Positions 1 to 64,000 of a stretch of DNA of 64,000 nt are shown here, piece after piece; within the stretch, counting starts at the first letter, position 1, and every line of letters starts with the position of its first letter. The translations under genes and the position numbers were made by a program. A model generated the notes under the pieces. It saw only the letters and a program-made list of their open reading frames with translations. It was not told where the DNA came from and did not search any database. This DNA is from Azolla caroliniana (taxonomy: Eukaryota; Plantae; Polypodiophyta). The DNA lies in NCBI GenBank assembly GCA_043228905.1, contig JBHGNT010000003.1, forward strand, positions 6,944,001-7,008,000, read 5' to 3'.

Positions 1-125
1 TTGGGTCCTTTTTTAAAATCCTTTACACATGCGGCACTCCTTTTTGTGAATCACCCTAATTTGTGTCATTTTTTTATGGACATTTCTCAAAATGTGACAT
101 ATTACCTGTTTTAAATGTCTCAATG
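1..125. mobile_element. Right-hand terminal inverted repeat of a TIR DNA transposon extending left out of the window
   Basis: The reverse complement (CATTGAGACATTTAAAACAGGTAATATGTCACATTTTGAGAA...GGAGTGCCGCATGTGTAAAGG) aligns over about 115 bp with 14588-14705 (CACAGGGACATTTGAAATAGGTAATACGTCGCATTTTGAGAA...GGGTGCCGCATGCATAAAGG). Similarity stops at the same terminal position in both copies. Confidence 0.6.
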
Positions 126-149
126 TTCAATGCAAGTAAAATCACTGGC

Positions 150-545
150 GAACCGTGTAGCGAATAGTGGTAGCAATCGAGGACCGAATAGTGGCGACAA
201 TTGAGCATACAATGGCCGCAATGGAGGAGCTAACTCAGTCGGAATGAACAATGACAGCAATCCAAGAGCGACCAGGGGCGACAATTGAGCGTACAATGCC
301 CGCAATGGAGGAGCTAAATCAGCTGGAGTGAACTGTGGCAACAATCCAGGACCGAGTAGTGGTGACAACTGAGCATACAATGGCGGCAATGGAGGAGCTA
401 AGTTAGATGGAGCAAATAGTGCCAGCAATCCAAGACTGAACTATGGCAATAATTGAGCGTACAATGGCTGCAATGGAGGAGCTAACACACTCGGAGCAAA
501 CAGTGGAAACAATCCAAAACTGAACAGTGGCAGCAATGGAGGAGT
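150..545. repeat. Degenerate 84-bp minisatellite, about 4.5 units
   Basis: CAATGGAGGAG recurs at 219, 303, 387 and 471 (period 84) and at 534 (partial unit). Confidence 0.9.
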
Positions 546-644
546 ATTTTATAGATAAAATACATAAAATATGTTAAATACTTAGAATACATGGAGAATA
601 CTTGTACAATACGTAAAATACTTCTTAAAATTTAATGTTTTTTT

Positions 645-699
645 CATAGTGTTCTAAAACGTATTCTAAATGTAGAATACATGTTTTTGAGCAACTATG
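645..699. repeat. Imperfect 55-bp inverted repeat with CATAGT...ACTATG ends (possible MITE or hAT-type terminus relic)
   Basis: Left arm CATAGTGTTCTAAAACGTATTCTA; reverse complement of right arm CATAGTTGCTCAAAAACATGTATTCTA. Confidence 0.4.
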
Positions 700-2560
700 G
701 CCACGACTGCATCTCTACCATACTTAGCTTCAGTTGATTGTAATGTATAGGCATAGCCACAAGTAGATTTTCAATTATCTACATCTTTCACCTAATTGGA
801 GTTAGACAAATTTGTCCGTCCATTTAAAGTGATTTGGGACGAGTTATGATTGACATGTGTATGATTAAGTAATCACTAAATCTTTAGTATGCTTAAGGTA
901 TCGAAGTACAAATTGAAGAACTTGCTAGTGTTTTGGACCTAGATTGAGCATGAAATGTGATAATAAACTGGCACTAAAGCATATACCATGCCTTGTATAG
1001 CTAACTAGATACCTGATATATCCTATGACTTGTTTATATGGTGTAGAAGGAAAAGGAATGAACAAATAATATTTCTAATACTTTCCATTTCAAAAGACTC
1101 TTTAGTAGCTCTAACGACATCTTCTACGATAGTTTACAAGCAGTTACGAGTTGGGTAAATCTATTGTCTTACAATGGAACATGTCAAACATTTAAGAATG
1201 TAAGATGTTGGAGTACATAGTACGATTATTTTGACTTTGAATCCTAGAAAATAAGACGTTGTATTTATATCGATGATTGGAAACATGACTTATAATTCTT
1301 GTTTACATATTGCGATATAAGATATAGAATTTGATACCAATGATAGATCATCTATATATAGTCCTATTAATATGAAACTAGATACACTCACTCGAATATA
1401 TATATATATATATATATATGGTAAAACCATTACTGAGAAGAAAGGTGTGCAAACCATGATACCACACTCATGGTGGTCAACAAAGTCCATAGATGGATTT
1501 TCAAAGTCAACATATATGATTTGGAAATTGTGCACTTCCGAAGGAAGGTGGTTGTTGCATATTGACTTGTTCGTTGAGTTCACCATGTAAAAACATCATT
1601 TAAACATCCAAATAATGAAGTTCAAGGTTTAGATCCATGAGCATATAAAATGACATTTAGGGTGGGGCGAAAAGTGTCTTTGAAGTAGATTCCGAGTACT
1701 TGCGAATCTTCGTGCAATGAGTCTAGCTTTGTAATGTATATGATTGTGAAGGGAGTTTGTTTGTAACTATTTAGTGGATCTCTGTATTAATTCTACTAAT
1801 TGGATGTAATTTTTGGATGCTTGAGATGCTTAACCTTTGGTTTTTTAAAATGTTATTACACGAAAAATAGTATAATCATCGATGAAGTTGATGAAATATT
1901 CAGATCCGCTTATTGATTTTGCAGGGAAGTGTCCACCAATGTCGTTGTGTACAAGTTCTATTGGATGTTGGCATTTCCTATGTCGAATTGGAAATGGATG
2001 TTGCGGCATTTTGCAAAGTAAATAACCTTTACAAAGATCAATCATTGAAAAACACTCTTTTGATAACGTATTAACCTTATTATTTGATTGGAGTACCTTG
2101 ATGGCTTGAGCATTTACCTACCTAAGTCAAGAAGGCCATAATATTGTCTGTGAATGTTTTTCTCATTCTTTGGAGTACATGTTTCTATCTTCTAATGTGT
2201 ACGAATATACTAAACAGGATAGATTATGGCCTTTCCTTTCCCTAATGTTTCTTTAGTTCCTTATAGCCCAAACAAACTTTAATGGGAATTTCTAGTGGAA
2301 TGTAATTAGAGAGCCCGTCTTTGTTATTTGTTATGTGGTGTTTGTCGCCTGTATTGATATACTAGGTGTTATTTTCTTGATTGGAATTTTGTATCCCCAT
2401 AGTGAATGCTTCCACAAAGAAAGATTGGATGAGATTGTTATATCCTTCTTTTTCGTCATCATAATATGTAGTTTAATCTTTGTTTTCTTCAACTATGTGT
2501 GCCTAACCTTAAGGTTTAAACTTTGTTTCTAATGTTTTTGTTGTTGTATTCATTTCTTCA
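700..2560 (-). mobile_element. Highly degraded Ty1/Copia internal-region relic (boundaries approximate)
   Basis: Integrase-like HPIELVHNDIGG...YFINFIDDYT (1845-2045) and RT-like fragments towards 800-1600. Many stops and frameshifts; no LTRs found. Confidence 0.7.
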
Positions 2561-3086
2561 ATGGCGTGGTTTATGACATTAATGACAAATGATATTTAAG
2601 AATCTCATACCTCCTTGCTTTTGTTGTGGGTGTCCTAGAGGGAGCCTTGAGTTATTGTTGGGCCATGGATTATGAAATTGTTGCCTCATTTTATATGTTG
2701 TAATCACGTATGTGTTCTGAATTGCATTAGTTTGTCATACTTTTCTCATTGCATCTTCTTATCAGATGCAGTTTATTAAGGCATTAAGATTTACATTTTA
2801 AATTTAATTTTGTGTAGTGACGGAGGTTGGATGCAAGATATGGAAATTTGGTTTGGAAGATGGGATACATCGCTAGATTCCTCTATAAACGAAGCCTTTT
2901 ATCAAAGCCAACATATCATGACATGGGAAAAATGTGAAGGCTCACTCTTGGTGTGTTATACTATATATCTTGCCCTAACAACAAAACCATATTGTTCGGT
3001 GAACGAGGAATCAACACATATCAATACATGTTAAGAGCTCATCTCGTTGTTTGGCATCCGAACCATTACTTCCATGCAACTTAGCT

Positions 3087-3548
3087 CACAAGTGATGAGA
3101 GTAGTCAACTATGCACACTTTGCCCAAAACAAGTTCGGGAGTCTAAGTATCACACTTTGATACAATTTTTTTCCTTTTATGATATTCAACTATACTTTCC
3201 ACACTTCTTCGATCAAACCTAATCCTTGCATTAATTTCTCTAACAATCACAGTGTGCATTCTTGATTGCAACATTCATTGGTCAAGTTCTTGAACATTGA
3301 GAGTCACTACTCATTTTCACATGTGATGAGAGTAATCAACTATGCACACTTTGCCCAAAACAAGTTCGGGAGTATAAGTATCACTCTTTGATACAATGTT
3401 TTTCCTTTTATGATATTCAACTATACTTTCCACACATCTTCGATCAAACCTAATCCTTACATGAATTTCTCTAACAATCATAGTGTGCACTCTTGATTGC
3501 AACATTCATTGGTCAAATTCTTGAACATTGAGAGTCACTACTCATTTT
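3087..3548. repeat. 231-bp tandem duplication (2 copies)
   Basis: CACAAGTGATGAGAGTAGTCAACTATGCACAC at 3087 and CACATGTGATGAGAGTAATCAACTATGCACAC at 3318. The copies are highly similar, with scattered substitutions. Confidence 0.9.
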
Positions 3549-3983
3549 CACATGTATTACGTAAAATGTAATATTTTTAGTCTCATAGGTCCTATTTGAC
3601 CTCCGTGGAGGATAATAAAATCTATCTATCTATCTAATTTGCCCATGTACATAATCAAAGAGAAATGTACAAATAGTAAGACATTATGTGATGTAATTTG
3701 ACTTCATATACAACTTAATAGAGATTTTAATTGGCCCATTTTTTTGTAGATTCAAAAAAATATCTCAATACAATTCTAAACTCAAACAAAAGGCCTACTT
3801 TCTTCTTAAGTTTTTTGTTCATGAATACTAACAATTTTCTTACAAATTCACTTTTAAGAACCCGAGTTGATAATGACATAAAAGACAATGTTAAGAAATG
3901 AAATGATTTGGGTCCAAAAAGTTTCATTTCATTGAATGCTGCTAAGTTTGTTTTTGCACATCCTGTGCACTTGATCGACATAA

Positions 3984-6288
3984 TTAAAATTGGGTAAATA
4001 GAAGGAAACAAGATAATAGAATAAATATTGATAAGGTTTGAGTGGTTGCAAGATGAACACCATGATTTGCTGGTGGGCTACTTGTTTGGTTCTTACTGGA
4101 AGCAAGAGCGGTAGACGGAGATGGGGATGACATTGGCGATGCAGAGTTACTCGTGGTGGTTGCCTTGGTTGGATCTGTTACTGAATATCAAACCAATTTT
4201 TGTTAGTCTTAGTCTAAGAAAATACCAAATGACTACATGAGGAAGGGGTTTTTCAAGTAAAAGCGTAACATATATATAGCTTGTTGTCATGGGGTTGCAA
4301 TTATATAAGATGCCATGTAAGTTCGCTTGCCTCCTAAAATCATATCTACAGTTGAATCGTTCAACATCTCAAGGAAACTCTTCAATGGCAACAAAGCCTT
4401 GAAACTTGATGGATTTTATAACAATAAAGAATTTAGGTCATCGACGTGTTTTGTTTTTCAACATCCATTGAAGGGCCTAGACATGTGCCGACAAAGACAT
4501 TAAATCGCCCACATGTGGAACAACAGTAGTTACTAGTCATTGAGTGATCGAGATGAAGCCATGTCCTTTAGGCAAAACACGTGTAAATGTGGGCATATAT
4601 AGAAGGACAAAGACTTCACACTAGGATAGGTTTATTTCATTAAGTATATATATCCTAGTCTCTAGATGTATGTAAACTAAGTCCATAATTTTTCGTATAC
4701 ATCTCTCTATGTAAATATGCAGTTATTTAGAAAGTACGTAAAGGCATATACTACTGTTGTGGCCAAGACTTAAGTAAAGCAAAATAGCAAGCATTTAATG
4801 CATCTATTTCCTGCCATCAATTCTAGCTAGCACAAATTACAAGTGAAAATAGAGAAGTGTTTTGGTTCATGAAAATTTTGAATCTAGATTCTACCCTCTT
4901 CACACATTTCAAAAAGTGTACTATGGAGTGAATTCCCCTCTCTAATACATATCTATCAAAATCACATCCTAATCACATGTTTTTTGAGTCATCATTGCTC
5001 CAATGAGAATGGAAATGCAGTAATAAATAAATAAAAGTTCTGTTTACTGTTTTTTATTTTGTCCTAAGACTATATGTGCAAGCAAGTTTATGATGTCATG
5101 CATGTAAATTTCACCAAAACGCAATTAACATGCATATACTTAGATTATGAATAAAATTATTGGAAAATAAAAATTAGTTAAGGATGAAATTCATACAATT
5201 CTTAGCGTTAATGAATTCTTTAGCTTCCGGAGAGGATGGAGGTAAACCTAGTAACCCTGCCAAAATGCATGGACACATATATCATAAATCATAGTATGGT
5301 TAGTTTGCTATGTGGATAAATCATACCCAATACTTTGATAACCATAAACAATCAAACAAGAATAAATAAATTTACTTAACAAATGAGGTTGTGTTCAAAT
5401 ATGTATGCACCACAACTAGAAGAAGAAAGTTGGAATGTTATGGAATTTCAATGTTATGTTATGCTATATGTATGAAAAAGGGGTATTTGCGATCATATTA
5501 GAAATTGAGATGACTAAAGTGGGATGCTAGGGGGAAGAGGATGATGCTTATATGTCACCAATTTGGTCCAACAACAAACAACATGAAATATGTCATCTAA
5601 AAGTTGTTTCAAATAGCATATGATGCAAGTGAAAACTCGGCTTAGAAGCTAGACAGCACATGCAAATAGTCTATCTAAATTATTCAAAAACACTAATTAG
5701 TTAGATAACTTTGGTCTAATTAGCCTTGGACTTTGCACACTATCTATTCTCCATCTAATCCAAGCTAGTTGTCTTATAACCATTTAGATAGTCCATGACA
5801 TAACAACCTAACAAGATGAACCTTATTAGTCTTAAATGCATACCATTCACAATTAGAGGAAGCTAGTCCTATAATAACCACATCTATATAACTCCATGAA
5901 ATTGTCCAAAAGAGGAAAACTTGAAAAGCTTGCTTATTTATGTGTATCTTCTACCTGGACATTCAGTAGGATCGGCATTGACATTGCAAACCGTAGACAT
6001 ACTAAGAGCAAGGGTTTGATTGAAGGGGGGAAGACCCTTGATGCCACCCATGAAGCTAGCACCGACAAGCTCACACAAGCATTTCCTATCCGTAGTGTAG
6101 ACTTTCAAAATGTTGGCACAACATGTTGCTGTAGGGACGGGGGCCTTTCCTTGGGCATAAGGTAAACAAACAAGAAGATCTTCAATTGGGCCTGTACAAC
6201 CAGAAACATCTTGTTGTGAATTCACCACATTACTCCAACACACCATCATTACCAAGGGAAACACTACCATTCTCAATCCCTCACCCAT
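3984..6288 (-). CDS. GPI-anchored non-specific lipid-transfer protein (type G nsLTP / LTPG), predicted 3 exons: 6288-5955, 5256-5197, 4180-3984 (196 aa)
   Basis: Signal peptide plus 8-Cys motif (C..C..CC..CLC..C..C). A GT donor lies 4 nt after the last Cys codon, typical of type D/G nsLTPs. Exon 2 reads GLLGLPPSSPEAKEF. Exon 3 is an S/T/P-rich linker plus hydrophobic tail TLSIFILLSCFLLFTQF*. Both introns are GT-AG phase 1 and the 591-nt total is in frame. Confidence 0.88.
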
Positions 6289-6289
6289 G

Positions 6290-6291
<2 letters not shown>

Positions 6292-6341
<50 letters not shown>
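6292..6341. repeat. (GA)n/(TC)n microsatellite in the 5' UTR of the LTPG gene
   Basis: About 25 TC units directly upstream of the ATG at 6288. Confidence 0.95.
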
Positions 6342-6345
<4 letters not shown>

Positions 6346-6371
6346 GTAAATAATGGCTTTCACAACCACAC

Positions 6372-6384
6372 TCTTATATATAGG
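6372..6384 (-). promoter_or_regulatory. Putative TATA box of the LTPG gene
   Basis: CCTATATATAAG on the minus strand, about 90 bp upstream of the ATG. Confidence 0.55.
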
Positions 6385-7112
6385 CCCACTTCTCTCTCTT
6401 ATCTCTTTTCATCCATCATTTATTGCACTTCCCCTTTCCCACTACCTTCTACCCACTGCATTTCCTCATATTTTGGATTTTATGCAACACATCATGTTTC
6501 AAAATAGATGAATGACTTGTGTTTCAAATAGATTAATGATTTGTGTTTCAAATAGATGAATGATTTGTGAGACGGTACTAGATGTAGAGTATTTTAAAAT
6601 TTTTATGAGATTGGCTTGTTTTTAAATTTAATGAAATTGAGGAAACTAGATTGGCATATGATATTGTCAATCTACTCAGCTTGTCACTTCCTAGTCCACT
6701 TCATGTGTGTGCGCTCGCATCCACTTCCAATGCACTGGATCGTTTATGATACGAGGTTATTTGAGCTTAGTTTGTTCTCTAAAACTAGTATTGGCTTACT
6801 AAGATTGATATTACTTATTGTCCATTTTTAGGCTATGGTTTAATCGATGTTACACTTCTGGTTAGTTTAGCCACATTAGGGCTCATTACTAACCATTATA
6901 TACTCTGGGACCAATTACATAGAATTTACCGTATCCATAGGAAAGGGTTACCATATGTACTTACATCAACAACGTGAACCCCCCCCCCCCCCCCCCCCCC
7001 TCAACTTATGAGATTCAAATCACCATGATAATATTGATATCACTAAGCTTGATGGGCACTAACTCAGAGGCATGTTATCCAAAATATAAATAATTGTCAT
7101 TGTGTACTATTG

Positions 7113-7705
7113 ATTCAAACTAAAAGGATTGTATCATGACCATAGGATCAACTCAAGGGTTAATAAATTTCTTGGATAATTGTTTTCCAAACTAGTACAT
7201 AATGATAAGACTATAGAGTTTTAGTACATGTTTTTAAATGGAAAATCAGAGTACAAAGTATTAATTCATATTCAAACTAAAAGGATTGTATCAATCACAA
7301 CATAAACACATAACCATAGATACTCATACAACATTAACGTGGAAATTATTGTCCATGACTATACGATTATATCGTACTTGTGGGAGTGGTGTAGATAGTG
7401 GTTCCAATCCAATGATTTATATATGTACATATATTCAAACTAGATATTTGACCATAGGAGCAACTCAATGGGTCGATAAATTTCTTGGATAATCGTTTTC
7501 CAAACTTGTACATAATGATAAGACTATAGACCATAAGTACATGTTTTTTAATCGAAAATCGGAGTACAAAGTATCAACTCGGATTCAAACTAAAAGGATT
7601 GTATTGGTCGAAACATAAACACATAACCATAGATACAACATTAACAACATGGAAATTATTTTCCTATCCTACTTGTGGGAGTGTACATAGTGGTTCCAAT
7701 CCGAG
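7113..7705. repeat. Imperfect tandem duplication (about 312-bp period) upstream of the LTPG gene
   Basis: ATTCAAACTAAAAGGATTGTAT at about 7113, 7270 and 7583; GACCATAGGA.CAACTCAA.GG at 7138 and 7450. Confidence 0.8.
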
Positions 7706-10699
7706 ACTATGTTGTAGTATTCATAAAGGCGGCCATTTCCGATACTATGTTGAATTTCATGGTTTTCATCCATGCTTTGGATTGTTTACTCGAGGATCCA
7801 AAGCATATTAGAAACACAAAATGGAGGAATAAGTATGTTTCCATATTAGAAGAGCCCTTCATATTGTTATTGAGAAGCTTTCGTTTGACTTGTCGAAAGA
7901 CGTAAATTGCAAAGCATAATGTTTTTCCAATTGAAACTAAATACATGAGAAACACAAATACAACACTCCATTGGCAAGAGTATTCTTGACACTAATTCGT
8001 TATGGAGGATAAACAAATCAGGATTTCAGTTTGTTCTAATTTAGATTTAGTCTTTTTATTGATTATGACAAAAGGAAAAAAAACCACAAAATGGCAACTA
8101 AATAGTTACAAACAATTTCAACTTGTAATTGGAATACTAATACAGGGGCAAAATAAGATTTTATTCAAACATGCATTTGAAATTTGAAACTATCCAAAAG
8201 GATGTGAATGTATACACTCCAGTCAATAGACAAAAAGGAGATCAAAAGGTCACTTAGGTTTGGTTGTGGTGTCCTCTTACGTACTAGGTCAACAACCCGA
8301 CAATGGTGTGGAGGACCACAACAAGTCCCTAATATTTTTGTTGAATAATAAATGAGGAATTTCATATTTTGCCTTATTAAAGTTTCCGTCAAGCACCTAT
8401 TTTGATGAACAGATGCTAGCTTGTTCATAGTTTCCAACCATTAGTTTTTACTTTTGTAGTATTTATTGTGTATTTATGGTTGCTGAACAAATGTTTCTTA
8501 CGTATGCAACTGTAAATTTGGTAGGATGATTGAGCCCTAGCTTTTTGATGTCTAACCATTTCATCACATTCGTAGTTATCAACATGTGTTTGTTTTAAGT
8601 ACAATGTTGAAAATTACCATCTTCATTGTGTAGCATCTTGATTCTCTCTAATAGGGTATACAAATTATTGTTGAGGTGGTAACTTATGAAGCATATGTTG
8701 CATGAATATCTATTCAACATGAAATATTACTACCAAACAAGATACCCATACTTTGTTGACTCTTTTTCAATTACTATCGAACCTAATTATAATAGGTGTA
8801 ACTTAAATTTTTGTGCGTAAAATGACGTGCTATACTAGCTTGTGTCCTTTTATTTTTACACTTTCAAGATATAACATCATAAGTTCTAATGGATTATAAT
8901 GAACATATGTACAACATAATAAGTAGAAGGTGGTTGCATATCAAATGGTACCAACAACCCACCTACAATGAACAACTCAACTTTTGGAAACTTCTTTAAG
9001 ATCGCATTATCATGGGCTGCAATTCATTCTCACATCTTAGACTCAAATAGAGAGATCCCACATGAGTTTCAACCATTTAGATCCCTGGTTGTTGTCATGA
9101 AACTACTGGTTTAATGCATTAATCTACTATAGAAATTGAAGAATTGTTATTGTTTTTATTTACATAAAGAAAGCCAAAAATAAACCTTCATTTATTCATG
9201 ACCAGCATGAAGGATATACAATTTTTCTAACATGTGAGACAATCTTTAATTTATCTTGTTGGGTTATTGACTGAATATGTTCTTTATTTTGTAGCGTTCA
9301 TATTGACAAGTTTTGAAGGATATGAAAAACATTGAGAACTGTGTAGCATAGATCACGTGCTTTTGTCTTATTCTTTCATTGATTTTATATAATGGCCTTG
9401 AGAATTTCTAATCATGAGGGCACATGCATTAAATGAATATAACTATGTCATGAAGCTATTTCTAGTAATTCATCGCAGCCATCATACTTGGGCAATGTTA
9501 ATAGGAGATGCCCTTTTGAGTAACAACTAAAGGTCACTATAAAATAAGACTTTGTATAAGATGTAGTATCAAATTTATGTTTCATAGTTTTAAACATGCC
9601 ACTACTATCCTGAATTTTATGTTTTGTAGCATTACTTATTCGATATAAACCAAAATTTAGATTGATTTAAAGTACTATTATTTTGATATGTATTAGAGAC
9701 TCGAGAGTATGATTAGATTGCCATTTACTTAGTTTGAATCAAAGTATTTGGATTTCATTATGACCTTAAATGGATTATTTGTCATTCAATCACTTAGTGC
9801 AATTTGAAGCATAATTGAACTAATCTCTCCTTTAAACTCCATCTAAACATCAGGGAGTATTGTACCAACTCTTTCTCCCTTGCCTCATAACACTCTATCC
9901 AACAACCCATATATCCATCACCCTTTCGCAATCCATTAAACCTATAAAGGCATTGTAGCATTTATCTCTCTCTTAACCTTTCTTGACCGCTTTCTATCAA
10001 CCTACTACCATTTGTTTCTCACTCTTTCCTTTTCCCCATAACTTTCTATCAAGATACACTTGAAGGTCCGTTATTGTCATTATGATCTTGGATTAGGCCA
10101 AAAATAGCCCTTTTTGCTCATCTTTTCACAAACCACTAGATTTGCCAACACCTGTGGAGAGAAAGGGAGAGGACAAACTCAACCATACAAAACGTTTCCA
10201 AGAAAAGTATGTAGTTATTAGTAATAGCTTCCTTTTCAAGTTGTAATGAATAAAATATTGTTAGATGAACACGCCCTAAAGAGCGAAAGCAAGGAATAAG
10301 GTTGGGGCAATTGAATATGTGGTTATAATTTTTCTTAGATACAAATAAAATTACCTTAAACTCTTGAAGATAATATTAAATGTTGGTAAGGTTGGATTTA
10401 AATGTGTTGTGTATTCGTAATCATAATTTCGGTAGTAAATGACTATTAACATGGGAATCTATTTCAAGTTATTAGGGATTGTTTTGTTAGCTAAGGAAAA
10501 CATTGACCAACTCCACAATGTAGTAAGGAAGGTGGTCATGACTTGATTGGCATAAGAGTCAAGTTCATCATTTGCTACACAAGTAAACTCAGGCATACCA
10601 TTTGCATGCCAACCAAAGGCAATTAGAGCACACATTTATGTGTGGCTCAATATGTTGTTGGTGTCATGTTGCACTTGGCACATGGTGTATTAAGAGCAA

Positions 10700-11860
10700 T
10701 GATAGGGTATTGTGAGAAATGAGTGCATCAAAGCATATTGGTTAAGATAATAGTTAAGTGCATGGGAACCAGACTATCAGGAAGTTGGCTAGGTGTATGT
10801 TGAAGGCACAAGCATTGCTTGATCCATTCTAGGCTAAAGTAGTGAATATTGTTGTTTACATCCTCAATTGGAGTTGCATGAAGGCACTTCAAGGGAAGAC
10901 ATCCAAAGACGCATATTCAAGCAAGAAAACTTTAGTTACACACTTCACGACCTTTGGGCGATGTGGTATGCACATGTTCCAAACATCAACAAGAAGAAGT
11001 TGGGTGTTAAAAGCAAGAAGTATATCTTTCTCGAATATAATGAAAAGATTCGAAGGCCGATCGACTCTACAATCCATAGGCAAGAAAGATATTAAGTCAT
11101 GTTGTGGTGTTTGATGAGGAACGATTACACCTAGATAAGAACAAGAGCTCTCAAGTTATCTCATCTACCGAAGAAGTATTCCACCCGATGATGACCCAAG
11201 CTGAATCATTAGATGGTAATGACTCATTTCATTCTACTTGTTATAGTGCCACATGCAAAGAAAATACCTAAGTGGGCTCAATATCTCTTTGATGACCATA
11301 ATCCTAAAGTTGAGTTTCTTGAAACTCCTAAAAAGATAAAGAAAAATAGAGGAGCAATGGAGAACCTCTAACCACATCGTCAACATAGCTTTGATGGTGA
11401 ACATTATAGGCTTTGTGAGTGAGGTAACCTCCATGGAGGAAGCCATGCCTGACTCAAAGTGGAAAGAGGTGATGCTATAAGAATACAACATCATCATGAA
11501 TAATCACATGCCATGAGATACGGTAGAGACACCAACAAAGAACAAGGTGATAGTCACCAAGTGGGTGTGGAAAGCAAAGTATAAAGTTGATGGTTCTTTG
11601 AAGAAGTTCAAGGCCAAGCTAATAGCGCACATATACTCCCAAATTGAAGGATTTGATGAACAAGATACCAAGTTTCACCCGATAGCTAGTATGACGACAA
11701 TTCAAATGGTCATAACTTTGGCTATTTCAAGAGGATGGCCGGATTATCAGATGGATGTCAAACCAACATTTTTAAATGGGTGTCTCATGGAGGAGGTATA
11801 CGTGATACAATCACCAGGTTTTGAGATGTTAAATTCAAAAAATAACTTAGTCTACAAACA
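10700..11860 (+). mobile_element. Degraded Ty1/Copia fragment (integrase end and RT N-terminus)
   Basis: WYAHVPNINKKKLGVKSKKYIFLEY; KWVWKAKYKVDGSLKKFKAKL...QMDVKPTFLNGCLMEEVYVIQSPGFE. Homology ends abruptly at about 11860. Confidence 0.8.
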
Positions 11861-13171
11861 TGTTGAAGGAGACTCATTGAAAAGTTGTCCTACGTGTATT
11901 AAAGTAAATTGTGGCTATTTTAAATTATGGAATCTTCTACAAACTGACAATCTACAAACTTAATGGGTATTGCAACTCTTATTAGACCAAAGATAATGAT
12001 TCCAGAAAATTGATTTCTAGATATTAATTTCAATGGGTTTCGGAGGTAATTCATGGAGCAGTAAAAAACAACAAATAATGACACTCTCGTCGACATAGAC
12101 ACTCCATAGTTCCACTCCAAATAATTTATATTAGTTTTGTAGTTATGTAGTCACATTTGGTATTCCATAGTTCATTCCAAATCATTTATGTTAGTTTTGT
12201 ACACCAACAAACTGCATCCTAGATCTACGAAAAAGAGTTTGGGAGCTTTACAAAGTTTGGTTGAGTAGCAAAGGTTTGAGGAGGTGAAGGATAAGACCTG
12301 AAGGTTGAAGTATAGGTGGTGAAGAATAGTAGGAAAAGGTTGAAAAGAAAAACGATAGGAGTTGAAGATTAGGAGGCCAAGGTAGAGGAAGAAGAATGGT
12401 CGTGATTGTAGGAGTCGTTTTGAGCTCGTTTTGGGCTCACGCCGTTTTGGGATGGCTCAAGCCGAACCAAACTGTTTTGGGCTAAACCAATTCCCAAACT
12501 AGTTATAGCTAATCAATTCATCTAAATTGGATCCTAAACCAATTTATGCTTAACCAATTTAGAAGACGATTCAATTGAATTTTAAAAACTCCAAAACCGG
12601 TTAAGCCATAAATGGTTTGGTTAGAACAATGGCCAACCAATGAAGCCAAACCTGATGTCAATTCCTACTTGGTTGTAAGTTTTTAATTTTTTAATTTTTA
12701 ATATTTTAAGTTTCAAAGTTTCTATTTTATTTTTGTGAGTTGGGCAACAATTAGTATATGGTGTTTCGGAAACGTGCAACAAGGCATATGATTATGATGC
12801 TATGTTGTTTCATGTGGCATTTCGGATCGTGCCATCACAACCTCGGATAGGTGTGTGTGTGTGTGTGTGCAATCGTGAGCATTTCGGGGCATATGTGGAG
12901 CGTTTTGGATCGTGCCGACGCAACCTCTAATTGGGTGTTTGTGTAGTCATAATCATTTTGGGGCGTATGTGGAGTGTTTCGGCATTTGATGAACAACATA
13001 TGATGGGTGGACGACCACGACAAAGGCGTAGCAGGTGTTGTAGCCGAGTTGCGGTGTAGTATTACTATAACAGGAGCTACATCTAGTGAGCAAGGAGCAG
13101 GGAAACAAAGACCAATAACCACGATTGCAAGCACAAGGAGAAGGAACCCCGTGGTCCCACTCGAGTAGCGT

Positions 13172-14068
13172 TGTCGGAGTAGTTGTGGTTCGTGCGGCGA
13201 AGTCGTAGGGACTAAGGTTAAAGGGAGTCGGCTATATATTTTATAAGGCTTTGTGCATTGATGTTAGGAAGATTAAGGATAAGAAGAATAAGAGTTAAAA
13301 GTATTGTGTGACAAAGAGACGAGCGTAGATTAGAGACAAAGATAATGTATGACTTAAGAAGTAATAGTATATGATATTAACATGATTTATATTAAGAAGA
13401 TAAAATTTTACCACAAAGATTAAGGATAATAGGAATAAAAGTTGAAAGTAATGTACGAGAGAGAGACGAGCAAGGATGAGAGATAGAGACAATGTATGAT
13501 TGAAGAGGTAAGCAAATAAGATAAGAATATGTATTATATTGAAAACCCAAAATTTTACCAAAGTTACAATGTTGAGCACAAAATGCGACTTTTCTTTTGT
13601 TGAACTATAGATTTGAACTCTTGACTCCTACTTTGAAACACGTGCCTTTTCTCCAAATGAGCTAATTGATTTGTTTGATTATTATTCTCTAAATTTCCCT
13701 TGATTAATTGATTACCCTGTTTTCCCTTTATTCATCCCTTAATTCCTTGCCTCTCTTTATAGGTTCTCTCATGCATATGATGATATGGGGGTGCATGGCA
13801 TGCATGTAATGCATGTGATGCATGATCGCCATTTGGCGCACATGCTTTACATGTGATGCATGATAGCCATCATGCTCATCTAAGCTCTAATGTATGAAGA
13901 TACACATGTCTTAACTATGGTGATAAAAATATAACTATAGAAAATAATTTATCCTAATGGTATATGCTTCGTCCTTGGTGTGTGAGGTTACGGGTTCAAG
14001 TCTCTCAAATGTTACTTAATACAATATTCAAGTTTTTTTTTATATCCTGAAGCAAATCCTTCACGACA
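13172..14068 (-). mobile_element. Solo LTR (Trp-primed Gypsy family) nested in the LTR of element K
   Basis: TGTCGG...CTTCACGACA termini; 4-bp flanks GCGT/GCGC; U3 homologous to the LTRs at 29087-30104 and 34465-35169. Confidence 0.75.
13950..14003 (+). promoter_or_regulatory. tRNA-like A-box/B-box module inside LTR (antisense to the element)
   Basis: TATCCTAATGG, 32 nt, GGTTCAAGTCT. Confidence 0.55.
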
Positions 14069-14587
14069 GCGCATGCACACACACACATTAACGTGAGATA
14101 ATTTGGTGAACCCGACATGAAAGAGCAGCAAGGGAGGATGACTACGACAAAGGAAGATTGAGAGGAAATGATGATAAGATTAGTGGAGGAAAATAAAAAA
14201 CGAGATGTGGCTCAACATGTCTCAAGAGCGTTGTCGAAAAAGTCGGTTGTTTTAATAAGGGCAACATCCCAGAATTTTTAAAAGCCTACAATGCCGAGAT
14301 GAATAACGAAGAGGTGAACAAGGCATAGAGGCTCCAATGTTTTTGTCAGGTGCTAGCCGTGGTGATGTACAAAGAGGTCAAGAAGCTTCAAGAAGCCCAC
14401 GACTCATGGGTATCCTTTGAGGAAGCGCTACTAGAGATGTACAATTACAAAGAAACAAAGGAAAGAAGTTAGTAGGAATTCAACCTATGGATGCCATCGA
14501 CAAAGACCCACCAAAGTACTATGCACACATTCCTAGAGTTCAAGCATCGTTTTGCTCAACTCTTGGAGTGGGAGCAAAGATTGGTAA

Positions 14588-15521
14588 CACAGGGACATTT
14601 GAAATAGGTAATACGTCGCATTTTGAGAATAGTCCGTCAAAAAAGGACACAAAATAGGTCAATTAAAAAAAAGGGTGCCGCATGCATAAAGGTTTTTCAA
14701 AAATGTGCCAGAATATATTGATTTTTAGCATGTCCAAAATTTTAGGGCTTTCCAAAAATGCCTAAATAATAAACATGCAAAACTTACAAAAAAATGTACA
14801 AAATTACTACCATCTATATTTATACATATTCGTGATTTAACATTTTGATGTAAAATACAATATTTACAATTCATGTATCTGAACTATCACTTCCCAATGC
14901 TATGCCATCATTTTCAAACCCATTCGATGAACTAGAAGACCCTTGTGAGGTCTCATCCTCATCATCAAAGGCAACCAATGGCTTGTCTTCATCCAATTGA
15001 AATCCAACCTCACCGTGATTATGAGACATGCTTCTTGTTTGTCTTTGAGTCGTGTCTAGAGCCCCATTTGGGATCTTCTCTTTTATTATCTTGATTGCAA
15101 TCTTTCTTAGGTCAGCTGTTTTGGTCAAGGAGAAGTCATACACTAGTATGTCAACATGATCTACTTTCAGAGTAGACATGCTCGATAGCTTCTTTCTTCT
15201 TCGCTTTTTGCTTGTGCCTCTGACATCCTTAACCATCTCTAAAGAGTACTTCCTAGTAAATGCATCAAGGGAAGAGGTGTGATACCAATGAACCACAACA
15301 GACTTAACTTGATTGCCTGGTTCATCCTTCATTATAATTTTAGCAATCCAAAAGGGATGACCCAACTCATCATCCCCAACTAATGTTGCAACCAACATCC
15401 CAACTTTTAGCTCAAGCAAATTGCCTTGCCATCTTGCCTCTGCCGTATGCAATATTCTTGGTCCCACATAAATATCTCTTTGTCATGGGTGAACTAGATT
15501 ATTGCCTTCAATATTATCTAT
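14588..15521 (-). mobile_element. Left end of a TIR DNA transposon (EnSpm/CACTA-like CACAG terminus or MULE-like GGGACA terminus; superfamily unresolved)
   Basis: It interrupts gag of element K. The terminal 115 bp are homologous in inverted orientation to 1-125. It contains the 3' end of a minus-strand ORF and is interrupted at 15522 by a Copia LTR. Confidence 0.6.
14871..15467 (-). pseudogene. C-terminal part of a putative transposon-encoded protein (PFWIAK...VHWY beta-rich domain, basic NLS-like KKRRRKK, acidic tail); 5' part lost
   Basis: 198-codon open frame with protein-like composition, ending about 280 bp inside the TIR. Upstream sequence is replaced by Copia A. Confidence 0.5.
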
Positions 15522-16474
15522 TGATTGATGGTGAGTAGTTGACACCATTGATGGTACACTCTAAAGAAATGAGGAGGCAAGAGTGGTTGTAATGCAGCGG
15601 AAGATGAGTGAGTGAGTGTGTGTGTGTGTGTCAAGATAGAGAGAGAGAGGGTGAGAGAGAGAGAGCTCTTACGACAGAGATAGACAAATTGTATATTAAC
15701 CAAAATTACATCAAAGCATAAAACATCCAACAACAACTAAGTTACAATACGTTGGTTTATATACCAACTAAGCTAGGGCAAGTGCCCTTTCTATTATTTA
15801 CAAAACTAGCCCAACATGTCCATGAGCTAGTGTGAACCCTATCTAAGGGAAGTTGTGTTCGACTCTCAACACGCCCCTTCGAGCACAACTTCTATCTGTC
15901 GAGAAGGTTGTTCGGTTCGTACTTCGACTTGTGTAGTCGGCTATGTTGCGTACTCGTTGCATGTTGCTTCCATGTCGCCTGTACCTGTACTCCCCCTCAA
16001 GTTCGGCAATGTAGATGTCGTGAGACCATGGTCCGATGCAAATTGCCCGAGCTTGTCGAATCCTAAGGCCTTTGTAAATATATCAGCAACTTGGAGGCGC
16101 GTACTGGTACATTGTAGATCGATCTCGCCGGCCTATACGCGCTCGCGGATGAAGTGGTAATGCACTTCGATATGTTTAGTCCGTGCGTGAAATACGGGGT
16201 TCCGTGCCAGTTAGATACTGCTCATGTTGTCGCAGTAGAGACAAATTGGATTGTTGATGGTAATGCCCAGATCCTTTAGTATGCGTTTAAGCCATACGAC
16301 TTCGCATGCGGCGATTGTTGCGCCCCTAAATTCAGCTTTCGTGCTCGATAGTGCGACTGTCGACTGTTTCTGGCTGCTCCAGGATATTGCTCCACTACCG
16401 AGGGAGGAGACAAATCTGGAGTTGGATCTTCTATCCGCTTTATAACCTGCCCAGTCCGTGTCGGTGTACCCTTC

Positions 16475-19400
16475 TGTTGGGAATCACCGCTTGGATTCAC
16501 CTTCTTCCCTCGGCCACAACCGAGTAATCGCGGATCAATGGAGCAGAAAATAGGAACCAAAAGAAGAGATACACGAGACGCGTTTACACAGGGATTAACG
16601 TGGAAAACCCTAGATGGGAAAAACCACGGGAGTACGAGACTCCAAACCAACACTATACAGAGAAGTATACAAAGGCGAGCTGCAAGGCAACGACCTTGAG
16701 CTCGCTGTCCTCGCCACAGGCGGCGGAAATACACAGAGGCGTCTACCTCTTTCTCTCTCGCGCTCTCTCTCTCTCTCTCTCTCACGGCTGCTCTCTCTTC
16801 ACTCCTCTAAAGTGGAAAAACAGAAAAATGAGAAGCAACAGTAAAACTGTTTGCCCTAAGTCATATTTATACTTATATGACTTTGGGCTATTTACAACTG
16901 TAGCCTCAGGGGCCCATAGCGAACATATTCACGGATATGTCCCTGCATCCGGATCGCTCTCCGGGTACATTCGTCATCCGGTACCGAAACCGGGATCTTC
17001 GTCATCCGGATCCGAAACCAGAACCGGGCTTGTCGGCATCCATCTCAGATATCCGACCATCCCATCCGAAAGGGACCGAAATCCCAACAAACTCCCCCTT
17101 CACTTCGGCATGGGATGTCTCTCCAATCCGATCCTCTTCCGGCATGCTTCCAGCTTGTCGGGTGTGAGCACCTTGGTCAGCATATCCGACCCGTTCTCGT
17201 CCGTGTGGATCTTCGTCAGCACGAACTCCTTGTCTTCTATCCTTTCCCGGATCCAGTGATATCTTCGCTGGATGTGCTTCGTCCGGGAGTGATAGGCCGC
17301 GTTCTTTGCAAGGTGGATTGCACTCTGACTGTCGCAGTAGAGTCGGTACTCCTCCTGCCGGATACCGAGCTCTCTAATGAAGTCCTTCATCCATATTATT
17401 TCCTTGCCGGCTTCAACAGCCGCCATGTACTCCGCCTCCGTGGTTGACAACGCAACCGTCTTCTGCAGCCTCGACTGCCATGAAACAGCTCCCCCTGCAT
17501 ACGTCATCACATACCCTGATGTGGACCGGCTGGTATCTGCATCAGCCGACATATCCGAATCGGTGAAACCGTCGAGTTCGGGTTTACCGGAGCCGAATCG
17601 GAGGCACACGTTTGCCGTGCCCTTCAGGTATCGGAGTATCCACTTGACCGCGGTCCAATGCTCTTTGCCGGGATTGCTCATGTACCGGCTCACCACTCCG
17701 ACTGCATATCCGATGTCCGGTCTCGAACACACCATGGCGTACATCAAGCTCCCGACGGCTGAGGCATACGGCACTTTCATAATATCCTCCTTTTCAGCCT
17801 TTGTCTTGGGACTTTGCTTGCTGGACAGCTTGCAGTTTGCCGGGAGGGTCGTTCCGACCGGTCTTGCTTCCGACATGTTGAACCGGTGAAGCACCTTCGT
17901 CACGTACTTCTCCTGTGACAGCCACAACTGCTTCTTCTTCCGGTCCCGGATGATGTGCATCCCTAGTATTTGCCTCGCCGGACCCAGGTCCTTCATTGAG
18001 AAGGTTCGGTGAAGAGCCTTCTTCAGCATCCGTATCTTGACCTGGTCCCGTCCGACGATCAACATGTCGTCCACGTACAGGAGAAGTATTAGAGAGTCTC
18101 CTCCTTCGAACTTCTTCACAAACACGCAGTGGTCGGACTGCGTTTTGAGGTACCCTTCGTCGGTCATGAAGGAGTCGAACTTCCGGTACCATTGCCGGGG
18201 AGCCTGCTTCAGTCCGTAAAGGCTCTTCTTCAACCGGCATACCAGGTGCTCCTTCCCTTTCTTCTCGAATCCTTCCGGTTGCTGCATGTAGATCTCTTCT
18301 TCGAGGTCACCGTGAAGGAATGCCGTCTTCACGTCCATCTGTTCTACCTCGAGATCCATGCTTGCCGCTATGCTCAGCACCGTCCGGATGGAGGTCATCT
18401 TCACTACCGGGGCAAATATCTCGTCGAAGTCGACGCCCTTCTTCTGCTGAAACCCCTTCACCACGATCCTGGCTTTGTATCTCGGGGGGTTTCCGGCATC
18501 TCCCGGTTTCAGCTTGAACACCCACTTGTTACGGAGTGCCCGTTTTCCTTTCGGCAACTCCACAAGTTCATATGTGTGGTTCTCATGCAGGGAATCCATC
18601 TCGTCCTGCATGGCACTCAACCACCTGCGGCTCTGGGTGTCATGCTTTGCTTCTTCAAAGCTCTCCGGCTCCCCCTCGTCGGTTAGCAGCACATGCTCTG
18701 GTTCCGGAAATCTCCGGGGGGCCCTTCTCTCTCTTAGAGGATATCTCCGTTCCGGAGCTTCGGTAACCGGTTCTTCCGATTCTTCTTCTTCATCCGAATC
18801 CATTTCGGGATTGGGATCGGGGCCGGTTCCGGTATCATTTTCGTCTTCTTCGGCCGGTTCTGTTTCTTCACCGTCTTCGGCCGGATCCTCGAGTGCTAAC
18901 CGGTCCCTTGCCGGTCGGGACTGCTCCTCGTAGAGTTGATCCTCACTGGTCGACTTGGAGCTCTTCATCTTTTTCTCCGACTCCCAGTCGGCGAGTGTCT
19001 TGTCCTCCATGAAGATGATGTCTCGACTCCTGAATATCTTCTTGTCGACCGGGTCCCATACTCGGTAGCCGAACTCGTCGTCGCCGTAACCGAGGAATAT
19101 GCATGGCCGGGTCTTCGGATCTAGCTTTCCTCTCCGGTCCTTTGCCACATGCACGTATGCGAGACACCCGAACACCTTCAGATGCCGGTAGGATACTTCC
19201 CTACCAGTCCACACTCTCTGCGGCGTGTCTCCGTCCAAAGGTACTGAGGGTGATCTGTTTATCACATATGTCGCCGTCGACATTGCCTCAGCCCAAAATC
19301 CCTTGGGTAATTTCGCATGTGCCAGCATACTCCGGACCCTCTCCATTATGGTCCGGTTCATCCTCTCGGCCAGCCCGTTCAGTTCCGGCGTCTTCGGCAC

Positions 19401-21826
19401 AGTAAACTCGAGTCGGATTCCCTTCGAGCGACAGTACTCCTGGAACTGCCCCCGGTATTCCCCTCCGTTATCCGCTCGTATCGCTTTCAGCTTCTTGCCG
19501 GATTCCCTTTCCACTCTCGCGTGGAGTTCTTTGAAGACGGACAACACTTGGTCCTTTGTCTTCATCGGTGCCGTCCACAGTCTTCGGCTATGATCATCTA
19601 TGAAAGTTACGAAGTACTGGGCTCCGCCATGTGACTTCGTTTCTACCTGACACACATCGGTGTGCACCAACTCCAATGGTGCGCTACGTCTCGTCGGTGG
19701 CCTTGAGTGGAAGGAGGTTCGGTTCTGCTTACCGGCCAGGCAATCGGTGCACTTCTCCAGGTGCACGTGCTTCACTGGAATAAGGTTGTCTTCTGCAAGC
19801 CTCTTCATCCCCTTCTCACTCATGTGGCACAGTCTTTTGTGCCACAGCTCACCGGCAGTGTCGGCTGCCACATTCAGCTCTTCCGGACATAACCAGGCAT
19901 TCATCAGGTACAGTGTGTTGACCTTCCGGGCCCGAGCCACTATCAAGCTCCCCTTGCTGAACTTCATGACACCGTTCCGGATGCTACCCGTGTAGCCTTC
20001 ATCATCTAGCCTCCCGGCCGAAATCAGGTTCAGTCGGACCTCCGGAACGTGTCGGACATTCTTCAGCAGCATTTTGCATCCGGTCGGGGTTGTCAACCAC
20101 ACGTCTCCTATGCCGGCGATCCGGCACGTACCTTCGTTTCCCATCCGAACACAGCCATGCTCGCCGGCTGTGTAGGATGAGAAGTATCTTCTCTCCGGGG
20201 TCAGGTGGAACGATGCTCCGGAATCGACCACCCAGGTCGTCTCATCGCCGGCAATGTTTAGTTCACCTTCTTCGGTGATGAGCATGATTTCTTCCTCGCT
20301 TGCCGCGAGTGCCATTGTTCCTTTCCGGTCCTGTTCTCGCCGATCCGAACCATTCCGGTCCGTGGCTCCCCGGTATGCACCGTTTCTCTCCGGTGACTTC
20401 TTCGAATCGGTGTTGTCGGTTCCAATGTCTTTTCGGTAATGCCGACAATTCTTTCGGAAGTGCCCCGGCTTCCCACAGTGGAAGCATGTGGGCCTTCCTC
20501 TTGACTGCGACCGGGTCCCCGACTTCTCCCGTCTTTGCGGACTCCGGTTCCATTGTCTTCCCCGATCCGATTCGGTAAACAATATCTTCGGGTCGGAGGC
20601 CGGTTCCTTATCTCTCCGACGCGCTTCTTCATTCAAAATACTTGTCTTTACCGTTTGTAAGGACAAGTTATCTTCGGTGCAGGAGGTGCTGAGAGTCACC
20701 ACCAAGTTCTCCCAGCTTTCTGGCAATGTACACATCAGGATGATGGCTTGCATTGCATCCTCCAACGGGAACTTGATCGCCGCAAGCTGATTCACGAATC
20801 CCATGAACGTGCTTACGTGTTCCACCATACTCTCGCCGTCCCGGTACTTGAGATTTACTATCTTCCTCATCAGGGAGGTCCGGTTCAACGCATTCTTCCT
20901 CTCGTAGAGGCCCGACAGCTTCTTCCACATCTCATATGCGTTGGTGTCGTTCGCCACATGTTGTAGAACGCTTACGTCGACATATTGTCGGATCGTCGCT
21001 ACGGCTTTCCGGTTCAGGAGCTTCCACTCCGACTCAAGTACCCCCTTCGGTATTTCCGACCTGTCAATCGGTTCGTACAGGTCCCGAACAATCAGAAGAT
21101 CCTCCATCTTGATCTTCCAGTCGGCGTAATTCTGTGCATTCAGCACCATCATCATCGGCTGCCCGCTGCCGCCGCCTTCCATTTTCTGCAACAGTCGCTC
21201 TGATACCAGATTGTTGGGAATCACCGCTTGGATTCACCTTCTTCCCTCGGCCACAACCGAGTAATCGCGGATCAATGGAGCAGAAAATAGGAACCAAAAG
21301 AAGAGATACACGAGACGCGTTTACACAGGGATTAACGTGGAAAACCCTAGATGGGAAAAACCACGGGAGTACGAGACTCCAAACCAACACTATACAGAGA
21401 AGTATACAAAGGCGAGCTGCAAGGCAACGACCTTGAGCTCGCTGTCCTCGCCACAGGCGGCGGAAATACACAGAGGCGTCTACCTCTTTCTCTCTCGCGC
21501 TCTCTCTCTCTCTCTCTCTCACGGCTGCTCTCTCTTCACTCCTCTAAAGTGGAAAAACAGAAAAATGAGAAGCAACAGTAAAACTGTTTGCCCTAAGTCA
21601 TATTTATACTTATATGACTTTGGGCTATTTACAACTGTAGCCTCAGGGGCCCATAGCGAACATATTCACGGATATGTCCCTGCATCCGGATCGCTCTCCG
21701 GGTACATTCGTCATCCGGTACCGAAACCGGGATCTTCGTCATCCGGATCCGAAACCGGAACCGGGCTTGTCGGCATCCATCTCAGATATCCGACCATCCC
21801 ATCCGAAAGGGACCGAAATCCCAACA
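16475..21826 (-). mobile_element. Intact, very young Ty1/Copia element B (Tnt1/Tork-like)
   Basis: 615-bp LTRs at 16475-17089 and 21212-21826 (TG...CA; one substitution seen). 5-bp TSD CCTTC (16470-16474 / 21827-21831). tRNA-iMet PBS TGGTATCAGAGC at 21197-21208. PPT at 17090-17100. Confidence 0.97.
17100..21182 (-). CDS. Copia B Gag-Pol polyprotein (1360 aa, uninterrupted)
   Basis: Zinc knuckle CFHCGKPGHFRKNC, protease VDSGAS, integrase (LWHKRLCH, VHTDVC, ADNGGEY, AERMNRT), RT LYVDDML, RNase H (FTDSDM, TEAEY, CDSQSA). Confidence 0.96.
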   Translation of the reverse strand: MEGGGSGQPMMMVLNAQNYADWKIKMEDLLIVRDLYEPIDRSEIPKGVLESEWKLLNRKAVATIRQYVDVSVLQHVANDTNAYEMWKKLSGLYERKNALNRTSLMRKIVNLKYRDGESMVEHVSTFMGFVNQLAAIKFPLEDAMQAIILMCTLPESWENLVVTLSTSCTEDNLSLQTVKTSILNEEARRRDKEPASDPKILFTESDRGRQWNRSPQRREKSGTRSQSRGRPTCFHCGKPGHFRKNCRHYRKDIGTDNTDSKKSPERNGAYRGATDRNGSDRREQDRKGTMALAASEEEIMLITEEGELNIAGDETTWVVDSGASFHLTPERRYFSSYTAGEHGCVRMGNEGTCRIAGIGDVWLTTPTGCKMLLKNVRHVPEVRLNLISAGRLDDEGYTGSIRNGVMKFSKGSLIVARARKVNTLYLMNAWLCPEELNVAADTAGELWHKRLCHMSEKGMKRLAEDNLIPVKHVHLEKCTDCLAGKQNRTSFHSRPPTRRSAPLELVHTDVCQVETKSHGGAQYFVTFIDDHSRRLWTAPMKTKDQVLSVFKELHARVERESGKKLKAIRADNGGEYRGQFQEYCRSKGIRLEFTVPKTPELNGLAERMNRTIMERVRSMLAHAKLPKGFWAEAMSTATYVINRSPSVPLDGDTPQRVWTGREVSYRHLKVFGCLAYVHVAKDRRGKLDPKTRPCIFLGYGDDEFGYRVWDPVDKKIFRSRDIIFMEDKTLADWESEKKMKSSKSTSEDQLYEEQSRPARDRLALEDPAEDGEETEPAEEDENDTGTGPDPNPEMDSDEEEESEEPVTEAPERRYPLRERRAPRRFPEPEHVLLTDEGEPESFEEAKHDTQSRRWLSAMQDEMDSLHENHTYELVELPKGKRALRNKWVFKLKPGDAGNPPRYKARIVVKGFQQKKGVDFDEIFAPVVKMTSIRTVLSIAASMDLEVEQMDVKTAFLHGDLEEEIYMQQPEGFEKKGKEHLVCRLKKSLYGLKQAPRQWYRKFDSFMTDEGYLKTQSDHCVFVKKFEGGDSLILLLYVDDMLIVGRDQVKIRMLKKALHRTFSMKDLGPARQILGMHIIRDRKKKQLWLSQEKYVTKVLHRFNMSEARPVGTTLPANCKLSSKQSPKTKAEKEDIMKVPYASAVGSLMYAMVCSRPDIGYAVGVVSRYMSNPGKEHWTAVKWILRYLKGTANVCLRFGSGKPELDGFTDSDMSADADTSRSTSGYVMTYAGGAVSWQSRLQKTVALSTTEAEYMAAVEAGKEIIWMKDFIRELGIRQEEYRLYCDSQSAIHLAKNAAYHSRTKHIQRRYHWIRERIEDKEFVLTKIHTDENGSDMLTKVLTPDKLEACRKRIGLERHPMPK

Positions 21827-24296
21827 CCTTCGAGTCGAATAGTCGTGTTCGACTTATACATGATGCCGTAGGCCATTGTCATATTGACATACCGTAATAT
21901 CTACATGAATTGGCTAAGTAGGCCGATTGAATAACTGAGGTCGGGTGGCGTAATGGTTAGATAGATCAAACTAACGATCAAATTTCGATACTGAGTCGGC
22001 TCGTTCTCAGTGGTTCCGGAATTGGCATCAATCTTTAGGTTACGATCGAGAGGAGTAGACACAGGCTTGCACTCGGTCATTACAAACTTGTAGAGTAAGT
22101 TAAGGACGTAGTGCCGTTGCGAGATCATTATCCCGACTGGTGTCCGAATTACTTCAATGCCTAGGATGTAATGGAGTTCGTGCAGGTCTTTCATTTCGAA
22201 TCTGCCGGAGAGAAGTGTTTTGACTTTGTTGATCTCGGCGAGTTCCTTTCCTCCGATAACCAAGTCATCCACGTATAGGATGATGACGATGAGGCTATCC
22301 GACTCATTTCAGACGTACTGAGAAGTATCGGATTTTGACATCTGAAATCTGACTTGATGAAGATACTGCGTAATCTTCGAATGCCAAGCACGCTGTGCTT
22401 GTTTGAGGCCGTAGAGTGGCTTCTTGAGTCGGCATACGGCGTGCAGATGTTTACGCGATCCGAATCCGGGTGGTTGTATCATGTACACCTCTTCTTCTAA
22501 CTCTCCTTGGAGGAAATCATTTTTCACGTCCAGCTAGTGGAGGTGCCATCCCTACGCTGCGGCGAGTGCAATTATTGTTCGTACAGTTGTCATCTTTGCC
22601 ACCGGGGCAAAGGTTTCTTCGTAGTCTAGGCCGTGCATTTGCGCGTAGCCTTTCGCAACGAGTTGTGCTTTGAAGCGATTTATAGATCCGTCAGCATTGT
22701 ATTTTACTTTGTATATCCATCTGCAACCAATCGCTTTCTTGTTCGGGGGGAGAGGAACGAGATCCCATGTCTCGTTTTTGCATAAAGCTTCCATCTCCTC
22801 ATTCATCCCGTCGACCCATCGCGGATCCTTTGCGGCTTCAGAAAGCGTTTCAGGTTCCCGTACTGACGCTACTTTCATCATAAAAGCGTAGTGATACGTC
22901 ATGTACTCATCGTAGCCGTAGTAGTTTACGGGGTTCTTTTCACGTGTGGATCGGCATAACTCTCGATCCGTGGGGAGTATGGCTTTTCTTCGCTCCATCT
23001 ATGCGGATGTCGAGATCTTCAAATTCACTGTGAAGAGAGTGAAGTATCTCGGTCTCTTCCTGATCTTCATATTGCCGCATTTTCGCCTTCCGTTTGCCTA
23101 GCTTCGGACTCGGTCGAGATTTGCTTTCATCGCCTGCCGGCTCTGATGGCGCACTCAGCCATGTCGTAATTGGAGTGTCTTCTAACATTTGTGTGAGCCG
23201 ATCCTCAGCTTTTATTTCTATTTCAGTGTCATCCGCGTCGAGTGGGGTTGGAGTCGAAGTGTTCTCTGGTGCTTACCAGGATGCGTATTCGTCAAAGACT
23301 ACGTCTCGACTTGTTCGAACCTTACGGGTAGATGGGTTGTAGCATTTGTACCCCTTTTGTTCAAGTGAGTATCCTACGAGGATACATTTCTCCAACTTTG
23401 GGTCAAGCTTTTGCCGCTTATCGTCGGGAATATGTACGTAGGCGATAGAATCGAAAATGCGGACATGTGACAAGTTCGGCTTCTTTCCGAAGAACTTCTC
23501 ATGCGGAGTTATATCATGTAGTCTTGAGGTTGTGCACCTGTTCATGAGATATACGGCGGTATTTGCCGCTTCTGCCCAATATGATTTCGGTAGGTTCTTC
23601 TCGTTCATCATGGCTCGTGCGACTTCTACTACATGGCGATTTTTACCCTCTGCTATGCCATTTTGCTGAGGCGTGTGTCGACACGAGAATTCAAGTCAGA
23701 TTCCTTCTTTTCGGAGATACGCCGAAAATTCATACGAAAAATATTCTTTGCCTCCATCTGATCGAAGACAGTGTACATGCCGTCCCGTAGTTTTTTTGAC
23801 TTCAGCTTTGAATGTCTGGAACTGCTTGAACACTTCACTCTTCTGCTTCATCGGATAGATCCAGGTGTTCCTGGAGAAGTCGTTGATGAACGTGACATAG
23901 TATCGGCATCCGCCGAATGTTGTTGTTTGTGCTGGTCCCCACACATCTGAATGTACGACATCCAGGATTCCTTTGCTCACATTCCGCTCTTTAGGCAATG
24001 GGTGACGACTTTGCTTTCCGAACTGACATGCTTCACATACGGCTGTAATCTCCTTTGTCGTGAAGTTCGGGAATCCAATTACGACTCCTTTCGATTGCAT
24101 GTTTTGCAACTTCTGGAGATTAATGTGGCTGATTCTCTTGTGCCACAGTTTTAAGTCAGTTTTGACTTTCTGGCCCTTTGCATACATGGCCGACTTTACC
24201 TCGCTCGATTCGAGGATGAACATACGGCCTTCTCGTCGGCCATGAGCTACGACTTGATCTCCTTTTTCGATGAAGCATCCGACATTATTGAAGCGT

Positions 24297-25003
24297 TGTC
24301 GCGTTACTACACGCGTGCGTGTAGAATAAGGCGGGACCACGGGGGTCTTGGACTAGGGAGTAGATGGGAAGACGGGTATGAGCAAAGCGGAAGAGATCAA
24401 CACGGTAGAGAAGGTAGAAAGAGACAAGATTCAAGAAGCTATGTATATTACGGGCATGAAAGCCTCCATGCGATTACAACCGCGACCGCGTGGGCCGAAC
24501 TCAAAACATATGTAGAATGTAAACCCTAATCGGATAAGTAAAGAAAGAAATGAAGAAAACCCTAAAACGAATAGAAACCCTCGACCTAAGTGGTATACCT
24601 CTTCTCACTCAAAATAAGCAACCCTCTCAATGGTGCCCCTTCCTCTCCTTTTATAGCATAAGGAGAGAAAGGCGTTACAAAAAGGAGGGACTAAATATCC
24701 CCTTCATTCAATGGGGGGATATTTGCTTAGATTCTTGGAGGAAGGATTGATGGGGCCTTAACTCCCACTCCTCACACATACTACTATGCCCATTACTCAC
24801 CTCATACTCCTATGTACCTCTCTCTCTCTCATGTGGAAGTGCATATCACATTTATGCTTTAGGAATCTTGTGGTGCATTTCTTACAATTTACATTTGTTC
24901 TTATTAATATTTTACAAATACATCATGTGCGTGTGCAATGTTGCACACCCCGGTTTTGCTCGCTCCGCTCGGTTTCCCCTTACGGACGAAAATCTTCACG
25001 ACA
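24297..25003 (-). mobile_element. Solo LTR (Trp-primed Gypsy family) with non-matching flanks, a probable recombinant
   Basis: TGTCGCGTT...CTTCACGACA termini; left end similar to the LTR at 48970. The left flank is Copia A (GCGT) and the right flank is unrelated sequence (TCGT). Confidence 0.8.
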
Positions 25004-28000
25004 TCGTACTTATGTTATTCTTTGACTAGCTTGTTGTTTTCCTTTGATGATTGACCTTAGATTTCATACATTTTTTACCCATAATGTATACATCAAGATC
25101 CAAGAGTTGATGATGAAGAAACTTTCCCTGCCAACATGGGAAGAAGTAGAATAGTCATGCCCAATAACATCATCAGATAAGACTTTGGAAGAGTTCTTCA
25201 TAGTATTTAGAGAATGGGTATGTGTGTTTACACTTTTAATGATTTAGTTATCATGGTGTTTTCTTACAAAATCAATAACTACAGAAACCCCCTTGATCAA
25301 AGAAAGTCGGTGACAATAATGACAACATTCCAACTGTGTTTATTACACACTTGGAACGTGCCAAGTACGAAAAGAGAATGAATAAAGGAAAGTAGTTGGA
25401 AGTGCTAGAACATTGGGATACTGTAAAAAGACTTCTGCACAGAGTTGATCCTTTCAAACAATTGTATTATAGTGTGTTTAATGGGGAAGTGGCTAATATG
25501 CTTGACATATTACCAAAGAGGCACTATACATTGCTTATTGCACTAACATACTCTATGGATTCTGAATCACGAGATCCACGTATGATGATGTGCCTTTCAA
25601 GTATCCCTAGATAGAAAAGATGGTAAAAGACTTTGTAGAGTTGACCCTTGCATTGTTATGGAGGATCATAATATGGCATAGCATGGGTCAATCATTATCA
25701 GTCACTACTGCTTTGAAGTCGCGATTTCATGCAATAGAACATATGCATTGGTAAGGTACAAGTTGTTTTTTTGACAATACACTACTAAAAATGTTGTTTT
25801 AATATGTTGCAAAATCTATTTTTAACACTATTGTATTGTGAAATGCTCTCAAGAATAGCCTTCCTTTCATTATGTCTCAAGTTACATTTTATAGACTCTC
25901 TCTTAGCGTGGAGGGTGTTCTCCCGCTCCAATTAGCTCTACTAATTATGGGGCTTGGTGGGGGCCTAGTTTGGGTGTGGTGCATGAGGCTTGGTAGGGGC
26001 CTAATTTGGGTGTGGTCTATGTGTGGTGCATGGGGCTTGGTAGGGGCCTAATCTAGGTGTGGTCCATGTGACCACCACAATTCCCCCTTGTAAAAAAAAA
26101 GTTATTGTGCAGTCGAAGCGCGACGAGGCGTGGACGACGGTTCCAGACGGGGGGATGACACGGGCGTGGGCGTAGGCATGAGTGTGGGCGGGGGCGGTGG
26201 TAGTTGATGGAAGGGCTTCATGCGAGACTGGTGAGTAAAGGTAGAGCGGTTGTTGGAGGCGCGGCGGAGCAAGTATGTAGTGTCGCGTATCTGCTTTTGA
26301 ACTTCGAAGGGACCGATCCATCGGTGCATGAGCGATTCGCTGAGACCGCGACGACGGATGGGGAAGTAGACGAGGACTTTGTCACCGACGTGGTATTGAT
26401 GGTCGACACGGCCTATATCGTGTTGTCGTTTTTGGCGTAGTTGTGCCTGGTGCAGGTTGCTCGTGATGGCTTTGCGGAGGAGGGGCTGGAGTTGTTGTAG
26501 GTGGGACCACCAAGACACTGCGTCAGCGTGGAGTCGTGTGGTTGGTTGCGGGACTGCCACTTCTGGGGGTAAGCGCGGGTCCCTTCCGTAAAGGGCCCGA
26601 AATGGGCTAATGCGGGTAGAGGCTTGCACAGTTGTGTTGTAGGCATGCGTAACGAAGGGCAAGATTAGGTCCCAGGTTGAGTGCAGCGGATCGATGTAGG
26701 CTGAGATTTGTTGTTTTAAGGTTCGATTGAGGCGCTCCGTCAACCCATTCGTTTGCGGATGGTAGGGTGACGTGAATAACTGTTGGATTCCTAGTTGTGT
26801 TGAAACGAGGCGTAGGAGCTCACCGTTGAACTGGGGTCCTCGATCGGACAAGATTTGGAGTGGGCAACCGTGGGGGAAGATGATTTTCTCCAATAGTTTG
26901 GAGGCGATGGTCATAGCCTTTGCATCTGGGATAGCGGCCGTCTCAGCCCAACGCGTCAAGTACTTGGTGATGACGAGGATGAATTTGTTCCCTCCTTGTG
27001 ACTCGGGAAAGGGGCCCATAATGTCCCATCCGACGATTTCAAATGGAGCTTGAACTTGTATCGGATGTAAGAGGCCTTGAGCCACTTGAGGTGATTTGAT
27101 GGCCTGACATAAGTTGCATGCTTTGATGTAGGAGGCGACCTCGTGGCGTAGCCCAGGCCAATAGAATTTGCGACGAATTTTGTTGAGCACCTTATGAAAA
27201 CCCAAGTGGCCGGACAACGGGTGATCGTGGAAGAAACGAAGGTAAGACTGGCGTAGTTGCTCAGGCACGTAGACTCGGGGTTCTTTGCCTACTTGACAAA
27301 AAAGTAGGACATTATCCTGGATCATGAATTGCTTGGTGAGAGATGATGTCGGTTCAGCTCGTAGGTGGTGGCAGATATCTTGGATTTGTTTGTCGTGTTG
27401 TTGCATGTTGGCCATTTGGGACGAGGATATGGGGAAATCGATTGTGTTGGAGGTGATCTGGTTCGCCTGAAAGGATATGCGGGATAATCCATCGGCGACG
27501 ATGTTTTGTGGACCATGGCGATAGCGCAGAGTGAATGTGTAATCTTGTAGCGCCAAAACCCAACGAAGTAAGCGGCCGGGTGGATGAGCCTTCTTTATGA
27601 GGGAGAGCAATGGCTGATGGTCGGTTTCGACTGATGTATTTGATCCGTGAAGGTATGGGTGGAAACGATGGAATGCCCAGACGATGGCGAGGAACTCTTT
27701 TTCAGTTGTCGAGTAATTTTGTTCGGCTTTGGTAAGTGACCGACTGATGTAGGCAATCGGGCGGAGTTGGTCGTTGTCGTCGGATTGGAGCAGGACCGCA
27801 CCAAGGCCGACATTGGAGGCATCCGTCTGCAGATGGAAAGGCTTCGTGAAATCAGGGTGGGCCAGGAGGTCAGAGGCTTGGAGTGTTCTCTTGAGCTGCA
27901 GGAAACTGGATTCGCAGGCTTCGGTCCACAGGAAGGGTGCGTCTTTTTGTAGGAGCGCGCGTAGTGGGGCTGACAGGTCGGCTAGCCGTGGGATGAAACG

Positions 28001-29086
28001 AAGAGAGAACGTGAGGAGGCCGAGGAAGCGTTGAAGCTGCTTGATTGTGGTGGGGCGTGGGAATTTTTGGACTGCTTCTGTCTTCTCCGGGTCCATTTGT
28101 ATTCCGTCGGAGGAGATGACGTACCCAAGGAAGCGGAGGCACGTACTACCCCATCGGCACTTCTTCCATTGCAGCTGCAATCGATAGCGTTGAACACAAG
28201 TTAGGACCTCCCGAAGGACTTGAAGGTGTTCTGCCCAAGTGCTTGTATGTACCAGAATATCGTCTAGATAGACGATGACGACACGGCGGGTGATGAGATC
28301 ATCGAAGATGGCATTAGCCATTCGCTGGAATGTGCTCCCCGCATCAGATAGGCCAAAGGGCATCCGTGTGAACTGAAAAATGCCTTTCCTAGTGCAGAAT
28401 GCAGTTTTGTGGGCATCGTGAGGATTCATCGGGATTTGCCAATATCCCGAGGCTAGATCGAGGGAGGTGAAGTACTTTGATTTGCCAAGCTGGTCGAGGA
28501 GGTCATCGATACGAGGGAGAGGGTATCGGTCATGGGTGGTGACATGGTTCAGTTGTCGGAAGTCGACACAAAAGCGGTAAGAACCATCCCCTTTCTTTAC
28601 CATGTGTGGCTCCGAGATCCACTCGCTCTTGGAAGGTGTGATAATCCCTTGTTGGAGCATAGTTTTGACGGCGTTGTCGATGCGCTCGTGGTCGAGAGGC
28701 GAGCGACGTCGGGGAGCTGTGTTGATGGGGCGGGCGTTGCCTGTAGGAATCGTGTGGTGAATCAGAAAACGGACCGAGGGAAGTTTTACAGGTGGTGTAG
28801 ACAACGAGGGAAAGGTGGCGAGGAGCCGTCTGATGTCGTTGATGCGCTCCGCCGGTGATATCAGGTACTGTGTGTTGCTTATGTGGGTGGTATCCCGCGG
28901 AGTAGTGAAGAGCGCGATCGGAATGTGATTTGGGAGGATGAGCTGTTGTGTGGAGAAATCGAAACAGGCTCGACTATGGAGGAACCAATCACATCCCAAG
29001 GTGATTGGGAACAACTGGTGCGGGAGGACGTAGAAACGATGGTGGATCTGGGCAGAACTAATGGTGAGCATGCACCTGACTTGCGT

Positions 29087-30104
29087 TGTCGTGAAGATTT
29101 TCGGCAATAGTGTGAAAATCCCATAAAACGTACAAAATCGAGTATGAATCATGTAATACAATAATTGTGAAGATAACATTTTTAATATCTAAGTACAAAA
29201 TGATGGAGGTTTCGAATGCACTTTATTACACGAGAAATGGACAACTAAATGTCAAGATATGAGGGTATAAAGTTTGTGAAAAGAAAAGAGAAAATTGTGA
29301 GATATCCCACATAGGCACGACAAATACGGCTCTCATCATATATAAGGTGGAGCAAAAGATATTATCTTTGTGTCTATGTGTGGAGCATAGAGAGTTCAAG
29401 GTAGCTTGAACTTAGAGTGGAGGTGGCTAGCTACTCGAAAAGGGTTTTGGCCAACCAAAACCGGACCGGCGATGGAGCCGGTGATCCGACGGCATCCGAC
29501 CGCAATCCGGCGGCGGCATGCGGCACCGGTATCCGGCGTCGGCGTCGGTATCCGGCACCGGCATCCGGCGGCGGCACCGGTATCCGGCGAACCGGGGACT
29601 AGATAAAATAAATATATAAAAATATATACATATACAAGGAGGGCAAGTATGGATTCGAACCTTGCACCTCCAAGTTAGGAGTCAAATGGCTTACCATTAA
29701 GCCATAGTATTTAGTTGAAATTATATTTCTATCATTGTAGTTTTACATGTAAATTCTCATCCATGAGTGCTAAAATGAGTGACATGGTTAGCATGCACCA
29801 CATGTAATACTTAAGCGCCAAATGGCAAACATGCAATTTACGCATGTCTTGTACCCTCACATGCATCATATGCATGAGAGCATCTATAAAAGAGGGAAGG
29901 GGGAGGAGAAAAACATGGTTTTTTTTATGAAAATTAAGAAGAAGAAATTCGTTATCAAATCAATCGTGTAATCTCATCTTCTCTCTTTCCCAATCTATCT
30001 TAAGTACTTTCTCGCCAAAGCTTGTATCGACTCTAAATCCTTCTGGTCCAGAACCCCGGCGGTTCCGCCTCACGATCCGCGCGTAGTGACGGATCTTCAC
30101 GACA
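29087..30104 (+). mobile_element. Solo LTR (1018 bp, Trp-primed Gypsy family) inside the protease region of Gypsy C
   Basis: 12-bp inverted termini TGTCGTGAAGAT...ATCTTCACGACA; 4-bp TSD GCGT; TATAAA near 29886; CCGG-rich repeats at 29460-29600; homologous to the LTRs of element D. Confidence 0.88.
29641..29706 (-). promoter_or_regulatory. tRNA-like (Arg-CCT-like) A-box/B-box module inside LTR
   Basis: Minus strand TATGGCTTAATGG TAAGCCATTTGACTCCTAACTTGGAGGTGCAA GGTTCGAATCC. The D-stem GGCTT/AAGCC pairs, there is a CTCCTAA loop and a consensus B-box. Acceptor and anticodon stems do not pair. Confidence 0.7.
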
Positions 30105-30407
30105 GCGTATGTGAGTGGTACACCCGTTGTTGGTCGCCGAAGAGGATTTTAATGGGCAGTGCGTGGCTCGTGGGAAGTTGTAATTGGGTGACTAAATCTG
30201 CGCTGATGGAAGAGATGCTGCTGCCGGAGTCGAGGAGAACCTCTTGGGTCGTGTGCTGGAGGCGGGCGATTGTGGTACAAACGGGCGAAGTTGATGAAGT
30301 GGAGGCGTGGACGTGCGGGGGTGGCTTGATCGTGGGAGAAACGGGAGAAGTTGAGGACGTGGAGACGTGGACGTGCGGGGGCGGCTCTCCCTGCGGCACC
30401 CCGCGCA

Positions 30408-31358
30408 TTAGTTTTCCGGGAGCTCAGAGAGGGAGGCAGCGTCAGCTAATTGGACGTTCTGCTTCTGTTGGTGATTCTGCCACTTTCGGCAGTGACGCCG
30501 AATGTGGCCATAGTTGTTGCAGTAGAAACATTTGGGGCGTCCCTGGCTGTCTCGTTCGGGCAATGCACGCTTGGCACGTAATTGCGTGTTCTGGATGTCG
30601 ATGTCCATGGGAGTGACGGCTGGTATAGTGTTTGTATGATCATGACTGAGATTACCTGGTGTGTGCATGTCGTGCGCGTCTGCAGCTTCGATGCGTTGGG
30701 CAGTGAGGATGGCTTCGTGTAGTGTCGTCGGGCCTTGATCGCGTACACGACGGCGGAGGTCATGTCGTATACACGGCCAGAAAAAAAACAACTTCATGTC
30801 CTCCGACATGTTGGCGTCAGCCCGGCGTAGGATCTGCACAAAACGAACCGCGAACTGGGTGATGGGTTCGCGTGGTTGTTGGGTAATTGACTCAAGTTGT
30901 TGTAGGGCTGTCTGGCGGGAGTCTTGATGAGCAAAATTCCGAATCATGGCTGCCCGTAACAGATCCCAGTCGTTGCGTGTCTCTTCGGGTTGTTGTACAA
31001 GCCATGTTGCCGCGATATTCTCGAGGAGTGTCTTCATCTCCATTGCCTTCCGAGGGTGTGGCCACTGGTGGTAACTGGCCACCATTTCGAAATGATCCAG
31101 CCAAGAGAGGACGTCTTCCGATGGTAGGCCGGAGAACGGTTTTGGGTGAACTCGAGAGTCCAGGAGATTTTGTTGTGGCTCGGATCGTGCTGAAAGAAAG
31201 GACAACATGGCTTGGTTAGTATGGTTAACTTGTAAAATGATGTTGGACAGAGCTTGAACCAGTTGGTCGATTGGCGATGTGGGCTGGTGTCCTTGATTGT
31301 GTTGTAGGAATTCCGGATTCATCGAGTTTGTGTTGCCGTCGTTGTTGTCGTGTTGCAT
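30408..31358 (-). CDS. Gypsy C Gag (316 aa)
   Basis: PKPFSG..EDV.SWLDHFE capsid-like region and zinc knuckle CFYCNNYGHIRRHC; ends ...PEN* at a slippery site. Confidence 0.9.
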   Translation of the reverse strand: MQHDNNDGNTNSMNPEFLQHNQGHQPTSPIDQLVQALSNIILQVNHTNQAMLSFLSARSEPQQNLLDSRVHPKPFSGLPSEDVLSWLDHFEMVASYHQWPHPRKAMEMKTLLENIAATWLVQQPEETRNDWDLLRAAMIRNFAHQDSRQTALQQLESITQQPREPITQFAVRFVQILRRADANMSEDMKLFFFWPCIRHDLRRRVRDQGPTTLHEAILTAQRIEAADAHDMHTPGNLSHDHTNTIPAVTPMDIDIQNTQLRAKRALPERDSQGRPKCFYCNNYGHIRRHCRKWQNHQQKQNVQLADAASLSELPEN

Positions 31359-31870
31359 CGTGGCGGGCGTTGTTGGGGTCGTGAGTTGGGGTGGCTTGGC
31401 CCGTCTTCTCCACCAAGATGTGAAATGCTCAAGATGTGAAATGCTCTCAAGAATAGCCTTCCTTTCATTATGTCTCAAGTTACATTTTATAGACTCTCTC
31501 TTAGCGTGGAGGGTGTTCTCCCGCTCCAATTAGCTCTACTAATTATGGGGCTTGGTGGGGGCCTAGTTTGGGTGTGGTGCATGAGGCTTGGTAGGGGCCT
31601 AATTTGGGTGTGGTCTATGTGTGGTGCATGGGGCTTGGTAGGGGCCTAATCTAGGTGTGGTCCATGTGACCACCACAGTATGATGTCAATAGTATTAAAA
31701 AAAATATCACAGATAGCTCGGGCGATCAGATGGTTAGTATGGTTGAACATCTTTGTGTGGGTGTTTACGATGCAATTACGAAGAAGACGGCTCAGGCACA
31801 CGTGAATTAAAGAAATGTTGTCAATTATATCATGTGCCTAGCTATGACAAAAAAGCTATGCCATAGCATG

Positions 31871-32150
31871 GTTGTCGTCGCATGTGAAGCCGTTTGGCTC
31901 AAAAGGATATTGAAGGATCTACGATTCCCATCAAGGATCTGATTCTCTTGTATTGTGATAACATGAGCAATATTCATCTGACCCGAAACCCTATCTTTCA
32001 CGCTCAGACTAAGTGCATTGAGGTGCACTATCATTTCGTTCGAGAGAGGGTATTGATCGAAGATGTCGACATGCAACACATCAATATGAACCTGCAGACA
32101 ACCGACATCTTCACAAAGGCCCTGGGAGCCGACAAGCTGCAAGCCACTTA
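31871..32150 (+). mobile_element. Isolated Ty1/Copia RNase H fragment
   Basis: ACEAVW...LYCDNMSNIHLTRNPIFHAQTKCIEVHYHFVRERV...DIFTKALG. Confidence 0.85.
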
Positions 32151-35002
32151 AATTGACTAGGCCAATCTTCTTGAAATTTTGGTTTAGCCTAGCTAACTCT
32201 ATTCCATGGTATGTAATATATGCATTCGTCTGCTCAAACATTCATTTTCATATGTTTGCAAACAGATGTGTATATTATCCAAACATTCTTCTTCTTCTTC
32301 TTCTTTTGACTTCTTTACTTTTCTTTTTGCTCAGAGAGGGGTGAATGTTCTACACTGTGCACATCTTCTCCCGCCATCAGTTCCTGCACATCATCGTGAT
32401 GCAAACCTCCCTTGCTCTCACATCCAACCTTGAACGTTGACCTACATCCTTCATCTTGCAAGTAGAGCTTCAAAGCCTTGTACACTTGGTTCTGTTTAAC
32501 GTAAGTAGAGAGCATAACATTCCATGTAACTACATACCGGTGAGGCAATGAATAAATCACATTCTCTGCCTCAAATATATCTCAACATTTGTTATACATA
32601 CTATGGAAGAACCCACGTGAACATCAGAACAATAACCATTTTTGCGAGCATGTTCATGTATCTTCTTTCCTTCCTCAAGTGAATCTATGGTAGCACAAGC
32701 TTTGAAGAGGCAAACAAATGTATGTAAAAAGAAACGTGCAGAAGCAAGTATGAAGACCGAACAGAAGAGAGGAAACTCAGGTTTAATGGAGAGCTTGGGC
32801 TTACGCAGTATACGCGGGAGAGACAGAGAGAGTGAGAGAGAAGACACAAAAACTATATTCAACAATAATACTCAGTCTATACATAAGACGTGCTCAGTGA
32901 ACACTTTTATACAAGCCCTAGAAGGATTGACCGAAGTACTGACAGTACTTCAATGCTCATCAAGAGCCCCTACACTAACTCCCAAATATATTCCTCACGG
33001 AATATCTTTCCTAACGACCTCCCGGTTTACGCACTCGGCCTAGCCGATCGGTCCCAACCGATCCTGTCCTCGGCTTCTTCAGCCGATCCGGCCGATGTTG
33101 AGCTTGTCTCTCAACACTCCCCCTCAAGCTCAACTTGAGGCTCTTCGGGATCTTCACAGCACCGGTTCCTCCTGGCTTCTCGCCTCGCTCGCGCTCCTCG
33201 ACCTGTTCGACTCCGCGCGCTTCGACCCTTCCAGTCGGCTTGTCTACTCATGTGGCCCTCATCAGCTCTTCTGTTGTTGCGGTGTTGACGCTTCTTCTGC
33301 TGCCTTTTCTTCCACTTGGGCCTCGGTTTATTCAGCGTGTCTGAATCAAACATCCGAACCGACTCGGCTACCTACGATCGGTCTTCGCTCTCATCCGAGT
33401 TGCCTGTCTCCAACTCGTCTTCGGTCTTCTCGCCCTCGATGGCGTCATCTTACCCATGCATGGTTGGCTTCGGCTCTCTCCTTCGGTTGCTCCCCTTCTG
33501 TCTGCTTCCGAACTTTTCCGTAGGTCCGCCCTCGGCTTCTTCAGCCGATCCGATGTCGAACTTGTCAACCGACTCGGTGTCACGGTGTCCGCTCCTTTCC
33601 TGTTGCCTTGCTTGGTCGTTCGGGATTGTTCTCCCCCTCAAGTTCGGCACGTCAAGGTGACGCAACCCGAGCGCCCCTGAGAATTGCCGCAACTTGTCCA
33701 GACCAAGAGGCTTGGTGAAGATGTCGGTAGCCTGCCGATTCGTCAGAACGTACTGAAGTTCGACTTCACCGGAAAGGACACGCTCACGGACGAAATGGTA
33801 GTGCACCTCAATGTGCTTGGTCCGTGCGTGGAAGACGGGGTTTTTCGCGAGCTCGATGCTGCTGAGGTTGTCGCAGTAGATCGTCGTCGGATCTGACACC
33901 TCCTCTTGCAAGCCCTTAAGAAGCCGCTTCAACCATATGGCTTCGCATGTCGCGACAGCCGCTCCTCGGTACTCAGCTTCGGTGCTCGACAGTGCAACTG
34001 TCGGCTGCTTCTTACTGCTCCACGCGATCGCGGCACTCCCGAGGGAGAACGCGTATCCGGACGTGGATCGGCGATCGGCGGCGTTGCCAACCCAATCAGC
34101 ATCTGTGTAGCCGACTAACTGCGCGGCTGCACCGGTCCGACATAACAGTCTGCGGTCCTTAGTGCCGCTTATGTACCGAAGTACGCGTTGCGCACACTGA
34201 AGGTGCTCCTCGGTAGGTCGCGCCATGAACTGACTGATCACTCTGACCGGATAACTGAGGTCGGGTCGGGTGATGGTCAAGTATATGAGGCTTCCGACAA
34301 TTTGTCGGAACGTCGTCGGGTCGCATACCTTTCCCGTATCGGGACGAAGAATGACTGTTCTTTCCAGAGGAGTCGAGATGGACTTACAGTCGGCCATCCC
34401 GAGTTTGAAGAGCATACTCAGCACGTAATGACGTTGGCTAATCAATATGCCTTCGGGGGTACGGTGTCGAGCCCTTCGGCTCCGGATCGTTGCGTGAGTC
34501 GGGTGGGAACCGCCGAGGTTTTTGACTAGGAGGAAGAGGAATACAACTTAAGGCTAGATATGAATAGTGGAAAGAGAAGTAAGACAGCAATCTCGTGAAT
34601 CCCACGAGTTTAGTGTAATTAAAACAATATTTAGATTATAAGAGCAATTAGATGGCAAAATTCGTGAATCCCACGAATATATTAGATTGATCAAAAACTT
34701 GTATATTAATCAACAACCATATACATATTTTTCTCCTCCTTATATAAAGATAGAAGAGGCTAAGCATGGCTTCATGCTTTTTCACCTAAAGTGCCCATGC
34801 ACACTAAATGTGCATGTGATGCTTTGTCATTTCCTAAATATAGGGCTCATGCACGCTAGATGTGCATGAGTCACTTTTAATGTCACGTGTAAATAAAATA
34901 TTCACACTCTAAAGAATACATGATTTTTACCTTTTAATAAAGGTATGTGTAAATAAAGGTCTTATACGTATTAAATCTATATTTATAATACTAAAGATAA
35001 AT

Positions 35003-35056
35003 TATTACAATGGTAAAGTTGGGGTTTATCTACGTGGAGGTGCATGGTTCGAATCT
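35003..35056 (+). promoter_or_regulatory. tRNA-like A-box/B-box module in the 3' LTR of element D
   Basis: TATTACAATGG, 32 nt, GGTTCGAATCT. Confidence 0.6.
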
Positions 35057-38000
35057 TGCCCTATGCACGTGATAATTTCTTTTGATATATTATTTATTTA
35101 TTTATATGTATCTAAAATCGGATATATTATTTTATGGTTTTCACGTAGTGTGTGGAATACACTACGACATTCGCCCCCTCCGAACCCGCACATCCTCCGG
35201 TATGTGCCGAAGTTCTCGATCCCCCATATCCGTCTTCACCCAAAGCTTCCTCCGATTCTCCCCTTATGTCGACTATGAGTTGTAATTCACTTTCTTCGCT
35301 TCCCGCATCACCGTGGTCTTCGTCCGATTGCTCCTCGTTGTCGGCCTTGGCTTGGATCACATAGGGTTTGTCGTCGGTCCGCTTCTTGAAAATCTTCACC
35401 CGCTTCCCGGCTATAGGCACTCGTAGTATTGTTCCATCCAACTCGGACAGTCGGTACGTTCCGTTGTCGAAGACTTTCCGAACCTCGTATGGCCCGAACC
35501 ACCTTTTCGCGAATTTCCGCATCGTCGTATGTTGATGGTCCAAACTACTGTCATAGACGATCACCCAATCTCCTTCTTCAATCCTCCTCGGTCGTAGTCG
35601 GTGCTTTGTGTCGAACCGGCTTTTGTTCCTTAATCGTGCTTCTTGTTGTCGGCGTATTGCTTCCGCTATGTCTGCCGGTCTTCCCTCTAGTTGTCGTATC
35701 CGGACCGCTAGTAGTTCTTCCCGGCTCATCTCTTCCTTCCACGGTAGCACTGTCCATGTTGCGATCGCGGTTTCCGTCGGCATTACCGGTGCTTGTCCGG
35801 TCATGAGTTCTGCCGGCATGTAACCGGTTATGGAACTATGCGTCGTCCGATCCGCCCATAGTGCATACGGAAGCATCTGTGGCCAGTCCTTCACCTTTCC
35901 ATCGCATGCCTTCGCAAGTGCTTTCACGATCGGACTATGTCCTCGTTCGATTTTCCCGTTGGCCTTCGGATTGTATGCCGTTGTCAGCGATAATCGAACT
36001 CCGTGTTTAGCGAAGAATCCCCTAGCTTTGTCTGAGTCGAGTTCTCCCCGGTCCGCAATCACTTGTCCTACGCACCCGTACCTGCAAAATACTTCCTCCA
36101 TAGCTTGAATCGCATCGATCTTTGTTGGTGACGGTCTTCGGCCGTAGGGCCCACATAGATGTCCGACCACCAATATTTCTTCTTGCCCGAATGCCGATTT
36201 CTCCCCGGAAAGTGTTAGGTGCACATCTTCTAGCTTTCGCAACACTTTCTCGCAATCATGAATATGGTCGACCACGAACTTTCGGCATCCCCGATCATCC
36301 ATAGTCTCATCTTTTTCTTCTACCGCGCATCCTTTCATCGGAATGTCATCGAGGAACGGCATCGTTATCTCCGGAATGCAGTCTCGAAGCACCTTGTTCA
36401 TCGTGTTCATCATATGAGCAACCGAGTTTGTCGCTCCTTGTGGTAGTGTGCACATTCGGACTAATCCTATCGGTGTTCGCATGGTTGTGATGTCTCGGCT
36501 CTCCACGGCTAGTTGGAATTGGTCATACCCCGAGTATAGGTCTCCGATGGAGTATATCGCACGACCGGCAAAAGCTTCCGCAAATTCGTCCACTATCGGA
36601 CCGACTCCCGAGTTCCGGATCGTGACCTTATTCACCGGTTGCAAGTCTTGGATAAATCGGAGTGACCCATTCTTCTTCGGAACCGTAAACCATCAATTTG
36701 AGTACGGAGCAGTTGATGGCTCTAGAATCCCCATCGCCACCTTCTCCTTGAGCAAGTCAATGACTTTCGGAATATGCGCTCGTGGCACCGGAATCGGCTT
36801 CAGGTTCCACGGTACATGGTCAATCGTGAAGATCACCATCGGCTCCACTGTTCTCGGATCGACGCACCCTATCTCCCCTGATGTAAATGCAAATGCTTTG
36901 CCGTATTGCTCCAACATCTCGCGAAACCGTTCTTCTTCTTTTTGTAATAGGAACCCACCTCCACCGATCCGAAGTTTCTTCCGGGTCTCATCCGTGAAGG
37001 CATGTCCGATATCCACGGTCTTCCGAAGTGTCGGATCTCCCGAGACTTCTTTCCTCTTTTGTTCGCTATCGGCGGGTAGTGGTCCCGCGGCCGGTTTCAC
37101 CTTCTTCTCCACGGTCTTGTATTTCGTACTTACCATTGCTTCTTCTTTACGGAGCGTATCCGGCTCCATTTTCGCAATGATCTCGTACATCTCGACCGAT
37201 TCCACCGGGACTACCCGGTTCCCTTGGCTTTTATCTTCCGCAAGTTCTTCAAGTCGTTGTAGCGTGCTCCCATAGAACACTTCTTCGACTATCCCCACGA
37301 TTTCTTCATCTTCTTTTATTATTGATGCCGACCGCAACTTATCCTCCACTTGTCGGTATCCTTTCTTCAATCCTCCGGTTACGGTTGTGTACGTAGATGC
37401 CCCATCCGGACCTATTCGTACATGTTTTGCTCCGAGAGTTTTCTTCCTGTGTGGGGTATCAGGGCTTCTCGGACTATCACTTCCCCACTCCGCAACAGTC
37501 CGCTTTAAAAATCCATTCTCACTTGGGACAAGAGTTCCCTCTTGTTCCTTTCGTGATTTGCCGGCACTGTTAGGAATTGGACGGATTTCCCACCGTTTTG
37601 GCTCCGAATTCGCGCAAAAGCCGCACCGCTATCGAGCACCTTCGTCTCCATCCGTGATGCCGTGATAAAGGGTTGGCCGAGGATGACGGAATGTGAAACC
37701 TCATCTTGCACGAAGAAATTTTGGTCGATCTCGACATCCCCGATCTTCACCGTCACATCCGGACAAGCCGCAAATAGATCTTCCGTTGCTTTGGTGGCCG
37801 CCCGAATCTTCCATCCATGGTTGGTGTTAATAGGCCACTTCCCCTTCCGGTAGAACTCCTTGGACATCAAGTTGATCTCCGATCCGTGATCAATCAATGC
37901 TAGCACGGGTTCTTTGATGTTGCCGATTCGGACCGGAGTCTCCGTAGTCGCGCGTGCCCAATGTGGCCTTGTATAGTGGGAGTTCGGAATTTCGTCCTCC

Positions 38001-40123
38001 ACTTCGGTGTCGTTCATTAAAACGGTGTTCGCATTCACCCTTGGAGCATTTTCCTCCGTACTTTGTCTTTTTCGCTTCACGAGATCCACGAGAAGATCGT
38101 GGAACTCCTTCTTTGCTATTCCGAGTAGCTCCCGAAGCGAGAAATCTACCCAGCTATCCAAGATTCTTTCCTCGAACACTCTTTTCAAGTCGGTTTGTTG
38201 TTCTATGTCCGAGGCGAGCTTGAATGCCGGAGTCACCTTTTCTTTTCCCTTACCTCCGGAGTTCCAGCTTTCCGGTATCTTTGATGGCCCGGCCGCATCC
38301 TCCGTGCGTCGTCGTTTCTCGTCCACATACACCTTATGCAATTGACACAGGGCGTATACGCTATTCTTGTCGATAGGGCACTCCCATCCCGTAGCTTCTC
38401 GGACGCCTTCCGCGGTGCTTCGGATCTCGTTGGAGTCGGTTTTCTCGGTGTTTTCTAGAACTTCCGGCCAAAAAGACGTCTTTGCTCTCGATGACTCCCC
38501 GACACATATTCCCGCGGTTGTCGCATAGTTGCTTCTCGCCGCCAATTCCTCCTCGAGCACCTTCTTCATGCCGCCTTTCCGGAAGTTCGGTCAGAGTGGC
38601 TTCCGAGAGTCCATCGAATGAATCCGGTTTCCCTCATAGTAGATGAGATCCCGCCGTAGCGCCTCCTTATGCTCGTCGCAATCCCTCCGATCGTGTTCGG
38701 CGCTATCGCACCATATGCACCGTCGGTCCGTATACTTGGAGCTTGTGGGGCGGTCATCCGACTTCTTCACCATCGCGATCTTCAGATTCTCCATCTCCTT
38801 CAATAGTTGCTCCACCGTAGATACATCAATCCCCTTCTCGGTTGTAGTCTCTCGAGCCCTCAGTTGATGGTCTTCCAATCCGGTTCTGGGTTTCGGAATC
38901 GGTTCCGAAACCCTCTTTTCCTCGTCGGCAAGCCATTGCCCCCTCTTCGTGTATCGCGCGACGATATCCCGCACGCTTTCCCATGTTTCGGTGAGGCCGC
39001 TCTCCGTGGTCGTGTCCTCCAAGAGCACTCCGAGATCTTTCCGGTCCCGGACGTCCACGGCTCGCAAGAACATGATCACCTTGTCCGGTACGAGGATAGC
39101 TTGATCTCTCGCGGACAACCTCCCGAACCGGCTTTCGAATGCCGAAAACACATCAACAACCTTCAATCCCTTGTCCGGCGTCTCCACCCAATCTTCGAAT
39201 CCCCTTCACGTCGCCTTGGAGGAATCCTCGATGGCGAACGTCCTCTTTAGCTCTACTTCAAACGCCTCCCATGTCGGATTTTGATGTCGTAGCCCATGGA
39301 TGCTTGCTTGAAGCCCGTCGGTCGCCACCCGGTTGAAGGACGTCACTTGCAGTCCTTCCGATATTCCGCACCGTAGCATCTCCGCCTTGTAATCCCGAAG
39401 ATACCGCGACACGTCTTTCCCGTTGAATTGCCCGTTTCGTTGCACGAGCCGCTCCACTGAGGCCGCTATCTCCGACATCGCGCGTTGTTCTTGTAGCATG
39501 CGCTCGAACATCATCATCATGTTGCTAGCCTCTTGTTGATTTTCCATCTCCTTGCCACCCGTTTTCACGTCGGGTTCACCAACTGTGTCGAGCCCTTCGG
39601 CTCCGGATCGTTGCGTGAGTCGGGTGGGAACCGCCGAGGTTTTTGACTAGGAGGAAGAGGAATACAACTTAAGGCTAGATATGAATAGTGGAAAGAGAAG
39701 TAAGATAGCAATCTCGTGAATCCCACGAGTTTAGTGTAATTAAAACAATATTTAGATTATAAGAGCAATTAGATGGCAAAATTCGTGAATCCCACGAATA
39801 TATTAGATTGATCAAAAACTTGTATATTAATCAACAACCATATACATATTTTTCTCCTCCTTATATAAAGATGGAAGAGGCTAAGCATGGCTTCATGCTT
39901 TTTCACCTAAAGTGCCCATGCACACTAAATGTGCATGTGATGCTTTGTCATTTCCTAAATATAGGGCTCATGCACGCTAGATGTGCATGAGTCACTTTTA
40001 ATGTCACGTGTAAATAAAATATTCACACTCTAAAGAATACATGATTTTTACCTTTTAATAAAGGTATGTGTAAATAAAGGTCTTATACGTATTAAATCTA
40101 TATTTATAACACTAAAGATAAAT

Positions 40124-40177
40124 TATTACAATGGTAAAGTTGGGGTTTATCTACGTGGAGGTGCATGGTTCGAATCC
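40124..40177 (+). promoter_or_regulatory. tRNA-like A-box/B-box module in the 5' LTR of element D
   Basis: TATTACAATGG, 32 nt, GGTTCGAATCC (consensus B-box). Confidence 0.62.
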
Positions 40178-43100
40178 TGCCCTATGCACGTGATAATTTC
40201 TTTTAATATATTATTTATTTATTTATATGTATCTAAAATCGGATATATTATTTTATGGTTTTCACGTAGTGTGTGGAATACACTACGACAACGGATCACT
40301 TCGATCCTGAGGAAGTAATGAAGGTCCCCCAGATCCTTCATGTCGAACGATGCCGCAAGCTGGAGCTTCACGCGGTTGATGTCACCTAGGTCGGCGTCGG
40401 TGATGACGAAGTCATCAACGTACAGTAAAATACTAACCGTTCCGAGTCGTCCTTGCCGGATGAACAGGGAAGAGTCCGATTTTGACGTGACGAAGCCCAT
40501 CCGACGCAATTGTTGCGTGATCTTCGCGTTCCAGGCACGCGGGGCTTGCTTCAGTACATAAAGGGACTTCTTCAGTCGGCATATTGCCGAGGAGTTCGTT
40601 CTAGAGTGAAATCCGGGGGGTTGTACCATGTACACCTGTTCCTCAAGGTCACCTTGCAGGAACGCATTCTTTACATCCATCTGATGTAGGTGCCACCCCT
40701 TGGCCACGGCTACTGCGAGCAAAACACGGACGATCGTCATTTTCGCGACCGGCGCAAACGTCTCATCGTAGTCGATGCCGTGTTTCTGCGCGTAGCCCTT
40801 TGCCACTAGCTGAGCCTTGTACCGGTTGACCGAGCCATCGGTGTTGTACTTGACTTTGTACACCCATTTACACCTGATCGGCTTCACACCCTTCAGTGCG
40901 TCAACCAGGTCCCAGGTCTCGTTCTCCGCCAATGCGTGCATCTCGTCCTCCATTGCGGCGCGCCAATTCGCGTCCTTCGCCGCTTCTGCGGAGCTCTCCG
41001 GCTCACGCACTTCCGCTACACGGGTCATGTACGCATAATGATGCGCCATGTACTCGTTGTATCCAAACCGCAAAACAGGATTCTTCTGGCGGGTAGATCG
41101 GCGTAATTTCACATTAGCCGATGTCGAGGCCTTCTCGGTCGACGCGGTCTTCATCTTTAAAGACCTGTCACCGGTTCCCTCGGAGTCGGACTCGCGTCGG
41201 TCTGACTCGTTCCTTTCCGTGCCAGAATCCGACACCTTCTTCTTCCCTTTCTCTTTGCGCGTAAGCCGTCTCCTCGGCTTCCTGCGTGGGGAATGCACAG
41301 TCGCGTCTCCACTACTCGCCGGCTCTTCATCGGACTGGTCGTACCGACTCAGTCGTCCAATCGGTCCACTTAACCGGAGTGAAATCGGACTCTCTTCGCG
41401 GGTCTCGATTTCGGGCTCATTCGTTGACATCTCAGCTTCGCTGACCTCATCGTCAGAACTCGGATTGGAGTCTAGGTTCATAGTCGGGGGCAGGTACCAG
41501 GACGCGGACTCGTCAAACACCACGTCGCGGCTGACACGCGCTTGTTTGGTGCAAGGGTTATAGCACTTATACCCCTTCTGCTCGTCCAAGTAACCGACCA
41601 AGATGCATTTCTCGGCCTTTGCGTCCAGCTTCCTCCTTTTCTCCTTCGGTATATGCACATACGCAATGCTACCGAACACCCTCAAGTGTCGCAAGTTTGG
41701 CTTCGTTTCGAAATGTAGCTCATGCGCCGACACTTTGTCTCCGATCCGGTTTTGGATGTATACCGCGGTCCTTACCGCCTCGGCCCAGTAGAACTTGGGC
41801 AAGCTCTTCTCCTCCAGCATTGCCCGTGCCGCTTCCACAACTGACCGATTCTTTCTCTCGGCCACGCCGTTCTGCTCTGGCGTGTATCTACAACTGAATT
41901 CGCGGTGAATTCCCATTTGTTGTAGGTAACCGTTGAATTGACCGGAAAAGTACTCTTTCCCGCCATCCGACCGCAATCACTTGATCTTTCGTCCCGTTTC
42001 GGCTTCCACGAACCCTTTGAGGTCCCGGAAACAGTCGAAGACTTCGCTCTTCCTCTCAATGAGGTAGATCCACGTGTGCAGCGTGTGGTCGTCGATGAAG
42101 GAGACGAAATATCGGCTCCCGCCAAGACTAACGTTTTATGTCGGTCCCCATACATCGGAGTGTATAAGGTCGAGCTTGTTCCGGCTCCGGTTTCGCTCGT
42201 TGGGGAAAGGAAGTTAGTGTTGCTTCCCGAGCTGGCAAGCTTCACAAACTTGTGCCTTTCGGCCACTAAACTTGGGCAATCCGAACACTACCTGTTTCGA
42301 TTGCAGATCTTGAAGCCGTTGGTGGTTGACGTGGCCTATCCACTTGTGCCACAAGTCGATGTCCGACTCGGACTTTTGTCCCTTCGCGAACATTGCAGTG
42401 CCGCCGTCAGTGGAGTCGAGGGTGAACATCCTCCCGTCTCTGCACCCTTGCACAATCACACGGCCTTCTTCCTCAATGAAGCACCCGGGGTGTGTAAACC
42501 GAACCTCCATCCCTTGGTCGACGATCTGTCCGACCGAGACCAAGTTCTTCGTGATTGTCGGAACGTGCAACACGTTCCTGAGTTTCCCTTTCTGCCCGAC
42601 ATGGCTAAGGGGAACTTCTCCGACATTTGCGATCGGATGCGGAGTGTCATCTCTAGTTGCGACTACTCCAGGTTGTATCGGTTTTTCAAGGTACGAGAAC
42701 CACTCCTTATGGCTCGTCATGTGGTTTGACGCGCCGGAGTCTACGTACCACACCTCGTCCGATCTCGGGGTGCTCTGTTTCAATGAGTTTGCTTCGTGTC
42801 TCGTCACGAAGACAGACCCTTCTCCGACTCTCCCAGAGTCTTGGGCGTAGTGTGATCGCTGCCGATTTCCCTTGTCGGTATGTCCGGAACTGGTTCTCTC
42901 CGAATCGGCGCGCTTCTTCCAACACTCACTTTCCCTGTGGCCTTTCTTGCCACAGTACCAGCACTCGGCGATGGCCTTCCCTTGCCGGTTCTCATCGCTT
43001 CGACTCCCCCTATTTCCAGAGGGTCCGGAGTTGCTGTCGGCATCACTTCGGTGCCATCTTCCTTGATCTCGTCGGTCGCATCCATTGCATACCGACTCGC

Positions 43101-44759
43101 CTCGTCCGCCACGACCACGTGGCCTTTCTCCCTCCGTGTACAACATCTTGTTGTCGGTGTGTGTACTCGTCGACGCACAAGCGTGGTTCTCCTCTACCAG
43201 GAGCATCGACTGTAAGTCGAAAAAGGACGGCGTATTCTCCCGGGTACACACAGCCGTTCGGAACGCTCCGAACTTCGACGCCAAACCTCCGAGACAGATC
43301 TGGACCATCTCGCTCTCCTCGATGTTCACCTCTATGGAGGCGAGGGAGTCGCAGATATCCTTGATCTTCGAGGTATAGTCCGCCGCCGACAAGTCGCATT
43401 GTCGTAGGTTGCTCAACTCTTGTTGGAGCTGAAGCTTCCTGGATGTGGTGCTCGCGGCGAAAATCTTCTTCAAATTTTCCCACGCACCCTTCGGCGTCTT
43501 TGCATCCCGAACATAGCTCAATAGTTGTTCGTCCACACACGACGCGAAGCAGTACAATACCCTGCTCGCCGATTGCTCCCACGACTGGAAGTCTCTGTGT
43601 GTCGATCTGGGTGCCGCGTCATTAGCTCCTTCAAGATAACTCCAGTAGCCGTGCCCGAGCAGGTACTGGTGCATCTTGTAGGACCAAGACGCGTAGTTGG
43701 TTCTGTCGAGCTTCTCTGTTGGAAGCGAGCTCGCCATGCCTCTATCCATCGTTCTTCTTATTCTTCTTCGTCAAGCTGTGTCGGCTGCAGAGAGGTTCTC
43801 AACCCTCGTGCTCTGATACCATGTAAAAAGAAACGTGCGGAAGCAAGTATGAAGACCGAATAGAAGAGAGGAAACTCAGGTTTAATGGAGAGCTTGGGCT
43901 TACGCAGTATACGCGGGAGAGACAGAGAGAGTGAGAGAGAAGACACAAAAACTATATTCAACAATAATACTCAGTCTATACATAAGACGTGCTCAGTGAA
44001 CACTTTTATACAAGCCCTAGAAGGATTGACCGAAGTACTGACAGTACTTCAATGCTCATCAAGAGCCCCTACACTAACTCCCAAATATATTCCTCACGGA
44101 ATATCTTTCCTAACGACCTCCCCGTTTACGCACTCGGCCTAGCCGATCGGTCCCAACCGATCCGGTCCTCGGCTTCTTCGGCCGATCCGGCCAATGTTGA
44201 GCTTGTCTCTCAACAATGTATAATGGGTTGGTTGAACACCATTGCCAATCATAGATTGATAAGCTTCAAGGGAAATTTGACTTTCTTGGCTCTATGTATA
44301 TGCAAATATGATGAGTGTCCATGTGAAAGCATTCCGACAAGAAAATTTTGTGGATATCTAGTATGGATGGTTTACATCCCCACATGTTACTAATGTCTTC
44401 ACCATGTGTTGACCCATGTATGCTCCATATCAACATTTTGAAGGACCATATGGGTATATATATGATTAGCATGATGAAGAACCTTTCTCTAACAACATGC
44501 TTTGAGCAAAGTAATGTAAGCCTTATCAAACAATCGAGAATTGGATCTTTTGCACAAGAATTTATGAAAAAAAGCTCATGGCTATTAAGAAAGTAATGTG
44601 ATATTTGCAATGTCATTGACTTTTTTACCTTTAAAAAAAGATTTACCTTATAGTAAAAAATGAATACAAAAGTATGGTATTTACTATACTATATGGTTCA
44701 TATTATGCTCTTTTCATCTCATGAAGCCCTGTCCTCTATCGACAGACTCTGAGTCTATC

Positions 44760-45067
44760 CATTAGTAGGTTCTTTGTCAGCATGTCGGATCCATTTTTGT
44801 CAATATGGATCTTCACAAGGGTAAACTCTTATTCTTCCACTTTCTCCCGCAACCAGTGATACCTTCTTTGTATGTGCTTGGTTCAGGTGTGGTACGCAAC
44901 ATTCTTTGCTAGATGTATGACACTCTGGCTATCACAATGAAGAAAGAACTCCCTTTACTTCATCCCCAACTCACTGAGAAAATTTCTCATCCAGATTAGC
45001 TCTTTGCCGGCCTCTACCGCAGCCATGTACTCTGCCTCTGTGGTTGACAAGGCCACCGACTTCTGCA
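44760..45067 (-). mobile_element. Ty1/Copia RNase H fragment (related to the B family)
   Basis: QKSVALSTTEAEYMAAVEAGKELIWM...HCDSQS.IHLAKN...TKHIQRRYHW. Confidence 0.85.
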
Positions 45068-48000
45068 TGTACACACGACTCACGCGCGCGCGCACACACA
45101 CACACACACATGTACAGGAAACGCAGGGAAAGAGGGGAGCACCCGACACCAACAAGACGCCAATATACACAGACAGACGCAAACGTATATGTATATATAT
45201 ATAAGAAGAATACACTCCCGGCTTCGAGCCGGACCAAGATAGTTTACAACAGTCGTCTACTGTCAAGCCACCGTCGGGGAGCTCTCGGGCTCGTCGCGCC
45301 GAGCAGGGTCTTGCACAGGAGATAAGCTGCAGCCAACCCTAAACGAACACGAAGGGGAAGAAGAAGAAGCAGAAGAACCCTAACCCTAAACCTACCGGTA
45401 TACCCTCTAATCCAAAATGGGCAACCCTTTTTCAAAGGGCGTTCCCTCCCTTTTATAGAACAAGGAGAGGGACGCGTTACAATGTGGGACAAATCCCGAC
45501 TTGACTACTCTTCGGCGCCATAAAGGTGCCCTCGATATTCACACCAAATGTACATGGGTGCGTACACACGCTGCACCCCGCCGATGTAGACAATGTTTCC
45601 CGGTTTTCGCCTATGGCCGAAATTCTTCACGACATCTGCCCCCACCTAACTGCACGTCCACCGGTACGTGCCAAATCTGGCTGAAGGGTGAGAGATTTCG
45701 GCCGGCGAGAAACCGGTCTCCCGTGATCCGCATCTCGGCTCGCTGCCGGTTTGATCCGGTGGCTTCAAGTCCTCCTTCGCGCTCGCCTCCCCGTAGGCTC
45801 GTTCGACCCATCGATGGGTCCTCTGTCGTGATCTCCGTAGCACGCGTTCTTCCGTTGGCCCTTGTTCGGCCGTATGAACGCCCCGCTTCCCACCGTATGC
45901 CCGATGTCCTCCACTAGAGGAATGCTCGTGGCAGCCCGCTTGGCCTCCGTTGTCGAATCGTGATGTCCCGATGGTGTTTCGCGTCGCCTTCGTCCTTCCG
46001 CCGCCACCTTCCTTCTCCATGGTCTTACGTCGCCGCGTCGGCTCGAACCGCCATGGTCTCCAGAACGGTGTGGAAGATCCCTTTCCGGCCTGATCGTGCA
46101 TCGTTGTTCTCCCGCATACCGGTGTCCTTTGCATCCGAGGAACACCCCGCAGTAGCCCGCTTGGCCCTTCCCGTCGTCGTGTTGCTGCAACAGGTCCTGA
46201 GTGCTCCGCTTGCCGTCGTCCCCTCGCCCCCACCAGCTTGTCACCCCGGCTTGCCGTGTCAGTCTTCGCTACTTCGACGGAGCCACCGAGATCTACGAAG
46301 CGAGTGTGGAGGATCCTCCTCCGGCCTTTCTTGCCATCCTGACTCCGACCCTGTGCAGTCCACTAGGCACTTGTCCCTTCGTTCTCGGCACCTCCCTTGT
46401 GCCGTCTTCCGCTTCCTTCGTTCGGCCTCGCCCGCGCCGAGCGCCGTCCCGTAGTCACGCTTCGATCCGGCCCGTGATGGCCACTCGCCAGACTCTTGTT
46501 CTGTCCAAGGTGTGCCTTTCCGGTCTGACACACCTCCCCGTGTTTGCCCTTTACCGGCTTCTTCCGAACTTCGTGTCGTCGGGTCCCGTTCCCTGCCGCC
46601 ACCGTCCTTCTCCCTCGGTCTCACGTCGCCACGTTGGCCGAACTGCCGGGGCCTCCGAATCAGTGTGAGGGTCCCATAGGACCTGACTCCGCGTCTATGT
46701 TGGCTGTAACCCGGGTGCCTTCTGTTTGAGTCCCTCCTGGACTCTCCTCGTGTCTTCCACGTAGTCGGGTCCCGTTTCCCGCCGCCACCAACCTTCTCTC
46801 TCGGTCTTATGTTGCCACGTTGGTCAAACTACCGGAGTCTCTGGTTAAGTGTGGGGATCCCGTAGGACTGGACTTCCTTACGCCCATTGTCTTCGTCACC
46901 TCGCCGCCACCGTCAGTATCTTGGTCTTACGTCGGCCGCGTTGCCGACCGCCGAAGTCTCTAGAACCGGTGTGAAGGATCCTCCGTAGACCGCCCTTCCG
47001 TAGCCCTTGCCTTCATCACCTCGCCGCCACCGTCTACCTTGGTCTTACGTCGACTGCGTTGCCGACTGCCGAAGTCTCTAGAACCGGTGTGAAGGATCCT
47101 CCGTAGGCGTTCGTCGCCTTCCTGACCCTGTCCCGGGTCGTCCTTTTCCGCATGCCGAGAGGGCGTTTTGTTCCGCACCCCCTCCCGTGGTACCGACGTA
47201 CCGTGTCCTCGGCCTCTTCGTAGGCCTACTCTCTTCCTCCCTCCTGGAATGGTCATCCGGGAGTCCGCTCCGCCCGGTTCTCGTCCGGGTCCGTTCGTCT
47301 TTCTCCGGATTGCCGAGTCCCGTTCTCCTGTCGCCACCGTCTCTCCTACAGGACTTGCGCCGGCACTCGGGCCTGCAGCCTGACCAGTGTAAGGAATCCC
47401 ATAGGACCGGCTTTCATTCTCTTTCCTAATCTCGACCTTCGCCCGGTCGGTCTTTCTCCCCATGTAAAAGAAGGCGGCTCGTCCCGCACCCCCTTCCGTA
47501 TCGGTTCTTTCATGCCGAAACCGGACCCGATCGAACGATCCATGACCAGATCACGCTCCACTCGTATCGGAATGCCAATCGCGTCGTGTCGCGTCTGCCC
47601 TCGGCCTCCTCGCAGCCCGTTTCCCATCCGACTTCGCTGGCATCATGTCAGGACTCCTCGGTACCGTCATCCATCTCCTCGGTCTTACATGGGCATACGG
47701 GCCCGAATGCCGAGTTCTCCGGAATCGAGTCCGTGGGCTTTCATCCGCTCCTTCCCCGTATCGTCACGCCGATGATTCTTGGCCCTTCGCCGCCGCCTTC
47801 CTCCGCTTGGGACTCACGTGGGCACTCGGGCCCGACTGCCATCGTCTCGGGAGCAAGTGTGGGAAGACACAAGGAATCGCCCGTCCGTTTTATGCCCTTG
47901 TCCGTAGCCACCGGCTCTCCGTGGTCGGTGGTCGACTTCTTAACGATCGCGCAAGCCCCGTCTGGGCTTGCTTCTTCAATGACCGGGATCTCAGGCTGAC

Positions 48001-49100
48001 ACGCCCGAAACCGCTGGTCCCAACGTTCCGGTTCCGCGATCTGTATCTCGGCCTCGTCCTTGGCCGTTCTCTCTCCGCAAGTCGAGAGGGCGTTTCGTTC
48101 CGCACCCTCTCCCGTGGTACCGTCGTACCGATCTTCCGCCGTCGCGTGGGGCAAGTCCGTCTCCTCGGTCTCGGCTTCCGGCCTCGATCTTCCTTCTTCC
48201 TCGAGCATCGCTTTGAGAGCTTCGTACGCCTCCGCAATCCTGGCCCCAACGCCGACCCTTGCCGACTCTCTTTCCCGTTCGGCCTCTTCCCATTGTGATG
48301 GCACGCCGTCGCGTACCTTCCTCTTAGCCTTCTTGGCTCGCTCGTTGTCTAGCCTTTGGCACACCCTTCCGACCTTCGACCAGTCCTCCGTAAGCCCATT
48401 CGCTCCATCATCGTCTTCGAGCTCAATCCCGATGGCTTCCCGTTCCGCCCGGTCGATCGACCTGACGAACAAAAGGACTTTGTCCACCCCCACCAAACCT
48501 TGTTCCCGCTCTGGGAGCCGAGCAAGTTGTCCCTCGAACTCCCGGAACGCCTTCGTCGCACCCCGGTGGGTCTTTGCCGATGCTACCCACTGGTCGAAGT
48601 GGTGCCGTCCCTGGCTCTTCCGCCGTCCTCCGTATGCCTTCAGGAGCGCCTCTTTGAAGGCCTCCCATGAACCACGAGCCTCACGAATGCATCCGGACAG
48701 CTACGACCCAGCAGAAGAACTCCAGCCTCAACGCCTCGTCTACGCCACGCTCTTCCATTTCCGCGTTGTAGGCTTCCAAGTAAGATGGGACTTTGTCCTC
48801 GTTGAAACGGCCGACTCTTTCGACCACTCACCCAACCGCTTCTTGCGCTGCTTCTCGCCTCATCACCACTCGTGCCGACTCCAACACCACTTCGGCCACC
48901 ATCTCCGCAAGGTCTTCGTCTTCCGACTCCATCCTCCCTTGCCGCCTTTCACGTCGGGTTCACCAAAGATGTCGCGTTGTTACCCGCGTGCGTGGAGAAA
49001 GGCGGGACCACGGGGGTCTTGGACTAGGGGGCGACGGAGCGTAGGAAGTCGTGCTTCACTGCTTCTGGGGCATCTCAGAAACACACCGGAAGCAACCGAA

Positions 49101-49133
<33 letters not shown>

Positions 49134-50367
49134 CTTAACACCGACTCACGCGCGCACGCACACACACACACACACATGTACAGGAAACGTTGTCGAGGTA
49201 TTCCTCGCGGATGCGTGGAATGAGGCGGGACCTCGGGGGTCCTGTACCGAAGAGCAAGAGAGAAAGGAGAAGAGACCCACTACGTGCGAGCGTAGACCCA
49301 CAGGGACACGGCCCTTCGACACGAAGACGCGAGCGTGGAAACCAACACAGAGAGGCACAACGGTATGTAAGTATATATTAACAGAGACAAACAACAAAAC
49401 ACGGAGTCGGTTACAACCGAACAGGCCGGCGAACAGATGCCGATGCCTGTTCGCAAACGCGCAGAAAGGAAGGAGTAGGTTGGAGGTGCTGTCGGAAGCA
49501 CTCGGGCATTCCTCAGAGCAGCGCGAGCCTCACGAAACCTGCACAGAAAGAAGCTATGGAGAGTATGGAAGAGAGAGAAGCCTTCGACCGACAGCCCGAC
49601 AGCACTTCGTCCTCTCCGATTCTGCGATACCCTTCCCCCTCGTCTCCCTCCTTTTATAAGCAAGGAAGGAGTCGTTTCCTATTAACTTCCTACCTACCGA
49701 ATCTACCTACCTAGGATCTTCTATGTCCCTAATTCTCCCTTATGTACAACGTAAGGCGTACGTGCATGAAGAGCCGGTTCCTATGCTCCGGCGCACCGAT
49801 TCCGCTCGTGGACGGTTTTCTTCACGACAACGCTGGGAAAGAGGGGAGCACCCGACACCAAGAAGACGCCAATATACACAGACAGACGCAAACGTATATG
49901 TATATATATATAAGAAGAATACACTCCCGGCTTCGAGCCGGACCAAGATAGTTTACAACAGTCGTCTACTGTCAAGCCGCCGTCGGGGAGCTCTCGGGCT
50001 CGTCGCGCTGAGCGGGGTCTTGCACAGGATATAAGCTGCAGCCAACCCTAAACGAACACGAAGGGGAAGAAGAAGAAGCAGAAGAACCCTAACCCTAAAC
50101 CTACCGGTATACCCTCTAATCCAAAATGGGCAACCCTTTTTCAAAGGGCGTTCCCTGCCTTTTATAGAACAAGGAGAGGGACGCGTTACAATGTCGGAAA
50201 AATCCCGACTTTCATGGGATCGTCTGTCCCGACTTGACTACTCTTCGGCGCCATAAAGGCACCCTCGATATTCACACCAAATGTACATGGGTGCGTACAC
50301 ACGCTGCACCCCGCCGATGTAGACAATATTTCCCGGTTTTCGCCTATGGCTGAAATTCTTCACAACA
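45068..50367 (-). mobile_element. Non-autonomous gag-only LTR element F (Trp-primed family)
   Basis: 5' LTR at 48970-50367 (contains a nested solo LTR). 3' LTR at about 45068-45634, with its distal end lost. PBS at 48948-48965; PPT at 45635-45644. gag fragment at about 48300-48940, then a GC-rich repetitive region with no PR/RT/IN motifs seen. Confidence 0.85.
49191..49829 (-). mobile_element. Solo LTR nested in the 5' LTR of element F
   Basis: TGTCGAGG...CTTCACGACA termini; flanks ACGT/ACGC; absent from the other F LTR (GGAAACGCAGGG at about 45116-45127); related in inverted orientation to the LTR at 50372-51022. Confidence 0.88.
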
Positions 50368-50371
50368 ACGT

Positions 50372-52622
50372 TGTCGTGAAGAAAACCGTCCCTTAGCGCA
50401 ATCGGTGCATAGCACGCGTGAACCGGCTCTTCACGCGTGCGCGCCCTTAATGTATATAATAGGGAATTAGGTACATAGGTATATCCTAGGTAGTTAAATT
50501 AGGTAGGTAGGAAGTAAATGAGGGAGACGGCTCCCTTCTTGACGCTATAAAGGAGAGGGACACGCAGGGAGAAGGGATCGCGCATTGAGGAGGACGAAGT
50601 GATGTCGGACCGGAACCGAACGCTTCTCCTCTGTTTGTTCTCTATTGCTCTTCTCTGCAGGTTTTCGGGAGGCTCGCGCTGCTTCGAGGAACGCCCGTGT
50701 GCTTCCGGCAGCACCTCCATCCTATCCCCTTTCGTGCGCAGACGAGCAGGCATCGGCATCTGTTCGCCGGCCTGTTCGGTTGTAACCGCTCGCGTGCTCT
50801 GTTGTTTTTTATGTGTCACTTGTTAATATACAAACATTCGTGTCTCTCTGTCTCTGTGTCCATTCGTGTCTTCTGCGTTGACGGGGCGTGTCCCTGTGTT
50901 TCTTTGCTCATACGTAACCGGTCGTCTCTCTCTTTCTCTTTCCCCTCCTATCACCTGCTCTTCGGTTCAAGACCCTGGTGGTCTTGCCTCGTTTCTCCAC
51001 GCACGCACATAGTAACGCGACATATTTTGGTGAACCCGACGTGAAACAAGGCGGCAGAGGAGCAGAAGATGAGGGGGTCGGATCTTGCAGAGGCCATGGC
51101 TTCGGCCGTGGACCGGATAGTGAGCGCGCGCGAGGGCACCGGCGCCCTTGTCAGGGCTATTGAGGTGATCGTCGGTATGATCGGCCGGTTCAGTGGAAAG
51201 GATGCCACGAGTTATTTGGCGTCCTACCGGGCGGAGATGTTGATGAGGGATATTCCGGAAGAGAGGCGTCTTGCCGGATTCCCTCGAGTGGCGATGCCGG
51301 GCATCCATGCGGAGGTGCTCGAGGTCCGAGCGGAGAGCCGGACCTAGGAGGAGTTCGAAGGACGGCTCCTGGAGAAATACAGGCTGGATGACGCGCTTCG
51401 ACTTTCGAAGAGGGGCTTCACGGAGTGGGTAGAGTCCCCCGACAAAGGAAGAAATGTGTCGGCACTCCTCCGGAAGTTTGAGGATCGCTTTGCGCGCCTT
51501 TCGGTGCTCGATCGGACCGTTCTGGACACAAGTCGTGTCCTACTGTTTGTCAAATCGGTTGACGCACGGGACCGGGAGCAAGCGGGCTCCTTCCTGGAAA
51601 CCGAAGACGGGCTAACGGCCGACTGGGCCGCGGTAAAAAGAGTCTACGGCCGTTTTGACAAACGGTGGGAGTGGGCTGATACAGGGGCGACCGGGGCGGG
51701 TCCTGTCGCAGCAAGGAAGCTCGAACCGATACCGCACGCGCGACGGGAAGAGACCCAAGAGTGGCTCGAAACTAGTTCGGCTTCGACCAGCGTGGTCAGA
51801 GGCCCGTCCGGGGGGAAAGCTTTGGAGGAGCTGACATGGGCGGTAAAGGATCTCCAGATCGCCCAGGCCCGGAGGGAAGGCGGCGATCAGGCTCGTGACC
51901 GACGGCCTCCGGCAGGAAATAGGTGCATGTGGTGCGACGAGGTCGGCCACATCCGGAAAGACTGCGGGGACTTTATGGAGGCTTTGAGAAGCCGGGTAGT
52001 GTACCTGTGGGAAGGTCGGGTGCACGCCAGCGATATCCGGAGGGCCTTGAACCGAAATGACGGGCGAGGAGGAATGAAAAGGCTGATGGAAGAGGCGGCA
52101 GCCCGGCACGCGGAGACCATCCACTACTCAGCGTTAGCCGGTATTCGGGTCGGAGGGAGCGAGGCCCAGAAGGAGAGCAAAGCTGAGTTCTGGCCGACGG
52201 TGCTGGAAGGCCTTGCCGGTGCCTGACTAAAGAGAGACGAGGCGGACCGCGCGGAGAAGCGGGTCCAGGAGGTAACCAGGTGGAGTGACCCGGTCGAAGA
52301 AAAGACGGGTTTCGTCGAAGCGGCTTACCAGAACTACGAGGCTCTGGTTGAAGACAAACGGGTAGGTAAACCCGGAGGGGCCGAATCTTCACAGAGATAC
52401 GAAACCCGATTCGGGCCGAAACGGAACGAGGCCGGTGAGTCCAGTGCCCGGGATAACCACAAAAAGGGCGGGTACCGTTTTGGCACGGAGATCGAAAGGA
52501 CCACACACACTGGGCCCGAGCGACCACGGAAACCCCGGTGAAGATCGGAGCCGTTCGAAAATAAACCTGATGTCCATGGACTTCTACAAGAAGGGGAAAT
52601 GGCCGATCAACACCAAGCACGG
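50372..52622 (+). mobile_element. Trp-primed Gypsy element G (5' LTR, PBS, decayed gag and protease remnant)
   Basis: LTR at 50372-51022; PBS TGGTGAACCCGACGTGAA at 51028-51045; gag at 51069-52226 with stops (CMWCDEVGHIRKDC); INLMSMDFYKKGKWPINTKHG matches the protease region of D. Confidence 0.88.
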
Positions 52623-52728
52623 TGTCGTGATGAATTTCAGCCAGAGGCGGAAATCGGGAAACATTGGCTACATCGGCAGGGTGCAGCGTGTGTACGCACC
52701 CATGTACATTTAGTGTGAATATCGAGGG
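52623..52728 (+). mobile_element. Start of an F-family LTR (element H) inserted in G and itself interrupted by Copia I
   Basis: The reverse complement matches the ends of the F LTRs (about 45530-45634 and 50262-50367); preceded by ACGG. Confidence 0.85.
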
Positions 52729-55700
52729 TGTTGGGATTACGGTCCCTCCGGATGGGATGGTCAGATGTCCGGGAATCGGGAATGAAGACCCGAATGAGGA
52801 GTACCCGGTATCGGAACCGGATGATGAAGACCCGGTTTCGGATCCGGATGATGAAGACCCCGGCTACGGAGCCGGATGACGAATGTACCCGGAGAGAGAT
52901 CCGGATGCGGGGACATATTTGTGAATATGTTTGCCAAGGGCCCTCTAGGCTATATTTGTAAATAGCCCGAAAGTCATATGTGTATAAATATGACTTAGGG
53001 CAAACAGTTTTGTTGTTGTTGCTCATTTTTCTGTTTTCCACTTAGAGGGAGCGAAGTGAGAGCAGCCGAGAGAGAGAGTGAGAGAGAGAGAGAAAGGAAG
53101 AGGTCGACGCCTCTGTGTAATACCGCCGCCTGTGGCGAGGACAGCGAGCTCAAGGTCGTCGCCTTGCAGCTCGCCATTGTACATTCCCTGCGGATAGTGA
53201 TAGTTGGAGTCTTGCACTCCCGTGGTTTTTCCCGTCTAGGGTTTTCCACGCTAAACCCTGTGCATTCGAGTCTCTCTCTGTGTTTTCGATTTACTGTTGC
53301 ATTGACTCGTGTTTCCTCGGTTGTGGCCGAGAGGTGAAGGTTTTGAAAGCGTCAATTTCTAACAATCTGGTATCAGAGCGACTACAGTGCAGAAAATGGA
53401 AGGCGGCAGCAGCGGGCAGCCGGGGATGATGGTGCTGAATGCGCAGAACTACGCCGACTGGAAGATAAAGATGGAGGATCTGCTCATTGTTCGGGACCTG
53501 TGTATGAACCGATCGACAGGTCGGAAATACCCAAGGGGGTACTTGAGACGGAATGGAGGCTTCTGAACCGGAAAGCCGTTGCAACCATTCGGCAATACGT
53601 CGACGTGAGCGTTCTACAACATGTGGCGAACGACACCAACGCATATGAGATGTGGCAGAAGCTGTCGGGCCTCTACGAGAGGAAGAATGCGTTGAACCGG
53701 ACCTCCCTGATGAGGAAGATAGTGAACCTCAAGTACCGGGACGGCGAGAGTATGGTGGAACACGTAAGCACGTTCATGGGATTCGTGAACCAGCTTGCGG
53801 CGATCAAGTTCCCGTTGGAGGATGCAATCCAAGCCATCATGCTGATGTGTACATTGCCGGAAAGCTGGGAGAACTTGGTGGTGACTCTCAGCACCTCCTG
53901 CACCGAAGATAACTTGTCCCTACAAACGCTAAAGACAAGCATTTTGAACGAAGAAGCGCGTCAGAGAGATAAAGAACCGGCCTCCGATCCGAAGATGCTG
54001 CTTACCGAATCGGATCGGGGAAGACAACGGAACCGGAGTCCGCAAAGACGGGAGAAGTCGGGGACCCGGTCGCAGTCAAGAGGAAGGCCCACATGCTTCC
54101 ACTGTGGGAAGCCGGGGCACTTCCGAAAGAATTGTCGGCATTACCGAAAAGACAACGGAGCCGACGACACCGATTCGAAGAAGTCTTCGGAACGGAACGG
54201 TGCTTACCGGGGAGCCACGGACCGGAATGGTTCGGATCGGCGAGGGCAGGACCGGAAAGGAACGACGGCACTCGCGGCAAGTGAAGAGGAGATCATGCTC
54301 ATCACCGAAGAAGGTGAACTAAACATTGCCGGCGATGAGACTACCTGGGTGGTCGATTCCGGAGCGTCATTCCACCTGACCCCGGAAAGAAGATACTTCT
54401 CATCCTACACAGCCGGTGAGCATGGCTGTGTTCGGATGGGAAATGAAGGTACGTGCCGGATTGCCGGCATAGGAGACGTGTGGTTGACAACCTCGACCGG
54501 ATGCAAAATGTTGCTGAAGGATGTCCGACACGTTCCGGAGGTTCGATTGAACCTGATTTCGGTCGGGAGGCTAGACGATGAAGGCTACACAGGTAGCATC
54601 CGGAACTGCGTAATGAAGTTCAGCAAGGGGAGCCTGATAGTGGCTCGGGCCCGGAAAGTCAACACACTGTACCTTATGAATGCCTGGTTGTGTCCGGAGG
54701 AGTTGAACGTGGCAGCCGACACTGCCGGTGAGCTATGGCACAAGAGACTGTGCCACATGAGTGAGAAGGGGATGAAGAGGCTTGCAGAAGACAACCTTAT
54801 TCCAGTGAAGCATGTGCACCTGGAGAAGTGCACCGATTGCCTGGCCGGTAAGCAGAACCGAACCTCCTTCCACTCAAGGCCACCGACGAGACGTAGCGCA
54901 CCATTGGAGTTGGTGCACACTGACGTGTGTCAAGTAGAAACGAAGTCACATGGCGGAGCCCAGTACTTCGTGACATTCATTGATGACCACAGCCGGAAGC
55001 TGTGGACGGCACCGTTGAAGACAAAGGACCAAGTGTTGTGCGTCTTCAAAGAACTCCACGCGAGAGTGCAAAAGGGAATCCGGCAAGAAGCTGAAAGCGA
55101 TACGAGCGGATAACGGAGGGGAATACCGGGGGCAGTTCGAGGAGTACTGTCGCTCGAAGGGAATCCGGCTCGAGTTTACTGTGCCGAAGACGCCGAAACT
55201 GAACGGGCTGGCCGAGAGGATGAACCGGACCATAATGGAGAGGGTCCGGAGTATGCTGGCGCATGCGAAATTACCCAAGGGGTTTTGGGCTGAGGCAATG
55301 TCGACGGCGACATACGTGATAAACAGATAACCCTCAGTACCTTTGGACGGAGACACGCCGCAGAGAGTGTGGACCGGTAGGGAAGTATCCTACCGGCATC
55401 TGAAGGTGTTCGGGTGTCTCGCATATGTGCATGTGGCAAAGGACCGGAGAGGAAAGCTAGATCCAAAGACCCGGCCATGCATATTCCTCGGTTACGGCGA
55501 TGACGAGTTCGGCTACCGAGTATGGGACCCGGTCGACAAAAAGATATTTCGGAGTCGTGATATCATCTTCATGGAGGACAAGACACTCGCCGACTGGGAG
55601 TCGGAGAAGAAGATGAAGAGCTCCAAGTCGACCGGTGAGGATCAACTCTACGAGGAGCAGTCCCGACCGGCAAGGGACCGGTTAGCACTCGAGGATCCGG

Positions 55701-57027
55701 CCGAAGACAGTGAAGAAACAGAACCGGCCGAGGAAGATGAAACTGATACCGGAACCGGCCCCGATCCCGAAATGGATTCGGATGAAGAGGAAACGGAGGA
55801 GCCGGTTACCGAAGCTCCGGAACGGAGATATCCTCTAAGAGAGAGAAGGGCCCCTCAGAGATTTCCGGAACCAGAGCACGTGCTGCTAACCGACGAGGGG
55901 GAGCCGGAGAGTTTTGAAGAAGCAAAGCTTGACACCCATAGCCGCAGGTGGTTAAGTGCCATGCAGGAGGAGATGGATTCCCTGCATGAGAACCACACAT
56001 ATGAACTTGTGGAGTTGCCGAAAGGAAAGCGGGCACTTCGAAACAAGTGGGTGTTCAAGCTGAAACCGGGAGATGCCGGAAACCCCCCGAGATACAAAGC
56101 CAGGATCGTGGTGAAGGGGTTCCAGCAGAAGAAGGGCGTCTACTTCGACGAGATATTTGCCCCGGTAGTGAAGATGACCTCCATCCGGACGGTGCTGAGC
56201 ATAGCGGCAAGCATGGACCTCGAGGTAGAACAGATGGACGTGAAGACGGCATTCCTTCACGGTGACCTCGAAGAAGAGATCTACATGCAGCAACCGGAAG
56301 GATTCTGATGGAAATCAATCGACACTTTCCAAACTTCACCTCTCGGCCACAACCAAGGAAACACACGAATCGTTGTTGCAGAAAATGGGAAATGCGAAAA
56401 ATAGAGTGGACACACGATTTAACGTGGAAAACCCTGTACGGGAAAAACCACGGGAGTACAAGACTCCAAACCAAAACTATGCACAGAGAAATATACAATG
56501 GCGAGCTTCAAGGCGACGACCTTGAGCTCGCTGTCCTCGCCACAGGCGGCGGAAATACACAGAGGCGTCGACCTCTTTCTCACTCACGCTCTATCTCTCT
56601 CACGGCTGCTCTCTCTTCACTCCTCTTGAGTGGAAAAAACAGAAAAATGAGAAGCAACATAAAACTGTTTGCCCTAAGTCATATTTATACACATATGACT
56701 TTGGGGCTATTTACAACTATAGCCTCAAGGGCCCTTGGCAAACATATTCACGGATATGTCCCCGCATCCGGATCTCTCTCCGGGTACATTCGTCATCCGG
56801 CTCCGAAGCCGGGGTCTTCATCATCCGGTTCCGAAACCGAAACCGGGCTTGTCGGCATTCATCTCTGACATCCGACCATCCCATCCGAAGGGACCGTAAT
56901 CCCAACAAACTCCCCTTCACTTCGGCATGGGATGTCTCTCCAATCCGATCCTCTTCCGGCATGCTTCCAGTTTGTCGGGTGTGAGCACCTTGGTCAGCAT
57001 ATCCGACCCGTTCTCGTCCGTGTGGAC

Positions 57028-57127
57028 NNNNNNNNNNNNNNNNNNNNNNNNNNNNNNNNNNNNNNNNNNNNNNNNNNNNNNNNNNNNNNNNNNNNNNNNN
57101 NNNNNNNNNNNNNNNNNNNNNNNNNNN
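57028..57127. other. 100-N scaffold gap flanked by a probable artefactual duplication (55492-57027 repeated at 57129-58665)
   Basis: Both copies include the same I/J insertion junction. The only difference seen is a C4 versus C5 homopolymer. Confidence 0.9.
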
Positions 57128-57942
57128 ATTACGGCGATGACGAGTTCGGCTACCGAGTATGGGACCCGGTCGACAAAAAGATATTTCGGAGTCGTGATAT
57201 CATCTTCATGGAGGACAAGACACTCGCCGACTGGGAGTCGGAGAAGAAGATGAAGAGCTCCAAGTCGACCGGTGAGGATCAACTCTACGAGGAGCAGTCC
57301 CGACCGGCAAGGGACCGGTTAGCACTCGAGGATCCGGCCGAAGACAGTGAAGAAACAGAACCGGCCGAGGAAGATGAAACTGATACCGGAACCGGCCCCG
57401 ATCCCGAAATGGATTCGGATGAAGAGGAAACGGAGGAGCCGGTTACCGAAGCTCCGGAACGGAGATATCCTCTAAGAGAGAGAAGGGCCCCTCAGAGATT
57501 TCCGGAACCAGAGCACGTGCTGCTAACCGACGAGGGGGAGCCGGAGAGTTTTGAAGAAGCAAAGCTTGACACCCATAGCCGCAGGTGGTTAAGTGCCATG
57601 CAGGAGGAGATGGATTCCCTGCATGAGAACCACACATATGAACTTGTGGAGTTGCCGAAAGGAAAGCGGGCACTTCGAAACAAGTGGGTGTTCAAGCTGA
57701 AACCGGGAGATGCCGGAAACCCCCCGAGATACAAAGCCAGGATCGTGGTGAAGGGGTTCCAGCAGAAGAAGGGCGTCTACTTCGACGAGATATTTGCCCC
57801 GGTAGTGAAGATGACCTCCATCCGGACGGTGCTGAGCATAGCGGCAAGCATGGACCTCGAGGTAGAACAGATGGACGTGAAGACGGCATTCCTTCACGGT
57901 GACCTCGAAGAAGAGATCTACATGCAGCAACCGGAAGGATTC

Positions 57943-60900
57943 TGATGGAAATCAATCGACACTTTCCAAACTTCACCTCTCGGCCACAACCAAGGAAACA
58001 CACGAATCGTTGTTGCAGAAAATGGGAAATGCGAAAAATAGAGTGGACACACGATTTAACGTGGAAAACCCTGTACGGGAAAAACCACGGGAGTACAAGA
58101 CTCCAAACCAAAACTATGCACAGAGAAATATACAATGGCGAGCTTCAAGGCGACGACCTTGAGCTCGCTGTCCTCGCCACAGGCGGCGGAAATACACAGA
58201 GGCGTCGACCTCTTTCTCACTCACGCTCTATCTCTCTCACGGCTGCTCTCTCTTCACTCCTCTTGAGTGGAAAAAACAGAAAAATGAGAAGCAACATAAA
58301 ACTGTTTGCCCTAAGTCATATTTATACACATATGACTTTGGGGCTATTTACAACTATAGCCTCAAGGGCCCTTGGCAAACATATTCACGGATATGTCCCC
58401 GCATCCGGATCTCTCTCCGGGTACATTCGTCATCCGGCTCCGAAGCCGGGGTCTTCATCATCCGGTTCCGAAACCGAAACCGGGCTTGTCGGCATTCATC
58501 TCTGACATCCGACCATCCCATCCGAAGGGACCGTAATCCCAACAAACTCCCCCTTCACTTCGGCATGGGATGTCTCTCCAATCCGATCCTCTTCCGGCAT
58601 GCTTCCAGTTTGTCGGGTGTGAGCACCTTGGTCAGCATATCCGACCCGTTCTCGTCCGTGTGGACCTTCGTCAGCACGAACTCCTTGTCTTCTATCCTTT
58701 CCCAGATCCAGTGATATCTTCGCTGGATGTGCTTCGTCCGGGAGTGATAGGCCGCATTCTTCGCAAGGTGGATGGCACTCTGACTGTCGCAGTAGAGTCG
58801 GTACTCCTCCTGCTGGATACCGAGCTCTCTAATGAAGTCCTTCATCCATATTATTTCCTTGCCGGCTTCAACAGCCGCCATGTACTCCGCCTCTGTGGTT
58901 GACAACGCAACCGTCTTCTGCAGCCTCGACTGCCATGAAACAGCTCCCCCTGCATACGTCATCACATACCCTGATGTGGACCGGCTGGTATCTGCATCAG
59001 CCGACATATCCGAATCGGTAAAGCCGTCGAGTTCGGGCTTGCCGGAGCCGAATCGGAGGCACACGTTTGCCGTGCCCTTCAGGTATCAGAGTATCCACTT
59101 GGCCGCGTTCCAATGCTCTTTGCCGGGATTGCTCATGTACCGGCTCACCACTCCGACTGCATATCCAATGTCCGGTCTTGTACACACCATTGCGTACATC
59201 AAGCTTCCGACGGCAGAGGCATATGGCACTTTCATCATGTCCTCCTTCTCAGCCTTTGTCTTGGGGCTTTGCTTGCTGGACAACTTGCAGTTTGCCGGGA
59301 GGGTCGATCCGACCGGTCTTGCTTCCGACATGTTGAACCGTTTAAGCACCTTTGTCACGTACTTCTCCTGTGACAGCCACAACTACTTCTTGCTCCGGTC
59401 CCGGATGATGTGCATCCCTAGTATTTGTCTCGCCGGACCCAAGTTCTTCATAGAGAAGGTTCGGTGAAGAGCCTTCTTCAGCATCCGTATCTTGACCTGG
59501 TCCCGTCCGACGATCAACATGTCGTCCACGTACAGGAGGAGTATTAGAAAGTCTCCTCCTCGGACTGCGTTTTGAGGTACCCTTCGCCGGTCATGAAAGA
59601 GTCGAACTTCCGGTACCATTGCCGGGGAGCCTGCTTCAGTCCGTAAAGGCTCTTCTTCAACCGGCATACCAGGTGCTCCTTCCCTTTCTTCTCGAATCCT
59701 TCCGGTTGCTGCATGTAGATCTCTTCTTCGAGGTCGCCGTGAAGGAATGCCGTCTTCACGTCCATCTGTTCTACCTCGAGGTCCATGCTTGCCGCTATGC
59801 TCAGCACCGTCCGGATGGAGGTCATCTTCACTACCGGGGCAAATATCTCGTCGAAGTCGACGCCCTTCTTCTGCTGAAATCCCTTCACCACGATCCTGGC
59901 TTTGTATCTCGGGGGGTTTCCGGCATCTCCGGTTTCAGCTTGAACACCCACTTGTTTCGAAGTGCCCGCTTCCCTTTCGGCAACTCCACAAGTTCATATG
60001 TGTGGTTCTCATGCAGGGAATCCATCTCGTCCTGCATGGCACTCAACCACCTGCGGCTCTGGGTGTCATGCTTTGCTTCTTCAAAGCTCTCCGGCTCCCC
60101 CTCGTCGGTTAGCAGCACGTGCTCTGGTTCCGGAAATCTCCGGGGGGCCCTTCTCTCTCTTAGAGGATATCTCCGTTCCGGAGCTTCGGTACCAAATCCA
60201 TTTCGGGATCGGGGCCGGTTCCGGTATCATTTTCATCTTCTTCGGCCGGTTCTGTTTCTTCACCGTCTTCGGCCGGATCCTCGAGTGCTAACCGGTCCCT
60301 TGTCGGTCGGGACTGCTCCTCGTAGAGTTGATCCTCACCGGTCGACTTGGAGCTCTTCATCTTCTTCTCCGACTCCCAGTCGGCGAGTGTCTTGTCCTCC
60401 ATGAAGATGATATCACGACTCCGGAATATCTTCTCGTCGACCGGGTCCCATACTCGGTAGCCGAACTCGTCATCGCCGTAACCGAGGAATATGCATGGCC
60501 GGGTCTTTGGATCTAGCTTTCCTCTCCGGTCCTTTGCCACATGCACATATGCGAGACACCCGAACACCTTCAGATGCCGGTAGGATACTTCCCTGCCGGT
60601 CCACACTCTCTGCGGCGTGTCTCCGTCCAAAGGTACTGAGGGTGATCTGTTTATCACGTATGTCGCCGTCGACATTGCCTCAGCCCAAAACCCCTTGGGT
60701 AATTTCGCATGCGCCAGCATACTCCGAACCCTCTCCATTATGGTCCGGTTCATCCTCTCGGCCAGCCCGTTCAGTTCCGGCGTCTTCGGCACAGTAAACT
60801 CGAGCCGGATTCCTTTCGAGCGACAGTACTCCTTGAACTGCCCCCGGTATTCCCCTCCGTTATCCGCTCGTATCGCTTTCAGCTTCTTGCCGGATTCCCT

Positions 60901-63205
60901 TTCCACTCTCGCGTGGAGTTCTTTGGAGATGGACAACACTTGGTCCTTTGTCTTCAACGGTGCCGTCCACAGCTTCCGGCTGTGATCATCAATGAATGTC
61001 ACGAAGTACTGGGCTCCGCCATGTGACTTCGTTTCTACCTGACACACATCAGTGTGCACCAACTCCAATGGTGCGCTACGTCTCGTCGGTGGCCTTGAAT
61101 GGAAGGAGGTTCGGTTCTGCTTACCGGCCAGGCAGTCGGTGCACTTCTCCAGGTGCACATGCTTCACTGGAATAAGGTTGTCTTCTGCAAGCCTCTTCAT
61201 CCCCTTCTCACTCATGTGGCACAGTCTTTTGTGCCACAGCTCACCGGCAGTGTCGGCTGCCACATTCAGCTCTTCCGGACATAACCGGGCATTCATCAGG
61301 TACAGTGTGTTGACTTTCCGGGCCCGAGCCACTATCAGGCTCCCCTTGCTGAACTTCATTACGCCGTTCCGGATGCTACCTGTGTAGCCTTCATCGTCTA
61401 GCCTCCCGGCCGAAATCAGGTTCAATCGAACCTCCGGAACGTGTCGGACATCCTTCAGCAGCATTTTGCATCCGGTCGGGGTTGTCAACCACACGTCTCC
61501 TATGCCGGCAATCCGGCACGTACCTTCATTTCCCATCCGAACACAGCCATGCTCACCGGCTGTGTAGGATGAGAAGTATCTTCTCTCCGGGGTCAGGTGG
61601 AACGATGCTCCGGAATCGACCACCCAGGTCGTCTCATCGCCGGCAATGTTTAGTTCACCTTCTTCGGTGATGAGCATGATTTCTTCCTCACTTGCCGCGA
61701 GTGCCGTCGTTCCTTTCCGGTCCTGCCCTCGCCGATCCGAACCATTCCGGTCCGTGGCTCCCCGGTAAGCCCGTTTCATTCCGAAGACTTCTTCGAATCG
61801 GTGTCGTCGGCTCCGTTGTCTTTTCGGTAATGCCGACAATTCTTTCGGAAGTGCCCCGGCTTCCCACAGTGGAAGCATGTGGGTCTTCCTCTTGACTGCG
61901 ACCGGGTCCCCGACTTCTCCCGTCTTTGCGGACTCCGGTTCCCTTGTCTTCCCCGTTCCGATTCGGTAAGCAGCGCCTTCGAGTCGGAGGCCGGTTCTTT
62001 ATCTCTCCGACGCGCTTCTTCGTTCAAAATACTTGTCTTTACCGTTTGTAGGGACAAGTTATCTTCGGTGCAGGAGGTGCTGAGAGTCACCACCAAGTTC
62101 TCCCAGCTTTCCGGCAATGTACACATCAGAATGATGGCTTGCATTGCATCCTCCAGCGGGAACTTGATCGCCGCAAGCTGGTTCACGAATCCCATGAACG
62201 TGCTTACGTGTTCCACCATACTCTCGCCGTCCCGGTACTTGAGGTTCACTATCTTCCTCATCAGGGAGGTCCGGTTCAACGCATTCTTCCTCTCGTAGAG
62301 GCCCGACAGCTTCCGCCACATCTCATATGCGTTGGTGTCGTTCGCCACATGTTGTAGAACGCTCACGTCTACGTATTGCCGAATGGTTGCAACGGCTTTC
62401 CGGTTCAGAAGCCTCCATTCCGACTCAAGTACTCCCTTCGGTATTTCCGACCTGTCAATCGGTTCGTACAGGTCCCGAACAATCAGAAGATCCTCCATCT
62501 TGATCTTCCAGTCGGCGTAATTCTGCGCATTCAGCACCATCATCCCCGGCTGCCCGCTGCCGCCGCCTTCCATTTTCTGCAGCAGTTCGCTCTGATACCA
62601 AATTGATGGAAATCAATCGACACTTTCCAAACTTCACCTCTCGGCCACAACCAAGGAAACACACGAATCGTTGTTGCAGAAAATGGGAAATGCGAAAAAT
62701 AGAGTGGACACACGATTTAACGTGGAAAACCCTGTACGGGAAAAACCACGGGAGTACAAGACTCCAAACCAAAACTATGCACATAGAAATATACAATGGC
62801 GAGCTTCAAGGCGACGACCTTGAGCTCGCTGTCCTCGCCACAGGCGGCGGAAATACACAGAGGCGTCGACCTCTTTCTCATTCACGCTCTATCTCTCTCA
62901 CGGCTGCTCTCTCTTCACTCCTCTTGAGTGGAAAAAATAGAAAAATGAGAAGCAACATAAAACTGTTTGCCCTAAGTCATATTTATACACATATGACTTT
63001 GGGGCTATTTACAACTATAGCCTCAAGGGCCCTTGGCAAACATATTCACGGATATGTCCCCGCATCCGGATCTCTCTCCGGGTACATTCGTCATCCGGCT
63101 CCGAAGCCGGGGTCTTCATCATCCGGTTCCGAAACCGAAACCAGGCTTGTCGGCATTCATCTCTGACATCCGACCATCCCATCCGAAGGGACCGTAATCC
63201 CAACA
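57943..63205 (-). mobile_element. Full-length Ty1/Copia element J (B family) inserted antisense into I; small deletions and frameshifts
   Basis: 602-bp LTRs at 57943-58544 and 62604-63205 (about 4 substitutions). TSD GATTC. PBS at 62589-62600. Its 3' end also appears at 56306-57027. Confidence 0.94.
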
Positions 63206-64000
63206 GATTCGAGAAGAAAGGGAAGGAGCACCTAGTATGCCGGTTGAAGAAGAGCCTTTACAGACTGAAGCAGGCTCCCCGGCAATGGTACCGGAAGTTC
63301 GACTCTTTCATGACCGACGAAGGGTACCACAAAACGCAGTCCGATCACTGCGTGTTTGTGAAGAAGTTCGAAGGAGGAGACTTTCTAATACTCCTCCTGT
63401 ACGTGGACGACATGTTGATCGTCGGACGGGACCAGGTCAAGATACGGATGCTGAAGAAAGCGCTTCACCGAACCTTCTCAATGAAGGACCTGGGTCCGGC
63501 GAGGCAAATACTAGGGATGCACATCATCCAGGACCGGAGCAAGAAGCAGTTGTGGCTGTCACAGGAGAAGTACGTGACAAAGGTGCTTCACCGGTTCAAC
63601 ATGTCGGAAGCAAGACCGGTCGGGTCAACCCTCCCGGCAAACTGCAAGTTGTCCAGCAAGCAAAGCCCCAAGACAAAGGCTGAGAAGGAGGACATGATGA
63701 AAGTACCATATGCCTCTGCCGTCGGAAGCTTGATGTACGCAATGGTGTGTACAAGACCGGACATAGGATATGCAGTCGGAGTGGTGAGCCGGTACATGAG
63801 CAATCCCGGCAAAGAGCACTGGAACGCGGCCAAGTGGATACTCCGATACCTGAAGGGCACGGCAAACGTGTCCCTCCGATTCGGCTCCGGTAAGCCCGAA
63901 CTCGACGGCTTTACCGATTCGGATATGTCGGCTGATGCAGATACCAGCCGGTCCACATCAGGGTATGTGATGACGTATGCAGGGGGAGCTGTTTCGTGGC

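What the first reader, a model, noticed from the sequence alone, without database searches (positions are those of the whole stretch)
13950..40177. tRNA-like Pol III promoter conserved inside U3 of three diverged LTRs
Seen: the LTRs at 13172-14068, 29087-30104 and both LTRs of element D each carry an A-box-like ...AATGG and a B-box GGTTC(G/A)A(A/G)TC. The two boxes are separated by exactly 32 nt in every case (13960 to 13993, 29694 to 29661, 35013 to 35046, 40134 to 40167), although the spacer sequences differ strongly. A GAGGT variable-loop-like motif is also shared. The module is always antisense to the element and roughly 200-300 bp upstream of the LTR TATA box. The copy at 29641-29706 still resembles tRNA-Arg(CCT). 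Established: 32 nt is the canonical G19-to-G52 distance in class I tRNA, A/B boxes bind TFIIIC and can act as chromatin barriers, and Cassandra TRIMs carry 5S-derived Pol III promoters in their LTRs. Inference: this Gypsy lineage captured and retains a tDNA-type promoter, either as an insulator against silencing or as a source of antisense Pol III RNA.
Basis: partly seen in the sequence, partly recalled or inferred. Interest (0 to 1): 0.7.

Follow-up and report, generated by a model that had tools for sequence, protein, structure and literature searches.

The report
tRNA-promoter relic in moss retrotransposon LTRs
Several subfamilies of a moss-type jumping gene carry, backwards in their end repeats and just upstream of their own predicted promoter, the two promoter boxes of a tRNA gene without the tRNA fold; this likely is a docking site for the RNA polymerase III factor TFIIIC that would help keep the element's promoter open, though no binding or RNA has been shown.

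Summary
In detail: four LTRs carry A box, 32 nt, B box, antisense to the element, 180-256 bp from the TATA-like box. They are Phygy-type Ty3/gypsy LTRs (Trp PBS, NCGN 4-bp TSD). Among 19 distinct LTR copies picked by the upstream flank alone, all have the A box in place, 17 a recognisable B box, 12 an intact core; no TSD or empty site was found. Between subfamilies, invariant promoter positions are 85% identical against 34% in the anticodon arm. The cloverleaf is gone (6-14 of 21 pairs; real tRNAs 19), and the Arg(CCT) call cannot be upheld. Limits: 21 of 31 related LTRs lack the module; within a family the boxes are no better kept than the upstream flank; C56T is common; no RNA data. New here: a second, sense-oriented A/B module in LTR A and a third type in relatives. 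Best reading: a retained tDNA-type DNA element that likely binds TFIIIC beside the Pol II promoter. Closest known: Helenus TRIMs; this differs in sitting antisense in TATA-bearing LTRs, including a protein-coding family. The scan noted similar LTR modules on other DNA (probably fungal and animal).

The parts
13172..14068 (-). Solo LTR A (Phygy-type, element sense minus), TSD GCGT/GCGC, inserted in the U5 end of another Trp-PBS element
   Evidence: PBS-linked relative in L041
13943..14013 (+). Type-1 tRNA-like module in LTR A (tRNA positions 1-72); A box 13950-13960, B box 13993-14002; T9 run at 14033-14041
13756..13761 (-). TATA-like box of LTR A (predicted Pol II promoter), 188 bp from the A box
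13610..13664 (-).
   Evidence: also in the L041 relative, A box 12/12 identical, B box 7/10
29087..30104 (+). Solo LTR B (Phygy-type, sense plus), TSD GCGT/GCGT, inserted in an unrelated Ty3/gypsy element
29641..29711 (-). Type-1 module in LTR B; A box 29704-29694 (0 mismatches), B box 29661-29652; T5 run at 29622-29618
29885..29890 (+). TATA-like box of LTR B, 180 bp from the A box
34465..40290 (-). Element D: Phygy-type Ty3/gypsy, TSD ACGG/ACGG, LTRs 34465-35169 and 39586-40290 (5 differences in 705), gag-pol with frameshifts and an internal deletion between RT and integrase
34996..35066 (+). Type-1 module in the 3' LTR of D; A box 35003-35013, B box 35046-35055; T4 run at 35080-35083
40117..40187 (+). 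Type-1 module in the 5' LTR of D; A box 40124-40134, B box 40167-40176
34741..34746 (-). TATA-like box of the D 3' LTR, 256 bp from the A box (same in the 5' LTR)
39564..39581 (-). Primer binding site of D (tRNA-Trp type by my recall of the tRNA 3' end); not the source of the module

Best explanation
The module is a tRNA- or SINE-derived A-box/B-box unit that several Phygy-type LTR subfamilies carry backwards in U3, and it likely works as DNA: it would bind TFIIIC about one nucleosome upstream of the LTR's predicted Pol II TATA box and so help keep that promoter open or shielded from flanking heterochromatin in the few copies that transpose. Shown: geometry, position, orientation, loss of the cloverleaf, better retention of boxes than of spacer between subfamilies, patchy distribution. 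Inferred: tRNA/SINE origin, selection on the replicating masters, TFIIIC binding. Untested: any chromatin or transcriptional effect. A divergent 75-110 nt Pol III by-product ending at the oligo-T inside U3 is possible. It cannot make the genomic RNA, since it points away from the element.
For: Between four subfamilies (13 copies) the 11 invariant promoter positions are 0.85 identical, other positions 0.48, positions 24-42 0.34, permutation p=5e-5. A against B, homologous by flank alone: upstream flank 138/188, positions 22-42 5/21, and all 11 invariant positions shared. B against group G: the module is the only internal segment BLAST aligns. Flank-picked copies: A box in place in 19 of 19 distinct copies, B box recognisable in 17, spacing 32 in 15 (33 in one, 34 in one). 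Contigs of four organism labels laid on module B show no indel at 10% or more; box changes are G9A, T13C, A15G, G57A (consensus-compatible) and C56T, against 9 of 21 spacer sites. No cloverleaf and no consensus fold (-1.13 kcal/mol). TATA-to-A-box distance 180-192 in 9 of the 14 copies with a TATA-like match, across B and G whose intervening DNA does not align. T4 or longer run 13-50 nt after the B box in 13 of 13 complete type-1 copies. Two further A/B module types occur in related LTRs. Helenus shows the same box-kept, tRNA-lost pattern (PMC10886601); barrier activity of TFIIIC-bound tDNA is recalled knowledge, B2 SINE boundaries are in the abstract of PMC8136502.
Against: 21 of 31 LTRs with both ends found have no module, so it is dispensable for the lineage. 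Within families the boxes are no better kept than the upstream flank: 5 of 32 against 6 of 49 variable sites; within-group identity of the B box 0.73-0.88 against 0.75-0.93 upstream; A-family pair 18/21 against 115/131. The box-versus-spacer contrast in the read data is not significant (Fisher p=0.11 and 0.054). The promoter-damaging C56T holds 23-48% of depth and 7 of 19 copies have a damaged or lost B-box core; this fits decay after insertion but amplification of dead-box lineages is not excluded. Plant tDNA upstream signals are mostly missing: CAA in 1 of 15, TATA at -37..-26 in 7 of 15 (positions from PMC3082873). Methylated, heterochromatic tDNAs are silent in Arabidopsis (PMC7544208 passages). 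The position 43-47 motif is as conserved as the boxes and is not a canonical box position.
Confidence: 0.45

Rival explanations
1. Passenger relic: one or more old SINE or tRNA-gene fragments landed in U3 and were spread between LTR subfamilies by U3 recombination; box conservation reflects selection in the source SINE or tRNA family and ascertainment, not use in the LTR.
For: Absent from 21 of 31 LTRs; carriers not one gag clade; within-family decay like the flank; LTR A's module differs from B at 48-51 (0/4) and 22-42 (5/21) despite a 73% identical flank, as if from another donor; homology between subfamilies starts at the A box (loose ends at 29699-29704).
Against: Same place, orientation and spacing in four subfamilies; no TSD (0 of 15 above shuffles) and no empty site; only one free-standing SINE-like A/B pair (L035, contig end) seen outside LTRs in about 270 kb; spacer turns over while its length stays.
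Confidence: 0.27
2. The product matters: Pol III makes a short RNA antisense to U3 that regulates the element (siRNA source, decoy, or packaging/RT modulator), comparable to Pol III units in foamy virus U3.
For: A box, B box and downstream oligo-T form a complete unit inside U3; an antisense RNA matches its own family whatever the spacer. Precedent: PMC3993851 (passages).
Against: No conserved hairpin; terminator position varies from 13 to 50 nt; upstream CAA/TATA mostly missing.
Confidence: 0.15
3. The conserved letters serve Pol II or RNA processing rather than TFIIIC: host factor sites or a 5' splice-site-like signal on the divergent strand, exapted from an old tRNA-like sequence.
For: Positions 19-24 read GTAAGT or GTGAGT in 7 of 14 type-1 rows (splice consensus recalled); 43-47 is conserved outside the canonical boxes; U3 is rich in TGCA motifs.
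Against: Does not explain the fixed 32-nt spacing or the B-box letters T54, T55, A58, C61, nor that tolerated changes follow the A/B consensus.
Confidence: 0.09
4. Landing pad: the module attracts elements that integrate upstream of Pol III promoters.
For: Earlier unchecked notes on probably fungal genomes (e1-10420559, e1-10702772).
Against: No insertion breaks the flank just upstream of the A box in any of 19 distinct copies (offsets +1 to +6); nested inserts in the window lie elsewhere.
Confidence: 0.04

Closest known systems
Helenus TRIMs (TRIMp3; Kojima 2024, PMC10886601; parts 1-5 of 6 of the text read, supplements not seen)
   Same: tRNA-derived sequence inside LTRs with boxes A and B conserved and the tRNA mostly non-functional; PBS and PPT; SINE-into-LTR origin proposed. 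The paper also says 'not a few LTRs' in Repbase hold tRNA-like parts.
   Different: Helenus is non-coding, 311-1263 bp, and its promoter is thought to make the template RNA; the only plant case is Selaginella (5-bp TSD). Here LTRs are 650-1200 bp with a TATA-like box, D is 5.8 kb with gag-pol, the TSD is 4 bp, and the module is antisense and ends inside U3. The paper expects autonomous partners to rely on Pol II and not share such LTR sequence.
Cassandra TRIM (as described in PMC10886601; original paper not read)
   Same: Pol III promoter in both LTRs of a plant retroelement
   Different: 5S-derived type 1 promoter, sense, transcribes the element; non-coding; here tRNA-type, antisense
Phygy clade of Ty3/gypsy (Neumann et al. 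2019, PMC6317226; passages read)
   Same: Short non-chromovirus bryophyte elements, NCGN target preference, 4-bp TSD class; tRNA-Trp among non-chromovirus primers
   Different: No Pol III module is mentioned in the passages read; the clade was described from Physcomitrella patens only
Foamy virus U3 Pol III miRNA cassettes (PMC3993851; passages read)
   Same: Pol III promoter elements and terminators inside U3 of a Pol II-driven, coding LTR element
   Different: Those carry conserved hairpins and non-canonical boxes and yield miRNAs; here tRNA geometry, no conserved hairpin, no RNA shown
tRNA-derived SINEs and tDNA/TFIIIC barriers (mouse B2: abstract of PMC8136502; yeast barriers recalled)
   Same: A/B boxes at tRNA spacing acting as DNA elements
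   Different: No SINE body, no TSD; moves only as part of an LTR

Membership tests
Helenus (TRIMp3) | tRNA-like sequence with boxes A and B in the LTR | tested here: met
Helenus (TRIMp3) | Short non-coding TRIM, about 0.3-1.3 kb | tested here: not met
   D is 5.8 kb with gag-pol; non-autonomous relatives L029 and L052 are about 3 kb
Helenus (TRIMp3) | Pol III promoter placed to transcribe the element | tested here: not met
   type-1 module is antisense with oligo-T inside U3; the second module of LTR A is sense but is followed by T4 about 25 nt on in the window copy
Helenus (TRIMp3) | PBS and PPT | tested here: met
Cassandra | 5S rRNA-derived sequence in the LTR | tested here: not met
   no 5S match in Rfam scans
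Phygy (Ty3/gypsy) | 4-bp TSD of type NCGN | tested here: met
   ACGG/ACGG, GCGT/GCGT, GCGT/GCGC; feature from PMC6317226
Phygy (Ty3/gypsy) | RT-RH-INT order, no chromodomain, short element | tested here: met
   88-89% relatives of D's RT carry RT, RNase H and integrase Pfams and no chromodomain family is listed; D itself has an internal deletion
Phygy (Ty3/gypsy) | Placement with REXdb Phygy references in an RT tree | not testable with these tools
   no REXdb sequences at hand; nearest named relatives are Riccia proteins at 77-78%
tRNA gene | Cloverleaf and tRNA call | tested here: not met
   ARAGORN 0, Rfam none, 6-14 of 21 pairs against a mean of 19.2 in 117 real tRNAs
tRNA-derived SINE insertion | TSD and empty-site allele | tested here: not met
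   longest flanking repeat not above shuffles in 15 of 15; no flank-matched copy without the A box among 19; an old insertion could have lost its TSD
tRNA-derived SINE insertion | Free-standing copies of the same head in the host genome | tested here: inconclusive
   no host genome held; all strong profile hits examined in about 270 kb lie in LTRs; loose ends shown are LTR-like, 133 rows not shown
Functional type 2 Pol III promoter | TFIIIC/Pol III occupancy or transcript | not testable with these tools
   needs ChIP or stranded small-RNA data
Functional type 2 Pol III promoter | Plant upstream TATA (-34 to -29) and CAA (-7 to -3) | tested here: inconclusive
   TATA 7 of 15, CAA 1 of 15; not all active tDNAs have them (PMC3082873)

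The most novel reading that the evidence does not exclude
Bryophyte Phygy retrotransposons have repeatedly (at least three module types, both orientations) recruited tRNA-gene promoter boxes into their Pol II LTRs and swap them between gag lineages as a portable TFIIIC-bound anti-silencing cassette: a self-carried chromatin barrier in a protein-coding plant retrotransposon family.
Probability: 0.25. Interest if true: 0.75.

Novelty: new variant of a known kind. Interest (0 to 1): 0.47.

Why it matters
If the module binds TFIIIC, a coding plant retrotransposon carries its own tDNA-type barrier or promoter aid, which bears on how LTR elements stay active in methylated, nested TE islands, and gives a direct test of extra-transcriptional TFIIIC function in plants, in mosses where gene targeting is routine. 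Sister subfamilies with and without the module are a natural control. It also widens the TRIMp3 idea: Pol III boxes in LTRs need not drive the element. If it is a passenger, it still marks U3 exchange between subfamilies whose Gag proteins are only about 28% identical.

Tried and rejected
Host genome: none held. ARAGORN and Rfam: no tRNA at any module. Protein-based locus search in viral contigs: nothing. RNA: no RNA holder listed; run X20 is probably DNA; this says nothing on expression. Primer-tRNA capture: module positions 59-76 match the tRNA end implied by the PBS at only 4-9 of 18 letters; rejected. Donor isotype: positions 34-36 read CCT 4, CTT 3, ATC 2, GTC 2, TCT 1, TTG 1 in 13 rows, best matches to phage tRNAs are 11-18 of 34 free columns and scatter over isotypes (no plant tRNA set was available); unresolved. 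Conserved RNA fold: none. TSD: none. In one search the row L041b was set one base off and has spacing 33; I left it out of the anticodon count and of the permutation test. One search showed only 40 of 133 variable rows, so I use it only for abundance. Gag trees: one search used 22 rows; one search dropped non-homologous, internally deleted and duplicate rows (13 kept), and L093, L101, L114 were labelled by family, not by a seen module. Earlier-finding look-ups by sequence and by relatives were empty. Literature: searches returned no paper on a tRNA-type module in moss or Phygy LTRs; the library lacks most subscription journals and Repbase notes, and the Helenus supplements were not read.
Full report
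Setting. The window is a nest of LTR retrotransposons. Element D (34465-40290, minus) is a Ty3/gypsy element with 705-bp LTRs differing at 5 sites, TSD ACGG, a PBS and a PPT. Its RT has relatives at 88-89% with RT, RNase H and integrase, and named relatives in the liverwort Riccia at 77-78%; D itself has frameshifts and lacks RNase H and the start of integrase. LTR A (13172-14068) and LTR B (29087-30104) are solo LTRs with 4-bp TSDs GCGT/GCGC and GCGT/GCGT. NCGN targets are the mark of the Phygy clade (PMC6317226, passages). A moss host is my inference; no genome is held.

Observation. In tRNA numbering all copies read T8, A14, G18-G19-T20-A21, G43-A-G-G-T47 and the B box 52-61. The same geometry is that of real class I tRNAs: 117 of 120 viral loci fetched by that spacing are ARAGORN tRNAs. 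A generic A/B scan gave 25 hits against 1-5 in shuffles. Orientation is antisense in all four. TATA-to-A-box distances are 188, 180 and 256 bp.

Not a tRNA. ARAGORN and Rfam call nothing. Modules form 6-14 of 21 cloverleaf pairs with shuffle means of 8-10; only LTR A reaches p=0.022, one of 16 modules tried; real tRNAs average 19.2. RNAalifold on 12 copies finds no real consensus fold. Position 48 is a purine in all B, G, D and type-2 copies but a pyrimidine in 116 of 117 real tRNAs and in LTR A, which points to shared ancestry of the former and perhaps another donor for A. The anticodon position varies, so Arg(CCT) cannot be upheld.

Distribution. Of 31 LTRs with both ends found by motif, 9 carry the antisense module, 1 a sense module, 21 none (a few ends may be false). 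Window LTRs at 24297-25003, 48970-49829, 50372-51025 and 45120-45634 also lack it. Carriers fall in groups A, B, D and a new group G. Picking copies by the upstream flank alone gave 21 hits, 19 distinct: the A box is in place in all, the B box recognisable in 17, the core intact in 12. No TSD and no empty site were found. The D and B families are abundant in contigs of four organism labels. In a gag N-terminal tree of 13 rows, carriers D and G are rejected as one clade (p-AU 0.030; with B-like rows 0.00015; short alignment, three rows labelled by family only). So the module is either old and often lost or moved between lineages with U3.

Conservation. Between groups the 11 invariant promoter positions are 0.85 identical, other positions 0.48, the anticodon arm 0.34 (p=5e-5); gapped flanks are 0.50 and 0.44. 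Between B and G the module is the only internal segment that aligns. Between A and B the flank is 138/188 identical, positions 22-42 5/21. Contigs laid on module B show no indel at 10% and box changes that mostly respect the consensus. Against this: within families boxes are no better kept than the upstream flank, the read-based contrast is not significant (p=0.054-0.11), C56T reaches 23-48% of depth, and three of the four groups were picked for their boxes. The pattern fits selection on the few replicating masters with neutral CpG decay afterwards, but does not prove it.

More modules. LTR A holds a second A/B pair, sense to the element, downstream of its TATA-like box (13664-13610), present also in a relative in L041. 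L061 and L056 hold a sense-oriented pair in U3 about 90 bp upstream of a TATA-like box. At least three arrangements thus occur in this clade.

Mechanism. The type-1 unit points away from the element and meets an oligo-T 13-50 nt after the B box, so it cannot make the genomic RNA as Cassandra does and as Helenus is thought to (PMC10886601). Boxes and spacing are kept while RNA structure is lost, which points to a DNA-binding site. Its place, 180-192 bp from the TATA-like box in 9 of 14 copies, lies between the host flank and the promoter of a 5' LTR. I take TFIIIC binding with a promoter-opening or barrier effect as most likely (0.45); a passenger relic (0.27), a functional antisense RNA (0.15), a Pol II or splice-type signal (0.09) and a landing pad (0.04) are the rivals. 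Weak upstream plant tDNA signals (PMC3082873, passages) favour binding over strong transcription; silencing of methylated tDNA clusters (PMC7544208, passages) suggests most genomic copies are inert.

Comparison and novelty. It resembles Helenus in what is conserved but fails its size and orientation features. PMC10886601 (parts 1-5 of 6 read) notes many Repbase LTRs with tRNA-like parts and one plant Helenus, in Selaginella. PMC7466625 (passages) on P. patens transposons has no hit for 'polymerase III' or 'SINE'. Searches found no description in moss or Phygy LTRs; unseen supplements and Repbase notes could hold one. Unchecked notes of this scan report LTR-borne tRNA-like modules on other DNA. 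Verdict: a real feature, a new variant of a known kind, function inferred only. Interest 0.47.

Noticed in passing
window 13610-13664 (minus); L041 2056-2110: Second tRNA-type A/B module in the LTR A family, sense to the element, downstream of the TATA-like box, convergent-free back to back with the U3 module.
   Followed up: partly
L061 755-808; L056 120-173: A further A/B module type, sense to the element, in U3 of long two-TATA LTRs; shares purine 48 with the type-1 module.
   Followed up: partly
L021 1-2959; L024: A Phygy-type LTR family lies beside U2 and U1 snRNA genes in both loci; may be one locus or a target preference.
   Followed up: no
L035 about 30-82 (minus): Free-standing A/B pair at spacing 32 at a contig end next to a CT microsatellite, possibly a SINE head.
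   Followed up: no
L029, L052: Group G includes about 3-kb non-autonomous elements: one with gag only, one with an unrelated short ORF.
   Followed up: partly
window 29652-29665 region and relatives (L052): The B box is nearly palindromic, perfectly so over 18 bases in L052, so it scores on both strands.
   Followed up: no
window 24333, 30043, 34506, 39627, 49004: A 24-base U5 motif is shared by otherwise unalignable Phygy LTRs and finds relatives efficiently; function unknown.
   Followed up: partly
window 16475-21826, 52833-63213: Several near-identical copia elements, some tandem and sharing LTRs, are nested here.
   Followed up: no
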